A DNA stretch of 43,088 bases from a virus: IMG/VR virus record IMGVR_UViG_3300012917_000002, positions 1-43,088 of that record; one strand, written 5' to 3'. The notes beneath the pieces were generated by a model. It was not told where the DNA came from and did no database searches. It saw only the letters and a program-made list of their open reading frames with translations. The position numbers were made by a program, and so were the translations under genes. This document shows positions 1 through 43,088 of the stretch, piece after piece. The number at the start of each line of letters is the position of its first letter. Positions within the stretch are counted from its first letter, which is position 1.

Positions 1-123
1 ACTAACAAGTATAGTATTTCCTAACAATAAAATAATTTGTAAAATTTATCTTTGTAAGTCACATTTAGAAAGTAAATTTATTCATAATTCAGTATTAATA
101 TATCTCAGAAAAATTGGATTACT
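1..123. repeat. Terminal direct repeat, copy 1 (identical to 42966-43088)
   Basis: Read base by base, 1-123 matches 42966-43088 exactly. The repeat lies inside a coding frame, which favours a circular-assembly overlap over a physical non-coding DTR. Confidence 0.9.
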
Positions 124-134
124 AGGAAATAGTC

Positions 135-2591
135 TTGAACCAATTAGTTGAAAAAGATATAAAAATTCAAATTCGTGGCCATGGTCTTGATACAGCTAAA
201 GTAATGCTTATAGCTGATGGTGGAACATCTCATGATCTTTCCGCTGGTTATGCTATTACTGGAGATGCTGAGCATAAACTACGAGGCTTTGCAAAAGATA
301 ACAATCTTTATATTGATGAATTTTGGCGTACTTGTCTTATTAAGGATAAGATAAATAACACCTCCGGAGCTAAAGCCATAAGTGAAAATTTAGCTTTACT
401 TACTGATGAGTATAAAAATATACTTAATGATGAAATAAAAGCCATTAAACCAAATTTACTTGTCCCACTTGGAGAACTATCTTTTAACTTCATAACTACT
501 CTTAAAGGTATACGTAAATATCGTGGGTCAATCTTACCATCCCGCGCCGACCTTGGAGAAGCTAATGGACCGCTTCGTGTTATCCCAATTCTTGGGCCAA
601 ATCCATATCTCTATGAAGATGTAAAAATGGAATTTATAACCCGCCTTGATTTTTCCAAAATAGCTAAAAATTATCATGAAGTTGGTCCAATTAAAGAAAT
701 AGGTAATTGTTGGGTCGCGCGGTCCGCGGAGAATGTACGAAAATTTTTTTCCCGTCATTACAGCAAAGCTGAGTTTGTAGTCTTTGACATAGAAACATTT
801 GTAGATATTCCTACTTGTATCTCTTTCTGTTTTGATGGTGAAGAATCAATGTGTGTACCTTTAATAGATACGGAGATTCCTATCGACGATCGTGCACTTA
901 TGATGTATGAAGTAGCAAAGCTTTTAGCCTCTCCAATACCAAAAATAAACCAAAATATAAAATTTGATTGGAAGAAACTTGAGAAAGTAGGATTTTATGT
1001 CAATAATATCTGTGGTGATACTATGTTGGCTGCTGGCTGTTTATATTCTGAGTTCCCTAAAAATCTCGGGTTTCTCACAAGTATCTACACAGAAATGCCT
1101 TACCACAAAGATGAAGGTAAAGACTTTAATCCTACTAATAATAAGCGGGACAGCCTTTATCTTTATTGTTGTAAGGATTCTCTATCTACTAATCGAATCT
1201 ATAAGGCACAGATAGAAGAACTAAAAGAGACAGGCACTGAAGAAGTCTATAATAAACTTATAGAAATCATGCCAATATATAAAGGTATGGAGCAAACAGG
1301 TATATTAATAGATAATGCTGTGCGATGTGCTTTGCGTGCTAAATATGAAAATATCTATGATATACAGCTTTATAAACTTAAAAAACTATGTGGCGAAGCC
1401 ATAAATCCACTAAGTCCTAAACAATGTGATCGTATTGTATTTGATGAGCTTAAATTTAAGAAACTACGTGGCGTTACAGGAACAGACGAAGAATCGTTAG
1501 AATTACTTGCATGGATGGGGCGTAGTGAATCAATAACACATGGAGATTATGCAAATGAAATTCTTCACACGATTGTGGCATGTCGTAAAATACACAAAAC
1601 ACTTGAATATTTAGAGACTCCAACTCACCCTGATGGACGTTTACGGTGTGAATATAATTTATCAGGTACCGAGACAGGCCGAACGACTGCTGGAAAAACT
1701 ACTGATTATCTATTGGTATATGACGGAAAAAAAATTAAGACAGTTAATATTGGACGATCATTTCAAACCATCTCAAAACATGGCTTCACAGTAGAAGGAC
1801 TAATCTATGGAAAAGATTTACGTAGTATGTTTGTCCCTACTCCTGGCTATAGTTTTGTTGAGTGTGATTTATCTGGAGCAGAAGCCAGAGTGGATGCAAT
1901 CTTGGCAATGGATTTTGATATACTTCCTATTTTCGATAGTGTGGTCGGTATTCATAGGGTTACTGGTTCTTGGGTTTTTAATTGTGATCCAACCGATATA
2001 AAGAAAGGTCTAGTTTTTAATAGTGCAGGTATTGGAGAAGATAGATATTATATCTCAAAGAGGGTCCGTCACGCTGGTGAGCGTAATATGCGAGAAGATC
2101 GTCTAATGCTGATGATACATAAACCACAAAAAGAATGTGCAGAAATTCTAAAGGTATTTCATGAAAAACAACCAAAAATCCGAGAAATCTTCCATTACGA
2201 CATCACCAAAGCTGTCAGAGAAAAGAGGCAACTTATATGCCCTAACGGTAGGCGGAGAGATTTTTATGGTAGAATAGATAAGCATACCATTAATGAAGCC
2301 ATTTCTGTTTTACCACAAGCTATTGTTGGAGATCAACTTAAATTCTCATTCCCAGAAACTTTTAGAGAAACTAAAGAATATGCAAGACTTCTTGTAGAAG
2401 CCCATGATGGTTGTCTTAATGAAGTTAAAATTGGCCGTGAAGTGAAGTTTGCTAAAATCTTTAAAAAAAATGTAGAGATACCAATAGATTTTAGAAAATG
2501 CTCACTTCCACGAGAATATGATCTTATAATTCCATGTGAAACACAATGGTCAAAAGAAAATTGGCAGAATTTGGAGGATTTACATTTATGA
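135..2591 (+). CDS. Family A DNA polymerase with 3'-5' exonuclease domain and an N-terminal UDG-like extension
   Basis: 818-aa ORF. Exo motifs: VFDIETF, NIKFDWKKL, YCCKDS. Pol A motif A is DLSGAEARV and motif C is EAHDG. The N-terminal ~170 aa (VMLIADGG...LLVPLGE...ILGPNP) resembles a family-4 UDG fold with non-canonical motifs. Start is TTG 135 or in-frame ATG 204. Confidence 0.9.
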   Translation: MNQLVEKDIKIQIRGHGLDTAKVMLIADGGTSHDLSAGYAITGDAEHKLRGFAKDNNLYIDEFWRTCLIKDKINNTSGAKAISENLALLTDEYKNILNDEIKAIKPNLLVPLGELSFNFITTLKGIRKYRGSILPSRADLGEANGPLRVIPILGPNPYLYEDVKMEFITRLDFSKIAKNYHEVGPIKEIGNCWVARSAENVRKFFSRHYSKAEFVVFDIETFVDIPTCISFCFDGEESMCVPLIDTEIPIDDRALMMYEVAKLLASPIPKINQNIKFDWKKLEKVGFYVNNICGDTMLAAGCLYSEFPKNLGFLTSIYTEMPYHKDEGKDFNPTNNKRDSLYLYCCKDSLSTNRIYKAQIEELKETGTEEVYNKLIEIMPIYKGMEQTGILIDNAVRCALRAKYENIYDIQLYKLKKLCGEAINPLSPKQCDRIVFDELKFKKLRGVTGTDEESLELLAWMGRSESITHGDYANEILHTIVACRKIHKTLEYLETPTHPDGRLRCEYNLSGTETGRTTAGKTTDYLLVYDGKKIKTVNIGRSFQTISKHGFTVEGLIYGKDLRSMFVPTPGYSFVECDLSGAEARVDAILAMDFDILPIFDSVVGIHRVTGSWVFNCDPTDIKKGLVFNSAGIGEDRYYISKRVRHAGERNMREDRLMLMIHKPQKECAEILKVFHEKQPKIREIFHYDITKAVREKRQLICPNGRRRDFYGRIDKHTINEAISVLPQAIVGDQLKFSFPETFRETKEYARLLVEAHDGCLNEVKIGREVKFAKIFKKNVEIPIDFRKCSLPREYDLIIPCETQWSKENWQNLEDLHL

Positions 2592-3010
2592 ATTATTGTA
2601 CAAAAGATGAGCATATATTTGATAATCAAGCTACTTGCTTATGTGGTATGTTACCAAATATTACTAGAGAATCCGCAAAAAGAGATCCTATAAAAGTTCG
2701 ATATGATATATTATTTCCACCATTTTTAGATGCATTAGCAAAGATAGCCCATTTTGGTGCAGAAAAATATGGTGATTTTAATTGGACTAAATCTCGTCTT
2801 AGAGGTGAAAAATCTCCAATTAATCATATTTATAAACATTTAAGTTCATATATTTGTGATGAACATTACGATCACTTAGAACTAGGGACAGAGCGAAAGT
2901 GGCATCTAGCTTCAATAGCTTTTAATGCAATGATGGAATTTTATTATGAAACAGAAGCACAACTACCCTCAATTCAGGAAAAAAGCACCACCAGTAAAAT
3001 TAAAATGTGA
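2588..3010 (+). CDS. dATP/dGTP diphosphohydrolase N-terminal-domain-like protein
   Basis: RYDILFPPFLDALAKIAHFGAEKYGDFNWTK...INHIYKHL matches my memory of the phage dATP/dGTP pyrophosphohydrolase family pattern. I prefer ATG 2588, which overlaps the polymerase stop as ATGA. The ORF track starts at 2546. Confidence 0.6.
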   Translation: MNYCTKDEHIFDNQATCLCGMLPNITRESAKRDPIKVRYDILFPPFLDALAKIAHFGAEKYGDFNWTKSRLRGEKSPINHIYKHLSSYICDEHYDHLELGTERKWHLASIAFNAMMEFYYETEAQLPSIQEKSTTSKIKM

Positions 3011-3107
3011 ATGTAATAATTTCTCTGGTTCTTATGATTCCCGAAATCGCTCATGTAAAACATGTTATATACGACAATACATGAGAAATAGAAGAGCTGG
3101 TTATTAA
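2946..3107 (+). CDS. Small basic CxC...CxxC Zn-ribbon-like protein (53 aa), overlapping the 3' end of the previous gene
   Basis: Hand translation: MKQKHNYPQFRKKAPPVKLKCECNNFSGSYDSRNRSCKTCYIRQYMRNRRAGY. It fills an otherwise empty gap at 3011-3134. It is below the 60-aa cut-off of the ORF track. Confidence 0.35.
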   Translation: MKQKHNYPQFRKKAPPVKLKCECNNFSGSYDSRNRSCKTCYIRQYMRNRRAGY

Positions 3108-3134
3108 CTTTATGTCTTATAGAAAGCTATCAGT

Positions 3135-4340
3135 GTGCCGACAGACTTTATTTCTTGTTTTATGGAACATACAAAAAGTTACGAATCTCCAAAGTCTTTT
3201 TGGAAATGGTCCGCCTATGTCACTATCGCTTCTATATTACGAGACAATTGCTATAAAAAACAAGGAGATGTATTTACCTATCCAAATATATATGTACTAC
3301 TTATCGCAGATTCTGCTGTACATCGTAAAGGTAATCCAGTTAAACTTTGTGAAAAACTGGTTACAGCCATACATAATACTAAAATTATTTCAGGACGCGC
3401 CTCAATACAGGCAATTCTTGATGAATTATCTCATGGAGAAACTGACAAAAAGACAGGAAAAACAATTACTGGTGGTTCAGCGCTATTCAGTGCCAGTGAA
3501 TTAAGTGCAGGTATTGTAGGTGATCCAGCAGCTATTCAAATTTTAACGGATATTTATGATTATAAAGATGAATACGTATCTCGACTTAGAGGAACTGGAA
3601 CTTTTAGAATTAAGAATATATGCTTTTCAATGCTCGCAGCATCCAATGAAGACTTGCTTGTAGATATCTATGATACGAAAGCAATCTTCGGCGGTTTACT
3701 TGGACGTACATTCCTTATAAAACCCAACGAGTTTCGAGCTGGAAATAGTTTATTTAATTTCCCAGACACCACAGAATCCCTTGCAAACCTTATAACAATG
3801 TTGCGAAGCATAGAAGCTCTAAAGGGAGAATTCGTATTTACTACGGCCGCCCAGACAGAATATGAATCTTGGTATTTACCATTTCGTGAATCATATAGAA
3901 TTAAAAGTGATAAATCAGGTGTGGCGGGCCGTATTCATATAGGTGTACTTAAAATAGCAATGCTTTTAGCAGTAAATTATCAAAATACACTTATTATAGA
4001 TAAGGAACATATAGAGGAGGCAATACTGGAATGTTTGGGACTTATCCCAAATTACAGTTCATTTATTATGTCATCAGGAAGATCACCAGATTCAGCTTGT
4101 GGGTCCATTATCATTAATCATATCTACGAAAATGAACAACATCGCGCCGCGCGGAAAGAAATTCTTTTTAAACATTTAAATGCATTCACAATTGAGCAAT
4201 TTGACCAAGTTATAGATAAACTAATACAAGCAGGAATGATTAAAGAGGATATGATTGGTGAAGGAATTGCATATAGCCTTACTAAGAAATGTTTGGATAC
4301 ATTATTCAGTCAAGAGAAAGGATCTAAGGCTAATGGATAA
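3135..4340 (+). CDS. DUF3987-like protein (degenerate P-loop, replication-associated)
   Basis: 401-aa ORF. The N-terminal pattern (SPKSFWKWSAYVTIASIL...NIYVLLIADSAVHRKG...ASIQAILDEL...FSASE) resembles DUF3987 proteins found with phage primase/helicases. The Walker A motif is not canonical. Start is GTG 3135 or ATG 3162. Confidence 0.5.
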   Translation: MPTDFISCFMEHTKSYESPKSFWKWSAYVTIASILRDNCYKKQGDVFTYPNIYVLLIADSAVHRKGNPVKLCEKLVTAIHNTKIISGRASIQAILDELSHGETDKKTGKTITGGSALFSASELSAGIVGDPAAIQILTDIYDYKDEYVSRLRGTGTFRIKNICFSMLAASNEDLLVDIYDTKAIFGGLLGRTFLIKPNEFRAGNSLFNFPDTTESLANLITMLRSIEALKGEFVFTTAAQTEYESWYLPFRESYRIKSDKSGVAGRIHIGVLKIAMLLAVNYQNTLIIDKEHIEEAILECLGLIPNYSSFIMSSGRSPDSACGSIIINHIYENEQHRAARKEILFKHLNAFTIEQFDQVIDKLIQAGMIKEDMIGEGIAYSLTKKCLDTLFSQEKGSKANG

Positions 4341-4542
4341 AGAACATCTAGACCAAATCCGTAGTAATCCAAATATTATAAGTTATCGTTGGGTAAAGGA
4401 AATAGTATTTGAACTTTGTACTGAAATAGAACTTTTACAATCTAATTTAGTTAATTGCCAAAGAGATTTGGCTGAAGGGAATAGACAGGGATTATTAATG
4501 TTAGAAGAAATACGTATATTAAATCAATTAATACCAAAATGA
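4333..4542 (+). CDS. Hypothetical protein (69 aa)
   Basis: ATG 4333 overlaps the stop of the upstream gene. It is the same frame as track ORF 4255-4542. It is in the operon orientation. Confidence 0.5.
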   Translation: MDKEHLDQIRSNPNIISYRWVKEIVFELCTEIELLQSNLVNCQRDLAEGNRQGLLMLEEIRILNQLIPK

Positions 4543-4886
4543 CTTTACGAATCACCTTTGAAGATGGTACAATTCGACATGTAAGATTACCAGACGATCA
4601 CGGTAAGGTTGAATTAGTAACTATTAAACCATCCAAGCCACAAACACATTTTCATTCGGATGATTATACATACAAGGGCTTATGGATTACTGATACAAAT
4701 ATCTTTGTAGAAGTTATTTCCGCGCGAGAGGCTTATGTACTTAACACACAAGGTAATAGAGGTATAAATATAATGATAAACAAAGATGGAGTACTTTTTA
4801 TTGATAGAATAAAATCTTGTAAACTTATGCAGAAAAAAATTGGGGCTGAGACTTTTGTTAAAGGAACTTTAATCGAATGGCCATAA
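4539..4886 (+). CDS. Hypothetical protein
   Basis: 115-aa ORF with an ATGA start/stop overlap with the upstream gene. Confidence 0.55.
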   Translation: MTLRITFEDGTIRHVRLPDDHGKVELVTIKPSKPQTHFHSDDYTYKGLWITDTNIFVEVISAREAYVLNTQGNRGINIMINKDGVLFIDRIKSCKLMQKKIGAETFVKGTLIEWP

Positions 4887-5293
4887 ATATAAAACTAACT
4901 GATCGAGAACAAATCGACTGGCTAGCTACTCATGTTATGGATTGGCACTGGGGAGGGCCGGTAACTAATTGCTGGCTTGATTCTCAAGATAATTTCCAGC
5001 CTAAGGATTGGAGCCCACTTACCAACCACAATCACGTAGCACAAGTACTGAAGCGGATTGGGGAATTAAAGCTCCAGCAGCGATTTGCACAGGAATTACT
5101 TGAGATATTTAACTACACAAAAGAAGTTGTTAGTATTTCTTACAGTTATGGGTCGGCTGAAAGTATTAGAGAGATAATCTGGGCTATCGCTAACGCTACA
5201 CCGTACGAGCTAATGGCAGCAGTACGAAAAATATATAAATCTAATGAGGAGTCTGTAATTGTCCATCCTGAGAAACCTGAATCTTTTCTTTAG
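4877..5293 (+). CDS. Phage ABA-sandwich-domain-like protein
   Basis: DWLATHVMDWHWGG...WSPLTNHNHVAQVLKRI resembles the phage ABA sandwich domain pattern. It is the last gene of the rightward arm. Confidence 0.45.
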   Translation: MAINIKLTDREQIDWLATHVMDWHWGGPVTNCWLDSQDNFQPKDWSPLTNHNHVAQVLKRIGELKLQQRFAQELLEIFNYTKEVVSISYSYGSAESIREIIWAIANATPYELMAAVRKIYKSNEESVIVHPEKPESFL

Positions 5294-6698
5294 ATCCATC
5301 TTCCTTCTTAAGATAGAGACTTGCTCCACGAAGACTATGTACAATTGCTTGAGAAAGTAAAGATGCTTCTGGTGCAGATGCATTAGTTTTAGTAGCCTGA
5401 AGTATCATTTGACCTAGCTGAGGATTACTTATTACTTTCTTAATAGCGTCTGATCCAAATATAATTCCTTCGGCCGCGCCAAATGGTACCCCCAATGCAC
5501 GAAATGGTAAGCTAAGAAGCAATACTTTCCGGCCTTCTCTCCAACTCATTAGATCAGTAGCTTTACCAACACCCTTATCTTGTGCTGTCTTCATTAATGC
5601 AGTAAATGTATCTAATGCTGGCTTTCCAAATGCTTCTTCATATATATCTGGTTTATTTCCTAATTCATTTAAAATAGCTGTAGGATTAATTGTATCAGCT
5701 GCTTTATAATAATTGCGTGTAACAAGATCATTGGCAGCCATCTGGCGTATAAGTGTAGGATTACCTGTAGCTAATTTCATATTGCGGACCGTGGTTACAT
5801 CTGATAACATGTCCTTTACAATTGGTGCTATCTTAGTAGTAGAAATTCCAGTTTGATTATATGGAACATTAAATAATTCATTAAGACTAGTTTCTGGTAT
5901 ATTTTGTTTTCCAGGTATGTTAGGTAGATTTTGCCGCATATTTTCAGCAGCAGTCTCCACAAGACTAGATTCTGGCATCATATATCCTTTGGCTTGATTT
6001 ACAAGTTGAGCTATCTTAACTGCTGGAGCTGCCAAAGTTTTTGTACCAGGCATAGCTAACATTGCGCCACGAAGTCCACGACTAGCTATACTACCTAAAA
6101 TAGATGGTAAAACTCCTTGAGATAAAATATCTCCACCATAATCAACAACCCGCTCTCCAGTTGTAACTCCAGGTGCACCAAATATAGATGGTGCTATGTT
6201 TTTAAGTGCTTGTCCTGTCGATGCTCCTACAGCTGCACCACCAATTGGTGCACCAATAACACTTCCTAAAATACTTCCTATCATTGCTAAACCTTGTGGT
6301 GTTTGTCTTGCAAATGCTCTAGCTGTACCTCCAAGTGAAGCTGGTTGAGAACCTTCATCATAAGATTCTCCAGGTTTAACATATACATCACGATTAGGAC
6401 CTGCCCAACTTCCAGCTTTTTCTGGTGCAAATTTGGCATACTGTGATTCATTAGAAAAAGTAGGATGGTTTGGTTTCTTAAAAGTATCTGGCCAATGTCC
6501 TGTTTGTGGATCTGGTGTTAAGCCAGCTTTAAAAGCGCCACGTAAATCATAATCAGCTCCTGAATCTTTAGGGGCATATTTTTGTTTCCATGCTTGAAAT
6601 TTGGTTTCATCTTGAGAAGATAATGGTGTATCAAAAGATTCTGGTATGTAACCATGTGGCGCGGCTGATTCTAATGTATATCCAGTAGGAGGAGGCAT
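5241..6698 (-). CDS. Putative internal virion/ejection protein with Gly-rich hydrophobic segments
   Basis: 485-aa ORF at the distal end of the late operon. GLAMIGSILGSVIGAPIGGAAVGAS looks like a membrane segment. Confidence 0.45.
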   Translation of the reverse strand: MPPPTGYTLESAAPHGYIPESFDTPLSSQDETKFQAWKQKYAPKDSGADYDLRGAFKAGLTPDPQTGHWPDTFKKPNHPTFSNESQYAKFAPEKAGSWAGPNRDVYVKPGESYDEGSQPASLGGTARAFARQTPQGLAMIGSILGSVIGAPIGGAAVGASTGQALKNIAPSIFGAPGVTTGERVVDYGGDILSQGVLPSILGSIASRGLRGAMLAMPGTKTLAAPAVKIAQLVNQAKGYMMPESSLVETAAENMRQNLPNIPGKQNIPETSLNELFNVPYNQTGISTTKIAPIVKDMLSDVTTVRNMKLATGNPTLIRQMAANDLVTRNYYKAADTINPTAILNELGNKPDIYEEAFGKPALDTFTALMKTAQDKGVGKATDLMSWREGRKVLLLSLPFRALGVPFGAAEGIIFGSDAIKKVISNPQLGQMILQATKTNASAPEASLLSQAIVHSLRGASLYLKKEDGSKEKIQVSQDGQLQTPH

Positions 6699-8089
6699 TA
6701 TTGATTCACTGGTTGATTTGTAGTTGCATCTTTAAAAGTCTTACCATTATCTTCAGTATATACACGATGCCCTATTGAATTACGATAATATTGTCTTCCA
6801 CTTTGCGGACTGTTTGGCGCTTCACTAGAAGATTCTTCAGGAAGTATATCTTTAATACCTCGATCCTGCAAAATAACTTTTACATCTTCTGGATTTATTC
6901 CAGAAAAAATGCCTTTAAGATTTTGATTAATAATCTTTATATGTTGATTTATCTTATCAAGGTTATCTTTAGTTGAAGATCGAGGATCAAATAAACCTGT
7001 TACTTGTCGTTTAATTTCTTGGTCACTTTTCCTATTCTGTTTATCAAAGAAAGAAGCAAGACTACCACCTAATGTTTCAGCAGCATTTATCTTAGACTTA
7101 AGTTCAGTGAATGGAACATGGCTTCCTCCAACTGTGTAAACTATACTAGAATCCTTAGCATCTCTACTAAAATTAAGTGCTAAATCTTTATACATCCCCA
7201 TCATTTCTTCCATACGCCCAATATTATCTAAATAATCATTCTGTTGTTTTTGGTTAGTTGGAAGATTTGTTCCACGCTGACCTGCTAAATTAAGTACGCC
7301 AGCTTTAACTTCTTTAGGTAGAGCACTAAAACTAGTTTGCCCACCTAATACACCTTTATAAGCTTGAGCTACAGCGTCAGGATCAGTTTGTGTCATTAAA
7401 GCTGAACGAGCCGCGGCCGCATGTATTTTTGCAACTTCTATATCAAAGGCTCCTTTGAGCCTAGTATCTTTCTCACGAGTATCATTATCGTACTTATGTA
7501 TAAACATAGCACGTTCAAATTCAGCAGTATCATGTCTCTCTTTTTCTGGTCCAGTAACAGATCCAACCCCGGCTGCTTGAGCCCTTGATTGATCGTAGAT
7601 AATCTGATTCTGCTGAGATGGTGACCCGAAAACATTTGGATTTACATTACCTACTCCAGGTATATTTACTTTACCAGAACCAGCATTAGGATTAAGTATA
7701 GTTGGTATATCTATAGGAGATTGATAAGATTTATTGGGTGCTTCTCCTCCAGCAGATTGTCCACCAAACATTCCACCAACATCTCCACCAGTTTGTTGTA
7801 TACCTTGTAATGCTTTAAGTCTTCCAATTTGTTGATCTTCTAATACACTTTGAAGCTGGTCATGATACATTTCAAGATGACGTTTATTAAGTTCATGTTC
7901 TTTCTCAAACTGAGATTCTTGCTGCTGTAGTTGTGATTGTCTAAAACCTTCTTCAGCTTTAGCTTGTCTAGTTTTCTCAGCCAATTCTTTAGCAGATTGC
8001 TGAGTTTGCGATGTATGAATCATCGCTTGAATGATAGGATTTATATATTGGTCTTCGTTAGCCATCTTAATTAGATTTCCTAGCTGCAA
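6698..8089 (-). CDS. Putative internal virion protein (Gln-rich coiled-coil N-terminus)
   Basis: 463-aa ORF that abuts the downstream gene and has a Q/E-rich helical N-terminal third. Confidence 0.45.
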   Translation of the reverse strand: MQLGNLIKMANEDQYINPIIQAMIHTSQTQQSAKELAEKTRQAKAEEGFRQSQLQQQESQFEKEHELNKRHLEMYHDQLQSVLEDQQIGRLKALQGIQQTGGDVGGMFGGQSAGGEAPNKSYQSPIDIPTILNPNAGSGKVNIPGVGNVNPNVFGSPSQQNQIIYDQSRAQAAGVGSVTGPEKERHDTAEFERAMFIHKYDNDTREKDTRLKGAFDIEVAKIHAAAARSALMTQTDPDAVAQAYKGVLGGQTSFSALPKEVKAGVLNLAGQRGTNLPTNQKQQNDYLDNIGRMEEMMGMYKDLALNFSRDAKDSSIVYTVGGSHVPFTELKSKINAAETLGGSLASFFDKQNRKSDQEIKRQVTGLFDPRSSTKDNLDKINQHIKIINQNLKGIFSGINPEDVKVILQDRGIKDILPEESSSEAPNSPQSGRQYYRNSIGHRVYTEDNGKTFKDATTNQPVNQ

Positions 8090-8303
8090 CAGCTAATCCA
8101 ATTTCTATCCCTATAGCTAAACTTCTTGAAAATTCAACAGCATAATCTTTATCTGCTTCAGGTTTTTGCATTAAAGCTATATCAACTAGAAATTGTGCAT
8201 ATTCTTCATCATCTAATCCATTATTTGCAGCAACACAAATTGGATAAAAAGTACTATATTGTCTTAACCAATCCAAAATTTCTTTAGCTAACATTTTATC
8301 CAC
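8067..8303 (-). CDS. Hypothetical protein
   Basis: 78-aa ORF packed into the late operon. Confidence 0.45.
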   Translation of the reverse strand: MDKMLAKEILDWLRQYSTFYPICVAANNGLDDEEYAQFLVDIALMQKPEADKDYAVEFSRSLAIGIEIGLAVAARKSN

Positions 8304-9002
8304 CTAAGGTGCAGCCGGTCCATAACCATAACCAGGCCCAGATCCAGGATTAAATTGTGGCTGCGGTCCACCAAATCCTAATGATCTTAAAATATCTCCT
8401 AGATTATTTCCAGGATTACCTTTAGTTGATGGAGCACCTAATGCAGCACCGACTCCACTAAATAAACCAGCTAATGGATTACCACTTATAGCACCATTAC
8501 CTTGAGTTGTAGCTTGGCTTGTTTGACTTCCTGTAGAAGTCTGACCATAAGGTTGAGTTTGGAAAGCTTGTTCTAATCCCTGTATTCCTTGTTGTTGCAA
8601 TTGACGTTGAAGAAGAGGTATCTGTGATAAAAATTGTGATACCTGTTGAGACCTTGCTTGATCTTCCTGTATAGCTGCCGTAGCATAAGCTGGACTATAA
8701 GCTAATCCGCGGGCTGCAAGTAGATTTCGTGTAGCAGCATGAGATCCAGCATTAGCTTGATTTATATTTTCGATTCCACTTTGTGTAAATCCAGTAAGAT
8801 CAGGAGCTTGGTTAGCAAAATTTATAGCTTTACTAGTAAAAAGTTGTGCAAGCTGTTGTTGAAATGGATTTAAATTAGGTGTGGTCGTTCCACCATAACT
8901 TTGGCTACCAGACGAAGTCTGTGAAGTTGCTTGTCTTTGTTGGGTACCACCACCAAATAACCCCGCTAATCCACTTATAAGTGGTAAAATTGCTGTTGCC
9001 AT
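8304..9002 (-). CDS. Low-complexity Q/G/S-rich virion protein with hydrophobic N-terminus
   Basis: 232-aa ORF contiguous with its neighbours. The N-terminus is MATAILPLISGLAGLFGGG. Confidence 0.45.
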   Translation of the reverse strand: MATAILPLISGLAGLFGGGTQQRQATSQTSSGSQSYGGTTTPNLNPFQQQLAQLFTSKAINFANQAPDLTGFTQSGIENINQANAGSHAATRNLLAARGLAYSPAYATAAIQEDQARSQQVSQFLSQIPLLQRQLQQQGIQGLEQAFQTQPYGQTSTGSQTSQATTQGNGAISGNPLAGLFSGVGAALGAPSTKGNPGNNLGDILRSLGFGGPQPQFNPGSGPGYGYGPAAP

Positions 9003-10424
9003 TTAAGTCTCCTGCCAAGTCGCTACTCGGCCTACACCTTTCTCTAATTCAAATACATAACCACGACCAGTGGAAGGTGGTGGAGGTATAACTGCTGTTA
9101 TAGTAAAAAAGAAATGATGTAATGCATCTTTAAAAGTAGCCCCGACTCCATACCATTTAGTACTATCAGAGCGATATACAATTAATTCACTTTGACTATC
9201 TAAAGTTCTAGAAAGCCCACTAGATACTAATGGTGCAGTATAAACTATTAATGCTACGGCCGCGGTCCAAGTTAATCCATTATCAGTACTTGATGAGTAG
9301 TATATAGTACCAGAAGCAATATAATTTGTCTCACCATGACTAGTTGCAAATCCAGTTACAGCAGTCCACAAAATAAATAGAACACCACTTAAGTAAGTTA
9401 AAATTGCAGCACTTTCTCTACCATATTGGAATCCCCACATCTGTGTTGTTGAATCAAATTGTATAACAGTAAATGTTGGATTAACTGCATCTATTCCCCG
9501 TACAATATAATTTAATAATGCAGGCCCAGGAGTATATGTTCCGCTTGCAGGCGGTCCAGTCGTGGCGCTACCACCATTAAACGGTGCTATAATATGAATT
9601 ACTGAACTACCATCAGTATAAATTAATGGCATTCCTGCCGAACCAAGTTGATAATTAGATAGATGAATATTTAAATCAGTAGATACTGTTTGTAATGTTC
9701 CAAAAGATCCATCATTAGTAATAATATGCATCCATAAATTAGTTGGATTACCACCAGATTGTGCAGTATCCCCCGATATTAAAAAGAAGTACAGGCGGCC
9801 GCCCGAAGTGATATCAATATGATAACATCCAAACGATCTACTTAATCCAGCCTGTCCAGGAATTAATGCCGGTGCGGTCCAAGTAGATCCATTATATTCA
9901 GCCCAATATACTCTTGTATAATCACTACCAGAAATAGTTTCAACTCCACCACAAAAAGCTAGGATAAGATTTCCATTAGCTCTAGTTGTTCCTCCAAAGT
10001 AAATATTTAAAAAAGCCCCATTTCCGGCTTCTACAGAAGCATGTACAGCAATTCCTGTATCGGCTTCAGTCATTGTATCACTAGTTGTATCAAATTTATG
10101 AAGCCAATAATGTCCTGGAATACGATCTAAATCATTGGTAAAAATATAAAGTAAGTTTCCACTTTTAAGTACGCTAAATATAAGTCCTACAAACCAAGGA
10201 CCTGTATTACCGCCGTCACCAAACTGAGTCCATGTAGCGCCACCATCAGTACTTTTATTAACAAAAAATGTATTATTTCCACTAGATGCACCTTCATCAT
10301 TGATAATTACATAACGATTAGCACCAAAAGTATAAGGTCCAAATTTTACAGTACCCATTTGGGCAAGAGTACCATAAGCAGTAGCTAATTGTACTGGAGT
10401 ACCAAGAGTAAGTGTAGCGGGCAT
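9003..10424 (-). CDS. BNR/Asp-box beta-propeller (sialidase-like) tail-associated protein
   Basis: Two clear Asp-box motifs, STDGGATWT and STDNGLTWT, in a 473-aa beta-rich ORF. Confidence 0.65.
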   Translation of the reverse strand: MPATLTLGTPVQLATAYGTLAQMGTVKFGPYTFGANRYVIINDEGASSGNNTFFVNKSTDGGATWTQFGDGGNTGPWFVGLIFSVLKSGNLLYIFTNDLDRIPGHYWLHKFDTTSDTMTEADTGIAVHASVEAGNGAFLNIYFGGTTRANGNLILAFCGGVETISGSDYTRVYWAEYNGSTWTAPALIPGQAGLSRSFGCYHIDITSGGRLYFFLISGDTAQSGGNPTNLWMHIITNDGSFGTLQTVSTDLNIHLSNYQLGSAGMPLIYTDGSSVIHIIAPFNGGSATTGPPASGTYTPGPALLNYIVRGIDAVNPTFTVIQFDSTTQMWGFQYGRESAAILTYLSGVLFILWTAVTGFATSHGETNYIASGTIYYSSSTDNGLTWTAAVALIVYTAPLVSSGLSRTLDSQSELIVYRSDSTKWYGVGATFKDALHHFFFTITAVIPPPPSTGRGYVFELEKGVGRVATWQET

Positions 10425-10748
10425 TTAGTTAATCTGACTCAAGACACCATTTCTAAATACTAAATCATGATAAGTTTGTCCAGCCACCGTGAATCCACCA
10501 GCTATATGTATTACTATACTCATCCCTTTAAGATCCTGTAGATCGATATTTATATTACTTATTTTTCCTAAGGTATCTTGTAGTTGTTGGTAATTTACAT
10601 AATCACCATCCTGCGATGCAGAAGCAGCGTTACGTACTTGAAGACCATGTAAGTCTAATCCCGATGTCTCAATCTTAGATTGAAAATCAAGTAGCCCACG
10701 TAAGACTATCTGTACATCAGCCAGTGTCTCTATTCTACGCACAATCAC
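10425..10748 (-). CDS. Hypothetical virion-module protein
   Basis: 107-aa ORF contiguous with the downstream gene. Confidence 0.5.
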   Translation of the reverse strand: MIVRRIETLADVQIVLRGLLDFQSKIETSGLDLHGLQVRNAASASQDGDYVNYQQLQDTLGKISNINIDLQDLKGMSIVIHIAGGFTVAGQTYHDLVFRNGVLSQIN

Positions 10749-10968
10749 ACCAAACTTTTAGTCTATCACAAATTGAACATACTTCTTTTGGCGGCCGTGA
10801 TCCTTGAGTTAAAAAATAATTACCATAATTAGGTGATCTAAGCCTCATCTGTTCATGTCTAGCTTTATCATAAGAAGTATTCTCTGGCCCAGGATTAATA
10901 GCACTATGCGAAGCAAATGAAGTCTGTCCTTTGTTTCTCCACTTAGAGCTTAACGAACGGGGATCCAT
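10735..10968 (-). CDS. Hypothetical protein
   Basis: 77-aa ORF that overlaps both neighbours by a few codons. C-terminal cysteines: CSICDRLKVWCDC. Confidence 0.4.
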   Translation of the reverse strand: MDPRSLSSKWRNKGQTSFASHSAINPGPENTSYDKARHEQMRLRSPNYGNYFLTQGSRPPKEVCSICDRLKVWCDCA

Positions 10969-13900
10969 TTAGAATCACTTTCCATACCACTCAGAGATAC
11001 ACGTATTTGCATATCATATCTATGAAAGTAATCAATCGCCGGACCAAGTACAATACGGGCTACTGTTGTATTTATTGATTTAGGCATCTGAAGCTCGTAG
11101 ACATTATCAACTCCAACCACTACTGGTAGCGTTCCACTATAAATTGGAGTACCAATATTAGCAGGATCTGTAACATTTGCGTCACCATATATCGTTAAAG
11201 CTATAGGTGTAGCCCCGGTAGCCACTAATCGAGTTCTTAAATTAAAGATTTTCCCAATTTTGTCGAATCTGATTGGTCCAATTTGGTCAAATCGTTTAGG
11301 GACTGGGAGACCTTCAACATCCTCTTGTTGTCCAAATCCATAGAATTCAAAAGGCCCAGATGGGCTATATAAGGTCCCTCCAACATCGACTCCGAACATA
11401 TCGTCGATAAAGAAGTGGTATACTGTTGTCTTTCTTGTTGTGTTAAATACGGTTGTATGTGATTGTAATATACCGTCCACAATAGGTGTATAGAGGACAT
11501 CTTTTCCATTTGTAAGAATAACCAGTGGTATTGTACGAATACGCTTGCGGCCCGCGTAGCCGAAATTCTCTTGAGGAATAAATAGAAACTCAGCAGGTGT
11601 AGGAAGCTTCTCACTTACAGCCTCTTCAAGTAATGCTTGGTAAAATTCAAAAGGACCTTCCGGGTCTATTGATCTTAAGATTCCACCTATATCAGTACCT
11701 ATTGTTTCCTGGAGGAAATAATTAACTCGTGTTAGCTTAACTGCCGTAGAAAAAATCTGAGGAACCAAAGCAACGTTATCCACATAAGGAGTAAAGCTAA
11801 CGGAATTCCCCAGAGTATCAATAACAAATGGATAACTAGTAATCCGTTTTCTAGCATAAACACCTAAATTTGAATTCGGTATACGGAGATAATCAAGCTG
11901 TTCCGGCCGCGGATCATATTCAATCGTACTTTCGTACAATTTGAAGACTGTTACATCCGCCATGATATCAACAATCTTAAGTGCATAGCGGAATCCAAGA
12001 GTAACACCATCGAGTGGAAAATAGATAGTTGTCATTCCTGTAGCTTGTACATTACCTAAAGCTGTAAAAGTACCACGATCTTTAGCTATAGATACAGTAA
12101 CGAGCGATCCACCAGTGTCACATACAAGTTTTAATGTAAAAGTATCCTTACGATTACGTGGCTGCGCGTTAGCGTCGAAGATGGTTTGGAAAAATAAAGG
12201 TAAACCGTATTGTATAAAGTCACTAGCATTTGTCACTGGACCTAAATAGCCTGCTAGGACTTTATCTGTCGGCGTGGTAAATAAAGATAGTGGCGCCGTT
12301 TGGCGTAACGTAAATGTCTGTGCAAGTAAATCGTAAACAAATAGTCTTCGACTGCCATCTTGTAGTGGTAAAGATGCATAAAGCTTTGTCTTACCTGCTG
12401 TGATAGGATAAGCTATATTAGCGTTTGGCACAATAGATATTGGTGGGACACCATTTCTATTCATTCCCTGAAAAAGTAATTTTAATTGAGGAGAAAGTAA
12501 TGTTGAATGTGCCCCACGAGTAATTCGTATTCCATCGGACGCAACATAAAATATACCACCATTGACAGTCCATGCCTCGCGACCGAGTGGTGGGTAGGCT
12601 TCACCTATAGGAACAATCGTTATATCAATTGTACCATCTGGAAGAGTACCAAGCGTCCCCGTTATCTCATAAAGATTCTTACTTGTGCCTAAGCATAAAA
12701 CATTGTTAGAAACTTTCTTAATCCATAAATTGCGTTCCAATGTATCACCAAATGTCTTTATTGTATAGCGAGTATCAACAGCATCTGGATTAAGATCATC
12801 ACTAATATAGATAAACGAGTTAGCCATGTACAGAACCCTTGTCTGAAAAGGTTCTATATCATAAATAGTGTCAGTTAAAGCATTTGGATCTGGAGAACCC
12901 GGCCCGCCAACAAGTTGTAGAGTTAGTAAGAATTCATTAAGAATTTCGTTCTCTTCTAGAAGTGAGATATCTGAGCGGTTGTCAAAAAAGGAATCGTTAG
13001 TTGTTACGGCTACAAGATACCATTTACTTAAAAAAGATGTTGGTTGTACATCACTTGTCTGTACTGACTTACGGTATATATAATATATTGGTGGATAAAT
13101 ATCCCCCACAATTATTGGGGTACCCCCAGCACTTTGTAAACCACTTATAGTTATTGATCCATTTATAACTGTTATAGGATCACTTATTTGACCACCTGGC
13201 GATTTAGCTATGTATGAACCATATTGACGCCCGGACTGAATACGATATTGGTAAGTTCCATTAAGCTGACCTATAACTGTAAATATAGGAAGCGTAACAT
13301 TAAATGTTAGATTCTCAATAGCTATAATAGTGATCCGTATCTGGCGAACCGTAGTCCAATTAAGTGTAGCATCAGTACCGTGACGAGTAAAATCTTGTCT
13401 ACGACAGCTTAAATCTGTGGTATAGATAGTTTGAATATCTATAGGCCCATCCCACTTAAATGAATAGTAATTATTCCCAATAATATCAAGAAGAAAATCT
13501 ACTTGAACAGAAAGTACTTTAGGTACTGGATCTGATACAAGTGTTATAGTAAATAAATCTTTAGATGTATCTCCCTGAAATCCACGAGTCGTATCAAATG
13601 GAAGCCCCGTAATATATGTACCAATAACTTGACTTATAAAATTAGTTCCATCTACAGTAGCTTGGTATCCAGCGGTTGTATTAACCCCTAAAGTACCAAC
13701 AACTGCTACATAATTTGCACTAAATAATGCTTGTTGCTGAGATAATGCGTCAGTAAATGGAGTCCAAGGTGTAGGTATTCCAAGTCGTGTTCCACCATCA
13801 TCAATCGCAGCCGTACTTGTTTCTTTACCAGAAGCTTTCCACCGGCAAGTGCCAGCGGTTATTAATACTTGACCTAAAAAATCATCAAATGCACAATAAT

Positions 13901-14270
13901 CTGATCCAGGATTTTGATCTGCATTATTACCTAAAAAGAATGGTCCACCAGCCGGTCCATCCGCCCAGGTACCATCTTTTGTGAATACAATTAAAGATGT
14001 TCTATCCCCTAATGCGGCCCACTCAACTTCTTTATTCTCAACATTTTTTGAATAAAGAGATCGAGGATAATCTGAAAGAGGTTTTAAATCCTGTTGTTTC
14101 ATTCCTCTAACAAGACCAAGAACATTGTTCTCTTCTTGTTGAAGATTGTCCATACGTAGAAGTGCATCTGGCGGCCCGTCTACGTTATCAGCAGATGGTA
14201 TCCAACCCAAAGGCCAACTAGTTTTAGTTAAATTAGCCAACTTTATCCTTAAAATCCAAACTATCTCCAA
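10950..14270 (-). CDS. Large tail/hub structural protein (1106 aa)
   Basis: It is the longest ORF in the window, beta-rich, and lies in the tail part of the late operon. I recognised no enzymatic motif. Confidence 0.6.
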   Translation of the reverse strand: MEIVWILRIKLANLTKTSWPLGWIPSADNVDGPPDALLRMDNLQQEENNVLGLVRGMKQQDLKPLSDYPRSLYSKNVENKEVEWAALGDRTSLIVFTKDGTWADGPAGGPFFLGNNADQNPGSDYCAFDDFLGQVLITAGTCRWKASGKETSTAAIDDGGTRLGIPTPWTPFTDALSQQQALFSANYVAVVGTLGVNTTAGYQATVDGTNFISQVIGTYITGLPFDTTRGFQGDTSKDLFTITLVSDPVPKVLSVQVDFLLDIIGNNYYSFKWDGPIDIQTIYTTDLSCRRQDFTRHGTDATLNWTTVRQIRITIIAIENLTFNVTLPIFTVIGQLNGTYQYRIQSGRQYGSYIAKSPGGQISDPITVINGSITISGLQSAGGTPIIVGDIYPPIYYIYRKSVQTSDVQPTSFLSKWYLVAVTTNDSFFDNRSDISLLEENEILNEFLLTLQLVGGPGSPDPNALTDTIYDIEPFQTRVLYMANSFIYISDDLNPDAVDTRYTIKTFGDTLERNLWIKKVSNNVLCLGTSKNLYEITGTLGTLPDGTIDITIVPIGEAYPPLGREAWTVNGGIFYVASDGIRITRGAHSTLLSPQLKLLFQGMNRNGVPPISIVPNANIAYPITAGKTKLYASLPLQDGSRRLFVYDLLAQTFTLRQTAPLSLFTTPTDKVLAGYLGPVTNASDFIQYGLPLFFQTIFDANAQPRNRKDTFTLKLVCDTGGSLVTVSIAKDRGTFTALGNVQATGMTTIYFPLDGVTLGFRYALKIVDIMADVTVFKLYESTIEYDPRPEQLDYLRIPNSNLGVYARKRITSYPFVIDTLGNSVSFTPYVDNVALVPQIFSTAVKLTRVNYFLQETIGTDIGGILRSIDPEGPFEFYQALLEEAVSEKLPTPAEFLFIPQENFGYAGRKRIRTIPLVILTNGKDVLYTPIVDGILQSHTTVFNTTRKTTVYHFFIDDMFGVDVGGTLYSPSGPFEFYGFGQQEDVEGLPVPKRFDQIGPIRFDKIGKIFNLRTRLVATGATPIALTIYGDANVTDPANIGTPIYSGTLPVVVGVDNVYELQMPKSINTTVARIVLGPAIDYFHRYDMQIRVSLSGMESDSKWIPVR

Positions 14271-14625
14271 CAGCTATTTGGATATCTTTTATAAATAATT
14301 TCGTTAGCTCAGTTCCGCCCTCATGTTGATAATGAAAATAGATTATATCTTTCTTTATTTCATATTTCAGCCCTATCCATATAAAATGTGGTATAGCAAT
14401 ATAAATCCATCGAGGCTGTCCTATCTTAGTATAGTAACTTATCTTATCAATAACTTTAATTGTAATTGATATAGGATCACCAAGAAGTCTTGCTGTATGC
14501 AAGCTAGAATTCTGTTGAAAGGCTTCTCCTACTTCATACTCTACTCCAAGAGTAAGCCCAGCCTCTCTAGCTACATCCGTAGTAAATGCTGTTGGATTAT
14601 TATGTCGATCTGTTCTAAAAGTCAT
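14233..14625 (-). CDS. Hypothetical protein (possible cell-wall-acting virion protein)
   Basis: 130-aa ORF. The N-terminal RHNNPTAF vaguely resembles an RxNNPxN motif seen in some phage wall-associated proteins. The functional call is weak. Confidence 0.35.
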   Translation of the reverse strand: MTFRTDRHNNPTAFTTDVAREAGLTLGVEYEVGEAFQQNSSLHTARLLGDPISITIKVIDKISYYTKIGQPRWIYIAIPHFIWIGLKYEIKKDIIYFHYQHEGGTELTKLFIKDIQIAVGDSLDFKDKVG

Positions 14626-15686
14626 GGCACATCATTTAAATATCTCCTTATATAATTTATAAATAATCCACTATCACCCATAGGTGGTTGAATCACTTGA
14701 ATTGAATCACTAAGACTTAGAGTATCAACTGCGGTACGCTGAATATTTAAAATCCCAATATTAGTTATCATTAATCCAGTAATAAGATCGTTTAGACTTA
14801 GTGCATCAGTTACAATTCTTTGAATATCTAATATACCTAAATTCGTTACCGCTGTGAGAATACTATCAGAGAAACTTAGTGTATCATTTACATTTATTCG
14901 AATATCTCCAGATAATGCTAATGCAGCAATTGAATCATTAAGACTTAAAGTGTCACCCACAAATACACGAATATCAGATATAGGTGGGCCAGAAATTGCA
15001 ATAGAGTCGCTTAGGCTTAGAGTATCTGATATCTTCAGTTGTAAATCTAATAATACATTTATGCTATCAGATAATTGTAGTGCATCACTAAATAATACAG
15101 TATTATCTGTAGTTCCAGTAATAACTTGATCTGTCTCTGTAGCAACTAATAATCCTATAATATTTAATGGGGTTGGATTTGTTGGAGCAGTCAATGGTAT
15201 AGTAAAAGATACAGTTGCAAGAATACCACTAGCAATAATATTTGAATTATGCCCAAATACTAGCATATTATCACCAATAGTATCTAATTCTTTCCCAGCA
15301 GTAGTTCCGGCCGTGCCAATGGTTGCAGAATTAATAGTTAAATTAGCGTGGTCATATTGTAAGGCCCATTGAAGAGCAGAAGGAAAGGCATTGCCAGATA
15401 CTATTATATGTATACTAACTATTACTGTAGCGCCAAGTGCACCGATAACTTGATCTATAGATAAAGATACAATTCCAGATTCAATTAATCCAATATTATT
15501 AGTAACTAATATAGCGTCAACTAAAGATAGCTGGTCAGATACATTTATTGGAATACTAATGACATAAGATAAATTATCACTAAGAGCTAAGCTGTCAACC
15601 GCAGAGCGAGGTACACCATTAGCTGTAGCAATAGCATCACTAAGAGCTAAGCTATCGCTAACAGAGATAGGGATATCAGTTGGCAC
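14622..15686 (-). CDS. Repeat-rich fibre-like protein with central cohesin-like module
   Basis: Flanking DxLSLSDSI-type repeats occur at least 10 times. The central segment (aa ~72-197, nt 15096-15473) reads GATVIVSIHI...ALQWALQYDHANLTI...SGILATVSFTI, which matches the cohesin domain pattern as I remember it. Confidence 0.55.
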   Translation of the reverse strand: MPTDIPISVSDSLALSDAIATANGVPRSAVDSLALSDNLSYVISIPINVSDQLSLVDAILVTNNIGLIESGIVSLSIDQVIGALGATVIVSIHIIVSGNAFPSALQWALQYDHANLTINSATIGTAGTTAGKELDTIGDNMLVFGHNSNIIASGILATVSFTIPLTAPTNPTPLNIIGLLVATETDQVITGTTDNTVLFSDALQLSDSINVLLDLQLKISDTLSLSDSIAISGPPISDIRVFVGDTLSLNDSIAALALSGDIRINVNDTLSFSDSILTAVTNLGILDIQRIVTDALSLNDLITGLMITNIGILNIQRTAVDTLSLSDSIQVIQPPMGDSGLFINYIRRYLNDVP

Positions 15687-16692
15687 TCTTTATGATCTCT
15701 ACAAATGTACCATCTATAATACCACCACTTTGTTCTGCAAAATACTCTTTATCAACCATAGGAGCAATATTAATAGAAATCTTACTACCTGGTTTAACTA
15801 CTCTCACCCATTCTAGATGTGGCCTTGCTAAAGCTAAGAACTGTGGTTCCGTCACAATAATCCAATCAAATTGTTCTGCATCAAACGGAAGACTTCTATA
15901 ATCGACAGAATAATCACAAGGTATACCGTTATCAGAGCAATGCGTAATATCATAAGTCTCATCTACTAAATCTGTATAAGGTCCAAGTATAAGACATTTT
16001 TTATCTTTAATAACTAATTTCTGTCTCATTGGTAGGGAATCTTTAGGCAATTTATAAACACGTCCAGTATTTACATCGTGATGTTCACATATTACTGATG
16101 CATCGCAGTAAATTTTATAATCAGTTTCTTCCTTCACTTTCTTTAAAAAATAAAGATCCTCTGTCCAAGTTTCCGCCTGATTCACTGCATCCAAATAGTT
16201 ATCAGTATCAACTGTCTTAAACCATGGTTCTTTAAGTTTTTTAAATATCTCTACCCGCAAGAGTGTGCAGTCCATACCTAAACCAGAAACCTCAAAGAAC
16301 TCACCAACTTTCCAATCCCAGAATGAACCAGCACCATTTTCTTTAAATACTAATGGTGCCGGTGGATCTGATTTAGAGCAATAAACACCACCCACAACTC
16401 CAATATTAGGTATATTTTCCATCCTATATATAAGCTGCCTAAGAGTATGGGGAGGACACACAGTATCGTCGCCAATAAAGAATAAATATTTAGCATCTTT
16501 GGCTATCGCCTCTTTAGCAATTTCGTTACGAGCATCCGCCACTTGGCGGCCTTTAACTATATGGAAGATTACATTAAAATTTATAGGAGGGTTCATTCCT
16601 TTAAAATTAAGTGCCCAATCAAGAGGTACAGGACGGCCAAGAGTAGGTATACCAACAACTAGGCCCGGTCCAAGATTATTTTTAACTTTCAT
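15676..16692 (-). CDS. GT-A fold glycosyltransferase with C-terminal methyltransferase-like domain
   Basis: The N-terminus (GIPTLGRP...ARNEIAKEA...YLFFIGDDT) has a DxD-type motif. The C-terminal ~110 aa (CLILGP...FDWIIV...VVKPGSKI) looks like a degenerate class I methyltransferase. Confidence 0.65.
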   Translation of the reverse strand: MKVKNNLGPGLVVGIPTLGRPVPLDWALNFKGMNPPINFNVIFHIVKGRQVADARNEIAKEAIAKDAKYLFFIGDDTVCPPHTLRQLIYRMENIPNIGVVGGVYCSKSDPPAPLVFKENGAGSFWDWKVGEFFEVSGLGMDCTLLRVEIFKKLKEPWFKTVDTDNYLDAVNQAETWTEDLYFLKKVKEETDYKIYCDASVICEHHDVNTGRVYKLPKDSLPMRQKLVIKDKKCLILGPYTDLVDETYDITHCSDNGIPCDYSVDYRSLPFDAEQFDWIIVTEPQFLALARPHLEWVRVVKPGSKISINIAPMVDKEYFAEQSGGIIDGTFVEIIKSAN

Positions 16693-16913
16693 ATTTTACT
16701 ATTATCAATAGGGATTATTTTAGAATCTTTACCATTCAAAGTATTTTTTGCAGCTACTCTTTGCCCTACAGCAAATTGGATCACACCCAACATCCAAGCA
16801 CCATATTGATTCTTAGGTACAGGAAAAGTATTTACTGCATGTCCAATAATACCGAGTCCAGTTGCTCCAACTATAACATCTAGCCATTGTATATGTGCTA
16901 AATATTCCATCAT
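16689..16913 (-). CDS. Small two-TM membrane protein (holin candidate)
   Basis: 74 aa with two hydrophobic helices (VIVGATGLGIIGHAV and AWMLGVIQFAV) and a polar C-terminal tail. Confidence 0.4.
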   Translation of the reverse strand: MMEYLAHIQWLDVIVGATGLGIIGHAVNTFPVPKNQYGAWMLGVIQFAVGQRVAAKNTLNGKDSKIIPIDNSKI

Positions 16914-16918
16914 ATTCC

Positions 16919-17389
16919 CTATCCAGACACAGTATAAGATACCGAAAATGTATTTGATGTAGCTTTAACAAAAGAAGCAAATGTCGCGTGGCCAAGCATC
17001 GTACCACCACCAGATGAATTAAAAAGGCCCATCTCAGCCAAAGTAGTATTAGCTAAATTAGTAGCAAAGCTAGCTTGTGCTTGCCAACTTGGAGGATTAG
17101 CAGTTAAACCAGTTGTAAGAAATGATGAGATCGCAGCACGAGTAACTTCTCCACCTAAAGCCGCATCACCCGTAACAGGCGCAACTGTAGAAGATCCAAT
17201 AGCTAGGTGTGAAATAGTTTGGGATGTAACTTGATTAACTGTTTCAAGTTGACCCAACACCCAGGCGCGGCCTGTAGTCACAACTACATTATCTACATTA
17301 ATCTCTCGTAGAATACGACCATTCTTAGCATCACAAAGAACTGCTCTAAGTGATCCTCTAAGTTGTATCACATTTAATTCTTGTTCCAT
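16919..17389 (-). CDS. Virion structural protein (unknown role)
   Basis: 156-aa ORF in the tail module with a conserved-looking E-x-GLF motif. Confidence 0.5.
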   Translation of the reverse strand: MEQELNVIQLRGSLRAVLCDAKNGRILREINVDNVVVTTGRAWVLGQLETVNQVTSQTISHLAIGSSTVAPVTGDAALGGEVTRAAISSFLTTGLTANPPSWQAQASFATNLANTTLAEMGLFNSSGGGTMLGHATFASFVKATSNTFSVSYTVSG

Positions 17390-17399
17390 ATCTTCTCCT

Positions 17400-18116
17400 T
17401 TAGAAGATCACTCTCTCAAAATTAGCAGGTAATAATGGCCGCGACTGGCGGAAATTATCTATTGCTAAGCGACCGTCATCTATAGCATATTTCTTAGAAA
17501 CAAAACATCCTTCATTAATCGCCCGAAATTGGTTAATTAAAAATTCATATTTATTCTTATAATAAGCTGCCGCAGTCAAAGACTGACCTTTACCTTCTGC
17601 TCCATATGCTTTCCAAAGTATCCATGCTTTACGTGTCCTACGATCTATATATTGTGGTAACACAAGAGTTGGATCAACATAAGATGTATCAGAAGTTCTC
17701 CAGCATGAAACTACACAAAATGGCTCATTTACTACTGGTCCATAAGGATCACCACCGGCTACGCCGAAGGTTTCATTTGGTGTTGGGAATAGTCGTATAT
17801 CATATGGATTTGTAGGATGTAGGCAATAATAAAGTGGTCGTGATACAACACTATTAACATTACCAGAATTTCCTGTTCCTACAAATACTGTTGCAGGAGT
17901 AAGAAGAGTCATCTCTTCCCAACTTACCGGATCTAATTTCCGCCCGCGCCACGTAACTCTAAGTACTGATCTTACGTAAGATGGCAACGTATAAACCATC
18001 AAACCAGATGTAACAGCTAGATAGAATTTAAAATAAATAGCTTGCAAATCTTGATTGATTTGCTGTTCTGCGTCAATCGCTAACTTGTTAAGGAAAGTGT
18101 TAGACCAAATAGACAT
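17400..18116 (-). CDS. Putative adaptor/tail structural protein
   Basis: 238-aa ORF. It shares a loose pattern with the next gene (RKL-P-S...W...P-YY...P-P), suggesting the two are paralogues. Confidence 0.45.
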   Translation of the reverse strand: MSIWSNTFLNKLAIDAEQQINQDLQAIYFKFYLAVTSGLMVYTLPSYVRSVLRVTWRGRKLDPVSWEEMTLLTPATVFVGTGNSGNVNSVVSRPLYYCLHPTNPYDIRLFPTPNETFGVAGGDPYGPVVNEPFCVVSCWRTSDTSYVDPTLVLPQYIDRRTRKAWILWKAYGAEGKGQSLTAAAYYKNKYEFLINQFRAINEGCFVSKKYAIDDGRLAIDNFRQSRPLLPANFERVIF

Positions 18117-18126
18117 ATCTTTTTAT

Positions 18127-18747
18127 TTACTTCAAAGAAGGTAAACGATCAGGTAATCTCTTATTTCTCATATAAACTCTTAAACTTTCCAAGTCATTTA
18201 TATAAGATTCAAGATGATTCCTCGCCTTAATAAATTCTTGATTCTGCTCAAATAAATCAGTTACACAATAATTCTCAAGCGCTGTTAAATGGTCGTCAGG
18301 AATAGGTATATTTGTAGCATCGACGAGAGTCGGGGCGGCCGCGCGGTAGAACACAAACATATTACCATAGCCGGCTGCGCCTGGTTTCTTATAGATAGCT
18401 ACATATCTATGTGATATTGGTACAAAATAATATGGTGTACCAAGTGCCGTTTCCCAATCAATTCGATCTTGATCCAACTTGCGTTGTGATGTTGGAATAA
18501 GCCATCTTTTTATATTATTATTGAAAATAGCAACTACACCTATATAGTTAGGTAGAAGTGTTAGGAGATCATAATAACTTTTTCCAGCAGCAAAGTTGAT
18601 TGTCGCAGATGCATAGATACATCCTGTAAAAGCACATATCTCATCTACACCATCTTGAATAGAATCATTCATGTCACCAACGGTGTAATAGGTGGGATTA
18701 TTTAGATATAGTTGTATACTATTTTGAATATCTATTCGAGTGGACAT
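18127..18747 (-). CDS. Putative adaptor/tail structural protein
   Basis: 206-aa ORF immediately downstream of the fibre gene in the late operon. Confidence 0.45.
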   Translation of the reverse strand: MSTRIDIQNSIQLYLNNPTYYTVGDMNDSIQDGVDEICAFTGCIYASATINFAAGKSYYDLLTLLPNYIGVVAIFNNNIKRWLIPTSQRKLDQDRIDWETALGTPYYFVPISHRYVAIYKKPGAAGYGNMFVFYRAAAPTLVDATNIPIPDDHLTALENYCVTDLFEQNQEFIKARNHLESYINDLESLRVYMRNKRLPDRLPSLK

Positions 18748-18762
18748 TTCATTTCTTCTCCA

Positions 18763-20643
18763 CTAATTGAGAATCGAGTAAGAAAGACACAGCGGATTCG
18801 TCGCAATGGTCCCACTATAGGTAATCGTAAAACTTGTTCCGGGAGTCCGTGCCGTAATCGCCATACCACCTACAAGCGTAGCAAGTATACTATTACAGGT
18901 CGTAGCTGCAATGATTAATGAATCGTCAGCCTGTAAGTGAATTGCGCTGTTAGCGGTGACTGCTGTAGTGTTCACCACTAATGAGACACTGGTTATTCCA
19001 GTCGGTAGCGCCACGTCTCCTGAAGCGGCATCAACACACATAGCCGGTGACCCTGCATCAGAGCAACGAGTAGCTGTGCCCCATAATGGAGAGGATGTAG
19101 TACCGAACAACTGTGTTGAAACGGTACTGCTATTCCCAATGACAGTCTGATTGCTGGCTGTGGCCGTCCCGTTGATCGCGATGATGTTAGTCAGCGGATT
19201 TCCCGTTGATGCGTTCACCGCCGTGAACCCCGACAACGTCGTCGAGGTCCCTAACACGACCGAGTTGTTGATGTCTTTATCCGTCCCGATCAACGTATCG
19301 CCGCTGCCATAGAACGCGGAGTTTGTTCCATCCCCAATGCTTCTGGCGGAGCGATAGCCACTGGCCAGTAGATAAGGTCCGGTATTATTTTGAGAGGACT
19401 CTTTGCCATTTACGGTGACGCCATTCCCTGTATTATTTTCTGCGGCAGCAAAACCAGATACAGTAACATCATTGCCGGTATTGGCATTTGCTGCGTTTTC
19501 CCCCACGGCTACGAGGAACCCACCTGTGTTATTTTGAGCAGCCGCGATCCCTATCACGGTTACATTCGCGTTGGTATTTGATGCCGCTGCGTTTTTTCCA
19601 ACGGCCGTCAGACTATTTCCAATGTTCTGAGCGGCGGCGGAATACCCCATCGCTGTAACATAGCTTCCGGTGTTCGCTTCTCCTGCATTCTGGCCTAAGA
19701 AGCTACTACCGTATCCCGTGTTGTTTTGCCCGGCATAGTACCCAAAGGCACTGAGCCCGTCACCCATGTTGTTTTCCCCGGCATGATGGCCGACAGCCAT
19801 GGCGTATAGACCGCCGTTATTTTTAAGGGCGTCATAACCCAGCCCCAAAGTCAAATCAGGAAACCGCAATGGTAAACTCAGATCCGTTTTAGAACTATTT
19901 GTAAGACTAATAAAAGCAGGGAATGGCGCGGAAACGCCGGAGGTATAGCTTTTCACCGAGACGGAAGCAAGCACCCAGCCATCTCCGTCCGCTAAGAAAT
20001 TAATGGCATTTGAATCCATGATGAACGTGTAGGTACCTGGATTCACCATGGTGAAATAAAACGTCGTGCCGTTAGTTACTTCTAACCCGAAGCCAGCACC
20101 ACGTGTGGCTAGAACTGCTTCTACCCATACTTTCCCCATCCCACTTATCGATTGAGACAGTGTTCCGCCCGCCATACCGACTGCTTGATTAGCGACGTTG
20201 GTCCAACTCATCGTAGGATCAACGGTCCACCCGGTTAGATCACCAGTTTGAAAAGTGCCGTTAGTTAAAAGTTCTGTGTTCCCAATTGTTGGGGCTAAAA
20301 CAGAACTGACACTAACAGTTGTTGGAGAAGTCGTATTAACAGAAAATATTCCTCCACCACCATTTAATTGTGCTTGCCCTACTGAGCCTGCCGGGGTAGC
20401 TCCACCACCTAATGATATAATAACCCAAGCAGATCCATTTGATCTACAAAAATTAATACTACTTCCACCACCTACTGTACAGTCACTACTTGAAGATCCA
20501 TCTTTTATAATACGTACTGTACCATTATTAGATGATGCAGATCCTAATCCAGCTACTGTATAATTACTTCTTACAACCGCTGTCGGTTGCGCCAGTAAGC
20601 TGATGGTTAAAATTAGTCCTATTAAATATTTCACTTTTCTCAC
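18763..20643 (-). CDS. Chimeric tail fibre/adhesin with Sec-type leader, jelly-roll-like domain and NTG beta-roll repeats
   Basis: N-terminus is MRKVKYLIGLILTISLLAQP. LLTNGTFQTGDLTGW is like a CBM/galactose-binding-like domain. Ten 16-aa A-x-x-N-N-T-G repeats follow. The C-terminal ~500 aa lie in a higher-GC segment. Confidence 0.7.
   Translation of the reverse strand: MRKVKYLIGLILTISLLAQPTAVVRSNYTVAGLGSASSNNGTVRIIKDGSSSSDCTVGGGSSINFCRSNGSAWVIISLGGGATPAGSVGQAQLNGGGGIFSVNTTSPTTVSVSSVLAPTIGNTELLTNGTFQTGDLTGWTVDPTMSWTNVANQAVGMAGGTLSQSISGMGKVWVEAVLATRGAGFGLEVTNGTTFYFTMVNPGTYTFIMDSNAINFLADGDGWVLASVSVKSYTSGVSAPFPAFISLTNSSKTDLSLPLRFPDLTLGLGYDALKNNGGLYAMAVGHHAGENNMGDGLSAFGYYAGQNNTGYGSSFLGQNAGEANTGSYVTAMGYSAAAQNIGNSLTAVGKNAAASNTNANVTVIGIAAAQNNTGGFLVAVGENAANANTGNDVTVSGFAAAENNTGNGVTVNGKESSQNNTGPYLLASGYRSARSIGDGTNSAFYGSGDTLIGTDKDINNSVVLGTSTTLSGFTAVNASTGNPLTNIIAINGTATASNQTVIGNSSTVSTQLFGTTSSPLWGTATRCSDAGSPAMCVDAASGDVALPTGITSVSLVVNTTAVTANSAIHLQADDSLIIAATTCNSILATLVGGMAITARTPGTSFTITYSGTIATNPLCLSYSILN
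19303..19782 (-). repeat. Ten tandem 48-nt (16-aa) degenerate repeats inside the fibre gene
   Basis: AGENNMGDGLSAFGYY / AGQNNTGYGSSFLGQN / AGEANTGSYVTAMGYS and so on, aligned by hand. This is the periodicity of adhesin-head (YadA/Hep_Hag-like) beta-rolls. Confidence 0.75.
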
Positions 20644-20647
20644 TTTC

Positions 20648-21079
20648 TTATCTTACACAAGAAACGCCATAAGTAAGCGCGCCAGGATCATAAGCAGCAC
20701 CACTTAAATTAGCAAGCATAACAGATATCACATCAGAAGCAGAACACCATGCAGTCATAATAACTCCGTCAGCTAACCCCGCGGGCCGTAAAGTAGCAAT
20801 ATAATCAGTTACACGTGCACCAACTAAAGCAAATGTCAAAATAGCATACGAACAATCATCTATTGAACCAAAATTTAAAGAAGCTGTGCCTGCAAGATTT
20901 GTAGGGCTACCAGAAGAAGAAGCTATAAGTGTCCAAACGCCTGCTGAGAAACAGCCGTAAAGTGCAGGACTTGTACCAGTAAGAAAGAAGAATCTATAAA
21001 GTTTAGCATTAGTTGGCAAAGTCTCACCAACAAGCATATATCGCTCTATAGTTCTTCCAGATTCTCCAACTTGATTCAT
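20648..21079 (-). CDS. Hypothetical protein between the methyltransferase and the fibre gene
   Basis: 143-aa ORF with a 4-nt start/stop overlap with the upstream methyltransferase. Confidence 0.5.
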   Translation of the reverse strand: MNQVGESGRTIERYMLVGETLPTNAKLYRFFFLTGTSPALYGCFSAGVWTLIASSSGSPTNLAGTASLNFGSIDDCSYAILTFALVGARVTDYIATLRPAGLADGVIMTAWCSASDVISVMLANLSGAAYDPGALTYGVSCVR

Positions 21080-21618
21080 CTTGCTAGTCCTAATTCACTT
21101 GTTAATACCATCTCTCGGCTTACCGGAGCAGGATCTTTATAGGCGCATAGAATAGTATTGTATGGTTCATTGTCACTTTCGTACCGAAACCCTACTCGGT
21201 AAAATCCAGCCGCCTCAAGAGTTTCCTTTATCTCATGAGAATCCATAGGTACAACATGGTAATCAGTGTCATAAAGCTGGCGGCCGTAGAGTGTTGCTCT
21301 CCAGAAAGTACGTTGATTATTTTCATTCTCAATAAATCTCCGCGCGCATTCTTTAAACTCTGGATAGGCAAGTGTCAACGACCCATTATCTTTAAGTACT
21401 CTAGTAAACTCCGCCAGGAGGCGACCCCACTTAGGCATCTCTATATGTTCAAGACAATGAATCATCCATATTTGATCTACAGAATTTTGTTCATAAGGTA
21501 ACTGTTTATCAACAAAGTCAAGTACCAAATCTGGTTTAACATTACCAGCACTTACACAATCTATATTTATAAATCCATCTAACTTAAATTCGCCACAACC
21601 TAAATTTAGTTTAAGCAC
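21076..21618 (-). CDS. Class I SAM-dependent methyltransferase
   Basis: Motif I is LNLGCG. The downstream pattern VDQIWMIHCLEHI...VLKDNGSL is typical of the type-11 family. The GTG start directly abuts the glycosyltransferase stop. Confidence 0.75.
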   Translation of the reverse strand: MLKLNLGCGEFKLDGFINIDCVSAGNVKPDLVLDFVDKQLPYEQNSVDQIWMIHCLEHIEMPKWGRLLAEFTRVLKDNGSLTLAYPEFKECARRFIENENNQRTFWRATLYGRQLYDTDYHVVPMDSHEIKETLEAAGFYRVGFRYESDNEPYNTILCAYKDPAPVSREMVLTSELGLAR

Positions 21619-22365
21619 CTAGGTCATCTCCTGCATAACTGACTCAATATGTGCTTTCATCCGAAATTTAATAGCATCCTTTTCATCAAACTCCGGTTTG
21701 TAGAATTCTCGTAACTTAGATACATTCTCATCAGAGACAGCATCAGGCATAAGTAGATGGCCAGTTGATACCTTTGTATCCACATATATAGATGGTTCAG
21801 GTTCAAGCTCTGCACGGGCCTTTAAACAAAAATAAACATCTTCTGTATGCCCTGGTCCTGTTACAAAATAAGGTGGACTCATAGCTCGAATTACATCAAC
21901 CTTTATAAGTACACAACTAAAACCTACTGCCCCAGTCTTAACTAACCCAGCTTCATCAATTTCTTCAGGGTAGCTGTCGTGGAAAGTAAGATTCTTACGT
22001 GTCTTACCATTCACGGGATTATGTACATCCGGTCCAAAATCCTTAAAGAACATTGGGTGAAAAGGATATCCCCGTACATACGTTAGCGCCAAGATGATAT
22101 CTTTATCGGCCGTGCGGAGAGATGTATAAGTATTCGGTTTAACAATCACATCATCATCAATAAACATAAGATAATCACATTTATGGACCATTGCAACTTT
22201 TGCACAATCATTACGCATATTATCTATTGACATTCGATATGGAGTATAAAAGATAAATTCATCATCCGGAAAATCTCTTTTCATCTCTACCCAAAGTTTA
22301 CAATGAGAAGAATAGACAAAAGAATTTACAGATTCAAGTGTATTTACACCAACTAATGTTTTCAT
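21619..22365 (-). CDS. GT2-like (GT-A fold) glycosyltransferase
   Basis: 248 aa with a DxD motif (LMFIDDDV) and NMRNDCAKVA upstream, as in family 2 glycosyltransferases. Confidence 0.7.
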   Translation of the reverse strand: MKTLVGVNTLESVNSFVYSSHCKLWVEMKRDFPDDEFIFYTPYRMSIDNMRNDCAKVAMVHKCDYLMFIDDDVIVKPNTYTSLRTADKDIILALTYVRGYPFHPMFFKDFGPDVHNPVNGKTRKNLTFHDSYPEEIDEAGLVKTGAVGFSCVLIKVDVIRAMSPPYFVTGPGHTEDVYFCLKARAELEPEPSIYVDTKVSTGHLLMPDAVSDENVSKLREFYKPEFDEKDAIKFRMKAHIESVMQEMT

Positions 22366-22478
22366 AATTTTTTATAATGACAAGGACATAAACATTTTGT
22401 TTTACAAATTTTACAATTTAATCTACAATCCTTATGTTTCCCGTGTTGGCAATAAGTAGAAATATAAAGATGTTTCAC
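22362..22478 (-). CDS. Cys-rich micro-protein (38 aa), translationally coupled to the glycosyltransferase
   Basis: Hand translation: (V/M)KHLYISTYCQHGKHKDCRLNCKICKTKCLCPCHYKKL. AGGAG lies 6 nt upstream of the GTG. There is a GTGA overlap with the upstream ORF and an ATGA overlap with the glycosyltransferase start. Confidence 0.5.
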   Translation of the reverse strand: MKHLYISTYCQHGKHKDCRLNCKICKTKCLCPCHYKKL

Positions 22479-22621
22479 TTCACTCTCCTAATTTTAATTA
22501 AATTATGCTCTTTATCAAAATCAGTAATTTTATATACACCAAGTTCATTCCATCTTCGGCCGCGCCAGTATTCATAAGGAAACCACTTTCCCTCTGGTGG
22601 CCATTTACCTAAGAATCTCAT
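22475..22621 (-). CDS. Trp/Arg-rich micro-protein (48 aa)
   Basis: Hand translation: MRFLGKWPPEGKWFPYEYWRGRRWNELGVYKITDFDKEHNLIKIRRVK. There is no clear SD. It is coupled to the next micro-ORF. Confidence 0.35.
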   Translation of the reverse strand: MRFLGKWPPEGKWFPYEYWRGRRWNELGVYKITDFDKEHNLIKIRRVK

Positions 22622-22640
22622 TATTAATTTAAACAACATA

Positions 22641-22710
22641 CAAAAAATAAAGGCACCAGGTAGAATAGCCGCTCATAATCCCTGACTTTACCCACGGCTT
22701 TGGCCTTTTA
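22641..22710 (-). terminator. Candidate intrinsic terminator/attenuator after the capsid-decoration genes
   Basis: On the minus strand, AAAGGC (22708-22703) pairs with GCCTTT (22654-22649), with an inner GCCG/CGGC helix. ATTTTTTG follows. It sits just downstream of gene 22734-23267. Confidence 0.4.
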
Positions 22711-22733
22711 TGGCAATGGCAGATACCAAGAAA

Positions 22734-23267
22734 TTACATAGCTCTCAAGAATGTCTTTAAAGCTGTTGTAATAGCAGTTCTAGAAGTTGTGTCAAAAGAA
22801 GAAGATTGTGAAGCAGTAGAAGTATATGCCTGGGCTGCAATTATATTTGGCAAAATTGCAGTTGCAGCACCTGCCGCAGATCGGCTTACGGCATCAGCCC
22901 CTGTCAGTGTATTGATTTGCAATACATCACCTACAACTATAGCTGTAAATGAATTGTAACTATCAGTAGATGCAGCCCGCGTAGCTGTAACTACACGAGT
23001 ATTTTGGCAAAGCCCAAAAACTTGAGACTCGCCATATCCTTTTTGAGCCAATACAGATAGATTTGGACCTGATGGTGCAGCTACAATCCCGGCAAAAAAT
23101 TCCTGATTTGCTCCTGCTGAGGCATTAGCTCCCTTTACATCAATACCATCATTCGTACCATTCATTACAAAGAAAATCGGAGCACCTATAGGAATATCAT
23201 AGTTGTCCGCATTTCTTACTACAATGAAAGCCGCATCATATTTATTACCAACTGTTTTAAATCTCAT
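22734..23267 (-). CDS. Putative head decoration/minor capsid protein (DUF2190-like)
   Basis: 177-aa ORF directly after the major capsid gene. It has a beta-rich N-terminus and a Ser/Thr-rich C-terminal tail. Confidence 0.45.
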   Translation of the reverse strand: MRFKTVGNKYDAAFIVVRNADNYDIPIGAPIFFVMNGTNDGIDVKGANASAGANQEFFAGIVAAPSGPNLSVLAQKGYGESQVFGLCQNTRVVTATRAASTDSYNSFTAIVVGDVLQINTLTGADAVSRSAAGAATAILPNIIAAQAYTSTASQSSSFDTTSRTAITTALKTFLRAM

Positions 23268-23306
23268 AGATTTATCTCTCTATTCTCTTGTGTTTATCTC
23301 CACAAG

Positions 23307-24431
23307 TTATGGCGTCACTAAGGTACGGGCAACTTTACCAATAACACCTTGTTTACGTCGATTATCAGTAGTAAGATTACCCATCCAGGCAACATGACCA
23401 ACGCGGCTGTCACCATTGACAGGTTTAAAGAAAGTACGTCCCTGATCGTCTTCAAGCATCTTAAAGTCAGAATCGTCTTCATAAATCATCTTGAAAAATT
23501 CAGGATTTATAAAATATCCACTTCCATAGGTAAGTGATGTAGTTGTTCCTGCACCAGCCACTAAAGTAGGTACTGTACCACTAAAGGCATCTGGTGTCTT
23601 ATCATCCATTACAAAATGCGCCCCTTTATAGACAACATTCTCAAATGGATAAGCATCATCAACTTGTACCTGAGTATATCTATATTTCTGATACAAAGCA
23701 TGAACAAAAAGTTGGTAAGTAACTTGATCCATAAGAATCAATTTAGACTTACCACCAGTGCCTAAAGAGCATGAGTTAAAGATAGAATCTACCTCAAGTA
23801 AGAATCCATCATACGTTGTAGCGGCCGAAGTAAGAGTTTTATTTCTCCACCAAGTATTTGTATCTTGCGCAATATTACCTATTGACGTAGATGTCGTAGG
23901 ATCAAACTTAATAAGTTCACCAAGCGGTTCAATGCTCGATGACCCATTAATCGGAGATACATAAGGAGTAGCAATAGATCCCCCAATCTGATTGGCAGAA
24001 CCAAACATAAGAGATTGAGAGAAAAATTCCTGCAAGCCCATCTCGGCTTGTTTAATACGTGATTTTACCAAGTCTACGATTTTCTGCTTATTTTGCTTAA
24101 CTTCTCGCATCGAGTATGCGATAGCAGCAGCACATTGACGCCACTGATAAATACCGTCAGTAATCCCATCAGTCGGAACCGTAGAAAGCTCGTCGTAACC
24201 GTCATACGAGTCTGCATTTGCCAACGCATACATAAGTGGAATTTGAATATACGTTCCACCATCTTGCCCTTCATAAAGTTCCTTAGAAATAATCTCAAAG
24301 AAAAAAGCGTTAACTGCTCCAATATTGTCAATTAGCTCTTTGCGATATGCAGAGAGGCTAAGACCGAAAAGTGAATCTAAATTAGTAGTTACTTGCGATG
24401 GTGCAGAAGAACTACCAAATGTAACACCCAT
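23307..24431 (-). CDS. Major capsid protein (HK97-fold, P22-coat-like pattern)
   Basis: 374-aa ORF placed after the scaffold-like gene. The sequence pattern (NAFFFEI...GGTYIQIPLMY...YDGYDEL...) is reminiscent of podophage coat proteins. Confidence 0.7.
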   Translation of the reverse strand: MGVTFGSSSAPSQVTTNLDSLFGLSLSAYRKELIDNIGAVNAFFFEIISKELYEGQDGGTYIQIPLMYALANADSYDGYDELSTVPTDGITDGIYQWRQCAAAIAYSMREVKQNKQKIVDLVKSRIKQAEMGLQEFFSQSLMFGSANQIGGSIATPYVSPINGSSSIEPLGELIKFDPTTSTSIGNIAQDTNTWWRNKTLTSAATTYDGFLLEVDSIFNSCSLGTGGKSKLILMDQVTYQLFVHALYQKYRYTQVQVDDAYPFENVVYKGAHFVMDDKTPDAFSGTVPTLVAGAGTTTSLTYGSGYFINPEFFKMIYEDDSDFKMLEDDQGRTFFKPVNGDSRVGHVAWMGNLTTDNRRKQGVIGKVARTLVTP

Positions 24432-24444
24432 TTTATTTACCTAA

Positions 24445-25284
24445 CTATTTTCTCGCGACACGAGATCCCTCGTCCGCTATTTGCTGCTGTGCCCAAGCGA
24501 TTGACTCTTTAAGCGACATTTTCTTAGTAGGCAATTTACCTTCGCTTATAGACCCAGCAGTATGTAATCTTGATGGCGCATCAGAAGCATTCCGTCGCGC
24601 CTTATCCGCAATCTTTGCTTTATCTTGAGCGGCAAACTTACCAACAGTAGCTTGTTTATAAAGACCACGAATATATGTTTCCGCAGACGTATTTGCCCCA
24701 GGAAGAAATTCCTGTGTCAAAGGTACAATCATTTTACCTAATTGCTCAGTAGAAATTTTATTTTCTCTAGCAACCTTTTCCATAGCAGAATTTGTCATCT
24801 GCTGTATATTTTGTTGTTCTATTTCATTAAACTTTACAGAATGTTCTGCGCGAGCAGTTTCTAGAACAGCTTCCATCATTCGTGTCATTTGTGGCACGAG
24901 CATTTTAAACTCAGGCCCTAAAGCCTCAGTAACTATTTGTGATAATGATTTAACATTATCTTTTACTTCTTGTTTGGTTTCTGCTTTAAGCAGACCAGCT
25001 TGTTGTGCAAGAGCAGCAATTATAGCTGGTCCCTGGTCACCTTTTATTGCTCTATAAAGAGCTTTAGCTTCTTTAAGTGTTACATCATCAAAATCATCAT
25101 CAGATGACTTTTCTTCATCAGAACCAGAAGACTCTTCATCTTCTGAATCCTCAGAACTTTCGGACTCTTGGTCCTCTTTTTTATTTTTTTCTTTAGATTC
25201 CTCACCTTTAGCGTCAGAATCCTTAGAATCTTTCAAAATCTCTTCAGTTGCTTCATTAATTGCTTTATCTACTGCTGTGGGCAT
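24445..25284 (-). CDS. Scaffolding protein
   Basis: 279 aa, highly acidic and helical (an EDSEDEESSGSDEEKSSDDD tract). It lies between the portal and capsid genes. Confidence 0.6.
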   Translation of the reverse strand: MPTAVDKAINEATEEILKDSKDSDAKGEESKEKNKKEDQESESSEDSEDEESSGSDEEKSSDDDFDDVTLKEAKALYRAIKGDQGPAIIAALAQQAGLLKAETKQEVKDNVKSLSQIVTEALGPEFKMLVPQMTRMMEAVLETARAEHSVKFNEIEQQNIQQMTNSAMEKVARENKISTEQLGKMIVPLTQEFLPGANTSAETYIRGLYKQATVGKFAAQDKAKIADKARRNASDAPSRLHTAGSISEGKLPTKKMSLKESIAWAQQQIADEGSRVARK

Positions 25285-25386
25285 ATTAGTTTACTTCCTT
25301 ATTATCAATTGATTCTGGAAAATTTAACGTTGCATAGCTACCATGATATTTTTTAGCAGCATTAGAGTTGTTTAATCTTATAGTTT

Positions 25387-25680
25387 TCATGAAATTCTCT
25401 CATACTCATAGCCGGCGTCACGTATATAAAGATTAAAATATTTTCCTCTCGAAGAGGCAAAATTTAGTTGCTGATATTCGTCAGGCGAAAAATCATAGTA
25501 TACATATGTACCACGTTTGTTAAATACAATTTCAAGCTGCTGATGTTCTAAATCATAACTAAGTGATGCTATAGCTTCCGATTCCTGTTCACGTGGATTT
25601 AAGGAAGATGGACGTATAGCTATCAGCCCGCGGGCGGCCGCCCCCTTCGGATTAGTTGATCTAATTTTTCTTTCAGCCAC
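25387..25680 (-). CDS. KTSC-domain protein
   Basis: IASLSYDLEHQQLEIVFNKRGTYVYYDFSPDEYQQLNFASSRGKYFNLYIR matches the KTSC domain pattern. It directly follows the portal gene. Confidence 0.65.
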   Translation of the reverse strand: MAERKIRSTNPKGAAARGLIAIRPSSLNPREQESEAIASLSYDLEHQQLEIVFNKRGTYVYYDFSPDEYQQLNFASSRGKYFNLYIRDAGYEYERIS

Positions 25681-27516
25681 CTATTGCACTACCCCTGGTT
25701 GCTGCCCTATTAACTGTTGTCGAATTTGTTCCATACCATTAGGAGTTTGTTGCGCCACGGCCGCTTGACCAGCATTACCATTTTCAGGCATCTGCAAACC
25801 AGTTTGTGCCTTAAGTTGCTGCATCCTACCCAATTCCATAAGAAGTGCCATCTTCTGCAATTCTTTTATGGCTTTATCGTTACGATAACCAACTCGATAA
25901 GCTGCTTCACGGACCAATAAAGGACTAAAGGATATAGCAGGATATTGAGTAAGTACAGCGAGAAATTCCAGAAATTTTTGTTTCTCATCTTGCTGCGCTG
26001 TTACACTAAGTGATGTTACATCTATATCAATACGGAAATCATATCCATCTTTAAGATCTTCAGATGTTATCCATTTAAAAGCCGCTTGTTGTTCTTGAAT
26101 TGATCCCAGAAAATTCTCACCTTCAGGAGACATTTGTTTAATCCAAAGACCAAGCACAAATTTCTCTTGGGTAAGCATAAGTGCCTCGCGACCAATAGAG
26201 CTTAGCCAGAATACAATTCGGTCGCGGTCCGCATTCATTCTTAAAGATGCTCTTGAATTGACAATATTTGCTTGAGTTGCTGTTGTTCTATCTGCAACTT
26301 GTCGATCTTCTTGAGATGTTCCTGATATTGTGTTAATATCTGCTCCTGACGTTTGTACAGCTTCAGCCAGCTCTGGTCCAAGACTCGCATTTTCAATTGG
26401 AGATATTGCATTTTCAACTTTAACTTTGATAAGCGCACCATCTGGACCCGTTTCGAATTTTTCGATTTCCTCATCATCTGCGCGGCCTTCTACGATTTGA
26501 AATTTACGCACAAATCGACGCCGATGGGCGCGAAGCATCTCTCTAGTTTCATTTATTTCATCTTGAGGGGAAAGCCAATGGTAGGCAGGAGGAATAGGAT
26601 AGAAACCATCTGTAATAAGTCGCTTGTCAGGCCGATAATCAAATAATGGTAAACGTTTGAATCTTCGTTGGAATATTGTGACGCTAGGAGTGTCAAGAAC
26701 AAGAAGTTGTAAGCTTGCACGAAGATCCCAAAGTCGCCATATTTTTAATACATTACCTTTATGTATATTCGTATTACTTGATTTGTCACCAGTAGCGCTT
26801 TCAGCATCAGACGAAGTTCCCTGTGCAGATAGAATCTTATCTCGATTCATTAATCCTTTTAGCGACAAAAGGTCTTCTTTATTGACCCAATCAAAATAAC
26901 CACACCACCCACATCTGTCGAGATATTTATGGTCGATTCCACCAACCCTGAATCTTTTAGCCGAGATATGGCGAAAATAGATTCTTTCGTTAGCTGGAAG
27001 TTCTTCGGGTTCCTGTCTAATTCTGTATTTGTTTGTTGCATGATTATCTGTGTCCTTAGCTAAAAGAGGCTTCTGCGCATTTGGGTTATCAATCCAATCC
27101 GCCGCATATCCTACCTCCATCAGACCAAATCTAAAAAAGCTATCCTTATACGCCATCTCTATTTCATCATGAAAATGGCGTCTCTCATCCTGAATATGAC
27201 TATTAAGTACATCCTCTTTAAGTTGAGCAGATGTAATCGCCGATTCAAAATCGTATTGAGCATTAGCTGGCCGCGCAGAGACAATATACTTAGGAAAAGT
27301 AGGGATAAATTCAGCTATTTTAATTTGTATTGTCTCATAAATCTTATTTATTACATATGGGTTGTATCCAAGTTCACGTTGAGACTTCCATTGCTGCCCC
27401 TCATAATATTTATCTAGAATATCACACTTAAATAGCTTCTGCCAAGACTTATAATAATGATCTGCCGCTTCAAGACGATCATGCCAAATATTATCATCAA
27501 TAATTTGTTTAGGCAT
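25681..27516 (-). CDS. Portal protein
   Basis: 611-aa ORF immediately downstream of the large terminase. The N-terminal YYKSW...YYEGQQW motif is typical of podophage portals. Confidence 0.8.
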   Translation of the reverse strand: MPKQIIDDNIWHDRLEAADHYYKSWQKLFKCDILDKYYEGQQWKSQRELGYNPYVINKIYETIQIKIAEFIPTFPKYIVSARPANAQYDFESAITSAQLKEDVLNSHIQDERRHFHDEIEMAYKDSFFRFGLMEVGYAADWIDNPNAQKPLLAKDTDNHATNKYRIRQEPEELPANERIYFRHISAKRFRVGGIDHKYLDRCGWCGYFDWVNKEDLLSLKGLMNRDKILSAQGTSSDAESATGDKSSNTNIHKGNVLKIWRLWDLRASLQLLVLDTPSVTIFQRRFKRLPLFDYRPDKRLITDGFYPIPPAYHWLSPQDEINETREMLRAHRRRFVRKFQIVEGRADDEEIEKFETGPDGALIKVKVENAISPIENASLGPELAEAVQTSGADINTISGTSQEDRQVADRTTATQANIVNSRASLRMNADRDRIVFWLSSIGREALMLTQEKFVLGLWIKQMSPEGENFLGSIQEQQAAFKWITSEDLKDGYDFRIDIDVTSLSVTAQQDEKQKFLEFLAVLTQYPAISFSPLLVREAAYRVGYRNDKAIKELQKMALLMELGRMQQLKAQTGLQMPENGNAGQAAVAQQTPNGMEQIRQQLIGQQPGVVQ

Positions 27517-27518
27517 CT

Positions 27519-29000
27519 TTAAGTTGAAGCAGCTACCAAAGCACCTTTAGACATTTTCTTTATCATATTAAAATACTTAAGTGTGTTTCGACTAACGGGA
27601 CGGCTAATCTCCGTTTTAGGTGATCCATGCATTGCAACAAAGTATCTAGTAGGATCATACGCATGGTCAGTCACACTATCCTCGCGATCGTCACAGTAGA
27701 TAGCTTTGCCTTCAAAATAACCAAGTAACTTACGCCGTTGACTTTGCAACTGTGTAATTGCATGATAGCAGCCATAAGGATTTTCAATAGATCGTTTAAT
27801 GAAATATATTCCTGGTGCAGGGGAACTTTCAGTATAGGGATGTTTAAAACGGTCCGCGGGTCGTAGAAGCTCATTTATTCGATTACGAGTAGCATGTTCA
27901 TTATTATCTGCTGGAAGCCACGCAATTGGAGGTGCATCGATTTCTTTCGTAAGGTATTCATCAGCTACTGTCCAAAATCCTCCAGCTTTTTGAGCTGTCT
28001 TTTTAAAAATTTGGGGATCTGCAAAGTTTGAGCTATATCGTTCCGCGCCGCTTAAGTCAAAAATTGCTTTTCTATGATTAGAAATAACTTCGTTGGGACA
28101 ATAGTATTCTCTATAACAAATGTATACTCCGCGAAAAACTCCAAACCAGAGACAGCAAGTAGGAGACGAATCTCCATGATCCAAAGATCTAAACAAATTC
28201 CCCTTTGTTCGTAATTTTTCCATAAAATCTTTATCAAACTCAAGAGAGCTTTCAGGCAAAAGACGATGTATCTGAGCATTAGAAATTCCCCATTTACCTA
28301 ATACATATTTTTCAATATATTCCGAACCCTTTTTAAGTGCATTTCTATAAGTTTCTTCAGATCCAAGACCAGGATCCCACTCACCTTCTGTAAAAAAATA
28401 TTCTGGATCAACTGTAAGTGACTCAGGATGATATTTACGATATATATAATGATACTGTGTATCAGGATTTGTAAGTAGCATCATATAAGATGGAGCAATA
28501 AGACGACCTGTCTTAGGATTTCGTGGCCATTGCCCATTATGTGCTAATAATGAAGCTGGAATCTCAACATTATCCCAGCGGCCGATACGAGCATCAAGAA
28601 CATCATAAACTTTCTCTTCTGTTTCCTCAGCTTGGTCTACTAAGACACTATTAACTTCCAAACCACGCAACGTATTTTCATCAACTTTATCTAAATGAAG
28701 CCAAAAAATTGTACTTTTATTCTTAAGTACCGTTAATCCATCTTGTTCATTGTGGCGCTCAATTAGCTCAGAAGGACAAAGTTTAAAGAAAGTCTGCATT
28801 GTTGTACGTTTAAGATCGGCATAAACCTGACGAGCAATAGCCATTCTATAGTTATGGAAAGTCGATAGTAGTGTAAAAGCCTTAAGACAACCTGCGTAAG
28901 TCTTACCATTGTTAAAACCTCCACTAAAGCACTGGTTTCTGCTATTAGAATAATAAAATTGACGTTGTTGAGGATTTGCAAACTGAATCTCTAAATCCAT
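27519..29000 (-). CDS. terL: Terminase large subunit
   Basis: Walker A is GGFNNGKT and Walker B-like is VLVDQAEE, followed by a C-terminal nuclease-type region. I prefer ATG 29000 (a TAATG overlap with the upstream stop) over the track GTG at 29018. Confidence 0.9.
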   Translation of the reverse strand: MDLEIQFANPQQRQFYYSNSRNQCFSGGFNNGKTYAGCLKAFTLLSTFHNYRMAIARQVYADLKRTTMQTFFKLCPSELIERHNEQDGLTVLKNKSTIFWLHLDKVDENTLRGLEVNSVLVDQAEETEEKVYDVLDARIGRWDNVEIPASLLAHNGQWPRNPKTGRLIAPSYMMLLTNPDTQYHYIYRKYHPESLTVDPEYFFTEGEWDPGLGSEETYRNALKKGSEYIEKYVLGKWGISNAQIHRLLPESSLEFDKDFMEKLRTKGNLFRSLDHGDSSPTCCLWFGVFRGVYICYREYYCPNEVISNHRKAIFDLSGAERYSSNFADPQIFKKTAQKAGGFWTVADEYLTKEIDAPPIAWLPADNNEHATRNRINELLRPADRFKHPYTESSPAPGIYFIKRSIENPYGCYHAITQLQSQRRKLLGYFEGKAIYCDDREDSVTDHAYDPTRYFVAMHGSPKTEISRPVSRNTLKYFNMIKKMSKGALVAAST

Positions 29001-30412
29001 TAAGGCCCTACTACACAAGTACCACCAAGCGCAGCTGTAACTATACGTAATACAGTATTTACATTACACACACCTTGACCATTTATATTAGCGGTACATG
29101 GAATCTTACTAAGCTCCATATCAACAACTAACTTTACATCAAATATATCAGTTCGGCCATCTTTATTTAAATCACAGGCATAAGGTGTTGTAAAAGCTCC
29201 GAGATCCCATGAAGTATTAGATCGAGTGAACCCGTCAAAATCAAGTGCTGCTTGAACAATCGGTACGCCACGACCTATAGCTGGGCTATTTGCCTGTAAA
29301 TGATAATTAAATATACCGGGATTTACAAAAAGTGGATCTCCAATAGTATTATTAGTTTGAGTAATAGTACCCAACCCACCTTGCGGATTTATACCAGTAC
29401 ATACATCTGGAGTAATTATATTTGGAAGCAATACAGTTATTGAAGAACCAAAGAGGAGATTATGGTCGAATAAGTTAACCCCAGTGTAAGTAGAATCAGG
29501 ACAATCCGCAACTACTGCTCGCTGAATATTTCTAAATATACTATTACGTATTTTAACATTGCCTACAGTGTCACCATTACCATCACCAATTTGAATAACT
29601 CCATCTCGACAACCAAGACAAGCAGGACCATCGAAAGTATTATTTGATATATTATAATCAGTACCACTACCTATAGGTGTTATAGCAATAGCCCAACCAG
29701 CAAGAAGATCATAAAAAATACTATTAACTATAGTTACAAAGCTACCATTTATATATAAATTTTGGTCATGCCAATAAGCCTGACTACAAGGAGCCGGATT
29801 AGTATTACAAGGACTTAAACGACCGATATGATGAAATATATCACTGTCAAAAGTAATATTATTAGAACCATTTAAAACTAGAACGCCTACTTTCGCGCCG
29901 GCTGTGTTAGTTATTATATTTCCTATATTTCTAAATTCACAATGTTTAAAAGTTAAATTATTTCCTTGTGAAAATATTCCAGCCACATAAGTATTCTGAA
30001 TTATAAAGCTATCTATGGTTATATATGTAGCAATATTGGAGATAAAGAAATAAGAGTGGCATAACATACCTGAGTCTAACGTAGCGCCACGCAGATTCTC
30101 AGCTTTTATAACTATAGGGCTACCCGAGGAGGCGGCCGTAGATATAGTTACTGCATAACCATCAGGGGATAGAATATTACTATTTTGAGGATCTGGTGCT
30201 GTAGTTGTACAGTGGCCTGCTCCTGGGCCATAAGTACCATTTTTAACTACCACTGTGTCGCCAGCAATTGATACATTTACACCTTTTTGTATAGTTAAAT
30301 ATGGAGCAGCCGCAGTTCCAGCATTTGTATCAGCTCCACTGGTGGCTACATAACGTGTTGCTGCGCAACCTATAACTGAAGTAAGAATAATATAGATAAT
30401 AAATTTACGCAT
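29000..30412 (-). CDS. Right-handed beta-helix (pectate-lyase-like) protein with lipoprotein leader and C-terminal dockerin
   Basis: The leader MRKFIIYIILTSVIGC contains a lipobox. Beta-helix repeats include ITIDSFIIQNT and LTFKHCEFRNIGN. The C-terminus DLNKDGRTDIFDVKLVVDMEL...NINGQGVCNVNTVLRIVTAAL forms two dockerin-type Ca-loop/helix segments (nt 29024-29173). Confidence 0.7.
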   Translation of the reverse strand: MRKFIIYIILTSVIGCAATRYVATSGADTNAGTAAAPYLTIQKGVNVSIAGDTVVVKNGTYGPGAGHCTTTAPDPQNSNILSPDGYAVTISTAASSGSPIVIKAENLRGATLDSGMLCHSYFFISNIATYITIDSFIIQNTYVAGIFSQGNNLTFKHCEFRNIGNIITNTAGAKVGVLVLNGSNNITFDSDIFHHIGRLSPCNTNPAPCSQAYWHDQNLYINGSFVTIVNSIFYDLLAGWAIAITPIGSGTDYNISNNTFDGPACLGCRDGVIQIGDGNGDTVGNVKIRNSIFRNIQRAVVADCPDSTYTGVNLFDHNLLFGSSITVLLPNIITPDVCTGINPQGGLGTITQTNNTIGDPLFVNPGIFNYHLQANSPAIGRGVPIVQAALDFDGFTRSNTSWDLGAFTTPYACDLNKDGRTDIFDVKLVVDMELSKIPCTANINGQGVCNVNTVLRIVTAALGGTCVVGP

Positions 30413-30418
30413 TAATCT

Positions 30419-30691
30419 TTAATCTTTAACCTTACTTAAATGTAAATTAGCTCGCTTCGCAGAAGTAGAGGCGTGACGTGTTCGCGCGGCGAGGATTGCT
30501 TCAGCAACTTTTCTACTATAACCTTCGGCTTGAATTTTACCTTGTACAGCTTTAAATCCTGGATGCGCTTTACGCTTAGTTGCTACACCAACTTCATCCC
30601 CGGCTTCGCCGGTTTTATTGGTAAGCTTGGATGCACTATATTTATTGTGGTGCCGCTGCACAGCGACCATTATATGTGCATGAAGACTCAT
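30419..30691 (-). CDS. Small basic protein
   Basis: 90-aa Lys/Arg/Ala-rich ORF with a 4-nt overlap with the upstream DUF3008-like gene. Confidence 0.5.
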   Translation of the reverse strand: MSLHAHIMVAVQRHHNKYSASKLTNKTGEAGDEVGVATKRKAHPGFKAVQGKIQAEGYSRKVAEAILAARTRHASTSAKRANLHLSKVKD

Positions 30692-30876
30692 AATTTATGC
30701 TTCCCCGTCGCAGCGGACCGTATATGCTCTGCCAGACCCCGCGTAGCGGTAGAGGCATAATTATGAAGTTGAAAATGTGACATTTTTAATACACCTTTAT
30801 TTCGCTTATAGAGTTTGGAGGGATTATGCTCAGCTATAGCCATTACAATACGTTGCGCACGACTAACTGCTGGCAT
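30688..30876 (-). CDS. DUF3008-like protein
   Basis: MPAVSRAQRIVMAIAEH...FQLHNYASTATRGL matches the DUF3008 pattern (MPAxSxAQ...ASTxxKGLP) as I remember it. Confidence 0.55.
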   Translation of the reverse strand: MPAVSRAQRIVMAIAEHNPSKLYKRNKGVLKMSHFQLHNYASTATRGLAEHIRSAATGKHKL

Positions 30877-31038
30877 CTTTTAGTATCCAAGTATGTAAAT
30901 ATAAAGGTTATATACAGGATTTAAAGCCCTAGGTATAGTACATAATACGTAAAAAATAAAAAATAAAAGTATTAAATCAAAGATTAAACCAAAAATTAAC
31001 ACAAGAAGACGGCCCGCGCCTGTGGCGCCACTCATATA

Positions 31039-31335
31039 TTAAGGTTTTGTATTAGCAGCTACAGCAGCAGCTAACTCTGAGCTTTTTTTCTCTATGGTTG
31101 TTTGTACATCAGTTATAGCCTGTAATTGTGCTGGTGTAGCTCCCGCAGCTAAAGCAGTTTCAACTGCATCTGCAATTAATTTTGGGATACCATTAATAAG
31201 TGTAACTGCACTATCGACTACTGTTGTTTCTGCTGTTACATCTGTTGTTAAAACTGCAATTTTATCATCTAAAAGTGACATTTTTTCTCCTAATTGAATT
31301 AGTAACTTTACGATCTTTTTATCATTAAAGATCAT
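31039..31335 (-). CDS. Ala/Thr-rich helical protein
   Basis: 98-aa ORF that may start at the internal MSLLDDK. A GC hairpin and a T-rich stretch follow it on the minus strand (31011-31030). Confidence 0.45.
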   Translation of the reverse strand: MIFNDKKIVKLLIQLGEKMSLLDDKIAVLTTDVTAETTVVDSAVTLINGIPKLIADAVETALAAGATPAQLQAITDVQTTIEKKSSELAAAVAANTKP

Positions 31336-31341
31336 AAAATA

Positions 31342-31692
31342 TTATTGTTCTTTCGGCGCCACAAGGTCAAAACGGCCGATACGACGTTCATCTTCTTCAA
31401 GATTACTTAAGAATGGTCGTACATTAATAAATCGCATATTCATAAGTTCACAGTGACGTTTTACACGAGATATTACAGTACGAAAATCACCTTTAAGTTC
31501 AAAATATTTCATCTGTGGATGTGGATTTTGTCCTTCACGGTAATAAAGAACATACATTGTAGATATTGTAGGATCTACAGATGGTAATCCATGTGGCAGA
31601 CCGGGGGCTGTAAGATTTTGTTGTGGATTTGGGTTCTCTTGTCCAAGCCGTTGCGCAGAAGTTATATCTTTAAGAATTTCTGTAGAAGACAT
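31342..31692 (-). CDS. Hypothetical protein
   Basis: 116-aa ORF contiguous with its neighbours. Confidence 0.5.
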   Translation of the reverse strand: MSSTEILKDITSAQRLGQENPNPQQNLTAPGLPHGLPSVDPTISTMYVLYYREGQNPHPQMKYFELKGDFRTVISRVKRHCELMNMRFINVRPFLSNLEEDERRIGRFDLVAPKEQ

Positions 31693-31913
31693 TAAAAATA
31701 CTCTCTAAAAGATTCAAGATTTTCAGCAAGATATGTATTTTCTTCAAGTTTTTTAATTTTATCTTGTACTTTTGATAACTCTTTTATTAAATTTTCTCGC
31801 TGATATTTTAAATCTTGAAGAATTGTTGGTCGTTTATTCGTTAAACTAACATTAAGTTGATTTTGTGTTAAAGATTCTTGAGTTTTTATTTTTTGTTCTT
31901 CTTGTTCATACAT
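31692..31913 (-). CDS. Coiled-coil protein
   Basis: 73-aa ORF rich in charged heptads. Confidence 0.45.
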   Translation of the reverse strand: MYEQEEQKIKTQESLTQNQLNVSLTNKRPTILQDLKYQRENLIKELSKVQDKIKKLEENTYLAENLESFREYF

Positions 31914-31928
31914 AATTATTATTTACTT

Positions 31929-32261
31929 TCAACGGGGAATCAGAATAGGATTTATCTGTGTATACTCACTATCACGAATAATAATATTTACAACTGGCAT
32001 GGCTACACCGTTATCACCAGTATTTAGCATTCCATTAAGTTTAAGTGCAAGTTCGGCCGCGCGGAGACGTGTAGAATCAGAATCCGCAATCATCATAAGA
32101 GATCGCAATTGTTCCAATACCTCTTCTGGAGTGAGATTTGATTTTTCTAGAAGATTTAATAAATCTGATGGAGACGTGGCGCCTGCGGCGGCCCGGGGGG
32201 ATACCCCACTTGTAGATAGAACTTTATGTATTTGTGATGGATTTAAAAGAGGCATTTTCAT
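31929..32261 (-). CDS. Possible small terminase subunit
   Basis: 110 aa. DSTRLRAAELALKLNGML resembles the conserved helix of several small terminases. However, it lies 3 kb upstream of terL with other genes between. Confidence 0.3.
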   Translation of the reverse strand: MKMPLLNPSQIHKVLSTSGVSPRAAAGATSPSDLLNLLEKSNLTPEEVLEQLRSLMMIADSDSTRLRAAELALKLNGMLNTGDNGVAMPVVNIIIRDSEYTQINPILIPR

Positions 32262-32454
32262 CTATAATAGAATTATCTACTACATTTATAGGTTTTTCAA
32301 AAATTTCAGTTTTAATTAATTGAGTATCTTTAAATTTTTCAGAAAAAATTCCAATCTCAGAAATTATTTTTTTATTATTTATAGATACATGTAGTGGTGA
32401 TGTAGCTAGTCGTCTATTAGCATATTCTTCCAAATCTGAGAGCGAAGTTCGCAT
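32224..32454 (-). CDS. Hypothetical protein (first gene after the late promoter)
   Basis: 76-aa ORF. A GAAGG purine tract precedes the ATG at 32454. Confidence 0.45.
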   Translation of the reverse strand: MRTSLSDLEEYANRRLATSPLHVSINNKKIISEIGIFSEKFKDTQLIKTEIFEKPINVVDNSIIDENASFKSITNT

Positions 32455-32478
32455 CTTTTTATACCTTCATGACTGGAT

Positions 32479-32507
32479 AGGATAACATATCGTGAAGCGA
32501 AAGTCAA
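32479..32507 (-). promoter_or_regulatory. Sigma70-like promoter facing the late operon
   Basis: The minus strand reads TTGACT (32507-32502), a 17-nt spacer, then TATCCT (32484-32479). This is about 25 nt upstream of the ATG at 32454. Confidence 0.45.
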
Positions 32508-32566
32508 GCGCTAAGTTGTTGAACTAAAAGTAGTTAAGAAGAAAGTAAAAATACTTAGCCCAGCTT

Positions 32567-32773
32567 TCATTTTTTAGCGAAGCTGATTCCTAATTCTTCC
32601 ATTTTCCAGCGAAGTTGCGCCACATTATGAACACCTAATCGTTTATATAATAGAAACATAGAATTTTCTATATGCTTCTTTTTTGTATTAAGACGAAGGG
32701 CAATAGCGGCAAAGCTGAAACCTTCAAGGCGCAGCCGTGAGACTTTTATTTCGTAAGGGGTCATTTTTATCAT
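32567..32773 (-). CDS. LuxR/GerE-type helix-turn-helix regulator
   Basis: 68 aa. MTPYEIKVSRLRLEGFSFAAIALRLNTKKKHIENSMFLLYKRLGVHNVAQL aligns with the GerE HTH consensus. Confidence 0.75.
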   Translation of the reverse strand: MIKMTPYEIKVSRLRLEGFSFAAIALRLNTKKKHIENSMFLLYKRLGVHNVAQLRWKMEELGISFAKK

Positions 32774-32799
32774 TGCATAAGAAAATAGATATCTAAATT

Positions 32800-33000
32800 T
32801 TAAAGCATTGCTTGAATAGTTTGTATATTTTCTTTAATCCTTCTAATAATTTCATAAGGTCCTGGTTCAAAGCCAGGGGTTCCTTTTGTATCCCGCGCCA
32901 TATTAATTACTAAAATTAAAGTATTTTTAAATTGTTGATCTGTTATCAATGTATCTAAAACTTGATATATTTTTTCAAAATTAGGTTTTTTCGTTTTCAT
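32800..33000 (-). CDS. Hypothetical early protein
   Basis: 66-aa ORF. Its ATG is immediately preceded by a tandem 10-nt repeat. Confidence 0.5.
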   Translation of the reverse strand: MKTKKPNFEKIYQVLDTLITDQQFKNTLILVINMARDTKGTPGFEPGPYEIIRRIKENIQTIQAML

Positions 33001-33020
33001 AAAGTAGATTTAAAGTAGAT
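33000..33020. repeat. Two direct copies of TAAAGTAGAT with 11-nt period
   Basis: Copies at 33000-33009 and 33011-33020, read directly. They abut the start codon of gene 32800-33000. Confidence 0.8.
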
Positions 33021-33041
33021 GTATGATTGGTAGGGCGCCTT

Positions 33042-33089
33042 CCCTAGCCGAAGTACTAGTACTACTAGGGGAGTACCGGTGCCTTCGGC
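33042..33089 (-). ncRNA. Candidate structured RNA element (two crossing or alternative helices)
   Basis: CCCTAG (33042-47) pairs with CTAGGG (33065-70). GCCGAAG (33047-53) pairs with CTTCGGC (33083-89). A tandem AGTACT lies in the loop. The element is intergenic and no U-tract follows. Confidence 0.3.
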
Positions 33090-33091
33090 AA

Positions 33092-33214
33092 CTATTTTAC
33101 ATAAGGTTTAAATTTCTGCAGAGAAAAATCATCAATATACCATCCAACCAGCGCACGCCGAATACAATGACGGCGATACGATCTAAAAAGTAGCCAGAGT
33201 ATATGGTAGATCAT
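33092..33214 (-). CDS. Basic micro-protein (40 aa)
   Basis: Hand translation: MIYHILWLLFRSYRRHCIRRALVGWYIDDFSLQKFKPYVK. AAGGA lies just upstream of the ATG. Confidence 0.3.
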   Translation of the reverse strand: MIYHILWLLFRSYRRHCIRRALVGWYIDDFSLQKFKPYVK

Positions 33215-33222
33215 ATGTCCTT

Positions 33223-33318
33223 TTAACGGCATTGTCTAATTCTAAGCCATGACGTAAAAATCTTACGTAATCCACCTAATGCATAGGCTGCCCGTAGTTC
33301 CCAATATAGTGTTTTCAT
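33223..33318 (-). CDS. Basic micro-protein (31 aa)
   Basis: Hand translation: MKTLYWELRAAYALGGLRKIFTSWLRIRQCR. A strong SD (GAGGAG) lies 7 nt upstream of the ATG. Confidence 0.4.
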   Translation of the reverse strand: MKTLYWELRAAYALGGLRKIFTSWLRIRQCR

Positions 33319-33333
33319 CTAAAATCTCCTCAT

Positions 33334-33362
33334 CTCCAGCTTACTACAAGAGTCCGCTGGAG
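33334..33362 (-). promoter_or_regulatory. Intercistronic hairpin
   Basis: CTCCAGC (33334-40) pairs with GCTGGAG (33356-62) around a 15-nt loop. It sits between the stop at 33372 and the SD of the next micro-ORF. Confidence 0.4.
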
Positions 33363-33371
33363 TCAAGAGAC

Positions 33372-33542
33372 TTAAGCGGCCATTTTATTATCGGTACGAA
33401 TTTCCCCCGATATCGTTAATGTATGGCCATTATTCTCAGCATGTTTCTGTGCTTCAGCTAATCCAGAGTTAAACGTAAAATCTTCAACTTTGAATCCGCA
33501 GCCGCATTGATATACAATTCGAGTGATATATTTATGTTTCAC
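33372..33542 (-). CDS. Small protein (56 aa, GTG start)
   Basis: Hand translation: (V/M)KHKYITRIVYQCGCGFKVEDFTFNSGLAEAQKHAENNGHTLTISGEIRTDNKMAA. A purine-rich tract lies upstream. It overlaps the upstream ORF end by 11 nt. Confidence 0.45.
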   Translation of the reverse strand: MKHKYITRIVYQCGCGFKVEDFTFNSGLAEAQKHAENNGHTLTISGEIRTDNKMAA

Positions 33543-33732
33543 TTTGGAGCTCTCTCAATTCTGGTCTACCATAAGGCGAGCGTAAAGTACCGAGAGGATC
33601 TTTACAAATCTCCTCATAACGATTGTTGGGAGAATCTGCTGGAACCGTATGGAATTTACCATTATCAGTATTCAATGGTTGTCTACCAGCACAATGGCCA
33701 CCGCGGTCGTAAAAGAAAACCTGTTCAGTTTT
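33532..33732 (-). CDS. Hypothetical early protein (66 aa)
   Basis: ATG 33732 is preceded by GAGGAG. It is the same frame as track ORF 33532-33747. Confidence 0.5.
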   Translation of the reverse strand, partial: KTEQVFFYDRGGHCAGRQPLNTDNGKFHTVPADSPNNRYEEICKDPLGTLRSPYGRPELRELQSET

Positions 33733-33736
33733 CATA

Positions 33737-34279
33737 TTACTCCTCATCGTCCGCTTCGACCATCGCCGTTTCTTTAAGACCCGAAACCATTACAGGATTG
33801 GTGCGGATCATTTCACGGGCTTTATCCTTTGCAGCCTTTTTCTCCTCAGACTTCATCTCTTTCGAGTACTTAAAGATTGTCTTAGCCAATTGAAGAACTA
33901 AGGGATTCACAACCTTCTTACTCGCCGGCGATCCGGTGAAAGGCTTGAGTTCCTTTGTCTCTTCGTCATATTCCTGCCAAGCTACACTTGTGTCTTTTGC
34001 GAGCGCTGCTATTGCTTCAGTGCGAAGTCCATCATTGATGACTTTGATAAATCGCTCGGTGTCATTCTTGACCCGTTCGAGACCCTCAGCATAAGTAGCG
34101 ACCGGAATGAAGGTCCCAACTTTACGAAGTATTACTTCCTCGAATGTGGTAAGATCGGTAACTGTGTCTTGCTTAATAATCTGCTGTGCGTCCATGGCTT
34201 TCGCCTTTCGTAGGCTCACTCGTCCCACCTTCGGTGTCTGTTTTGGTAGGATGATTGTGGCCATGAGCAAGTGTCGCAT
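33737..34279 (-). CDS. Hypothetical early protein with acidic C-terminus
   Basis: 180-aa ORF, or 175 aa from the second ATG (MATIIL). It is the first gene of the leftward arm, and its GC content is clearly above the genome background. Confidence 0.6.
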   Translation of the reverse strand: MRHLLMATIILPKQTPKVGRVSLRKAKAMDAQQIIKQDTVTDLTTFEEVILRKVGTFIPVATYAEGLERVKNDTERFIKVINDGLRTEAIAALAKDTSVAWQEYDEETKELKPFTGSPASKKVVNPLVLQLAKTIFKYSKEMKSEEKKAAKDKAREMIRTNPVMVSGLKETAMVEADDEE

Positions 34280-34350
34280 ATAGTAATGATAGAGTCAAGA
34301 AAAATCTGACCTTCGATCACCTTCGGTCGAAAAAGTTCAACATTTTAATA

Positions 34351-34395
34351 AAGAAAAGGCGAAACTCTCCGGGTAGAAAACCTTCGCCTTTTCTT
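34351..34395. terminator. Perfect 13-bp hairpin with A-tract/T-tract flanks (bidirectional terminator-like or operator)
   Basis: AAGAAAAGGCGAA (34351-63) pairs with TTCGCCTTTTCTT (34383-95) around a 19-nt loop. It lies in the divergent control region. Confidence 0.5.
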
Positions 34396-34429
34396 CAAAA
34401 GTATCAATAGATGGTTAGGAGGCGAATAT

Positions 34430-34567
34430 ATGGCGAAGCGCTCCCCCCACATGTCACAATGTTTTCACCATAATTCCATGATTCTAAAAGGGTTATCAGT
34501 TGAAGATATGAGAGTAGATTACCGTTCGTTCGCTCCGTCCATCCAGCCTCACAGAGAATGGTTGTAA
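34430..34567 (+). CDS. Micro-ORF (45 aa) with strong Shine-Dalgarno in the control region
   Basis: AGGAGG lies 7 nt upstream of the ATG. Hand translation: MAKRSPHMSQCFHHNSMILKGLSVEDMRVDYRSFAPSIQPHREWL. Confidence 0.35.
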   Translation: MAKRSPHMSQCFHHNSMILKGLSVEDMRVDYRSFAPSIQPHREWL

Positions 34568-34779
34568 GTGATTGATTTTAAAGTATTATAAAAAAAACTT
34601 ATAAAGAAATATCCGCCCCTCCCGACGTTTTCGCCTTTTCTTCATTGTCCTTTAGAATGAGTCACTTACATATCTCTTCTAATGTCTCCCACAGGGCCAC
34701 AAGGTTTCGCCAACCGGACGGGGCTTAGGACCTTTAGCCTTTACCTGATAACTCATTGACTCCATAGCAAATAAAACCC

Positions 34780-34808
34780 TTGACAGCCTCCCTACAGCGT
34801 GCTACGAT
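34780..34808 (+). promoter_or_regulatory. Sigma70-like promoter for the rightward arm
   Basis: TTGACA (34780-85), a 17-nt spacer, then TACGAT (34803-08). It faces the replication genes. Confidence 0.5.
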
Positions 34809-35074
34809 CGACCATGGACCGACCTCAGACTCTTTACTCCATGCTTCATGAAGACAAGGCGAAGACTATCCGTCGGTCGAAGTCCTTTGCTATCAGCACC
34901 CCGAAAAAAGATGCTCAGATTCCATTCTCATTAAATGCTGAGTTTTTACCACTCGATAAACTATTAACTTCGAGAATTAAGCCAGCACGTATGAAACGAT
35001 CTAGGCTAATACCTACAAAAATTCAAAATTCACGGCTAAGCGACACATCTTCGCCGCGATCCAAGGGAGCGTGA
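34799..35074 (+). CDS. Doubtful basic low-complexity ORF (may be 5' leader)
   Basis: This track ORF overlaps the putative promoter. If real, it probably starts at ATG 34814. Its composition is Ser/Lys/Arg-rich. Confidence 0.25.
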   Translation: MLRSTMDRPQTLYSMLHEDKAKTIRRSKSFAISTPKKDAQIPFSLNAEFLPLDKLLTSRIKPARMKRSRLIPTKIQNSRLSDTSSPRSKGA

Positions 35075-35077
35075 ACC

Positions 35078-35308
35078 ATGGCTGAAATCATGAGTCGAGC
35101 AGAACATATCGCATGGGCTAAGAAGCGAGCACTCAAATATCTAGAGTCCAACAACCTTAAGGATGCCTTTATTTCGATGTTGTCGGATCTCAAAAAGCAC
35201 GATGAATTGAAGCATCATATTGGCATTGACTTGGGCTGGATTGAATTGGTGACCGGAATGCTTCAAGACTCTCATCGAATGCGCCACTGGATCGAGGGAT
35301 TCAATTAA
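35078..35308 (+). CDS. Hypothetical early protein
   Basis: 76-aa ORF with AAGGGAG upstream of the ATG. Confidence 0.55.
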   Translation: MAEIMSRAEHIAWAKKRALKYLESNNLKDAFISMLSDLKKHDELKHHIGIDLGWIELVTGMLQDSHRMRHWIEGFN

Positions 35309-35341
35309 AAGTTACAATGGAATCATCGAAGAGGACAACAT

Positions 35342-35506
35342 ATGTCAAGCCGAAAACAACCACGTAAGCTACGAAACATTTGTCTATGGTATAAGTGTAA
35401 TCGACTAATATCACCAAATGCTTTGCATTGTTCGGAACACAGAGTAATGGTAAAAACTCTGCCAGAAGATAAGCCAGTAAAAGGAGTGAGTCCAAATGTC
35501 AATTAG
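35342..35506 (+). CDS. Zn-ribbon-like micro-protein (54 aa)
   Basis: Hand translation: MSSRKQPRKLRNICLWYKCNRLISPNALHCSEHRVMVKTLPEDKPVKGVSPNVN. It is on the operon strand and replaces the antisense track ORF 35301-35495. Confidence 0.45.
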   Translation: MSSRKQPRKLRNICLWYKCNRLISPNALHCSEHRVMVKTLPEDKPVKGVSPNVN

Positions 35507-35711
35507 TGAATTACCATTTCCAAGATTTGAAGGATCAAAGTATACTAAGGAGATAAAACTTACAACAGATTTTTATCTTAGTCAGTGGATAGTACCAAAA
35601 GAAACAAAAGTCAAATTATTCACGACAAGAGATTTTGGTTATTGCATCATTCCAACAAATACGCAAGACGTTCGTGGATTCACGATTCCAAGAAGAATTT
35701 TCAAGTACTAA
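35496..35711 (+). CDS. Hypothetical protein
   Basis: 71-aa ORF. GGAGTGAG lies upstream of the ATG. Confidence 0.5.
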   Translation: MSISELPFPRFEGSKYTKEIKLTTDFYLSQWIVPKETKVKLFTTRDFGYCIIPTNTQDVRGFTIPRRIFKY

Positions 35712-35715
35712 ATTT

Positions 35716-36378
35716 ATGAGTACAACTAACTGTCTAATCTGTTCTCTACCTCTCGGCGAACTGGAGATATCCGTAAATCGTAAGTGGCACTTTGACTGTG
35801 AGCGCTGCGCTATTTGTGGTGGAGAGGTAAGTGATTCTGTCATTAATGAGTGCTTAACTGATGAACGTGAGGTATCTCACAAACCATGTCACGACAAAAA
35901 GATGGCCACCGCGCGGGACGCAAGACCTGTAGAAGTGACACAAGGTCTCTTAGATTATCTAAATGAGATTCGATTGATGGTTGAACCACAATTACAGTAC
36001 TCAATTGAGGATAATCAATCAACAGCAGAAAAAAAGTTTAACAACTATATTCACGAAAAGTCCATTGACGAAATATTTATCACACTCCGAAAGCTACAAG
36101 CTGTCACAGCATGTTGTAGCATTCTACTTAATGATAAGCAGAAAAAAGAAGTTTCTATTCGCATTAATGTCGAGGAGAAACGAAGGCGTGAAACTGACCT
36201 GCGGTCGAAAGTCACAAGCGCGGAAGATTATCGCAAATCTGAACAATATAAGCTTGAGCGCAAACGTGAAAAGCTAACTCCGGAGGGTAAAGCTATTGCA
36301 CAGCTTATGAAAACATTTGGTTGGTCTGAGGATGTGGCGCGGACACACCTTAAATCTATGAAAGGATCAATACAATGA
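35716..36378 (+). CDS. Cys-rich N-terminal Zn-finger protein with basic helical C-terminus
   Basis: ATG 35716 gives MSTTNCLICSLPLGE...HFDCERCAICGG. It is the same frame as track ORF 35635-36378. Confidence 0.55.
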   Translation: MSTTNCLICSLPLGELEISVNRKWHFDCERCAICGGEVSDSVINECLTDEREVSHKPCHDKKMATARDARPVEVTQGLLDYLNEIRLMVEPQLQYSIEDNQSTAEKKFNNYIHEKSIDEIFITLRKLQAVTACCSILLNDKQKKEVSIRINVEEKRRRETDLRSKVTSAEDYRKSEQYKLERKREKLTPEGKAIAQLMKTFGWSEDVARTHLKSMKGSIQ

Positions 36379-36662
36379 ATAGATGGTTTACAAAAGATGG
36401 AAAAACTAAGAGGATACCAAAAAAATTAAATCCACTAAAGGAATGGAGTAATGAAAATTTTGGTTCTTTAATGCAAGAAAATATGATAAGATTAACAGCA
36501 TCATTAAGGAAAAAATATCCAGAACTAGGCCTAGCGAAAACAGTAGATTTACTAGTTTTCTTATTCGGAGTTTATGATAACAAACAAGTATTATTAACTA
36601 AGACTAGATATAAGGCAGGTGAAAAGATTTACGACACTATCAATAAGGAATCACTACAATGA
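36375..36662 (+). CDS. Hypothetical protein
   Basis: 95-aa ORF with an ATGA overlap with the upstream gene. Confidence 0.5.
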   Translation: MNRWFTKDGKTKRIPKKLNPLKEWSNENFGSLMQENMIRLTASLRKKYPELGLAKTVDLLVFLFGVYDNKQVLLTKTRYKAGEKIYDTINKESLQ

Positions 36663-38421
36663 CAGCTACGCTGTCTTAAGCAATGGTAAAAAAATGAGAC
36701 TCACTACACCATGTCCTCAATGTAGTAAGATTCTTGAAGAGACTTCATCTGTAACTCTAGGTGATAAAATTTTCCAGAGCTACAAATGTGGTCACTCTTT
36801 TATATCCCCGCGCCGTCAGGCGCACCACGATAAGTCTGAACTACTCTACGATTCTTGTGATAGCTCTAAGACTGCCCGCGACTATCAAAAGTCTGGTATT
36901 GAATTTATCATCAACTCTGATTTTAATTGTGTAATTGGCGATCAGATGCGCCTTGGTAAGACACCACAGAGTCTATTGGCTCTAAAGAACGCCTACAATG
37001 AGCGGACACCGGTACTTATTCTAGTTCGCGCTGCAAATTTATGGCAATGGGTACGAGAATACAAAATTTGGACAGACTCTTTGCCACTTGGTATATATCC
37101 AATTGTAGGTACTAAAAACTATATCCCTCGCGGGTTTAGCGCCTACATCATTTCGATGGACACATTCAGTCGTGGTGACATGACGGAACGCTTACTCAAG
37201 TTTGGTTTTAAGTTATGTATAGTTGATGAAGCACATAGCTTTAAGAATACGGATTCTAGCCGAAGCCAAGCGCTTTTAGCTTTCCTTCGTGAAATCAACC
37301 GCGCTGAGATAACCCATGTGATTCCATTTACCTGTATGATCTGTAAACATACATGGGAAGAATCTGTAACCGTTGAGATTAAATCAGCTTTAGCTGAACA
37401 ACGTGTATCTAAGCATACAATCTGTCCTAAATGTTTCGCTAATACATCACATACGGCCGCGGCGCACGTTAAAGTATCTCGCAAATGTGGAGTAGTGATG
37501 CTTACAGGTACAGCTATAAAAAATCGTGCTGATGAGTACTTCGTACCATTAAATATCTTGGCGCCAGACAAGTTCCCATCAATTGAACATTTTCGCCGCC
37601 GATGGCTTGAACAAAACTCTAAGGGTAAATGGAGTCGTATATCACAATACAAATTTGATGACTTTAAGAAAACTATCGAACCATTCGTGTTACGACGTGA
37701 AAAGGAAGATGTCTATAAAGATTTTCCTGCCTTAAATCGAATGTTCACAGTCATTACAATAGATGACCAAAGATTAAAAGATGCCTATAATAAAGTACTA
37801 GATAAAATTGAACATAAGATTGAAATAGGCCACGGGGGTTTCTTTGAAAGTATTGGAGATTTAATGATTCTCCGACAGATATGTGGCCTAGCCAAAGTTA
37901 AGTGGACATCTGACTATGTTGAAAGTATGCTACTTGATTCTGATAATGCCAAAGTAGCAATAGGAATACATCATCACTCAGTGCGCGACACACTTGCTTA
38001 TAACTTGGCGCAATTTGGTTGTATGAAATTTTCAGGTGAAGATAGTGCTGAACGTAAAGACAGGATAATGACCAGCTTCGCTGAAAGCCCGGAGCGATGT
38101 TTAGTTATAAATATGCTGGCAGGTGGTGTCGGTATGGATTTTCATTATATATCTAATATCGTTATCCTAGAGCGTCAATGGTCTTCTGCCGACGAAGAAC
38201 AATTTGAATTCAGATTCTATAATCCTGATAAGTCTATAAAGACAGCTGTCACGAACATAGAATATGTCATAGCTAAAGGTACAATCGACGAATGGTTTTA
38301 TGATCTCATAGAGTCAAAACGAATTATTTTTGGTGAGACTATTGGTACTAATTGGAGTCTTACTTCAGATCCACAAAGCTTTAAGATGCTTCTAGAAAAA
38401 ACGGTGGCGAATAGACTATGA
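36619..38421 (+). CDS. SNF2-family helicase/translocase with N-terminal and inserted Zn-ribbons
   Basis: Motif I is GDQMRLGKT, motif II is IVDEAH, motif III is LTGTAIKNR, and the C-terminal lobe has MLAGGVGMDF. CPQC...CGH lies at the N-terminus and CMICKH...CPKC lies between motifs II and III. Start is GTG 36619 or ATG 36694. Confidence 0.88.
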   Translation: MKRFTTLSIRNHYNDSYAVLSNGKKMRLTTPCPQCSKILEETSSVTLGDKIFQSYKCGHSFISPRRQAHHDKSELLYDSCDSSKTARDYQKSGIEFIINSDFNCVIGDQMRLGKTPQSLLALKNAYNERTPVLILVRAANLWQWVREYKIWTDSLPLGIYPIVGTKNYIPRGFSAYIISMDTFSRGDMTERLLKFGFKLCIVDEAHSFKNTDSSRSQALLAFLREINRAEITHVIPFTCMICKHTWEESVTVEIKSALAEQRVSKHTICPKCFANTSHTAAAHVKVSRKCGVVMLTGTAIKNRADEYFVPLNILAPDKFPSIEHFRRRWLEQNSKGKWSRISQYKFDDFKKTIEPFVLRREKEDVYKDFPALNRMFTVITIDDQRLKDAYNKVLDKIEHKIEIGHGGFFESIGDLMILRQICGLAKVKWTSDYVESMLLDSDNAKVAIGIHHHSVRDTLAYNLAQFGCMKFSGEDSAERKDRIMTSFAESPERCLVINMLAGGVGMDFHYISNIVILERQWSSADEEQFEFRFYNPDKSIKTAVTNIEYVIAKGTIDEWFYDLIESKRIIFGETIGTNWSLTSDPQSFKMLLEKTVANRL

Positions 38422-38816
38422 TGTGCCCACATGAATTTATACACCATTATTGTGTACCAACTGCGTTGAGTATTCTCACAGGAATACCTATCGACGAAGT
38501 AGAATCACAGCTTAAAACCAATTATCTTGGTGACATCGAAATTAAAGATATCTACCTTGGTCTAGCTATTAAATTCTTGAGTGACAATGGATACTATTGG
38601 TATGTTGATGGTAAGGAGGGTATACCATTACAGAAATTTTCACAAATGGTAAATAGTACTATAAATAATGAAGAACATTTGATAGAAATTCAAAACCATG
38701 CACTCGTACTTAAAAATGGTAAAATATTTGATAACAAATATCGCCAAGGCGTAGCCATAACCAACTATGACCGTCGCGCAAATCGTATTATTCGTGCTTA
38801 TAGGATCATAAAATGA
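38418..38816 (+). CDS. Hypothetical protein (possible papain/C39-like Cys-His fold)
   Basis: 132 aa. HHYCVPTALSIL and the later QNHALVL resemble the Cys and His motifs of C39-like peptidases. The call is weak. Confidence 0.3.
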   Translation: MMCPHEFIHHYCVPTALSILTGIPIDEVESQLKTNYLGDIEIKDIYLGLAIKFLSDNGYYWYVDGKEGIPLQKFSQMVNSTINNEEHLIEIQNHALVLKNGKIFDNKYRQGVAITNYDRRANRIIRAYRIIK

Positions 38817-39706
38817 GACAAACCTTAATTCTTGATAGCTCTCAAATATCTTGTTATCTTGAATGTGCTCAACAACATCATTTACGTTATGTAGAGAATT
38901 TAACACATTCTGATGAAATTCGTGAGGATATGGCCGCTGGGACATATGGCCACAAACTTCTAGAAATTTATTACACACATCTAGCTAAAGGATGTGACCT
39001 TAAATGTGCAGTGGCGGCCGTCTATAAGTTTCATTTAGAAGAAAATTTTCCACTTTCACTATCTAAGCGAGCCGATGTAGCTTCACGTTTTGGTATCTAT
39101 TGGATGACTTATAGTCATAATGATATTCAACCTTCTATTGGTCAACCAATCTATAAATTGTCTTCAGGAACTAACGTCAATGAATTAGTAGAAACATGGG
39201 AACCAAAACCTTTAGTTGAGCAAGGATTCTCTTATGAGCTTCTACGTGACAATACTTATCTATTTGTTCTCGAAGGTCGTATAGATTTAATAGGCATTCT
39301 AGGTGGTCAGACTATCTGGTTAGATCATAAATTTCAAGGTCGGCGCCACGATCTTTATAAAAAATCTATACAATTTCGTAACTACAGTCTTGTCACTAAT
39401 TTAAATCTCGGGGTAGTTAACTACATACGGCTTCATAAAGAAGTAACTAAAGATACCCTCGTCAGAGATATTATATCATTTAATAGTTATGAACGCGCAC
39501 TCTGGCGAGAAGAACTTATAGAAATTTTTAAAACAATTTTAAGTGAACAATCACAAGGTGAACCACGTAAAAATCGTGGCGCTTGTGCTGGCAAATTTAG
39601 CATACCTTGTGAATTTACACGTATCTGCGAGGAACCATCATTTGTAACTGTTGAGGCTATAAAGAATACATATTATAAAAAGAAGGAAGTTTGGAAGCCA
39701 TGGTAA
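38813..39706 (+). CDS. PD-(D/E)XK (Cas4/RecB-like) exonuclease
   Basis: GRIDLI...WLDHKF forms the D...D-x-K core. An N-terminal Cys (SCYLEC) plus the C-terminal CAGKFSIPCEFTRIC cluster resemble the Cas4 Fe-S arrangement. Confidence 0.78.
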   Translation: MRQTLILDSSQISCYLECAQQHHLRYVENLTHSDEIREDMAAGTYGHKLLEIYYTHLAKGCDLKCAVAAVYKFHLEENFPLSLSKRADVASRFGIYWMTYSHNDIQPSIGQPIYKLSSGTNVNELVETWEPKPLVEQGFSYELLRDNTYLFVLEGRIDLIGILGGQTIWLDHKFQGRRHDLYKKSIQFRNYSLVTNLNLGVVNYIRLHKEVTKDTLVRDIISFNSYERALWREELIEIFKTILSEQSQGEPRKNRGACAGKFSIPCEFTRICEEPSFVTVEAIKNTYYKKKEVWKPW

Positions 39707-39915
39707 TTGAATCAAGAAGACAGCTTATTATTAGTGAAATTATTCAAGTAGCTGATTATGAATTTACTAGTAATCCTAAGATACCTGGAAAAGTAATAAG
39801 AGAAGTAACTTTTGAAGAATATAAAAAGGATGTACTCCCTAATTGTTCTGAAGAAGAAAAAGATAGATATAAACATAATAATGGATATTTTCATTATGAA
39901 GTATTGGTAGATTAA
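39691..39915 (+). CDS. Hypothetical protein
   Basis: 74-aa ORF on the operon strand. Confidence 0.45.
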   Translation: MEAMVIESRRQLIISEIIQVADYEFTSNPKIPGKVIREVTFEEYKKDVLPNCSEEEKDRYKHNNGYFHYEVLVD

Positions 39916-39917
39916 AT

Positions 39918-40181
39918 ATGCCCCCTAAAATCCACATCCATTCTTACATAAGGATCTCACCTAACATATATCAATGCGCTGATCCTGATTGTAATCATTT
40001 TAACAATAAAAAGTATCTTAAAGGTAAGCGAAGTTTATGTCCACAATGTAAAGAAGTTGATTTTTTACTGACACCAGAACATTTGCGTATGGCTCGCCCA
40101 GTTTGTTTTAATTGCTCTAATACGAAAGAAGCAAAAGCTTTTAGAGAAAAGAAAAGAATTTTAGAGGAGCTTGGTATATGA
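39918..40181 (+). CDS. Zn-finger protein
   Basis: 87 aa with CADPDCNH, CPQC and CFNC motifs. Confidence 0.55.
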   Translation: MPPKIHIHSYIRISPNIYQCADPDCNHFNNKKYLKGKRSLCPQCKEVDFLLTPEHLRMARPVCFNCSNTKEAKAFREKKRILEELGI

Positions 40182-40384
40182 GCCAAAATATTAATGGAAT
40201 ATCGATAATTTGTGTTGAACCAGATTTTATTTGTGGTTTGTGCGGTAAAATAGCAGAAACCAGACCATATGGGCCAAATGGAGAAGAAATATGTTTTGAA
40301 TGTGGTGTTAAAAATGAACCAATGACTACAAAAATGCTGAATCATAAATTATTTGGAGATCCCTTAGATGCCAAAAGCTATTGA
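40178..40384 (+). CDS. Zn-ribbon protein
   Basis: 68 aa with CGLCGK...YGPNGEEICFECG. Confidence 0.55.
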   Translation: MSQNINGISIICVEPDFICGLCGKIAETRPYGPNGEEICFECGVKNEPMTTKMLNHKLFGDPLDAKSY

Positions 40385-41177
40385 CCTCTCACCAGAACAA
40401 CGATTTGTAGGTCTATTCATAGGTCGTTCTGGTTCTGGTAAAACTGTAGCTGCTTGTAGCTTTCCAGGCCCAGTAGAAGTATTGGATTTTGATGGGCGTA
40501 TTCGGGGAATTCTCGGCGCCACATGGTTGAGTCGCGAAGCAATATCCTATGAATTTTATCTACCTAAAGAATTAGGTTTAGTAGATAAACTTAATAAGAA
40601 ATTAGATGGATATCAGATGGCCGCGCGGGTAGGTCAACCACTACCGCGGACACTTATACTCGACTCTTTAACAAGTGAATGCTTCGCAATGGTTCAACAA
40701 GCATTAGGACTGACCCACACTTTAGGAGATAGAAATATTAAAAAAGTTGGAAAATATTTAGGTCAAGTAGCTATGGCCGGCCCAGAAGATTATGGATTTG
40801 AAGCCCAAGCAACCTATGATATTATTGCATTCTTAAGGTCTATTCCTATTCAGAATATAATCGTAAGTGCACATATAGTAGAAAAATATGGAAAAATTGA
40901 CCCTGATAACCCCTACGCAGATTCTGTACCAATTGGAGAAAAGTTATCTGTTAGAGATAAAATCGGAGAGAATATACAAATATATTTTGACCATATCTTT
41001 CGATTTGATCGACGAGAACTCAACGGCCGTATCAATTTCTTTGTCAAATTCAGATCCGATATTGCTCGTACAAGCTACAATGAGCTTCCAGATGGAGAAA
41101 TAGATGTAAGTGGTAAATCGTTTCATGAAATGCTTATGTCTTATGTACGTAGCACGGCAGAGGTAGCTACTATATGA
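40368..41177 (+). CDS. RecA-like ATPase of the AAA_24/Sak4 type
   Basis: Walker A is GRSGSGKT and Walker B-like is TLILDSLT. Its size and its position next to a DUF669-like gene are typical. Confidence 0.75.
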   Translation: MPKAIDLSPEQRFVGLFIGRSGSGKTVAACSFPGPVEVLDFDGRIRGILGATWLSREAISYEFYLPKELGLVDKLNKKLDGYQMAARVGQPLPRTLILDSLTSECFAMVQQALGLTHTLGDRNIKKVGKYLGQVAMAGPEDYGFEAQATYDIIAFLRSIPIQNIIVSAHIVEKYGKIDPDNPYADSVPIGEKLSVRDKIGENIQIYFDHIFRFDRRELNGRINFFVKFRSDIARTSYNELPDGEIDVSGKSFHEMLMSYVRSTAEVATI

Positions 41178-41473
41178 AAACCCTTAATGAAGCTTTAGAA
41201 ATACTTAAAGAGTCTATTATAAGAGATCCATACTCCGGCCGTCCGCTTGAGACAGAAGCCTATAAGAAATATAGATCACTTATGAGAGAAATTAAAAGCA
41301 GTAAAGAAGTAGAAAAATTTCTTATAGAAATTATACGACAAACAAAAGCTGATATAGCTTCATCAACAACTACTGCATTTATAGGTGGAATAGTTGTAGG
41401 TATTGAAATAAATGAGTTACCAAATGTGGCTACTGACATCAAACCTGAACCAACAAATTCTATGCCAAACTAA
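41174..41473 (+). CDS. Hypothetical protein
   Basis: 99-aa ORF with an ATGA overlap with the upstream gene. Confidence 0.5.
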   Translation: MKTLNEALEILKESIIRDPYSGRPLETEAYKKYRSLMREIKSSKEVEKFLIEIIRQTKADIASSTTTAFIGGIVVGIEINELPNVATDIKPEPTNSMPN

Positions 41474-41492
41474 AATTGATCTTTTCCTTTAT

Positions 41493-41627
41493 ATGGACAT
41501 AAACAAAGGACCAACCTGGACTATAAGATTTGTAGAAATTTGGAAGTCTCCAGAAAATAAACCAGTTGACAAAAATGCCCCGCGCGGCCGCTCGTTTAAA
41601 CCATTTTCTGATGAGACAGATTTTTAA
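41493..41627 (+). CDS. Hypothetical micro-protein (44 aa)
   Basis: ATG 41493 is in the frame of track ORF 41412-41627. It contains the GC island encoding NAPRGRSF. Confidence 0.35.
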   Translation: MDINKGPTWTIRFVEIWKSPENKPVDKNAPRGRSFKPFSDETDF

Positions 41628-41939
41628 ATGACTATATCTGAGGCATGTAAAAATAGAATAGGTAAATTATGTCTACCTACCTGGCATAAATATATGCATA
41701 TTGAATTATATTTGTGTTTTAAAATAGGCTATAGTAAATGGGGTGAACCTCCAGAAGGGATTGGAGAATTATACCATGGTCCTTGGGTAAGATTATATGA
41801 TCCACCTTCATCATTAGTTTTAAATAGAAAATGGAATTATTATGATACACTTACAATATTCTCATTTGGGGGAAGTAATTATAAATCTTGGATAGCTCCA
41901 GAAGATTATGATACTAAATTTCTAATAGCTAAAACCTAA
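41628..41939 (+). CDS. Hypothetical protein
   Basis: 103-aa ORF whose start abuts the previous stop. Confidence 0.5.
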   Translation: MTISEACKNRIGKLCLPTWHKYMHIELYLCFKIGYSKWGEPPEGIGELYHGPWVRLYDPPSSLVLNRKWNYYDTLTIFSFGGSNYKSWIAPEDYDTKFLIAKT

Positions 41940-41998
41940 TACGATTAGCTACTTATTCACTAACAATAATATTAACAACAAAAAGGATACTAACACCA

Positions 41999-42385
41999 AT
42001 GCCAATAATCAAAGTAACACAAGCCGATTTGCTTAAGTCAAAGCTATTAGATCCTGGTTACTATGGGTCTCAAATAATTAAAGTTTCTGGTTTAGAGAAA
42101 ACTAAAGATGGTAAATCTCTTAATGTAGTAATAACATTTCGTATTGATGAAGTGGGAAAAGAAATAGATCATTATTTCAATTCACAAGCTTTTGGTATGA
42201 TCTCTCCACTTCATAAAGCTGTATTTAATAAAGAGATGAAAGAGGGAGAATTCGATACAGATACTCTTAATATGAAGAAAGTAGATTGTAAGATTATCGT
42301 TGATACCTATCAAGGATCTCTTAATAATAAAATTGAAGGTTGGCTTCCTTACGGAACTGGAAAGGAACAAAAGACACATTTCTAA
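41999..42385 (+). CDS. DUF669-like putative ssDNA-binding protein
   Basis: 128 aa. The LDPGYYGSQIIKVS...GKSLNVVITFRI pattern and its proximity to the Sak4-like ATPase resemble DUF669 proteins. Confidence 0.5.
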   Translation: MPIIKVTQADLLKSKLLDPGYYGSQIIKVSGLEKTKDGKSLNVVITFRIDEVGKEIDHYFNSQAFGMISPLHKAVFNKEMKEGEFDTDTLNMKKVDCKIIVDTYQGSLNNKIEGWLPYGTGKEQKTHF

Positions 42386-42448
42386 GTAACGAAGTTATAG
42401 CCGCGCCAAAGATCACCGACGCGGCCGTAAAATAAAACTGCTCTTCTT

Positions 42449-42586
42449 ATGAATATACAAATAGTAAGATCAAATTTCTTTGTGTTCCCTCCGAGCAAAA
42501 GAAGGCTACGTCATGCTATAAAGAGACGAGGGCAGTTATATGTCTTTAGAAGCTACTTGGATAAATTTTATGACTTACAAATATGA
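42449..42586 (+). CDS. Basic micro-protein (45 aa)
   Basis: Hand translation: MNIQIVRSNFFVFPPSKRRLRHAIKRRGQLYVFRSYLDKFYDLQI. Its stop overlaps the next ATG as ATGA. Confidence 0.35.
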   Translation: MNIQIVRSNFFVFPPSKRRLRHAIKRRGQLYVFRSYLDKFYDLQI

Positions 42587-42831
42587 GTAGCCTAAACTGG
42601 GCATCTAATTTATGTAAAACACGAGAAGAACGAGAAGCTTTTTGTCAATTTAAAGATGAAAATGATGGGATACACCAACATGTTGATGGCACTTATTGGT
42701 GGTATGATGAAATTCAAGCAAATGAGTTTGGTGGCTTCATTACCTTTGAAGAGGCAAAAGCTTCACTTACAGAATATCATAATATGCTTTACCTAAATGA
42801 TGGAGGTACTTCTTTAACAGAAGCTCCGTAG
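42583..42831 (+). CDS. Hypothetical protein
   Basis: 82-aa ORF on the operon strand. Confidence 0.5.
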   Translation: MSSLNWASNLCKTREEREAFCQFKDENDGIHQHVDGTYWWYDEIQANEFGGFITFEEAKASLTEYHNMLYLNDGGTSLTEAP

Positions 42832-42855
42832 CCACAGAATAGCAAAAGATAGTAT

Positions 42856-43088
42856 ATGCCTATTATAGTAAAAGAAACTGAAAGCATACCTATAGAAGAA
42901 GTAAGTAATTCTAATAATATAAATATCCCATGTGAATTATTTAATTGTGGTAAGATCCCTACAGAACTAACAAGTATAGTATTTCCTAACAATAAAATAA
43001 TTTGTAAAATTTATCTTTGTAAGTCACATTTAGAAAGTAAATTTATTCATAATTCAGTATTAATATATCTCAGAAAAATTGGATTACT
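42856..43088 (+). CDS. Cys-rich protein whose ORF runs through the terminal repeat (continues at 124-151 on the circle; 86 aa in total)
   Basis: Hand translation: MPIIVKETESIPIEEVSNSNNINIPCELFNCGKIPTELTSIVFPNNKIICKIYLCKSHLESKFIHNSVLIYLRKIGLL, then GNSLEPIS followed by the stop at 149-151. There is no stop before the window end. Confidence 0.5.
   Translation, partial: MPIIVKETESIPIEEVSNSNNINIPCELFNCGKIPTELTSIVFPNNKIICKIYLCKSHLESKFIHNSVLIYLRKIGL
42966..43088. repeat. Terminal direct repeat, copy 2
   Basis: Exact copy of 1-123. Confidence 0.9.

Follow-up and report, generated by a model that had tools for sequence, protein, structure and literature searches.

The sequence words that we report here resemble the unexplained hyper-abundant words of bacterial chromosomes (HIP1, Chi and the uptake sequences) more closely than they do any phage feature on record. 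The Chi sequences established by experiment are G/C-rich, species-specific words of 5-8 nt (GCTGGTGG, AGCGG, GCGCGTG, GAAGCGG and GCTGGCGC), and over-representation of the host's Chi, at host-like density, is documented for phages without RecBCD inhibitors or with a need for concatemers. HIP1 (GCGATCGC, core CGATCG), a word of cyanobacterial chromosomes, is 15-300-fold over-represented, occurs in every frame and is conserved more than codon constraint explains; some lineages have other G/C-rich words in its place, together with the cognate methyltransferases, and its own mechanism is still debated. The uptake sequences of Neisseriaceae (DUS) and Pasteurellaceae (USS) occur about once per kb on both strands, lie inside genes in every frame at some expense to the protein sequence, form lineage dialects with a common core, and accumulate by point substitution under transmission bias. 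G/C-rich patches in AT-rich genomes, sometimes intragenic and in frame, are also formed by the mobile G/C clusters of yeast mitochondria and by Rickettsia palindromic elements.

Here we find that an AT-rich phage keeps about 2 per kb of a few all-G/C words in unrelated genes, and that the words differ from one branch of its family to the next. The window, by which we mean the whole stretch of DNA that was analysed, is a complete phage genome of 43,088 bp with 37.5% G+C, which a sequence-only reading had put by eye at about one-third. Its source is described as an AT-rich soil phage with a lytic-type genome. Like HIP1, the words are short, G/C-rich, tens-fold over-represented, present in all reading frames, conserved above control words and beyond codon constraint, and exchanged for other G/C-rich words in some lineages, and one of them forms an 8-bp palindrome with a 6-bp core, most of the variation lying at the outer positions of the palindrome. 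Unlike HIP1, they sit in a lytic-type phage rather than a cyanobacterial chromosome, number several per genome, include many asymmetric ones across the family, and have no cognate methyltransferase found in the phage; HIP1 itself is not enriched in the window (CGATCG, 3 vs 3.4 expected). DUS and USS share with the phage words both strands, all frames within genes, lineage variants and a substitution origin, but they are 9-12 nt long and require a naturally competent carrier cell, whereas phage DNA is injected and no uptake bias is expected. The yeast and Rickettsia elements are insertions of 30-150 bp, whereas the phage islands are 7-20 nt long and ungapped against homologues.

Three sharp words

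We compared the window with an order-1 Markov expectation, 200 dinucleotide-preserving shuffles and 300 synonymous-codon shuffles within genes. The islands built on CGGCCG and CGCGG that the sequence-only reading had described are real, and stronger than it had them: enrichment survives every null, the observed values being matched by none of the 300 codon shuffles for any statistic and by none of the 200 dinucleotide shuffles. G/C runs of at least 7 nt number 84, where shuffles yield 32-40 (dinucleotide 32.5 +/- 5.5, maximum 45; codon 40.3 +/- 4.8, maximum 57), and runs of at least 10 nt number 20 against 1.9 (maximum 7) in dinucleotide shuffles. CGGCCG occurs 26 times, against 1.7 for the Markov expectation and the dinucleotide shuffles (maximum 6) and 5.1 for codon shuffles (maximum 12); Markov expectations for CGCGGCCG and GCGGCCGC are 0.12 and 0.08. 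The earlier hand counts hold up for CGGCCG, for all 10 positions of the 8-mer CGGCCGCG/CGCGGCCG and for all 5 NotI sites, and nearly so for runs of at least 10 nt (about 19), while about 55 runs of at least 7 nt was too low.

What had been taken for generic G/C runs proves to consist of overlapping copies of three specific words, GCGGCCG, GCGCGG and GCGCCAC, the last of which had been overlooked:

542 to 42406, both strands: GCGCGG/CCGCGC, 33 sites (3.8 expected)
3844 to 42427, both strands: CGGCCG, 26 sites, 20 of them reading GCGGCCG on one strand; at 3844, 5471, 7414, 9257, 9796, 10792, 11904, 15308, 18336, 19602, 21281, 22107, 22557, 23822, 25635, 25758, 28579, 30133, 31373, 32054, 37454, 39015, 41024, 41236, 41585 and 42422
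6064 to 40522, both strands: GCGCCAC/GTGGCGC, 21 sites (1.3 expected); GCGCCAC at 6064, 6535, 10237, 17946, 19008, 25752, 30084, 31025, 31356, 32617, 35281, 39343 and 40516, GTGGCGC at 6656, 9562, 12290, 28752, 31022, 32176, 36334 and 39576

GCGGCCG is present 25 times against 0.8 expected, and its single-mismatch neighbours all lie at just 1-2.6 times expectation; those of GCGCCAC have 0-7 copies. Both outer flanks of CGGCCG are present at 5 sites, one at 15 and none at 6. CCGCGG has 11 copies, the palindromes CCGCGCGG within the GCGCGG set 6 (0.06 expected), and the GCGCCAC-related CGTGGCGC 10 (0.2 expected). Many of the remaining G/C hexamers have no copies or no excess; GGGCCC is missing from the window, and GGCCCC and GCGCGC show no enrichment. 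Together the words reach about 1.8-2 per kb, each 0.5-0.8 per kb, with observed/expected ratios of 10-60. The earlier suggestion that this is the opposite of palindrome avoidance is too simple. Restriction-site avoidance in phages acts on 6-bp palindromes of this kind, and the window does avoid TGATCA (0 vs 16), AGATCT (2 vs 23), GCATGC and others, while for CGGCCG, CCGCGG and CGCGCG in the same genome the sign is reversed to hyper-enrichment. Individual islands are as follows:

4143 to 4154, plus strand: CGCGCCGCGCGG, primase-like gene, peptide QHRAARKE
5471 to 5480, minus strand: CGGCCGCGCC, G/C run, with the 14-mer CTTCGGCCGCGCCA, which has a second copy at 22554
7410 to 7420, minus strand: GCCGCGGCCGC, NotI site, peptide IHAAAARS
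9794 to 9805, minus strand: GGCGGCCGCCCG, NotI site
11547 to 11556, minus strand: GCGGCCCGCG, within a 1106-aa protein
11903 to 11912, minus strand: CCGGCCGCGG, peptide YDPRPEQL
12898 to 12908, minus strand: CCCGGCCCGCC, G/C run
17940 to 17950, minus strand: CCGCCCGCGCC, SU10-type adaptor gene, overlapping a GCGCCAC site
18331 to 18346, minus strand: CGGGGCGGCCGCGCGG, adaptor gene, NotI and GCGCGG, peptide YRAAAPTL
19631 to 19640, minus strand: GCGGCGGCGG, fibre-like ORF
20777 to 20788, minus strand: CCCCGCGGGCCG, G/C run
22557 to 22566, minus strand: second occurrence of CGGCCGCGCC, G/C run
25626 to 25645, minus strand: GCCCGCGGGCGGCCGCCCCC, 20 nt, KTSC-domain ORF, SacII and NotI, peptide KGAAARGL
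31010 to 31020, minus strand: CGGCCCGCGCC, adjoining GTGGCGCCAC
32054 to 32064, minus strand: CGGCCGCGCGG, G/C run, with CCGCGCGGCCG, which occurs 3 times
32185 to 32200, minus strand: GCGGCGGCCCGGGGGG, variable region
36806 to 36815, plus strand: CCCCGCGCCG, SNF2 helicase gene
37454 to 37465, plus strand: CGGCCGCGGCGC, SNF2 helicase gene, peptide SHTAAAHVK
40619 to 40629, plus strand: GGCCGCGCGGG, Sak4-like gene
41577 to 41591, no strand assigned: GCCCCGCGCGGCCGC, NotI, intergenic

The first and last of these had been placed at 4141-4152, off by 2, and at 41579-41592; the peptides IHAAAARS, YRAAAPTL and KGAAARGL read as quoted before.

Placement and origin of the words

Words lie on both strands and in all three frames, evenly over early and late genes, with asymmetric words equally frequent on coding and template strands, no orientation polarity seen along the genome, and 3 islands intergenic. 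Their spacing is roughly Poisson; no periodicity was detected in the window, another difference from HIP1. It is conceivable that clustered rare G/C-ending codons slow ribosomes and so aid folding, as rare codons are known to cluster and the island codons are, as had been claimed, avoided elsewhere in this genome (GCC 11%, GCG 10%, CGC 10% and CGG 6% of their amino acids' codons outside islands). We find such a translational effect hardly credible: the strand and frame symmetry refutes it, some islands lie between genes, and it is specific words rather than rare codons generally that are enriched and conserved. The same symmetry does not match the pause sites suggested before, and a nicking activity is implausible at such density on both strands.

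That the force acts on DNA and not on proteins, as the sequence-only reading had held, is supported because codon shuffles fail, because the words occupy all frames and both strands, and because synonymous sites are kept in word-sharing relatives. Alignments indicate that the words arose by point substitution in place. Island codons aligned to homologues have gaps at 2.4% (background 1.9%) and amino-acid identity of 0.50 (background 0.50), so that insertion is rejected; at 4143 to 4154, relatives have ATA ATT AGT CGA or ACG CTT ACG CGG at the matching codons, ungapped. In YDPRPEQL (11903 to 11912) the residues are kept in relatives, which use other codons there.

Word-specific conservation among relatives

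Our comparison set comprised more than 90 uncultured relatives, as partial loci, and the family spans 36-62% G+C. GCGCGG is common across its branches, being enriched also in L071, L217, L218, L220, L222, L016/18 and the L038 clade, and otherwise the words differ by lineage: G[ACG]GCGGCC in the L038 clade (79 sites in 61 kb), CCGCGCCG in L016/18 (27 vs 0.4), CGCCGC/CCGCCG in L217/218, AGCGGC in L072, GAGCGGGA in L085, and in L096 the strict 6-bp palindrome AGCGCT (59 vs 6.3, 2.8 per kb), whose half-site shows no enrichment (19, with 25 expected). GCGCCAC is specific to the window and absent or near-absent in its closest relatives.

Conservation of the words goes with sharing them. Window copies of GCGGCC are kept at 5 of 8 positions in L222 and 6 of 8 in L220, which share the word, against 0.15-0.21 for control k-mers (p = 3e-5), and at just 2 of 11 in L217 and 1 of 8 in L218, which do not. 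Where the amino acid is identical, the codon is also the same in a fraction of 0.63-0.74 within words and of 0.33-0.34 for G/C-only codons outside them, and L217 and L218 have no such excess. Other clades repeat the pattern. Overall, word copies and their synonymous codons are conserved at 2-4 times controls, only between word-sharing genomes; single cases include the GCGGCC of island 25626 to 25645, kept in L220, and GCC GCG CGG of island 40619 to 40629, kept in L071. A force specific to both sequence and lineage therefore acts on the DNA. Non-word G/C-rich k-mers are conserved below average, which excludes generic physical protection of G/C runs.

One might ask whether the words need any function at all, since a mutation or repair bias that depends on context, or gene conversion biased towards G/C among co-infecting relatives, could let G/C-rich patches expand and endure while the rest of the genome drifts towards AT. 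Neighbouring G/C-rich synonymous codons do tend to cluster, spacing is near Poisson, G/C-rich donors exist within the family, and between relatives with 75% nucleotide identity islands are gained and lost at different positions. We nevertheless consider this quite improbable, as it is largely refuted by the sharpness of the words and by the word-specific conservation of copies and codons (words kept 3-4 times more, other G/C-rich k-mers less than average); words differ between lineages, and a sequence-specific agent is still needed.

Such an agent might be encoded by the phage, its specificity co-evolving with the sites in each lineage; candidates would be the SNF2 helicase together with the PD-(D/E)XK nuclease and the Sak4-like module, or else some small DNA-binding protein made early. 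Word repertoires track phage phylogeny (the window, L220 and L222 vs L217 and L218), GCGCGG is common to deep branches, words are uniform over the whole genome, and the family encodes recombination and helicase functions of its own as well as small proteins of the HTH and zinc-finger types. We think this unlikely, because each change of specificity would leave about 20-60 sites per genome to rewrite, GCGCCAC is new in the window lineage only, where no new gene was identified as a candidate, and about 80 dispersed intragenic sites are without parallel in known phage systems.

Discussion

The words could also be targets of conserved, perhaps orphan, host cytosine methyltransferases, with a process linked to methylation (uptake or recognition of DNA, or the choice of strand in repair) creating or maintaining their abundance on any DNA that replicates in the host, phage included. 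In this HIP1-like form the modification target proposed earlier is the main rival of the Chi-like reading below, though a tentative one. GCGGCCGC around CGGCCG has the architecture of HIP1 and a similar flank pattern, several words per genome would be like a methylome, and AGCGCT in L096 suits such a process, looking like duplex recognition by a dimer (of the type II methyltransferase or restriction type) rather than single-strand scanning. L190, a cyanobacterial prophage-like contig, has 19 copies of HIP1 within 12 kb, which shows that the word of a HIP host is indeed found on elements living in it. Against this, the complete phage genome has no recognisable DNA methyltransferase or Vsr, the family has many asymmetric 7-8-mers (G[ACG]GCGGCC, CCGCGCCG, GAGCGGGA), unusual for methyltransferases, and TG/CA variants of CGGCCG are not depleted, contrary to what very-short-patch repair predicts. 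The word repertoire persists while synonymous sites saturate, unlike strain-variable restriction-modification systems; orphan methyltransferases, however, are stable.

The best single candidate, to which we give a probability of roughly one in three, is the Chi-like signal that the sequence-only reading had listed as anti-exonuclease: recognition sites for a putative host helicase-nuclease. The phage lineage wrote the words into its genes by point substitution and keeps them at about 1.8 per kb, where they are read as DNA on either strand, independent of frame. The reader, whose identity we infer along with the benefit to the phage, would be a sequence-specific DNA-handling protein, constant over long evolutionary time and differing between family branches; the leading candidate is an end-processing enzyme of the RecBCD/AddAB class. 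With an oriented word every few hundred bases on linear or broken phage DNA, this enzyme could switch from degradation to RecA loading, and an AT-rich phage, by chance almost without such G/C words, might then be handled like host DNA: it would be rescued and recombined, and defence systems would sample it less. The palindromic composites CGGCCG, GCGGCCGC and CCGCGCGG may offer, at the lowest cost, an oriented word in both directions at a single coding position.

Known Chi share GCGG, GCGC or GGCGC cores with the phage words (compare GTGGCGC, GCGCGG and GCGGCC in the window, and AGCGGC and GAGCGG in relatives). Several observations weaken the Chi-like reading. Chi is asymmetric, with one per host as the norm, whereas three unrelated words, some palindromic, coexist here; there is no orientation polarity; AGCGCT is strictly palindromic with an unenriched half-site; and the hierarchy GCGGCCGC > GCGGCCG > CGGCCG mirrors that of HIP1 (G-CGATCG-C). 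The phage encodes a Sak4-like annealing protein and a PD-(D/E)XK nuclease, so host recombination may be less needed, or the reader could be the phage's own. Sequence alone does not separate selection from motif-biased gene conversion. Enrichment and density also lie far above those reported for Chi in lambdoid phages (observed/expected about 3, 0.2 per kb). At 37.5% G+C, the word densities equal or exceed the chance densities of relatives with 57-62% G+C, which fits selection for a density threshold.

Island counts and null models

The window contains 84 unbroken G/C runs of 7 nt or longer, and 20 of these reach 10 nt or more; the sequence-only reading had come close for the longer runs (about 19) and had undercounted the set of at least 7 nt (about 55). 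The ten CGGCCGCG/CGCGGCCG positions, five NotI sites and 26 CGGCCG that it listed all proved exact on recount, and one of its example islands was misplaced by two bases. Under an order-1 Markov model, 1.7 CGGCCG, 0.12 CGCGGCCG and 0.08 GCGGCCGC are expected. Dinucleotide-preserving shuffles (n = 200) gave 32.5 +/- 5.5 runs of at least 7 (maximum 45); runs of at least 10 fell to 1.9 and CGGCCG to 1.7 (maximum 6). When synonymous codons were permuted inside each gene, retaining protein sequence and per-gene codon usage (n = 300), there were 40.3 +/- 4.8 runs of at least 7 and 5.1 CGGCCG (maximum 12), and 300/300 shuffles fell below the observed run and CGGCCG values. The excess persists under every one of these nulls and under order-2 and order-3 Markov models, which rules out chance and composition. 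In non-island sequence the codons GCC, GCG, CGC and CGG play a minor part (6-11%), and islands wholly contain about 28% of the GCC and GCG codons of the genome.

Islands are built from specific words

The islands first flagged are a real excess, but they are not generic G/C strings, since they are built from specific words. Among G/C-only hexamers, CGGCCG exceeds its order-1 expectation 15-fold, CCGCGC 8.7-fold, GCGGCC 7.6-fold and CCGCGG 6.4-fold; GCGCGC (1.0x) and CCCGGG (0.5x) are unenriched, and GGGCCC and GGCCCC have zero copies. GCGGCCG can be read on one strand at 20 of the 26 CGGCCG sites (25 GCGGCCG against 0.8 expected), and enrichment climbs from CGGCCG (15x) through GCGGCCG (~30x) to GCGGCCGC (~60x; 5 copies against 0.08-0.10 expected). 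GCGCGG occurs 33 times against 3.8 expected, its palindromic composite CCGCGCGG 6 times against 0.06, and a third word that had been overlooked, GCGCCAC, 21 times against 1.3. These words are sharp, with one-mismatch variants of CGGCCG at only 1-2.6x and those of GCGCCAC at 0-7 copies. A word is present in 55/84 islands overall and in 38/47 of those of at least 8 nt, and long islands are overlapping words, for example CGGCCGCGCGG. We rejected a longer hidden repeat, because we found no extended consensus in the site flanks and recurrent 9-14-mers are word overlaps.

Word density in the window is about 1.8 per kb. Checks for strand bias and for periodic spacing were both negative: the words occur on either strand at the same frequency, without polarity along the window, and their spacing is close to Poisson (CGGCCG CV 0.74, p = 0.09, not significant). 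They are spread evenly across early and late genes and occur in all three frames; an effect on translation is, in our judgment, very improbable.

Phage genomes are known for short-palindrome avoidance, and the window also avoids several palindromes (TGATCA 0 against 16 expected, AGATCT 2 against 23, GCATGC 0 against 4.8, ACGCGT 0 against 3.7), though GATC itself is not avoided (161 against 145). The asymmetric GGCCYC/GRGGCC is likewise missing (0 against ~9-14 expected), though GGCCGC has 37 copies. The islands are not a by-product of avoiding other words, as scarce TGATCA, CTAG and CATG do not force G/C codons. Separately, ACCA, CACCA and CCACCA are enriched with a strand bias (CACCA 92 on +, 46 on -); this probably stems from coding or codon pairs and has no bearing on the islands.

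The genome carrying the islands

The 43,088-bp window has 37.5% G+C, and its bp 1-123 are identical to bp 42966-43088; it is therefore a complete genome, and the 123-bp repeat could be an overlap left by a circular assembly or, alternatively, a short direct terminal repeat. No tRNA genes were found in the window.

Assigned genes of the window
135-2591, family-A DNA polymerase (PolA)
2546-3010, DUF550-type dATP/dGTP pyrophosphohydrolase N-domain protein (PF18909, E = 2e-14)
3135-4340, primase-like protein
15676-16692 and 21619-22365, two GT-A/GT2-type glycosyltransferase-like genes, structural module
17400-18747, two SU10-type adaptor proteins
21076-21618, class-I SAM methyltransferase-like gene, structural module, between the two GT-A-type glycosyltransferases
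23307-24431, major capsid protein
25681-27516, portal
27519-29018, large terminase
36619-38421, SNF2 helicase
38813-39706, PD-(D/E)XK nuclease
40368-41177, Sak4-like protein

The ORF at 2546-3010, which adjoins PolA, carries the N-terminal domain of phage dATP/dGTP diphosphohydrolases, and PolA has a weak UDG-like match at its N-terminus, a combination that hints at unusual nucleotide metabolism; a PurZ-like gene was not found in the window. The glycosyltransferase-like pair and the SAM methyltransferase-like gene are kept across relatives and are candidates for capsid or tail glycosylation, or for DNA modification. The complete genome has no recognizable DNA methyltransferase domain or signature and no recognizable Vsr endonuclease: the one ORF that resembles a methyltransferase (21076-21618) encodes a class-I SAM enzyme of generic type, and an SPPY motif in ORF 21619-22365 was discounted as a DNA methyltransferase signature because that protein is GT-A glycosyltransferase-like and the serine is not conserved. 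Positions 19001-20000 reach 52% G+C over 1 kb within a 626-aa fibre-like ORF (18763-20643), which has a weak K1-lyase match at its C-terminus and no homologue among the fetched relatives.

Words are held in a lineage-specific manner

In the closest relatives, portal proteins are 86-90% identical and DNA only 73-76%, and synonymous sites are therefore near saturation; the searched collections contained no relatives close to identity with which gains could be polarised. Alignments to homologues exclude insertions or mobile G/C clusters, being gap-free at the islands (gaps at 2.4% of island codons against 1.9% elsewhere; majority-gap islands 0/47), and amino-acid identity to relatives is 0.50 at island codons and 0.50 elsewhere. 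At many islands Ala, Arg, Gly or Pro in the window stands opposite a different residue in relatives; at other islands the residues are the same and the window uses G/C-ending codons.

Two fetched loci from relatives, L220 and L222, have GCGGCCG and GCGCGG in common with the window and lack GCGCCAC; two others, L217 and L218, carry CGCCGC/CCGCCG plus GCGCGG instead. A window GCGGCC is kept at the aligned position in 5/8 cases in L222 and 6/8 in L220 (0.62-0.75), against 0.15-0.21 for control k-mers (binomial p = 3e-5), and in 2/11 and 1/8 cases in L217 and L218, which is the control level. Between L217 and L218 it is CGCCGC that is kept (10/19 and 10/20, against 0.22-0.26 for controls, p = 6e-4). 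At positions with an unchanged amino acid, the synonymous codon is also unchanged for 63-74% of codons inside words against 33-34% of G/C-only codons outside (Fisher p = 0.02 and 0.002), with no such excess in comparison with L217/L218. Other clades behave likewise, with GCGCGGCC kept at 0.50-0.78 against 0.21-0.38 and CCGCGC at 0.47-0.56 against 0.19-0.28. Word copies are thus held above controls, but only between word-sharing genomes.

G/C-rich non-word k-mers are kept less than average, and therefore G/C runs are decaying while the words alone are held. This under-conservation, with the absence of many G/C hexamers, rules out generic G/C runs or duplex-stability protection, and lineage-specific conservation disproves an origin in neutral noise or in a generic physical or mutational process. 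The proposal that selection acts on the DNA rather than on the proteins is supported in that codon shuffles fail to reproduce the islands and synonymous sites are held in word-sharing relatives. As read from these alignments, the pattern shows a force that is sequence-specific and directional and that varies from lineage to lineage. That force may be selection or a word-specific transmission or conversion bias; sequence data alone fit both and cannot tell them apart. A repair bias without function strikes us as distinctly unlikely. A very-short-patch-repair signature was tried and rejected, as TG/CA variants of CGGCCG are not depleted.

Relatives carry words of their own

Cultured relatives were absent from INPHARED by DNA and by TerL protein, and a scan of genomes for a host or cultured relatives returned only MAG-binned phage contigs. 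Uncultured relatives, mostly from soil, are many in IMG/VR, JGI metagenomes and a large protein collection, with more than 500 portal homologues and a G+C range of 36-62%. Hyper-enriched words are found there too and differ by lineage, nearly every AT-rich lineage having its own.

Hyper-enriched words in fetched loci of relatives (loci; word; observed against expected)
L038/L040/L053; G[ACG]GCGGCC; GCGCGGCC 47 against 1.4, GAGCGGCC 23 against 1.2
L016/L018; CCGCGCCG; 27 against 0.4
L013/L014/L064/L007; CGGCC[GC]; CGGCC 30-51 against 5-10 per locus
L005/L009; GCCGCC/CCGCC; GCCGCC 64 against 17.7 (order-2)
L072; AGCGGC; 44 against 8.4
L085; GAGCGGGA; 10 against 0.3
L096; AGCGCT (palindromic); 59 against 6.3 in 21 kb

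The family's most extreme word is AGCGCT in L096, a 21407-bp contig binned with an uncultured Sphingobacterium MAG, where it reaches a density of 2.8 per kb and contains 64% of the GCGC tetramers. Its half-sites are unenriched and its near-cognates at or under expectation, being depleted at most positions without C-to-T positions singled out. Some family words are not G/C-only: L070 has a strand-biased AGCAGCAT (12 against 0.5; 1 on +, 11 on -), and L032 has CAGGTGG (13 against 1.6) and ATCAGG (30 against 11). Relatives of 57-62% G+C show no G/C-word excess, and words per kb in the AT-rich window are at least at the chance level of those relatives.

As a control panel we re-used contigs (~70 unrelated viral loci) from an IMG/VR scan for the 14-mer CTTCGGCCGCGCCA, a scan whose yield was confined to unrelated contigs, mostly rich in G/C and with one chance match each. 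The sole comparable outlier was an unrelated, HIP1-rich cyanobacterial prophage-like contig from an isolate genome (L190; IMGVR_UViG_2845860650_000005, 98874-110930), with 19 GCGATCGC in 12 kb and every CGATCG lying in HIP1, which serves as a positive control for a HIP-bearing element. We also observed an HNH_3/AP2-domain homing-endonuclease-like gene between terminase and portal in some close relatives (L217 9494-10000, L222 1724-2221, L223 51-548) that is absent from the window, L218 and L220.

What might read the words

These words fall into one group with the hyper-abundant HIP1, Chi and DUS/USS words, and for their specific role Chi-like and HIP-like readings lead. A reader of the words would recognise 6-8 bp, act on either strand, and be stable while synonymous sites saturate, yet differ between family branches. 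On our analysis we favour a Chi-type reading, at roughly one chance in three (0.35), in which the words would switch a host end-attacking helicase-nuclease to recombination; for Chi that enzyme is RecBCD/AddAB, whose nuclease activity the site attenuates. An AT-rich phage would have to build such words in to reach a useful density, and palindromic composites would place both orientations at one site. Known Chi sequences (GCTGGTGG, AGCGG, GCGCGTG, GAAGCGG, GCTGGCGC) match the words in size and base composition and have cores in common with GTGGCGC, GCGCGG, GCGGCC, AGCGGC and GAGCGG. Like Chi (5-8 nt, taxon-specific), the words are short (6-8 nt), all or nearly all G/C, and different between lineages, and over-representation of Chi up to the density in the host is known from phages without RecBCD inhibitors or with a need for concatemers. 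Chi is asymmetric and read in a single orientation on the 3'-ended strand; GCGCGG, GCGCCAC and G[ACG]GCGGCC are asymmetric, whereas CGGCCG and GCGGCCGC are palindromic and AGCGCT in L096 is strictly so with an unenriched half-site. That palindrome counts against Chi, as do three words per genome, the lack of polarity along the window, and O/E and density far above values reported for Chi in phages.

The main rival, which we rate as possible and somewhat less probable, is a methylation-linked word system like HIP1. Several features run parallel: GCGGCCGC/CGGCCG has the octamer palindrome with hexamer core (G-CGGCCG-C) and falls in the 15-300-fold range, although only part of the islands is so built; the words lie in all frames and are conserved beyond codons (0.62-0.75 against 0.15-0.21); and they are replaced between lineages. 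However, the complete phage genome holds no recognizable cognate DNA methyltransferase, many words are asymmetric, and the mechanism of HIP1 itself is unsettled. HIP1 proper, GCGATCGC in a cyanobacterial chromosome, does not apply, as CGATCG occurs 3 times against 3.4 expected and the carrier is a phage.

Other systems fit in part or not at all. Like DUS/USS (~1 per kb), the words are intragenic, strand-symmetric and gap-free, arising by substitution, at ~1.8 per kb, but since the carrier is a phage we would expect no competence-uptake route. Mobile G/C clusters or in-frame palindromic elements are insertions relative to homologues, and the islands show 2.4% against 1.9% gaps; T5-type nicks are physical breaks in virion DNA at sites confined to one strand, and these words are equally frequent on both.

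A reader of the words encoded by the phage itself seems unlikely to us. More broadly, and tentatively, the words may be self-marking signatures, lineage-specific, present in every gene and selected, across an uncultured soil podophage family, that would be read by a so far unrecognised phage- or host-encoded sequence-reading system. This would amount to a counterpart, in phages, of HIP1, DUS and Chi whose word shifts as lineages diverge, distinct from classical Chi and from any known methylation system.

Implications

In the literature searched, we did not find a lytic-type phage family as carrier of hyper-abundant words, a 10-60x excess of such size, or coexisting, turning-over palindromic and asymmetric words with demonstrable lineage-specific constraint. 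That a phage holds ~80 G/C word copies at amino-acid and codon cost, with different words in its relatives, points to a strong interaction, so far unrecognised, of the phage's DNA with machinery that reads sequence. Should the words mirror Chi or HIP-like signals of the host, then the hosts of uncultured phages, and host recombination or methylation signals, could be predicted from sequence alone. A rule for phage engineering would also follow, to keep or swap words on a host change. A phage is much simpler to recode than a chromosome, and this 43-kb one would offer a tractable system for the 30-year-old question on the function of hyper-abundant words such as HIP1. As to the host, a Shine-Dalgarno-like sequence precedes 20/64 window genes by a loose test, and this scarcity, with A/T-rich upstream regions, is weakly compatible with a Bacteroidota-type host.

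Follow-up and report, generated by a model that had tools for sequence, protein, structure and literature searches.

We predict that an uncultured soil-associated phage encodes the two partners of a cohesin-dockerin interaction, with the cohesin in a repeat-rich, fibre-like protein and a divergent dockerin at the end of an exported beta-helix protein. The reading we prefer, to which we assign a probability of roughly 40%, is that the exported enzyme would be captured by virion fibres after lysis through cohesin-dockerin binding. More tentatively still, the virus may have co-opted this coupling to arm itself outside the cell with an enzyme that can be swapped through one terminase-adjacent cargo gene. 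The two modules, the proteins that carry them and their distribution among related phages are described below, followed by the alternatives.

Genome and gene setting

The window, meaning the whole 43,088-nucleotide stretch of DNA analysed (IMGVR_UViG_3300012917_000002), covers almost the entire genome (~43 kb) of a podovirus-like phage, uncultured and associated with soil. Its genes include those for the portal, TerL, major head protein and two SU10-type adaptors (features discussed here are listed in Table 1), and no tRNAs were found in it. The lineage comprises about 1000 TerL relatives, and among cultured phages the best TerL matches, to haloarchaeal and Paenibacillus phage terminases, are only ~23% identical. 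A PF18909 protein beside PolA prompted us to consider a Z-base (2-aminoadenine) genome, which was rejected because PurZ, the marker enzyme of the pathway, had no match.

The gene order of the fibre region (two adaptors, a 156-aa protein, a GT-like protein, the fibre, a protein of ~130 aa and one of ~1100 aa) is common to the window and four relatives (L001, L002, L003 and L096). The 156-aa protein matches a phrog named "tail fiber protein" (2.8e-6). For the GT2-like protein, the Glycos_transf_2 match scored 27.9 bits against a cut-off of 23.3; covariation of this neighbour with the cohesin was rejected, since its orthologues also occur in cohesin-less relatives and it is therefore a lineage core gene. 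An orthologue of the 130-aa protein, 113-136 aa in length, directly follows the fibre gene in every relative examined. With no family or PDB match, this conserved downstream partner of the fibre gene is a candidate chaperone or adaptor. The 1106-aa conserved structural protein, with orthologues of 1100-1400 aa at the equivalent position in relatives and no match in Pfam, PHROGs or cultured phages, is a candidate nozzle or tail body.

Table 1. Coordinates of the features discussed, numbered from the first letter of the window
Feature	Position	Strand	Remarks
Modular fibre-like protein, 354 aa	14622..15686	(-)	GTG start
N-terminal flank of fibre, residues 1-68	15483..15686	(-)	three ~20-aa units
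Cohesin module, residues 74-197	15096..15467	(-)	Pfam PF00963, AF2 (strands over 71-183), Foldseek
C-terminal flank of fibre, residues 201-339	14670..15086	(-)	five 23-27-aa units, DTLSLSDSI-type cores
C-terminal motif YIRRYLNDV, residues 345-353	14628..14654	(-)	
GT2-like protein, 338 aa	15676..16692	(-)	overlaps start of fibre gene; Pfam Glycos_transf_2
130-aa protein	14233..14625	(-)	start overlaps stop codon of fibre gene
1106-aa protein	10950..14270	(-)	downstream of fibre cassette
TerL	27519..29018		ORF
Beta-helix protein, 470 aa, C-terminal dockerin	29000..30412	(-)	
Signal peptide MRKFIIYIILTSVIGCAA	30359..30412	(-)	read from sequence
Divergent dockerin, residues 413-470	29003..29176	(-)	hhalign, PDB profile search, AF2

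Repeats and cohesin of the fibre-like protein

The fibre-like ORF lies on the minus strand, and every peptide quoted for it in an earlier sequence-only reading was found in the minus-strand translation; a plus-strand reading of the same interval was rejected because of stop codons throughout. The protein, which has neither a signal peptide nor cysteines, is built of N-terminal repeats, a cohesin, C-terminal repeats and a C-terminal motif. Both flanks had been described as repeat arrays, and this was borne out by a regular-expression search that found eight copies of the core DxLSLSDxI, compared to a mean of 0.003 and a maximum of 1 in 20,000 shuffles of the protein. The same search found no copy elsewhere in the six-frame translation of the window. 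The cores begin at residues 11, 31 and 51 (spacing 20; DSLALSDAI, DSLALSDNL and DQLSLVDAI) and at residues 221, 245, 268, 294 and 321 (spacing 23-27). Given this spacing, the DxLSLSDxI strings are not a tandem array of 9-aa repeats but mark the conserved core within each unit of 20-27 aa. The 21-aa units at residue 282 (NLGILDIQRIVTDALSLNDLI) and residue 309 (NIGILNIQRTAVDTLSLSDSI) are identical at 13 of 21 positions, and no tandem repeats were found in the fibre gene at the DNA level. In the AF2 model, pLDDT is below 50 in the N-terminal flank, as one would expect when a fibre is modelled as a single chain, and the region of the YIRRYLNDV motif forms a helix at residues 340-351 with low confidence.

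The central domain, previously proposed to be cohesin-like, passed the curated threshold of PF00963 (E 2.9e-7; 31.2 bits against a gathering cut-off of 24.1), with the match spanning profile positions 2-137 of 139. The AF2 model, which is of moderate confidence because its MSA held 4 sequences, has 8-9 strands between residues 71 and 200, in line with the nine-stranded, flattened jelly-roll sandwich of cohesins, and a pLDDT of 62-80 over the cohesin domain. Its top 27 Foldseek matches in the PDB were all cohesins and none an unrelated fold (TM to target 0.66-0.77, rmsd 2.5-3.9 A; for example 6kgd_A, E 4.4e-9, TM 0.75). Against the PDB, phmmer with the single fibre sequence returned noise only, and the fibre-family profile gave a marginal match to the A. 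cellulolyticus ScaB cohesin (5nrm_A, E 0.005); this profile also drew hundreds of cohesin-domain matches. Profile and predicted fold together indicate that the module is a bona fide cohesin, sitting between the third and fourth repeats in this clade. With one cohesin, no signal peptide and one dockerin-like module in the window, the arrangement is not that of a cellulosome-type scaffoldin. In cells, the proteins most closely related to the phage cohesin are secreted and combine 3-4 cohesins with a dockerin, or one cohesin with a Cys-bracketed dockerin.

A fibre family with interchangeable modules

Homologues P0002-P0004 are 48-55% identical to the fibre protein and alike in architecture, and precomputed PF00963 matches are present for P0001 and P0002. 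More than 40 other proteins drawn by the family profile contain DxLSLSDxI-type repeats, in 3-29 copies. The motif Y[ILVM]RRYLNDV is found in every homologue and in about 25 more divergent members of the family, no more than about 15 residues, and mostly no more than 5, from the C-terminal end; a few members have variants such as YLRKYLNDI or YIRHYLNDV. In other family members the module is a Laminin_G_3, DUF2341 or weak discoidin-like one, or is missing, and P0042 and P0043 are the same fibre without the cohesin. Judging from these proteins, the cohesin is an add-on to the fibre, and the shaft of 20-27-aa beta-strand repeats displays interchangeable modules across the family.

Database searches gave no known tail-fibre family for the protein: PHROGs returned a single match at 0.023, to an unrelated family, NCBIfam returned nothing, and tblastn against 50,697 cultured phage records found no match. 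The gene is a positional orthologue across the lineage, with the adaptor genes on one side and the structural protein of 1100-1400 aa on the other. The protein shows the hallmarks of a tail fibre, namely a place in the tail-gene module, conserved synteny, a repeat shaft and a variable displayed module. The earlier description of it as fibre-like holds with respect to the repeats and tail-block synteny, whereas no described tail-fibre or tailspike family matches it. From the repeats and synteny we infer that it is a virion protein, with the Y-x-RRYLNDV peptide as its putative virion-attachment anchor. It belongs to a large, previously undescribed family, defined by DxLSLSDxI repeats and a YxRRYLNDV end, in an abundant soil-phage lineage.

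An exported beta-helix protein with a divergent dockerin

The 470-aa protein is modelled by AF2 (pLDDT 81.7) as a right-handed beta-helix over residues 19-372, and Foldseek matched the model to PL9 Pel9A, rhamnogalacturonan lyase, PL6 alginate lyases and RbmB. Pfam gave weak Pel9A-like and DUF1565 matches, and the NCBIfam choice-of-anchor Q domain was found at residues 364-407 (E 1.3e-6). The signal peptide is possibly of the lipoprotein type (VIGC), and enzyme homologues have a signal peptide at the matching place, just before a conserved (T/S)YYVA motif. The protein contains 14 cysteines. In the cellular homologues P0010 and P0036, the enzyme is already fused to this dockerin type; the P0010 gene lies within an EPS biosynthesis locus, and two cellular enzymes with this dockerin type stand side by side in one EPS locus. 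The modelled fold and the EPS-locus homologue suggest that the exported phage protein is likely a polysaccharide depolymerase. Its gene is located just upstream of the terminase gene, and its 3' end overlaps the start of TerL, suggesting late co-expression; counts in a promoter and terminator scan around the gene were at chance level.

The element at 29024-29173 that had been read as a dockerin corresponds to residues 414-463 of this ORF. Although the module does not reach the Pfam Dockerin_1 (PF00404) threshold (E 0.094; 13.4 bits against 22.9, with one F-hand aligned), profile comparison upholds the assignment. Alignment by hhalign of 4 phage-type modules with 8 cellular modules, all of which pass Pfam Dockerin_1 (best E 2.1e-10), gave a probability of 99.0% and E 5.8e-18 over 63 columns, and the best PDB matches of the module profile were dockerins (4fl4_A, E 9.9e-6; 1daq, 1.2e-4). 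Measured against the Ca2+-binding consensus D-x-N/D-x-D-G-x-x-x-x-x-D, the first F-hand is canonical (DLNKDGRTDIFD plus helix), while the second loop is degenerate and lacks acidic ligands (NINGQGVCNVNT plus helix); AF2 places helices at residues 423-433 and 451-461. Four cysteines in the module are conserved and may stand in for the second Ca2+ site. On profile and model evidence, the 58-aa C-terminal module is a real, if divergent, dockerin.

Co-occurrence of the two modules in related phages

The two modules had been predicted to co-occur in relatives. They are found together in the window and in contig SRR21686402_20981: the only other cohesin-fibre genome with a readable terminase region also bears a dockerin, compared to none of seven cohesin-less relatives. 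For each of these seven distinct relatives the YLNDV fibre was verified and 4.1 kb or more upstream of TerL was read; no dockerin was present in the sequence covered, about half of each genome. In the nearest complete cohesin-fibre relative, the slot of the enzyme is occupied by an unrelated exported protein of 1087 aa that ends in the same dockerin, alike down to the terminal CVVGP. The two phage dockerin proteins share only their last 58 aa (64% identity, E 3e-19). This identity is not proof of exchange within phages, since dockerins within one organism are typically alike.

Wider searches gave no further case. Across 98 phage loci (0.91 Mb), the only other match of the cohesin and dockerin HMMs was the L096 cohesin, and a fibre-profile scan of IMG/VR and the major-head-protein loci from IMG/VR (25), JGI metagenomes (63) and GTDB genomes (1) yielded no further phage with either module. 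Two degenerate DNA patterns for the dockerin end were absent from 2.9 million IMG/VR contigs. A naive Fisher test on 2/2 versus 0/7, uncorrected for relatedness, yields p of about 0.03, and the TerL proteins of the two positive genomes are 82% identical. In L097 (TerL 84% identical), the 835 bases read upstream of TerL contain only small ORFs. Elsewhere, the slot upstream of TerL holds a GT/sulfotransferase (L018), a beta-helix-like protein without a signal peptide (L077) or only small ORFs; its contents mark it as a site for cargo in general. The phage cohesin profile also retrieved cellular proteins that contain, in the same chain, dockerins matching the phage dockerin HMM (P0145, P0154, P0169 and P0163, E 1e-11 to 1e-15).

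Proposed pairing and alternative interpretations

Because the enzyme carries a signal peptide and contains cysteines (14), both lacking in the fibre, docking could take place only outside the cell or after lysis. Under the pairing that we prefer, virions with cohesin fibres would assemble in the cytoplasm, while the enzyme would be exported and fold outside the cell with Ca2+ and disulfides. At lysis, the cohesin would capture the dockerin, and progeny virions would be armed with a polysaccharide depolymerase for the next infection. Such plug-and-socket coupling would make the enzyme replaceable with the fibre untouched, as the sister genome illustrates with the same dockerin on an unrelated 1087-aa body. 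The sequence-only reading had left the separation of enzyme and fibre into different compartments out of account.

Several observations weigh against the pairing. The two positive genomes are close relatives, and the co-occurrence may be a single evolutionary event. Enzyme and dockerin may have been acquired together, with no selection for pairing with the phage's own cohesin, because this dockerin is already the C-terminal module of cellular enzyme homologues. In addition, the dockerin has a degenerate second Ca2+ loop, the placement of the fibre on the virion is drawn from synteny, and we found no precedent for post-lysis arming of a virion.

One alternative interpretation, which we consider somewhat unlikely, is that each module engages the cohesin-dockerin surface network of the host and not the other phage module. 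The fibre cohesin would then bind a dockerin-bearing host surface protein and serve as an adsorption or receptor-binding module, and the enzyme's dockerin would dock on host cohesin scaffolds, for example to destroy receptors or to clear exopolysaccharide around the infected cell, the latter aiding progeny release. The nearest relatives of the phage cohesin in cells are secreted proteins that contain cohesins and a dockerin, suggesting that such systems exist in the likely donor or host organisms, and the same dockerin type is borne by cellular EPS-locus enzymes, two of them in one locus. Consistent with this interpretation, sister fibres display lectin-like Laminin_G_3, DUF2341 and discoidin-like modules at the position of the cohesin, which are typical of receptor or adhesion functions, and the enzyme is exported, away from assembling virions. 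A shared host rich in cohesin-dockerin proteins would also yield the co-occurrence. Nevertheless, the only related contig in GTDB genomes belongs to an unclassified "MAG: bacterium nzgw467", and two independent adaptations are required in place of one. The retention of the dockerin on unrelated cargo exactly in the cohesin genomes is compatible with either view.

Less probably, the two modules are functionally unconnected, with the cohesin-fold domain, as one of many beta-sandwich decoration or adhesin modules of this fibre, binding a glycan or other ligand and the dockerin being baggage from a horizontally acquired host enzyme. The fibre family freely swaps beta-sandwich modules and has members with none, the slot upstream of TerL accepts varied cargo (L018, L077 and small ORFs), P0010 and P0036 are enzyme-dockerin fusions already in cells, and the two positive genomes belong to one clade; all of this would fit. 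Yet the domain passes the curated cohesin model, with dockerin-binding cohesins as its best matches and not CBMs or Ig domains, and the unrelated 1087-aa protein of the sister phage ends in the same dockerin. Moreover, no dockerin was found in the sequence read from cohesin-less relatives, nor its pattern in the 2.9 million IMG/VR contigs; as it was seen exactly in the cohesin genomes, its presence there is unlikely to be random. Finally, it is highly improbable that the ORF is a non-structural or cell-surface repeat protein and not a virion fibre, or that the cohesin call is a false positive of biased composition: the failure to match a tail-fibre family, PHROG or cultured phage and the low AF2 confidence in the flanks would agree with this, but the gene position is strictly conserved between the adaptors and the 1100-1400-aa protein across the lineage, the protein has no signal peptide, and the cohesin is backed independently by HMM, fold and hundreds of profile matches to cohesin domains.

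If the preferred pairing of fibre and enzyme is true, this phage would provide the first natural case of a virus using a cohesin-dockerin system; in the literature searched, we found no description of a natural phage cohesin-dockerin pair. Attachment of an enzyme to virions by non-covalent, extracellular capture after lysis would be new as well. The pairing would explain how a phage could use host-derived secreted enzymes that need disulfides or calcium, making enzymes unable to fold in the cytoplasm usable. It would also add a route of host-range evolution that replaces a single cargo gene while the socket stays in place, and would supply plug-in phage engineering with a natural chassis that already exists. 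Even without the pairing, a large new fibre family with interchangeable binding modules is defined in abundant soil phages.

Comparison with known systems

We compared the phage modules with cellulosomal and non-cellulosomal cohesin-dockerin systems (families PF00963 and PF00404), namely C. thermocellum CipA-Xyn10B (1ohz), A. cellulolyticus ScaB-Cel5 (5nrm), C. acetobutylicum CohA2-Doc0917 (6kgd), Archaeoglobus fulgidus (2xdh) and C. perfringens (2jh2). The phage cohesin shares their fold and HMM. Homology of the phage dockerin extends across both segments, the first F-hand being canonical, and the module is C-terminal on a secreted enzyme of the carbohydrate-active type, after the choice-of-anchor Q domain. 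In contrast to a cellulosomal scaffoldin, the phage cohesin is single, lacks a signal peptide and lies within the repeat shaft of a phage structural protein. Unlike cellulosomal dockerins, the phage dockerin has a degenerate second Ca2+ loop and four conserved cysteines and fails the Pfam threshold. Furthermore, the phage partners are made in different compartments, and their pairing is predicted.

Exported phage proteins that act at the cell surface include the T5 Llp lipoprotein, and soluble phage depolymerases are released at lysis. The resemblance to the phage enzyme lies in a phage product that bears a signal- or lipoprotein-like peptide and does its work outside the cytoplasm at a late stage of infection. 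To our knowledge, none of them carries a dockerin or is recaptured by a virion-borne cohesin.

The depolymerase tailspikes of podoviruses and myoviruses offer a further parallel. They are anchored in modular fashion by conserved N-terminal anchor or adaptor domains, as in Klebsiella KP32/KP34-type and K64-1 receptor-binding proteins, CBA120 TSP1-4 and G7C gp63.1-gp66 (reviewed in PMC6872550 and PMC5380687). As proposed here, a conserved attachment element allows enzymatic receptor-binding modules to be exchanged without rebuilding the tail, and the phage beta-helix cargo likewise resembles a polysaccharide lyase. Tailspikes differ in having phage-specific anchors and cytoplasmic assembly, compared to a candidate cell-derived cohesin-dockerin pair and an exported enzyme in the window. 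Their anchor domain is N-terminal, whereas the anchor of the phage fibre is putatively the C-terminal YxRRYLNDV peptide.

The display of a beta-sandwich module on a structural shaft is shared with the Ig-like domains of T4 Hoc and with lectin- and CBM-like fibre modules, in which an exchangeable binding module is likewise presented. What sets the phage module apart from these is that its characterised relatives bind a protein, dockerin, and that its genome also encodes a matching partner.

The fibre protein and its cohesin domain

The fibre-like protein proposed by the sequence-only reading is a real ORF with the bounds given there, but it lies on the minus strand, the plus frame being filled with stops; all of the quoted peptides are found in the minus-strand translation. 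A regular expression for the repeat core, [DN]x[LIF]x[LFI]xDx[ILV] with restricted x positions, matched the fibre eight times (residues 11, 31 and 51, and 221, 245, 268, 294 and 321) and had no match outside it in a six-frame translation of the whole window, while 20,000 shuffles of the protein gave a mean count of 0.003 and a maximum of 1. Because the spacing of these 9-mers is 20 aa before the cohesin and 23-27 aa after it, they are the conserved cores of longer units. The longer duplications described earlier are present as two 21-aa units, identical at 13/21 positions, and no tandem repeat was found at the DNA level in the fibre gene.

The central domain of the fibre is a genuine cohesin, as had been proposed. 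Pfam Cohesin (PF00963) aligns to residues 74-197 across profile positions 2-137 of 139 and scores 31.2 bits, where the curated cut-off is 24.1 (E 2.9e-7). An AlphaFold2 model built from four close homologues has a pLDDT of 62-80 over residues ~70-185, and its flanks stay below 50. When the modelled cohesin was compared with the PDB by Foldseek, ranks 1-27 were all cohesins, among them 6kgd_A, which was solved with a dockerin (E 4.4e-9, TM 0.75, rmsd 3.0 A), the dockerin-complexed 5nrm_A and 1ohz_A, and the non-cellulosomal cohesins of Archaeoglobus (2xdh) and C. perfringens (2jh2). At the sequence level only, a four-homologue profile matched the ScaB cohesin of A. cellulolyticus (E 0.005). A fold unrelated to cohesin, which the sequence-only reading had named as the finding that would contradict it, was looked for, and the fold is that of a cohesin. 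Rank 28 was 9ifr (E 1.5e-6, TM 0.69), a 'CLIPPER domain' from a fibrillar adhesin of Gram-negative origin and a reminder that adhesin stalks too contain cohesin-like sandwiches. BFVD holds a few viral proteins with cohesin-like folds, all unnamed.

A fibre family with exchangeable modules

A search of 1.84 billion representative proteins with the fibre profile gave 1176 matches at E <=0.001, in three classes: cohesin-domain matches, repeat matches (up to 29 cores per protein) and proteins with repeats and the C-terminal motif. About 25 proteins of 146-643 aa share the repeats and a Y[ILVM]RRYLNDV end, mostly within 5 residues of the C-terminus, and the variable part of the family is the displayed module (see the table). 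In the homologues P0042 (146 aa) and P0043 (151 aa), the N- and C-terminal flanks of the cohesin clade are intact and joined directly, which is direct evidence that the cohesin behaves as a cassette, inserted or deleted as a unit, and it is read as having entered a fibre that already existed. We infer a fibre that attaches by its C-terminal peptide, has the repeats as its shaft and carries an exchangeable module, distal or lateral; it is putatively present in the virion. The window fibre matched no described fibre family in PHROGs, NCBIfam or cultured phages. A more distant relative (L088) carries tandem genes at 17178-19265 (696 aa) and 19258-20139 (294 aa), both ending in Y-x-RRYLND, which suggests that one attachment site can serve several fibres.

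Features of the window and of related loci (L-numbers) and homologous proteins (P-numbers)
Feature	Location	Strand	Remarks
PolA	135-2591	plus	
154-aa protein, dATP/dGTP diphosphohydrolase N-terminal domain (PF18909)	2546-3010	plus	E 2.3e-14; adjoins PolA
Fibre ORF	14622-15686	minus	GTG start, 354 aa
Glycosyltransferase-like paralogues	15676-16692, 21619-22365	minus	both phrog_1574; one above Pfam GT2 cut-off
SAM-methyltransferase	21076-21618	minus	
SU10-type adaptor paralogues (PF24175)	17400-18116, 18127-18747	minus	E 1.2e-8 and 8.9e-16
626-aa ORF	18763-20643	minus	slot variable among relatives
TerL, portal, major head protein	window		encoded
SNF2 helicase, PD-(D/E)XK nuclease	window		encoded
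Dockerin protein upstream of TerL	29000-30412	minus	470-aa enzyme
Dockerin protein upstream of TerL	L004:5260-8523		sister phage
GT + Sulfotransfer_4 fusion upstream of TerL	L018:3472-4797		E 1.6e-35
Beta-helix-like protein upstream of TerL	L077:3180-4511		no signal peptide
Other TerL-upstream slots	L005, L097, L098		small ORFs only
Cohesin module	window fibre, P0002, P0003, P0004		
Laminin_G_3 module	P0102, P0130, P0146		all above Pfam cut-off
DUF2341 module	P0103, P0102		P0103 above cut-off; P0102 more weakly
F5/8-type-C similarity	P0005		weak
No module	P0006, P0007		

A divergent dockerin on a predicted depolymerase

The dockerin reported at 29024-29173 is the C-terminus of a 470-aa ORF that shares 19 nt at its 3' end with the start of TerL. 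Alone, this tail stays below the cut-off of Pfam Dockerin_1 (13.4 bits vs 22.9, E 0.094, one F-hand aligned). The call was upgraded because of profile, cellular-relative and structure tests. When the window module was combined with P0010 and P0036 into a profile, the first PDB matches were dockerins (4fl4_A, 9.9e-6; 1daq, 1.2e-4), and EF-hand proteins were weaker matches. An HMM of the phage-type module matched the C-termini of cellular proteins that the phage cohesin profile had already picked up (P0154, P0145, P0169 and P0163 at 1e-11 to 1e-15; also P0040, P0044 and P0041). All 8/8 cellular modules tested pass Dockerin_1, and hhalign aligned phage-type with cellular modules over 63 columns, the whole module, at 99.0% probability (E 5.8e-18). 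In the enzyme model (pLDDT 81.7) a linker joins two loop-helix units, whose helices span 423-433 and 451-461. Of the two loops, the first (DLNKDGRTDIFD) is canonical and the second (NINGQGVCNVNT) no longer has the acidic ligands; four cysteines are conserved in the subtype. The module is thus a genuine but divergent dockerin.

The enzyme begins with a signal peptide, MRKFIIYIILTSVIGCAA, possibly of the lipoprotein type, and its homologues have signal peptides at the equivalent position. Residues 19-372 are predicted to form a right-handed beta-helix resembling PL9 Pel9A, rhamnogalacturonan lyase, GH136 and the Vibrio biofilm lyase RbmB, as well as PL6 alginate and chondroitin lyases; a choice-of-anchor Q domain covers residues 364-407. 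Among full-length cellular homologues that share this dockerin, P0010 is the closest. Its gene is part of a locus for exopolysaccharide biosynthesis (GT4, epimerase, UDP-glucose dehydrogenase) on a cellular forest-soil contig of 56% GC (L095). A second beta-helix protein with this dockerin is encoded beside P0010; the two adjacent Pel9A-like proteins of the contig (3287-4711 and 5150-6559) both have the Cys-type dockerin end seen in the phage and match the phage-module HMM at E 4e-26 and 1.5e-31. The enzyme is likely to depolymerise exopolysaccharide. Directly upstream of its gene, a strongly hydrophobic 51-aa ORF (30880-31035, minus; MSGATGAGRLLVLIFGLIFDLILLFFIFYVLC...) is a candidate holin; no endolysin was identified in the window.

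Co-occurrence and the site upstream of TerL

The nearest complete relative, contig SRR21686402_20981 (TerL 82% identical), carries the cohesin fibre P0002 and, directly upstream of TerL, a protein of 1087 aa that has a signal peptide of its own, 24 cysteines and no Pfam match. This protein has the same dockerin end as the enzyme, down to ...AALGGSCVVGP and the stop, and the last 58 residues are all that the two have in common (64% identity, E 3e-19). Across 98 fetched loci (0.91 Mb), the cohesin HMM found only the window clade (L001 and L096), and the dockerin HMM only L004, from this sister phage, and the cellular L095. Dockerin was found in 0/7 distinct relatives with a verified cohesin-less YLNDV fibre (L002/L005, L008, L012, L018, L019, L061 and L088), in which 4.1-5.9 kb upstream of TerL was read, and in none of the partially informative L031, L077 and L098. 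Among 2.9 million IMG/VR contigs, none matched either of two degenerate DNA patterns designed on the dockerin end. The survey of relatives suggested by the sequence-only reading gave the expected co-occurrence, and the association holds for the genomes sampled; a naive Fisher test gives p ~0.03, from two related positive genomes and with about half of each relative's genome read.

What lies directly upstream of TerL varies across the lineage: this cargo site holds anything from dockerin proteins to small ORFs. In the sister phage, an HNH/AP2-like gene (L004:10004-10510) is inserted between the TerL and portal genes; the window lacks it and the two genes abut.

Genome and lineage

The window spans nearly all of a 43,106-bp contig of 37.5% GC and contains no tRNAs. 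No close cultured relative was found. At E <1e-20, TerL matched 993 homologues, most of them on contigs of 38-45 kb. The related contigs that a search with the major head protein brought up are largely from JGI metagenomes, many of which we take, from their identifiers, to be soil samples; one homologue's contig is labelled 'forest'. Every readable relative keeps the same gene order: the tandem SU10 adaptor pair, a 156-aa protein (phrog annotation 'tail fiber protein'), the GT2-like gene, the fibre, a 113-136-aa protein and a 1100-1400-aa protein; the fibre gene keeps its place in the tail-gene block throughout the lineage. The two glycosyltransferase-like paralogues and the methyltransferase are lineage core genes within the structural gene block and may serve glycosylation of the virion or of the fibre, whose repeats are Ser/Thr-rich.

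The 626-aa ORF, with a local GC of 0.447 vs 0.375 genome-wide, has a weak match to a K1-lyase C-terminal domain (E 0.0023) and none among PDB sequences; it may be a primary tailspike or another receptor-binding protein. A 2-aminoadenine genome was considered and rejected, since the 401-aa ORF beside the 154-aa protein has no PurZ-like or other PDB match.

Possible roles of the two modules

The fibre contains no cysteines, compared to 14 in the enzyme. If virions are assembled in the cytoplasm and the cysteine-rich enzyme is exported, any docking would have to follow export and lysis. Provided that the fibre cohesin and the enzyme dockerin bind each other, progeny virions could be armed with the depolymerase after lysis, the reading we prefer, at a probability of roughly 0.4. 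Somewhat less probable is that each module instead uses the host's own cohesin-dockerin network separately: a shared host would account for the co-occurrence, sister fibres display lectin-like modules, and the dockerin is already present on cellular EPS enzymes. That the two modules have no functional link at all is improbable, and that the fibre ORF is not a virion protein is hardly credible.

Comparison with known systems

By family, the modules are a cohesin and a dockerin, the latter divergent. In the literature searched, engineered cohesin-dockerin pairs are described in combination with phage display or at cell surfaces, and no report of a natural phage-encoded pair was found. Unlike a cellulosome, the phage has one cohesin and no secreted scaffoldin, and its cohesin is located in a viral structural protein with a putative place in the virion. 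Functionally, the phage arrangement would resemble depolymerase tailspikes, which are modular through their anchor domains (PMC6872550, PMC5380687); it would differ from them because its coupling pair is borrowed from cells and because it spans two compartments.

Follow-up and report, generated by a model that had tools for sequence, protein, structure and literature searches.

A conserved head-module glycosyltransferase and its methyltransferase partner, both predicted, in an uncultured soil phage: a candidate virion-glycosylation cassette with an unrelated Cys/His mini-protein inserted beside it

Why does a phage encode a putative glycosyltransferase and a methyltransferase in its head operon, and do the two micro-ORFs that precede them belong to the same machinery? 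These questions are raised by the window, i.e., the whole stretch of 43,088 nucleotides analyzed here, which represents the complete 43-kb genome of an uncultured soil phage. No tRNA genes were detected in the window, and a blastn search of the region against 50,697 GenBank phages returned no match. An earlier note on this DNA had described a chain of ORFs, their overlaps, and a Ser/Thr-rich tail in the adjacent decoration-like protein, all of which we found again in the same places on the minus strand. The locus comprises the following features:

22734–23267, minus strand: cement/decoration-like protein of 177 aa, directly 3' of the major capsid gene; candidate glycan acceptor
22764–22823, minus strand: Ser/Thr patch TSTASQSSSFDTTSRTAITT, residues 149–168 of the 177-aa cement-like protein
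22642–22708, minus strand: terminator-like branched hairpin, then UUUAUUUUUU, between the cement gene and the micro-ORFs
22475–22639, minus strand: m54, a small Trp/Tyr-rich protein of 54 aa from the ATG at 22639, or of 48 aa from the ATG at 22621 (22475–22621)
22362–22478, minus strand: m38, a 38-aa Cys7/His3 mini-protein of a Cys/His domain family; lineage-specific insert
21619–22365, minus strand: GT, a predicted soluble glycosyltransferase of 248 aa with GT-A fold; core head-module gene of the clade
21076–21618, minus strand: MT, a class I SAM-dependent methyltransferase of 180 aa, assigned by profile and motif; frequent, dispensable partner of GT
20648–21079, minus strand: p143, a 143-aa protein in a variable slot between MT and the adaptor genes
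18763–20643, minus strand: 626-aa protein (the "fibre" of the earlier note) with a signal-peptide-like N-terminus; variable cargo
15676–16692, minus strand: a second glycosyltransferase of 338 aa, a GT2, lying downstream in the same late operon and immediately ahead of the cohesin-bearing fibre gene

Read from the sequence, m54 and m38 are joined by a GTGA overlap and m38 and GT by an ATGA overlap. The TAG of GT directly abuts the GTG of MT, MT and p143 again share an ATGA overlap, and a 4-nt spacer separates p143 from the 626-aa gene. Such stop/start overlaps suggest that m54, m38, GT, and MT may be translationally coupled, as the earlier note had proposed.

The identity of GT was assessed by structure prediction and profile searches. 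The AF2 model (mean pLDDT 89.7) gave 196 PDB matches at E ≤ 0.001, and the best 50 of these 196 were all of GT-A type or nucleotidyltransferase fold. Protein-glycosylating or viral GT-A enzymes were among the closest structural matches, including STIV A197, COLGALT1, LH3, mimivirus R699, and ppGalNAc-Ts (E 2e-11 to 1e-6), and the Foldseek list also contained cell-wall GT-A enzymes, e.g., TarS and GlfT2; TM-scores for the GT-A fold matches were only about 0.5. The triad D70-D71-D72 falls on the DxD regions when GT is aligned with A197 and COLGALT1. Together with HTEDVYFC173–180 and H203, this DDD70–72 motif was invariant in 25 homologues, including aligned sequences with as little as 31% identity. 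Based on the model, we confidently predict the 248-aa protein to be a GT-A glycosyltransferase. The label "GT2-like" of the earlier note is thus appropriate at the level of fold and motif, but not by the Pfam GT2 threshold: GT scored below it (PF00535) and yielded only a sub-threshold Anp1 match (15.7 bits vs. a cut-off of 28.8). The 338-aa GT2 did match PF00535 (27.9 bits, cut-off 23.3) and has homologues with 50–61% identity in at least 10 relatives; in a PHROG search, both proteins were assigned to phrog_1574.

A GT-A fold could also be retained in a structural head protein whose enzymatic activity has been lost. This would suit a core gene within the head module, and vaccinia H3, a GT-fold protein without known activity, appears at rank 49 of the Foldseek list. 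However, the invariance of DDD, HTEDVYFC, and H203 across the alignment is what an active enzyme would be expected to show, and GT co-occurs with a SAM methyltransferase and a second GT2; we regard a merely structural GT as exceedingly improbable.

For MT, matches to Pfam Methyltransf_11 (PF08241; 33.9 bits, cut-off 21.2) and PF13649 (28.4, cut-off 27) were obtained. The protein carries the SAM loop LNLGCG at residues 4–9, and G9, D20, D30, and R73 are invariant (23 homologues for G9 and D20). Further profile matches were to solved class I methyltransferases, sugar O-methyltransferases included. The sugar-related matches were weak (MftM, E 2.6e-4, far below its cut-off; D-glucose O-methyltransferase 6uv6, E 3.5e-4) and stood among many unrelated small-molecule methyltransferases. 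These profiles and motifs identify the 180-aa protein as a class I SAM methyltransferase.

Phage glycosyltransferases that hypermodify DNA with glycans are known, as described in bioRxiv 10.1101/2023.12.21.572611. Applied to this locus, GT would glycosylate a modified base, e.g., a hydroxymethylated pyrimidine, before packaging, and MT would act on the DNA or on the sugar. A weak PHROG match of GT to the beta-glucosyl-HMC alpha-glucosyltransferase family (E 0.0068) points in this direction, as does a dATP/dGTP diphosphohydrolase-like protein encoded in the genome, which hints at nucleotide-pool tinkering. However, a scan of the 10 largest early-region proteins revealed no hydroxymethylase, no TET/JBP-type dioxygenase, and no DNA methyltransferase domain. 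Moreover, the class I methyltransferases matched by MT are of small-molecule and sugar type rather than members of DNA methyltransferase families, and the genes are located in the late head operon, away from the replication genes. DNA hypermodification is therefore unsupported, and we consider it very improbable.

Conservation of the cassette was tallied for 62 distinct relatives with enough sequence. GT and MT were both present in 54 relatives, GT only in six, GT with an undecided MT in one, and neither gene in one. Hence, GT was found 3' of the cement-like gene in 61 of 62 relatives, and MT was missing beside GT in six. The order major capsid protein (MCP), cement-like protein, GT, (MT), head-tail adaptor was kept even where the portal is only 22% identical, and the same gene order is present in GenBank entry MW202711, whose GT gene is annotated as "putative glycosyltransferase". 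The closest relative is L043, with an MCP identity of 97%.

The genes further downstream are less uniform. In p143, the N-terminal module is conserved and the C-terminal half varies: over the first ~70 residues, identity is 59% to a 112-aa ORF that follows MT in L061 and 43–45% to ORFs in L122 and L125, and Pfam and NCBIfam-type model searches returned no family match. The 626-aa protein has no homologue in the relatives, L061 carries a different leader-bearing protein in its slot, and the GC content rises to 0.52 within the gene. The 626-aa protein is variable cargo and lies outside the conserved cassette.

The synteny also bears on the possibility that the enzymes act on the host. The glycosyltransferase(s) and MT could modify a host envelope glycan (LPS, capsule, EPS, or a teichoic-acid-like polymer) late and from the cytoplasmic side, a change that could block superinfection or keep progeny off debris. 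In support of this, cell-wall GT-A enzymes are found in the best 50 of the 196 Foldseek matches (TarS at rank 25, GlfT2 at ranks 36–50, and Mnn9), and the genome encodes envelope-directed proteins, i.e., the leader-bearing 626-aa protein, a cohesin fibre, and a dockerin enzyme. On the other hand, inspection by eye revealed no N-terminal signal sequence or membrane anchor in GT or MT, and family scans of the window proteins identified neither a flippase nor a Gtr-type or polyprenol-linked partner. In all but one of the relatives, GT keeps its place between the cement and adaptor genes. Genes for host conversion tend to be sporadic morons and do not usually belong to the core of the head module. 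Taken together, we consider an envelope target unlikely, though worth weighing.

A candidate acceptor is encoded just upstream of the cassette. In nearly all relatives, a homologue of the cement-like protein is encoded after the MCP gene. Two of 21 family members match Pfam PF09956 (Phage_cement_2; best E 1.1e-5), and the window copy does not; no match was obtained for the family profile against the PDB, and hhalign detected no relationship to Mx9 p82. Within the patch TSTASQSSSFDTTSRTAITT, 13 of 20 residues are Ser or Thr, which makes it the densest Ser/Thr stretch among ten late-operon proteins scanned. Relatives that carry GT retain the patch in the conserved form AS..S.ASS...DTRTAIT. L134, the sole relative without GT and MT, carries IPAYVGGPAAVGD in its place, and in this one GT-less genome (n = 1) the 32-residue segment contains five Ser/Thr residues, compared to 8–14 in GT-bearing relatives, two of which are lower (L060: 6; L057: 2). 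In a distant clade (L028/L029/L032), GT is kept and the patch is shortened. Since the patch shows the conservation of a sequence motif, unlike a loose tail, its role could be purely structural. Position in a structural operon does not by itself identify an acceptor.

Between the cement gene and the micro-ORFs, the sequence folds into the terminator-like hairpin listed above. The stability of the window hairpin does not exceed that of shuffled sequences (z 0.94). The corresponding sites of L001 (z −2.3) and L004 (z −3.7) hold strong G+C hairpins followed by a U-run, and the hairpin flanks AAAGGC / GCCTTTATTTTT are conserved with L043.

The micro-ORF next to the hairpin, m54, corresponds in the public gene call to the 48-aa form. 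Homologues were identified in four other lineages (L043; L001/L036/L120; L003/L004/L038; L039/L040), and in the full-length homologues the stop codon overlaps the GT start. Identity to the closest homologue, in L043, amounts to 62–67% depending on the method, with a dN of 0.31 and saturated dS. A word-based protein search with m54 retrieved only the query itself, and so did one with the m38 homologue P0003. By its conservation and substitution pattern, m54 is a real gene under purifying selection, represented in five lineages. The earlier note had taken missing conservation of the micro-ORFs in relatives as a sign against its proposal; as far as a partnership with the cassette is concerned, conservation is indeed missing for the 38-aa ORF, but not for the 48-aa ORF.

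The 38-aa ORF has a different history. The m38 sequence, with its seven Cys residues, is the same as in the earlier note, and an AGGAG lies 6 nt 5' of its GTG start. Among 1.84 billion representative proteins, phmmer matched 301 cluster representatives at E ≤ 0.001 (4.9e-12 to 1e-3), the best homologue being 79% identical. At the nucleotide level, 20 of 30 differences between m38 and its nearest homologue fall on third codon positions. We also considered whether the Cys richness could be a by-product of AT-rich TGT repeats; this was rejected in view of the 301 homologues and of the substitutions, which favour third codon positions. The family is defined by a domain of ~34 residues with a Cys7/His4 set, and m38 represents the bare domain. 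The pattern H-x-Y-x-S-T-x-C-x-H-x2-H-x2-C-R-x2-C-K-x-C-x3-C-x-C-x-C-H places 11 potential ligands within 32 residues, and the conserved residues are nearly all Cys and His. The core Cys motif was present in 145 of 153 family proteins checked. Y5, C10, C18, C22, C25, C29, C31, and C33 are invariant and all eight are kept in m38; H3, S7, T8, H12, H15, R19, K23, and H34 are near-invariant, and m38 carries all of these as well; by these positions it falls within the family. The family matched no Pfam, PHROG, or NCBIfam model. The AF2 model of m38 is compact (mean pLDDT 87.4), and a Foldseek search of the PDB returned no fold match (best E 5.4), the weak and non-significant neighbours being RING and C2H2 fingers. 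Judging from the Cys/His pattern, m38 probably binds metal.

Relative to L043, m38 is an exact insertion of 114 bp (22365–22478) with TGAAA at both junctions; in L043, m38 is absent and the m54 homologue overlaps the GT start directly. m38 was likewise absent from all other relatives examined, and a profile search that recovered it from the window, included as positive control, gave no match in 19 related genomes, of which 17 are ≥ 90% complete. Elsewhere, the family is represented in Nocardia genomes and in the early regions of phages that are mostly high in GC; on unrelated phage contigs its members lie in early or replication gene arrays, and none adjoins a glycosyltransferase. A tblastn search of GenBank phages with m38 and its homologue P0013 and a search of IMG/VR with a degenerate m38 DNA pattern gave no match. 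An ancestral m38 gene lost in the relatives would be less parsimonious, because the four other m54-bearing lineages join m54 directly to GT. On this comparative evidence, m38 is a real gene, a recent insertion unrelated to the cassette, and a member of an undescribed family.

These observations also bear on two roles that the earlier note had suggested for the Cys-rich peptide, namely a substrate in the manner of glycocins and a cofactor of GT that binds Zn. Neither role is supported, given the synteny, i.e., the absence of m38 from L043 and the 19 genomes and the homologues without a GT neighbour. Since m38 overlaps both neighbouring genes and has its own Shine-Dalgarno, with none obvious for GT, a functional link to GT in this one genome is conceivable. 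In a softer form, small metal-binding proteins would be recruited to this slot time and again and would regulate or target GT. Such a form draws on a different Zn-ribbon ORF of about 56–61 aa that lies directly upstream of GT in most of the distant clade (L025–L029, L032, L062, L064–L068, L072, L073, L079, and L082 among the bearers) and on L011, which has two 4-Cys ORFs in the pre-GT slot. Yet no leader or cleavage motif was seen by eye in the 38-aa sequence, neither a peptidase nor an ABC exporter was among the Pfam matches of the window proteins (ORFs < 90 aa were scanned in part), and in about half of the GT-bearing relatives examined only 39–120 bp lie between the cement gene and GT. All in all, a functional partnership of m38 with GT is quite unlikely.

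We propose instead that the cassette glycosylates the phage's own virion proteins and that the glycan is methylated, to which we assign a probability of roughly 0.55. Virion glycosylation and methylation had been one of two readings in the earlier note, and it is the best-supported one, as an interpretation of enzymes predicted by fold and motif and of the fixed placement of GT. Late transcription of the abundant capsid and cement genes would continue past the terminator-like hairpin, and this read-through would provide lower, catalytic amounts of m54, m38, GT, and MT. As a soluble GT-A enzyme, GT would take a host nucleotide-sugar, with DDD plus His as presumed metal site and the E/D of HTEDVYFC as candidate base, and move the sugar to Ser/Thr residues of a virion protein in the cytoplasm. 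The best candidate acceptor would be the conserved Ser/Thr patch of the cement-like protein. MT might then O-methylate the sugar, and the downstream GT2 may extend the glycan or serve the fibres. m54 could be a conserved small accessory protein of GT in its sub-clade. m38 would stand outside this machinery: recombination at the TGAAA microhomology may have placed it exactly between the m54 stop and the GT start, so that the overlaps were kept.

A more far-reaching version can be formulated, in which glycosylation of the cement protein is obligatory in head assembly across this clade of uncultured soil and freshwater phages, which would explain GT as a core head-module gene. The small pre-GT proteins, i.e., the m54 family, the Zn-ribbon family of the distant clade, and the Cys7/His4 mini-domain of this genome, would then be interchangeable targeting or regulatory subunits of GT, and Cys7/His4 would be a new metal-cluster fold. 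We regard this version as a long shot.

If the proposed virion glycosylation is correct, it would not be peculiar to mycobacteriophages but a fixed core feature of a large environmental phage clade that uses unrelated enzymes, with a bearing on particle stability, adsorption, and recognition in soil. Independently, the 38-aa gene reveals an undescribed Cys7/His4 domain of ~34 residues whose hundreds of members come from phages and from actinobacterial genomes; neither Pfam nor PHROGs nor the PDB contains it, and it is tractable for structure and metal analysis. It also calls for caution, as a tight overlap with an adjoining gene does not imply a shared function.

Several known systems can be compared with the locus. 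Glycocin systems such as sublancin (SunA/SunS) resemble it in gene order: a GT2-like gene is immediately preceded by a gene for a small peptide that contains Cys. They differ in that the m38–GT pairing is unconserved, that no leader was seen, that no exporter, peptidase, or thiol-disulfide partner was found among the window proteins scanned, and that the m38 family occurs elsewhere without a GT neighbour. Furthermore, the seven invariant Cys and four near-invariant His residues of the family suggest a metal cluster rather than two nested disulfides. Generic phage Zn-ribbon and Zn-finger proteins share small size and Cys/His conservation with m38, whereas the m38 pattern is represented in no family model and no solved fold. 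For GT, the viral and protein-directed enzymes A197, COLGALT1/LH3, R699, and the polypeptide GalNAc-transferases are the top Foldseek and profile matches, with the same fold in the predicted model and an aligned DxD metal site; however, identity is 10–16% at a TM-score of about 0.5, and GT is much shorter (248 aa) and lacks a lectin or second domain.

The closest parallel in gene arrangement is the Cluster O mycobacteriophage Corndog, which carries an O-methyltransferase and three transferase genes in its structural operon (PMC4351075). The Corndog enzymes are absent from virions and were proposed to modify the capsid with methyl and glycan groups (PMC4351075), and glycosylation of capsid and tail tube has been reported for Che8, Corndog, and Myrna, according to PMC12363180 citing Freeman 2023. 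As in Corndog (gp35–gp38), glycosyltransferase and O-methyltransferase-type genes are located inside the structural operon of the window. In contrast, hhalign probabilities of 0.2–0.9% (GT vs. gp36, gp37, and gp38; MT vs. gp35) revealed no detectable homology, and the Corndog cassette lies between portal and protease, whereas that of the window lies between cement protein and adaptor. The clade studied here is low-GC, podophage-like (SU10-type adaptors), and uncultured, and it differs from Corndog in having GT as a near-universal core gene.

The record is complete (43,088 bp, with direct terminal repeats), and its G+C content ranges from about 0.33 to 0.44 in 1-kb windows, except for a single 0.52 island in the fibre gene. 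No tRNA genes were found in it, and GenBank phages yielded no nucleotide-level relative. The late operon lies on the minus strand.

Genes of the late operon
25681-27516, minus: portal
between the portal and scaffold-like genes, minus: 97-aa ORF
24445-25284, minus: scaffold-like protein
23307-24431, minus: major capsid protein (MCP; phrog_9953, E 3.9e-32)
22734-23267, minus: 177-aa cement-like protein
between the 177-aa and 248-aa genes, minus: two micro-ORFs, m54 (22475-22639) and the Cys-rich m38 (22362-22478)
21619-22365, minus: 248-aa protein (GT)
21076-21618, minus: 180-aa protein (MT)
20648-21079, minus: 143-aa protein
18763-20643, minus: 626-aa protein with a signal-peptide-like start
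18127-18747 and 17400-18116, minus: two SU10-type head-tail adaptor paralogues
between the adaptors and the 338-aa gene, minus: 156-aa fibre-like protein
15676-16692, minus: 338-aa GT2, a second glycosyltransferase
14622-15686, minus: cohesin-bearing fibre

The earlier note had described a cassette of overlapping or abutting genes in this operon, and that observation is confirmed: its ORFs, the 38-aa sequence and the Ser/Thr tail were all found in the window. The junctions also read as described, i.e., GTGA for m54/m38, ATGA for m38/GT, TAG followed at once by GTG for GT/MT, and ATGA for MT and the 143-aa gene, which is separated from the 626-aa gene by 4 nt. The public gene call for m54 is the 48-aa form; an alternative start 18 nt upstream gives 54 aa.

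The 248-aa protein had been labelled GT2-like, which holds for fold and motifs, although it is not a Pfam GT2 member. Its family matches were all sub-threshold (Anp1, 15.7 bits; phrog_1574, E 2.4e-6). In an alignment of 25 homologues, D70-D71-D72, HTEDVYFC (173-180) and H203 were invariant, and an AlphaFold2 model with this alignment as input reached a mean pLDDT of 89.7 and a pTM of 0.85. The best PDB match of the model was STIV A197 (E 2e-11); human COLGALT1 (a collagen galactosyltransferase), the LH3 GT domain, mimivirus R699 and polypeptide GalNAc-transferases were further best matches, and cell-wall enzymes such as TarS and GlfT2 ranked lower. TM-scores of the matches were about 0.5. When PDB sequences were searched with a profile, A197 and COLGALT1 proved to carry a DxD region matching that of GT. 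Because of the fold matches, the conserved motifs and the shared DxD region, the protein is predicted to be a soluble GT-A glycosyltransferase, and the invariance of its catalytic motifs makes a non-enzymatic, structural role unlikely. The 338-aa GT2 exceeds the PF00535 cut-off (27.9 bits), belongs to the same PHROG as GT, is flanked by the genes for the 156-aa fibre-like protein and the cohesin fibre, and has homologues of 50-61% identity, located at the corresponding position, in at least 10 relatives. The late operon therefore has two glycosyltransferases and one methyltransferase.

This methyltransferase, MT, passes Pfam Methyltransf_11 (33.9 bits versus a cut-off of 21.2), has an LNLGCG SAM loop directly at its start, and shows seven residues invariant in 23 homologues (G9, D20, D30, H54, E57, H58 and R73). 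It matches many solved class I methyltransferases, including sugar O-methyltransferases, and its substrate class cannot be assigned by sequence. A role in DNA hypermodification is unlikely, as MT is of the small-molecule type and the ten largest early proteins contain no hydroxymethylase, dioxygenase or DNA-methyltransferase domain. Elsewhere in the genome, a 154-aa protein encoded directly 3' of the family-A DNA polymerase gene (2546-3010, plus strand) matches the N-terminal domain of dATP/dGTP diphosphohydrolase (PF18909, E 2.3e-14), which hints at possible nucleotide-pool manipulation by the phage; the adjoining 401-aa ORF had no PurZ-like match.

GT-based scans returned 33 loci in IMG/VR and 58 in JGI metagenomes, and a scan with the MCP alignment returned 64. 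The order MCP, 177-aa homologue, GT, MT, adaptor was preserved even at a portal identity of about 22%. Downstream sequence of at least 1.8 kb from MCP was available for 62 distinct relatives: 54 carried both GT and MT, six carried GT without MT (L023, L067, L104, L110, L121 and L161), one carried GT on a sequence too short to judge MT, and one (L134) had neither. This makes GT a core head-module gene of the large uncultured clade, with MT as a common but dispensable companion. Modification of the host envelope by the two enzymes is improbable, since a soluble core enzyme with a fixed place in the head module does not fit it well. The cassette was not found in any cultured relative. Identity of MCP to its counterparts in Mx8, Mx9, a Bradyrhizobium phage and others is only 23-27%; Mx9 and the Bradyrhizobium phage were examined, and neither has a GT annotated 3' of the capsid genes. 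The GenBank metagenomic phage MW202711 has the order MCP, small ORF, "putative glycosyltransferase", adaptor-like gene.

Conservation does not extend to the 143-aa and 626-aa genes, which occupy a variable slot between MT and the adaptor. Recurrence of the 143-aa protein was limited to its N-terminal ~70 residues, in L061, L122 and L125. This module (R.MLVGE.LP.NAK.Y..FFLTGT..LY.C...G.W) is conserved 3' of MT in a few relatives; the protein that follows differs between the window and L061, both with signal-peptide-like N-termini.

ORFs with the 143-aa N-terminal module
20648-21079, minus: window
778-1116: L061
7964-8260: L122

Homologues of the 177-aa protein directly follow MCP in nearly all relatives. 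Pfam Phage_cement_2 was matched by two of 21 aligned homologues (best E 1.1e-5) and not by the window's own copy, so that "cement/decoration-like" is reasonable but not proven. Residues 149-168 include 13 Ser/Thr out of 20, the densest stretch among ten late-operon proteins scanned. This patch is a conserved motif rather than a loose tail, with a consensus of roughly LAS.ASSAS.T.DTRTAIT..VK.F.R.M, and directly precedes the conserved C-terminus. The 32-residue segment contains 8-14 Ser/Thr in GT-bearing relatives, apart from lower counts in L060 (6) and L057 (2); a distant clade (L028, L029 and L032) keeps GT and has a shortened patch. In L134, which lacks both enzymes, the count is 5 and the patch is lost (IPAYVGGPAAVGD versus AS..S.ASS...D in the others). 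The joint absence of enzymes and patch is suggestive, with n = 1. The same locus (6155-7670) has the cement-like gene followed by a 70-aa ORF and the adaptor. Virion glycosylation and methylation, as proposed in the earlier note, is still the best available explanation but unproven, and we put a composite explanation centred on virion glycosylation at slightly better than even (about 0.55).

The two micro-ORFs differ in conservation. Homologues of m54 occur in five lineages (the window, L043, L001/L036/L120, L003/L004/L038 and L039/L040), all within the sub-clade with GT identities of 63% or more, and every full-length homologue has its stop codon overlapping the start codon of GT, mostly through ATGA. 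Compared with the homologue in L043, the closest relative, m54 is 62-67% identical (depending on the method) with a dN of 0.31; dS is saturated, also in the neighbouring genes. From the homologues and the dN value, m54 is a genuine gene, and purifying selection acts on it. The protein is rich in Trp/Tyr, contains no Cys and matched no known family among Pfam, PHROG and NCBIfam models.

In contrast, m38 is missing from L043, although the two phages share 97% amino-acid identity in MCP, 79% in the cement-like protein and 81% in GT. DNA alignment showed the difference to be an indel of exactly 114 bp. The m54 homologue of L043 terminates in ...GTAATATGAAAACC and overlaps the start of GT; the corresponding window sequence is ...GTGAAGTGAAACAT [m38] AAATTATGAAAACA, where TGAAA occurs at each junction. 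As m54 directly joins GT in the other m54-bearing lineages too, the parsimonious explanation is that the insertion occurred once, in the lineage of the window. Of 19 related phage genomes, 17 of which are at least 90% complete, none matched an m38-family profile, which did recover m38 in the window (E 9e-21). A weak second match in the window (11676-11747, plus strand, E 0.0017) contains stops, lies on the opposite strand inside a 1106-aa gene and is probably due to chance.

Among 1.84 billion cluster representatives, phmmer returned 301 matches to m38 at E ≤ 0.001, the best being 79% identical over residues 1-34. Sixty short members aligned to the pattern H-x-Y-x-S-T-x-C-x-H-x2-H-x2-C-R-x2-C-K-x-C-x3-C-x-C-x-C-H, with complete invariance at Y5 and seven Cys and near-invariance at four His, S7, T8, R19 and K23; m38 carries all of these residues. 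Third codon positions account for 20 of 30 nucleotide differences from the nearest homologue. By these sequence criteria, m38 is a real gene with many relatives, and it probably binds metal. The family is absent from Pfam, PHROGs and NCBIfam, a tblastn search of GenBank phages with two members gave no match, and the compact, confident AlphaFold2 model (pLDDT 87.4) had no PDB neighbour better than E 5.4. Gly/Ala/Arg/Pro-rich flanks were present in 123 of 140 members. When 185,579 species genomes were scanned for a degenerate motif, nine places matched, eight of them convincing: five Nocardia (L170, L173, L175-L177), a Methylocystis MAG (L171), and a Nocardioidaceae and an Actinomycetota MAG (L172, L174). 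In two Nocardia copies, an insertion separates the first Cys-His part from the CR..CK.C part.

The contigs of four m38 homologues (G+C 0.44-0.70) each place the gene in an array of small early/replication genes, with neighbours including Phage_ssDNA_bind, ERF, DUF3310, DUF6221, an N6/N4 methylase and a transglycosylase, and no glycosyltransferase was found nearby on any of the four. We conclude that m38 is a small mobile phage gene which inserted between m54 and GT. The proposal that it serves as a glycosylation substrate or cofactor found no support, and the insertion history and the homologues without a GT neighbour speak against a dedicated role of this kind.

The slot directly 5' of GT is nevertheless repeatedly occupied by small proteins. 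Most members of a distant clade (GT 30-38% identical), among others L025-L029, L032, L062, L064-L068, L072, L073, L079 and L082, carry a CxxC...CxxC Zn-ribbon ORF of ~56-61 aa (170-190 bp) directly upstream of GT, ending 0-45 bp before its start or just overlapping. It has a hydrophobic C-terminal helix and sub-threshold Zn-ribbon Pfam matches, and is unrelated in sequence to m38 and m54. L011 (5656-6023) has two ORFs (69 and 53 aa) in this slot, each with four Cys including CxxC and no family matches, and in about half of the GT-bearing relatives examined, the gap before GT is only 39-120 bp. The recurrence keeps a weak version of the m38-partner idea alive but is not taken as evidence for a role of m38.

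With regard to expression, m38 has AGGAG 6 nt before its GTG start. GT has no Shine-Dalgarno sequence of its own, and its translation would rely on coupling to the ORF upstream. The interval from the cement gene to m54 contains a hairpin with UUUAUUUUUU after it (22642-22708). Its outer arms are conserved with L043, and it is weak in both phages; in the window its stability does not exceed that of shuffled sequence (z 0.94). At this position, L001 (5643-5675, z -2.3) and L004 (5745-5783, z -3.7) have strong G+C hairpins with U-runs. Hairpins in several lineages suggest transcriptional attenuation ahead of the enzyme genes, in which partial termination after the abundant capsid proteins would leave the enzymes to be expressed at a lower level by read-through.

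The most original by-products of this analysis are the undescribed Cys7/His4 mini-domain family of m38 and GT as a core head-module gene. The closest described system to the cassette is formed by the modification genes in mycobacteriophage structural operons. In Corndog, such enzymes were not found in virions, and it was proposed that they add both methyl and glycan groups to the capsid (PMC4351075). For Che8, Corndog and Myrna, glycosylation of capsid and tail-tube proteins was later reported (PMC12363180 citing Freeman et al. 2023). GT and MT showed no profile-level homology to Corndog gp35-38. The window has different enzymes in a different phage lineage, but its arrangement is of the same kind.

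Follow-up and report, generated by a model that had tools for sequence, protein, structure and literature searches.

Organization of the locus

The window, by which we mean the whole 43,088-nt stretch of soil phage DNA analysed here, begins with a direct terminal repeat (1-123) identical to positions 42966-43088, and because its ends share this exact 123-bp match we take it to be a complete genome. It encodes exactly one dockerin and one cohesin. The dockerin belongs to the product of an ORF directly upstream of terL, present as the sequence-only reading had described it, and the cohesin to a fibre-like protein of the tail-gene block. The features discussed below are as follows.

27519..29000, minus strand: terL, directly downstream of the beta-helix gene (phrog_2 terminase large subunit, E 1.2e-18; 68 related loci)
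28998..29002, minus strand: TAATG, the beta-helix stop codon overlapping the probable terL ATG (sequence)
29000..30412, minus strand: beta-helix/dockerin gene, 470 aa (ORF list, AF2, homologues at 34-44% identity)
29003..29179, minus strand: dockerin-family module, residues 412-470, 59 residues (family profile, PDB profile matches, AF2)
29192..30358, minus strand: right-handed parallel beta-helix core, residues ~19-407 (Foldseek, NCBIfam, motif of alignment A5)
30365..30412, minus strand: predicted signal peptide, residues 1-16, MRKFIIYIILTSVIGC (lipobox regex, leaders of homologues, AF2 helix 3-11)
14233..14625, minus strand: 130-aa gene adjoining the fibre gene (tblastn against L168 and L169, 55-61% identity)
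14622..15686, minus strand: fibre-like protein in the tail-gene block, 354 aa, with neither signal peptide nor cysteine
15111..15485, minus strand: cohesin domain, residues 68-192 of the fibre-like protein (Pfam, PDB profile matches, AF2 and Foldseek)

The TAATG overlap suggests translational coupling inside a late operon, and the position of the stop codon over the terL start points to late expression of the enzyme. In terL homologues the alignment begins at residue 7, MDLEIQF. Relatives of this phage carry unrelated small exported proteins in the slot upstream of terL, and an exported accessory enzyme would fit such a variable slot; among 146 related phage loci, neither the beta-helix enzyme nor a dockerin was found. 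A terS role for 29000..30412 was ruled out, as the architecture is that of a secreted enzyme. The same phage has a separate tailspike-like gene at 18763..20643.

A predicted secreted beta-helix enzyme

The AF2 model of the 470-aa protein (mean pLDDT 82.4, pTM 0.81) is matched by Foldseek to the PL9 enzyme Pel9A (1ru4, E 5.5e-9, query-normalised TM-score 0.50), with further fold matches to a PL9 rhamnogalacturonan lyase (5olq/5olr), GH136, PL6 and RbmB. The pectate-lyase-type beta-helix proposed earlier is thus recovered as a right-handed parallel beta-helix. Viral beta-helix proteins are also found among the fold matches. At the level of families, Pfam Pel9A-like_beta_helix scores 19.9 bits against a threshold of 25.2 and covers the N-terminal cap only, and with NCBIfam PelN the score is 26 bits (cut-off 740). 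A choice-of-anchor Q segment (residues 364-407; NCBIfam choice_anch_Q, 28.5 bits, cut-off 25) closes the core, which also contains the motif FHHIGR...WHDQNLY, conserved across alignment A5 in the family form FHxIGR...(H/D)D/HxxxY. Homology and the modelled fold identify the gene product as a predicted Sec-exported beta-helix enzyme of the polysaccharide lyase/hydrolase type and of bacterial origin.

Its closest full-length bacterial relatives sit in Wzy-type exopolysaccharide synthesis loci. The same dockerin is present in two homologues, P0045 and P0003, and as these are placed between genes for Wzy, glycosyltransferases and UDP-glucose dehydrogenase, exopolysaccharide is the likely substrate. 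In three exopolysaccharide loci (L148, L164 and L165), the genes for beta-helix-dockerin proteins had no cohesin nearby. A search of 5.8 billion proteins returned no phage homologue of the enzyme besides P0001, a 99% identical fragment. Recent transfer from a high-GC host was ruled out, as the GC content of the gene (35-37%) equals that of the rest of the phage genome (37%); the Bryobacterales loci described below range from 54 to 66%.

The leader of the protein can be read in two ways. Residues 1-16 match a PROSITE-type lipobox, [LVI][ASTVI][GAS]C after a basic n-region and a hydrophobic h-region, in a regular-expression search that tests the pattern only. Type-I cleavage between GCA and ATRYVAT fits the leader equally well, because the mature N-terminus would then equal that of the bacterial homologues (A(T/S)YYVAT), whose signal peptides lie at the same position. 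Of the lipoprotein leader claimed earlier, the signal peptide and the lipobox match therefore stand, and the term lipoprotein describes a pattern match to which the type-I cut is an equal alternative. Other phage cohesin or dockerin proteins have AxA-type leaders. Cysteine content was tried as a marker of export and proved not to be clean, as the enzyme contains 3.0% cysteine and several cytoplasmic enzymes 2-2.8%; what counts here is the set of four family-invariant cysteines in the dockerin.

The C-terminal dockerin module

The sequence-only reading had placed two dockerin-like segments at nt 29024-29173. These coordinates hold, with D414 at nt 29173 and L463 at nt 29024, as do the first calcium loop and the membership of a dockerin family; the second segment is degenerate and the Pfam score sub-threshold. 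Segment 1, DLNKDGRTDIFD, has a complete calcium-loop pattern (D1, N3, D5, D9, D12) followed by a helix, and segment 2, NINGQGVCNVNT, lacks an acidic residue at positions 1, 5 and 12 of its loop, a loop that keeps its canonical form in about one third of the family. AF2 predicts helices at residues 423-433 and 451-461 (pLDDT 75-91), and the module contains four family-invariant cysteines, C413, C439, C449 and C466.

As a single sequence, the isolated C-terminus scores 13.2 bits with Pfam Dockerin_1 (PF00404; cut-off 22.9), and the full protein gives no match. The earlier reading had named the lack of a significant dockerin HMM hit, along with the lack of a predicted or measured interaction with the cohesin-like module, as evidence against itself, and at 13.2 versus 22.9 bits this single sequence would formally go against it. 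The dockerin assignment is supported by the family. With a three-sequence profile, at least 2,688 proteins were recovered at E<=1e-3 over the whole length of the module. Four cysteines are conserved in this family, and 23 of 40 sampled members match Dockerin_1 (best 3e-9). The PDB matches of the family profiles are dockerins first and almost exclusively, and cover the first loop and helix only; the best match of the dockerin profile is 4fl4_A (4e-5), then come 1daq, 2mte, 2y3n_B, 5nrm_B and 1ohz_B. Profiles were required, since single-sequence PDB searches with the beta-helix protein and the fibre protein were uninformative and the 78-aa C-terminus by itself gave no match in a word-based protein search. 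Proteins bearing the family include many secreted enzymes, among them beta-helix, LamG, FN3, GH16, GH18, GH114 and GH123 proteins. From the profile evidence and the model, the C-terminus is assigned as a divergent member of a cysteine-containing dockerin family.

A cohesin in a fibre-like protein

The fibre-like protein consists of SDSLxLSDxI-type repeats, an inserted cohesin domain and a conserved C-terminus, YIRRYLNDV. Pfam Cohesin (PF00963) matches residues 74-197 with 31.2 bits (GA 24.1), and the cohesin profile matches PDB cohesins. The AF2 model of residues 70-185 is all-beta (pLDDT about 70-80), and the top 50 PDB matches of the cohesin model in Foldseek are all cohesins (E 4e-9, target-normalised TM-score 0.75). 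The cohesin-like module suspected at 15096-15473 is, by these Pfam and Foldseek results, genuine, and domain search and modelled fold together place a true cohesin within a repeat-rich protein encoded in the tail-gene block.

IMG/VR scans with the single fibre protein and with alignment A4 found no relatives, and PHROGs gave no function for this protein or for most proteins of the tail block. At least four further phage sequences (P0034-36 and L161) encode cohesin fibres. One of these, P0034, is a 55%-identical copy annotated with PF00963; in its phage, no dockerin was found within the 21 kb examined of a 39-kb contig. The head domain varies within the fibre family, and P0037 has an F5/8 type C domain in place of the cohesin.

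A cohesin-dockerin system in Bryobacterales

We scanned genomes with an alignment of six sequences of the phage dockerin subtype, as an alignment of 40 sequences was too diverse. All 11 genome loci recovered belong to Bryobacterales (Acidobacteriota), and in seven of them a cohesin ORF lies within 3 kb of the dockerin gene, as detected by a profile built from phage cohesins only. The phage dockerin is 58-67% identical to the host dockerins, and the nearest bacterial cohesin, from Solibacteraceae, is 41% identical to the phage cohesin (E 4e-21); both L155 ORFs exceed the Pfam Cohesin threshold. In one arrangement a signal peptide-cohesin-Ig protein adjoins large dockerin proteins, and in another a cohesin adjoins a signal peptide-dockerin-FN3 protein. 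The bacterial cohesin proteins beside dockerin genes have signal peptides, and no anchoring domain was recognised in them. By sequence comparison, both phage modules are close to modules of one Bryobacterales system whose genes are neighbours, a system for which we know of no earlier description. Because the phage has 37% GC against 54-66% in these loci, a Bryobacterales host is indicated by the shared genes only.

A second, unrelated phage (IMGVR_UViG_3300024251_000007, 64 kb), which has essentially no other genes in common with the window phage, carries both a cohesin-headed fibre without signal peptide and a signal-peptide enzyme with a dockerin-like module. In its relative L168, an ORF at 12310-12969 encodes a 220-aa protein in which a signal peptide is combined with a cohesin and a two-loop dockerin, and adjoins a dockerin-bearing enzyme. 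The 130-aa gene beside the fibre gene of the window phage has counterparts in this second lineage, at 55-61% identity in L168 and L169. On a 119-kb viral contig, the 20 kb examined contain a secreted dockerin-FN3 protein only. The idea that the two modules of the window phage belong together thus gains from their common source in one Bryobacterales system and from the second phage; it is weakened by the two proteins being made for different compartments.

Discussion

Our analysis suggests that a phage enzyme and a phage fibre carry the two halves of a docking system. The enzyme has a Sec signal and four invariant cysteines and the fibre has neither signal nor cysteine, so the two would meet only outside the cytoplasm, and as the enzyme is exported and the fibre cytoplasmic, any docking on virions must come at or after lysis. 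We therefore consider a mechanism in which the enzyme would be produced late, alongside virion proteins, exported, and folded outside the cytoplasm with calcium and disulfides; at or after lysis its dockerin would plug into the fibre cohesin of particles that have been released. Virions would in this way be armed with a host-derived exopolysaccharide depolymerase that is unable to fold in the cytoplasm, where they are assembled. Host cohesin scaffolds could be a further binding partner of this dockerin. We regard this mechanism as quite possible, though somewhat short of probable, and docking onto host scaffolds and docking onto virions are about equally likely. Action of the enzyme at the host envelope, raised as a caveat by the sequence-only reading, has a likelihood similar to that of its attachment to the virion.

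Some observations complicate docking on virions. A lipobox that is used would tether the enzyme to the membrane, the dockerin has only one intact calcium loop, its second being degenerate, and the slot upstream of terL is variable in relatives. At 58-67% identity between phage and host dockerins, host proteins would compete for the fibre cohesin, and the cohesin fibres in at least four other phage sequences without an enzyme homologue point to a role of the fibre cohesin that is independent of the enzyme.

It is almost as likely that the modules act separately, each with a host partner, the enzyme docking on host cohesin scaffolds and the fibre cohesin gripping dockerin-tagged host surface proteins. 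At the surface or in the matrix of the infected cell, the enzyme would cut exopolysaccharide, with the effect of releasing progeny, destroying receptors or excluding superinfection, and the fibre cohesin would be an adhesin or a receptor-binding head during adsorption. The signal peptides of the bacterial cohesin proteins beside dockerin genes favour such host partners, although no anchoring domain was recognised in these proteins. The dockerin family tags many secreted enzymes, a choice-of-anchor Q segment stands ahead of the phage dockerin, and other exported proteins occupy the same slot in relatives, all of which agrees with action on the host; on the side of the fibre, the variable head (F5/8 type C in P0037) is typical of receptor-binding diversification. 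Each module also occurs where the other was not seen, with cohesin fibres in phages in which the beta-helix enzyme was not found and only a secreted dockerin-FN3 protein in 20 kb examined of the 119-kb contig. Yet both modules co-occur in two unrelated phages, and if their types are cognate, the phage proteins would bind each other once lysis mixes them.

It appears improbable that the dockerin came along with the bacterial enzyme gene as a passive remnant and now, without a partner, serves as an end cap, stabilised by calcium and disulfides, on a free soluble or lipid-anchored depolymerase. The dockerin's second calcium loop is degenerate, its Pfam score is sub-threshold, no cohesin lies near the beta-helix-dockerin genes of L148, L164 and L165, and there are many non-cellulosomal dockerins for which we know of no partner; but the module is intact, with four cysteines and loop 1 conserved despite a phage-like base composition, and its integrity in a gene fully adapted to the GC content of the phage argues for selection on it. 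Cohesin genes beside this dockerin subtype, seen in 7 of the 11 bacterial loci, also speak against a remnant. Beta-helix folds are common in tailspikes, and with viral beta-helix proteins among the fold matches and the gene in a late operon, the protein might be taken for an ordinary tailspike that is assembled into the virion in the cytoplasm, its hydrophobic N-terminus not being a signal peptide. We rejected this conventional reading, which is very improbable, on the lack of an adaptor domain, the secreted relatives and the absence from related loci: the beta-helix begins 3-4 residues past the leader, at residue ~19, and no adaptor or particle-binding domain precedes it at the N-terminus; the closest homologues are bacterial enzymes that are secreted and whose leaders sit at the equivalent position; none of 146 related loci has the gene, its position not being conserved; and the phage has a separate tailspike-like gene (18763..20643).

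In cellulosomes, docking with high affinity is classically achieved by cohesin-dockerin pairs. The phage cohesin shares its fold with, and has detectable sequence homology to, the clostridial type I cohesins (C. thermocellum; A. cellulolyticus, 5nrk/5nrm; C. acetobutylicum, 6kgc), and the phage dockerin shares the loop-helix repeat, with clostridial cellulosome dockerins as the best PDB matches of its family profile and a C-terminal position on a secreted glycan-active enzyme here too. In contrast to these cellulosomes, the modules are encoded by a phage, a fibre protein of virion type that lacks a signal peptide houses the cohesin, the dockerin combines a degenerate second calcium loop with four conserved cysteines, and the source lineage is Acidobacteriota, not Bacillota, without a cellulose-related context. 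Non-cellulosomal modules (the Archaeoglobus fulgidus cohesin 2xdh and Clostridium perfringens GH84C, 2w1n/2jh2) are among the fold matches of the phage cohesin, and such modules likewise occur outside cellulosomes on assorted secreted proteins; unlike those of the phage, they are cellular. The L168 ORF resembles adaptor scaffoldins such as ScaB of A. cellulolyticus in carrying cohesin and dockerin on one secreted protein, but it is phage-encoded, has only 220 aa and is absent from the window phage.

Phage depolymerases are known to attach through dedicated N-terminal adaptor or branching domains, as in the T4 gp10-like domains of the CBA120 tailspikes, in G7C gp63.1/gp66 and in the multi-depolymerase systems of Klebsiella phages. 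The purpose would match, a polysaccharide-cutting beta-helix enzyme being held on the tail; those proteins, however, are trimeric and assembled in the cytoplasm, whereas the window enzyme resembles a monomeric secreted bacterial enzyme, with a signal peptide and a candidate attachment at its C-terminus. The literature we searched held no natural phage cohesin-dockerin pair, in agreement with the earlier reading, which knew of no described phage that attaches an enzyme in this way. In a putative ANME archaeal virus, a NosD-like beta-helix protein with a signal peptide lies beside dockerin domains, for which the authors propose roles in adhesion, lysis or the matrix as hypotheses only (ISME J 2026, PMC13452462). 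The likeness is a viral signal-peptide beta-helix protein found with dockerin domains; that virus differs in the domain of its host and in dockerin type, and no viral cohesin was reported for it and no virion-side partner proposed.

A wider generalization, which we consider doubtful though conceivable, is that at least two unrelated soil phage lineages captured both halves of an acidobacterial system, their cohesin fibres capturing exported, disulfide-bonded glycanases with a dockerin tag after lysis, in some cases by way of a secreted adaptor with both cohesin and dockerin; the particles would then carry host-type enzymes that are unable to fold in the cytoplasm. Should the two phage modules prove to pair, they would represent a new fitting of a depolymerase to a virion, one that is extracellular, modular and exchangeable, and a rare case of virion maturation after release. 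If each pairs with a host partner, a host docking system would be used for adsorption and for placement of the enzyme on the infected cell. Protein engineering might also gain new orthogonal docking pairs from the modules. Whichever pairing applies, our analysis reveals a Bryobacterales cohesin-dockerin system, with a distinct cysteine-containing dockerin type in thousands of proteins. Bryobacterales are abundant soil bacteria that produce much exopolysaccharide, and the shared modules offer a lead to the host of a large uncultured group of soil phages.

Genome context of the enzyme gene

The window carries an exact 123-bp repeat at both ends, which makes it a complete phage genome, about 42,965 bp long. 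This genome has a podovirus-like appearance and stands very far from cultured phages, the closest terL match among GenBank phages being 23% identical. Recognised genes include those for the portal, the large terminase and two SU10-type adaptors. The features referred to below are:

1-123 = 42966-43088: direct terminal repeat, exact 123-bp match
14233-14625 (-): 130-aa gene adjoining the fibre gene
14622-15686 (-): fibre-like protein with a cohesin domain, 354 aa
15676-16692 (-): GT2-like protein (27.9 bits), directly upstream of the fibre gene
17400-18116 and 18127-18747 (-): SU10 adaptor tandem paralogues (36 and 59 bits)
29000-30412 (-): beta-helix enzyme, ORF of 470 residues, late operon

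The ORF list confirms the sequence-only reading that the enzyme is encoded directly upstream of terL. The gene belongs to the late, minus-strand operon: its TAA stop overlaps the probable terL ATG (TAATG), and the gap to the conserved 90-aa gene before it is only six bases. Its GC content is phage-like (35-37%), so the gene is not a recent import. Elsewhere in the 37% GC genome, a 626-aa ORF at 18763-20643 (-), located between methyltransferase and adaptor genes, has a weak K1-lyase C-terminal match, contains a 52% GC island (especially 19001-20000) and is missing from all related loci; it has the appearance of a tailspike-like gene that was acquired recently. Another ORF (2546-3010, +) encodes a dATP/dGTP diphosphohydrolase N-terminal domain (PF18909, 53.6 bits), a domain known from the MazZ protein of phages whose genomes contain 2-aminoadenine; none of the window ORFs scanned was recognised as PurZ-like.

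Related loci were fetched via terL (68) and via the conserved GT2-like gene (75), and neither an enzyme homologue nor a dockerin was found in them. The GT2-like protein is kept in at least 23 related phages, and many related loci have a weaker paralogue about 3.5 kb before it. In a large protein search, the enzyme matched only a 99% identical fragment and bacterial-type homologues. The stretch between the 90-aa gene and terL ranges from about 0.1 to 3.3 kb across loci, and in at least eight (L002, L003, L013, L014/L019, L022, L023, L037 and L045) it ends in a small unrelated protein with an N-terminus that, by eye, resembles a signal peptide. This suggests that the slot upstream of terL may be a cargo site for exported proteins.

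The enzyme ends in a divergent dockerin-family domain

The C-terminal dockerin proposed from sequence is supported at the level of the family and not by the Pfam HMM. Pfam found no dockerin in the complete enzyme, and the isolated C-terminus scored 13.2 bits against a cut-off of 22.9, with one loop covered. The same module closes P0003 and P0029, two homologues retrieved by the first protein search, and a profile of these three sequences, run against 1.84 billion representatives, matched 2,688 proteins at E<=1e-3, of which 583 reached E<=1e-10, over the whole module. The family has four invariant cysteines in the pattern C-D-x-N-x-D-G ... P-C-T ... G-x-C-N ... G-G-x-C, and the module is C-terminal in 96 of 146 full-length domain copies. 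About a third of the family retains a canonical second calcium loop (DINKDGxCNVxDVQ); the enzyme belongs to a subtype in which this loop is decayed, ANINGQGVCNVNTV. Pfam Dockerin_1 is matched individually by 23 of 40 aligned members (best 3e-9), and family profiles searched against the PDB return solved dockerins first and almost exclusively. In an AlphaFold2 (AF2) model of the enzyme, the module forms helices at residues 423-433 and 451-461 (pLDDT 75-91). On this family and structure-profile evidence, the module is a divergent dockerin-family domain, though sub-threshold in Pfam alone. Some family members, such as P0040, P0043, P0052 and P0074, carry multiple dockerin repeats.

Fold, export and likely substrate of the enzyme

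The AF2 model, built on a 24-sequence alignment, bears out the proposed beta-helix core, showing a right-handed beta-helix (mean pLDDT 82.4, pTM 0.81). In structure it comes closest to pectate and rhamnogalacturonan lyases of PL9, GH136, alginate lyases of PL6, chondroitinase B and RbmB, a matrix lyase of Vibrio; many viral beta-helix proteins match as well. The phage enzyme retains a motif of its homologue family (FHxIGR ... HD/DH-x-x-x-Y), which does not fix the enzyme class. Residues 364-407, directly before the dockerin, match the NCBIfam choice-of-anchor Q domain (28.5 bits; cut-off 25). Choice-of-anchor domains precede interchangeable C-terminal anchoring signals, and dockerin-less homologues of the enzyme have tails of the FN3, LamG or Ig-like kind in its place.

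Among full-length bacterial relatives, the closest ones with the same dockerin are encoded in exopolysaccharide loci. The gene for P0045 (36% identity) is flanked by Wzy_C and UDP-glucose dehydrogenase genes, near GT4, methyltransferase and deacetylase genes; that for P0003 (34%) adjoins GT4, Polysacc_synt_2, UDP-glucose dehydrogenase and a second beta-helix-dockerin gene; and P0122 is encoded by one of three beta-helix-dockerin genes in tandem. Because of these neighbourhoods, we infer that the substrate may be the host's own exopolysaccharide.

The predicted export of the enzyme is well supported. Of the lipoprotein leader first proposed, export and the match of MRKFIIYIILTSVIGC to the lipobox pattern stand, and the enzyme may be lipidated; an alternative cut, GCA|ATRYVAT, would give the same mature N-terminus as in the bacterial homologues. 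Other phage-encoded cohesin and dockerin proteins have plain AxA-type leaders.

A cohesin domain in a fibre-like protein

The cohesin-like module previously noticed in another late gene was upheld by both sequence and modelled structure. The fibre protein contains no cysteine, is without a signal peptide, and consists of SDSLxLSDxI-type repeats surrounding an inserted domain that scores above the Pfam Cohesin threshold (31.2 versus 24.1 bits). A profile of the fibre with three phage homologues matches the cohesin chain of an A. cellulolyticus complex (5nrm/5nrk). Furthermore, the AF2 model, confident for residues 70-185 only, has nothing but cohesins among its 50 best PDB matches (E 4e-9, target-normalised TM-score 0.75).

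Relatives of the phage retain the repeats and the C-terminal YIRRYLNDV without the cohesin insert, whose place is taken by an F5/8 type C domain in P0037, a distant homologue. With repeats and C-terminus conserved and the head differing, the protein resembles in its sequence a fibre whose binding head can be exchanged. Its position in the tail-gene block suggests a virion protein. Cohesin fibres occur in at least four other phage sequences (P0034-36 and the locus L161); no dockerin was found in the 21 kb read of the 39-kb contig encoding P0034.

Related modules in Bryobacterales

Scanning genomes with the dockerin subtype yielded 11 loci (54-66% GC), all from Bryobacterales (Bryobacteraceae, Solibacteraceae). 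A cohesin HMM built solely from the four phage proteins matched ORFs at most 3 kb from the dockerin gene in seven of these loci; across 146 phage loci, it matched only the window and the phage encoding P0034. The closest bacterial cohesin (in locus L158) is 41% identical across 115 residues (E 4e-21), both ORFs of locus L155 pass the Pfam Cohesin threshold, and a joint phage and bacterial profile matches solved cohesins (best E 7.5e-7).

Two arrangements were seen. In five MAGs, probably at orthologous loci, a signal peptide-cohesin-Ig (He_PIG) protein of about 730 aa and a dockerin protein of about 890 aa are encoded convergently, the cohesin calls coming solely from the phage-built HMM. In L155 and L158, the cohesin gene adjoins a small signal peptide-dockerin-FN3 gene. 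No cohesin was found near the beta-helix-dockerin genes of the three exopolysaccharide loci, so adjacency is common without being universal. Secreted proteins of many kinds carry a dockerin of this family. The Bryobacterales loci (L149-L159) apparently represent an undescribed cohesin-dockerin system, and the comparisons establish the identities of the phage dockerin and cohesin and their common bacterial origin. Bryobacterales as the host is a lead drawn from the shared modules, against a GC gap of about 20 points.

Both modules recur in a second phage lineage

A metagenome scan with the fibre alignment identified Ga0247679_1000033 (IMGVR_UViG_3300024251_000007; 63,915 bp, 53% GC), and a separate IMG/VR scan with the dockerin alignment arrived at the same phage. 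Its tail block encodes a 526-aa protein without a signal peptide that has an N-terminal cohesin (HMM score 83) followed by SVSDSxTVTES repeats. About 14 kb further on the same strand is the gene for a very large signal-peptide protein, in which an internal dockerin-like module (score 64, with its second half intact) precedes a beta-helix. This phage also encodes a 29% identical copy of the GT2-like protein. Two further viral proteins carry these modules:

L168 (IMGVR_UViG_3300010397_000053, a relative of this 64-kb phage), 12310-12969 (+): adaptor-scaffoldin-like protein, 220 aa, with signal peptide, cohesin (score 37) and two-loop dockerin
L160 (IMGVR_UViG_3300009551_000002, a 119-kb viral contig), 9932-10423 (+): signal peptide-dockerin-FN3 protein

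The 220-aa protein, whose canonical two-loop dockerin scores 21 bits in Pfam (22.9 required), has the domain architecture of an adaptor scaffoldin, and its gene comes directly after the one for an exported enzyme of 1425 aa that bears a dockerin-like module. L169 and L170 encode similar exported enzymes, in which the modules are C-terminal. The L160 protein is 52-55% identical to bacterial ones beside cohesin genes (L155, L158, L159).

The window phage and the second lineage have almost nothing else in common except the 130-aa gene, whose counterparts (55-61% identical) lie near the L168/L169 cassette (L169 14139-14468, L168 16260-16589). Its presence in otherwise unrelated phages suggests either recent exchange or a functional link with the cohesin and dockerin genes.

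Possible roles of the two modules

Full-text literature searches turned up no cohesin-dockerin pair in a natural phage. A NosD-like beta-helix protein with a signal peptide has been noted beside dockerin domains in a putative ANME virus; that report gives hypotheses only, and a cohesin is not reported (2026, PMC13452462).

We infer that the phage dockerin may pair with the phage cohesin. If the two are of cognate types, as the bacterial neighbourhoods suggest, any encounter between the exported enzyme and the fibre cohesin would lead to binding; the only place for such an encounter is outside the cytoplasm, at lysis or later. That the exported enzyme arms virions through the fibre cohesin is a plausible reading to which we give a little less than an even chance. 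It would account for the joint recurrence of the two modules in unrelated phages, for the presence of a cohesin on a virion protein, and for the fact that an enzyme needing oxidative, calcium-dependent folding is exported instead of incorporated into the tail. Alternatively, each module could have a separate host partner, the enzyme binding host scaffolds and the fibre host dockerin proteins. The occurrence of cohesin fibres without this enzyme, and the apparent use of the terL-upstream slot as a cargo site for exported proteins, favour this proposal, which we hold tentatively and consider rather short of even. Arming of virions and use of separate host partners are not mutually exclusive.
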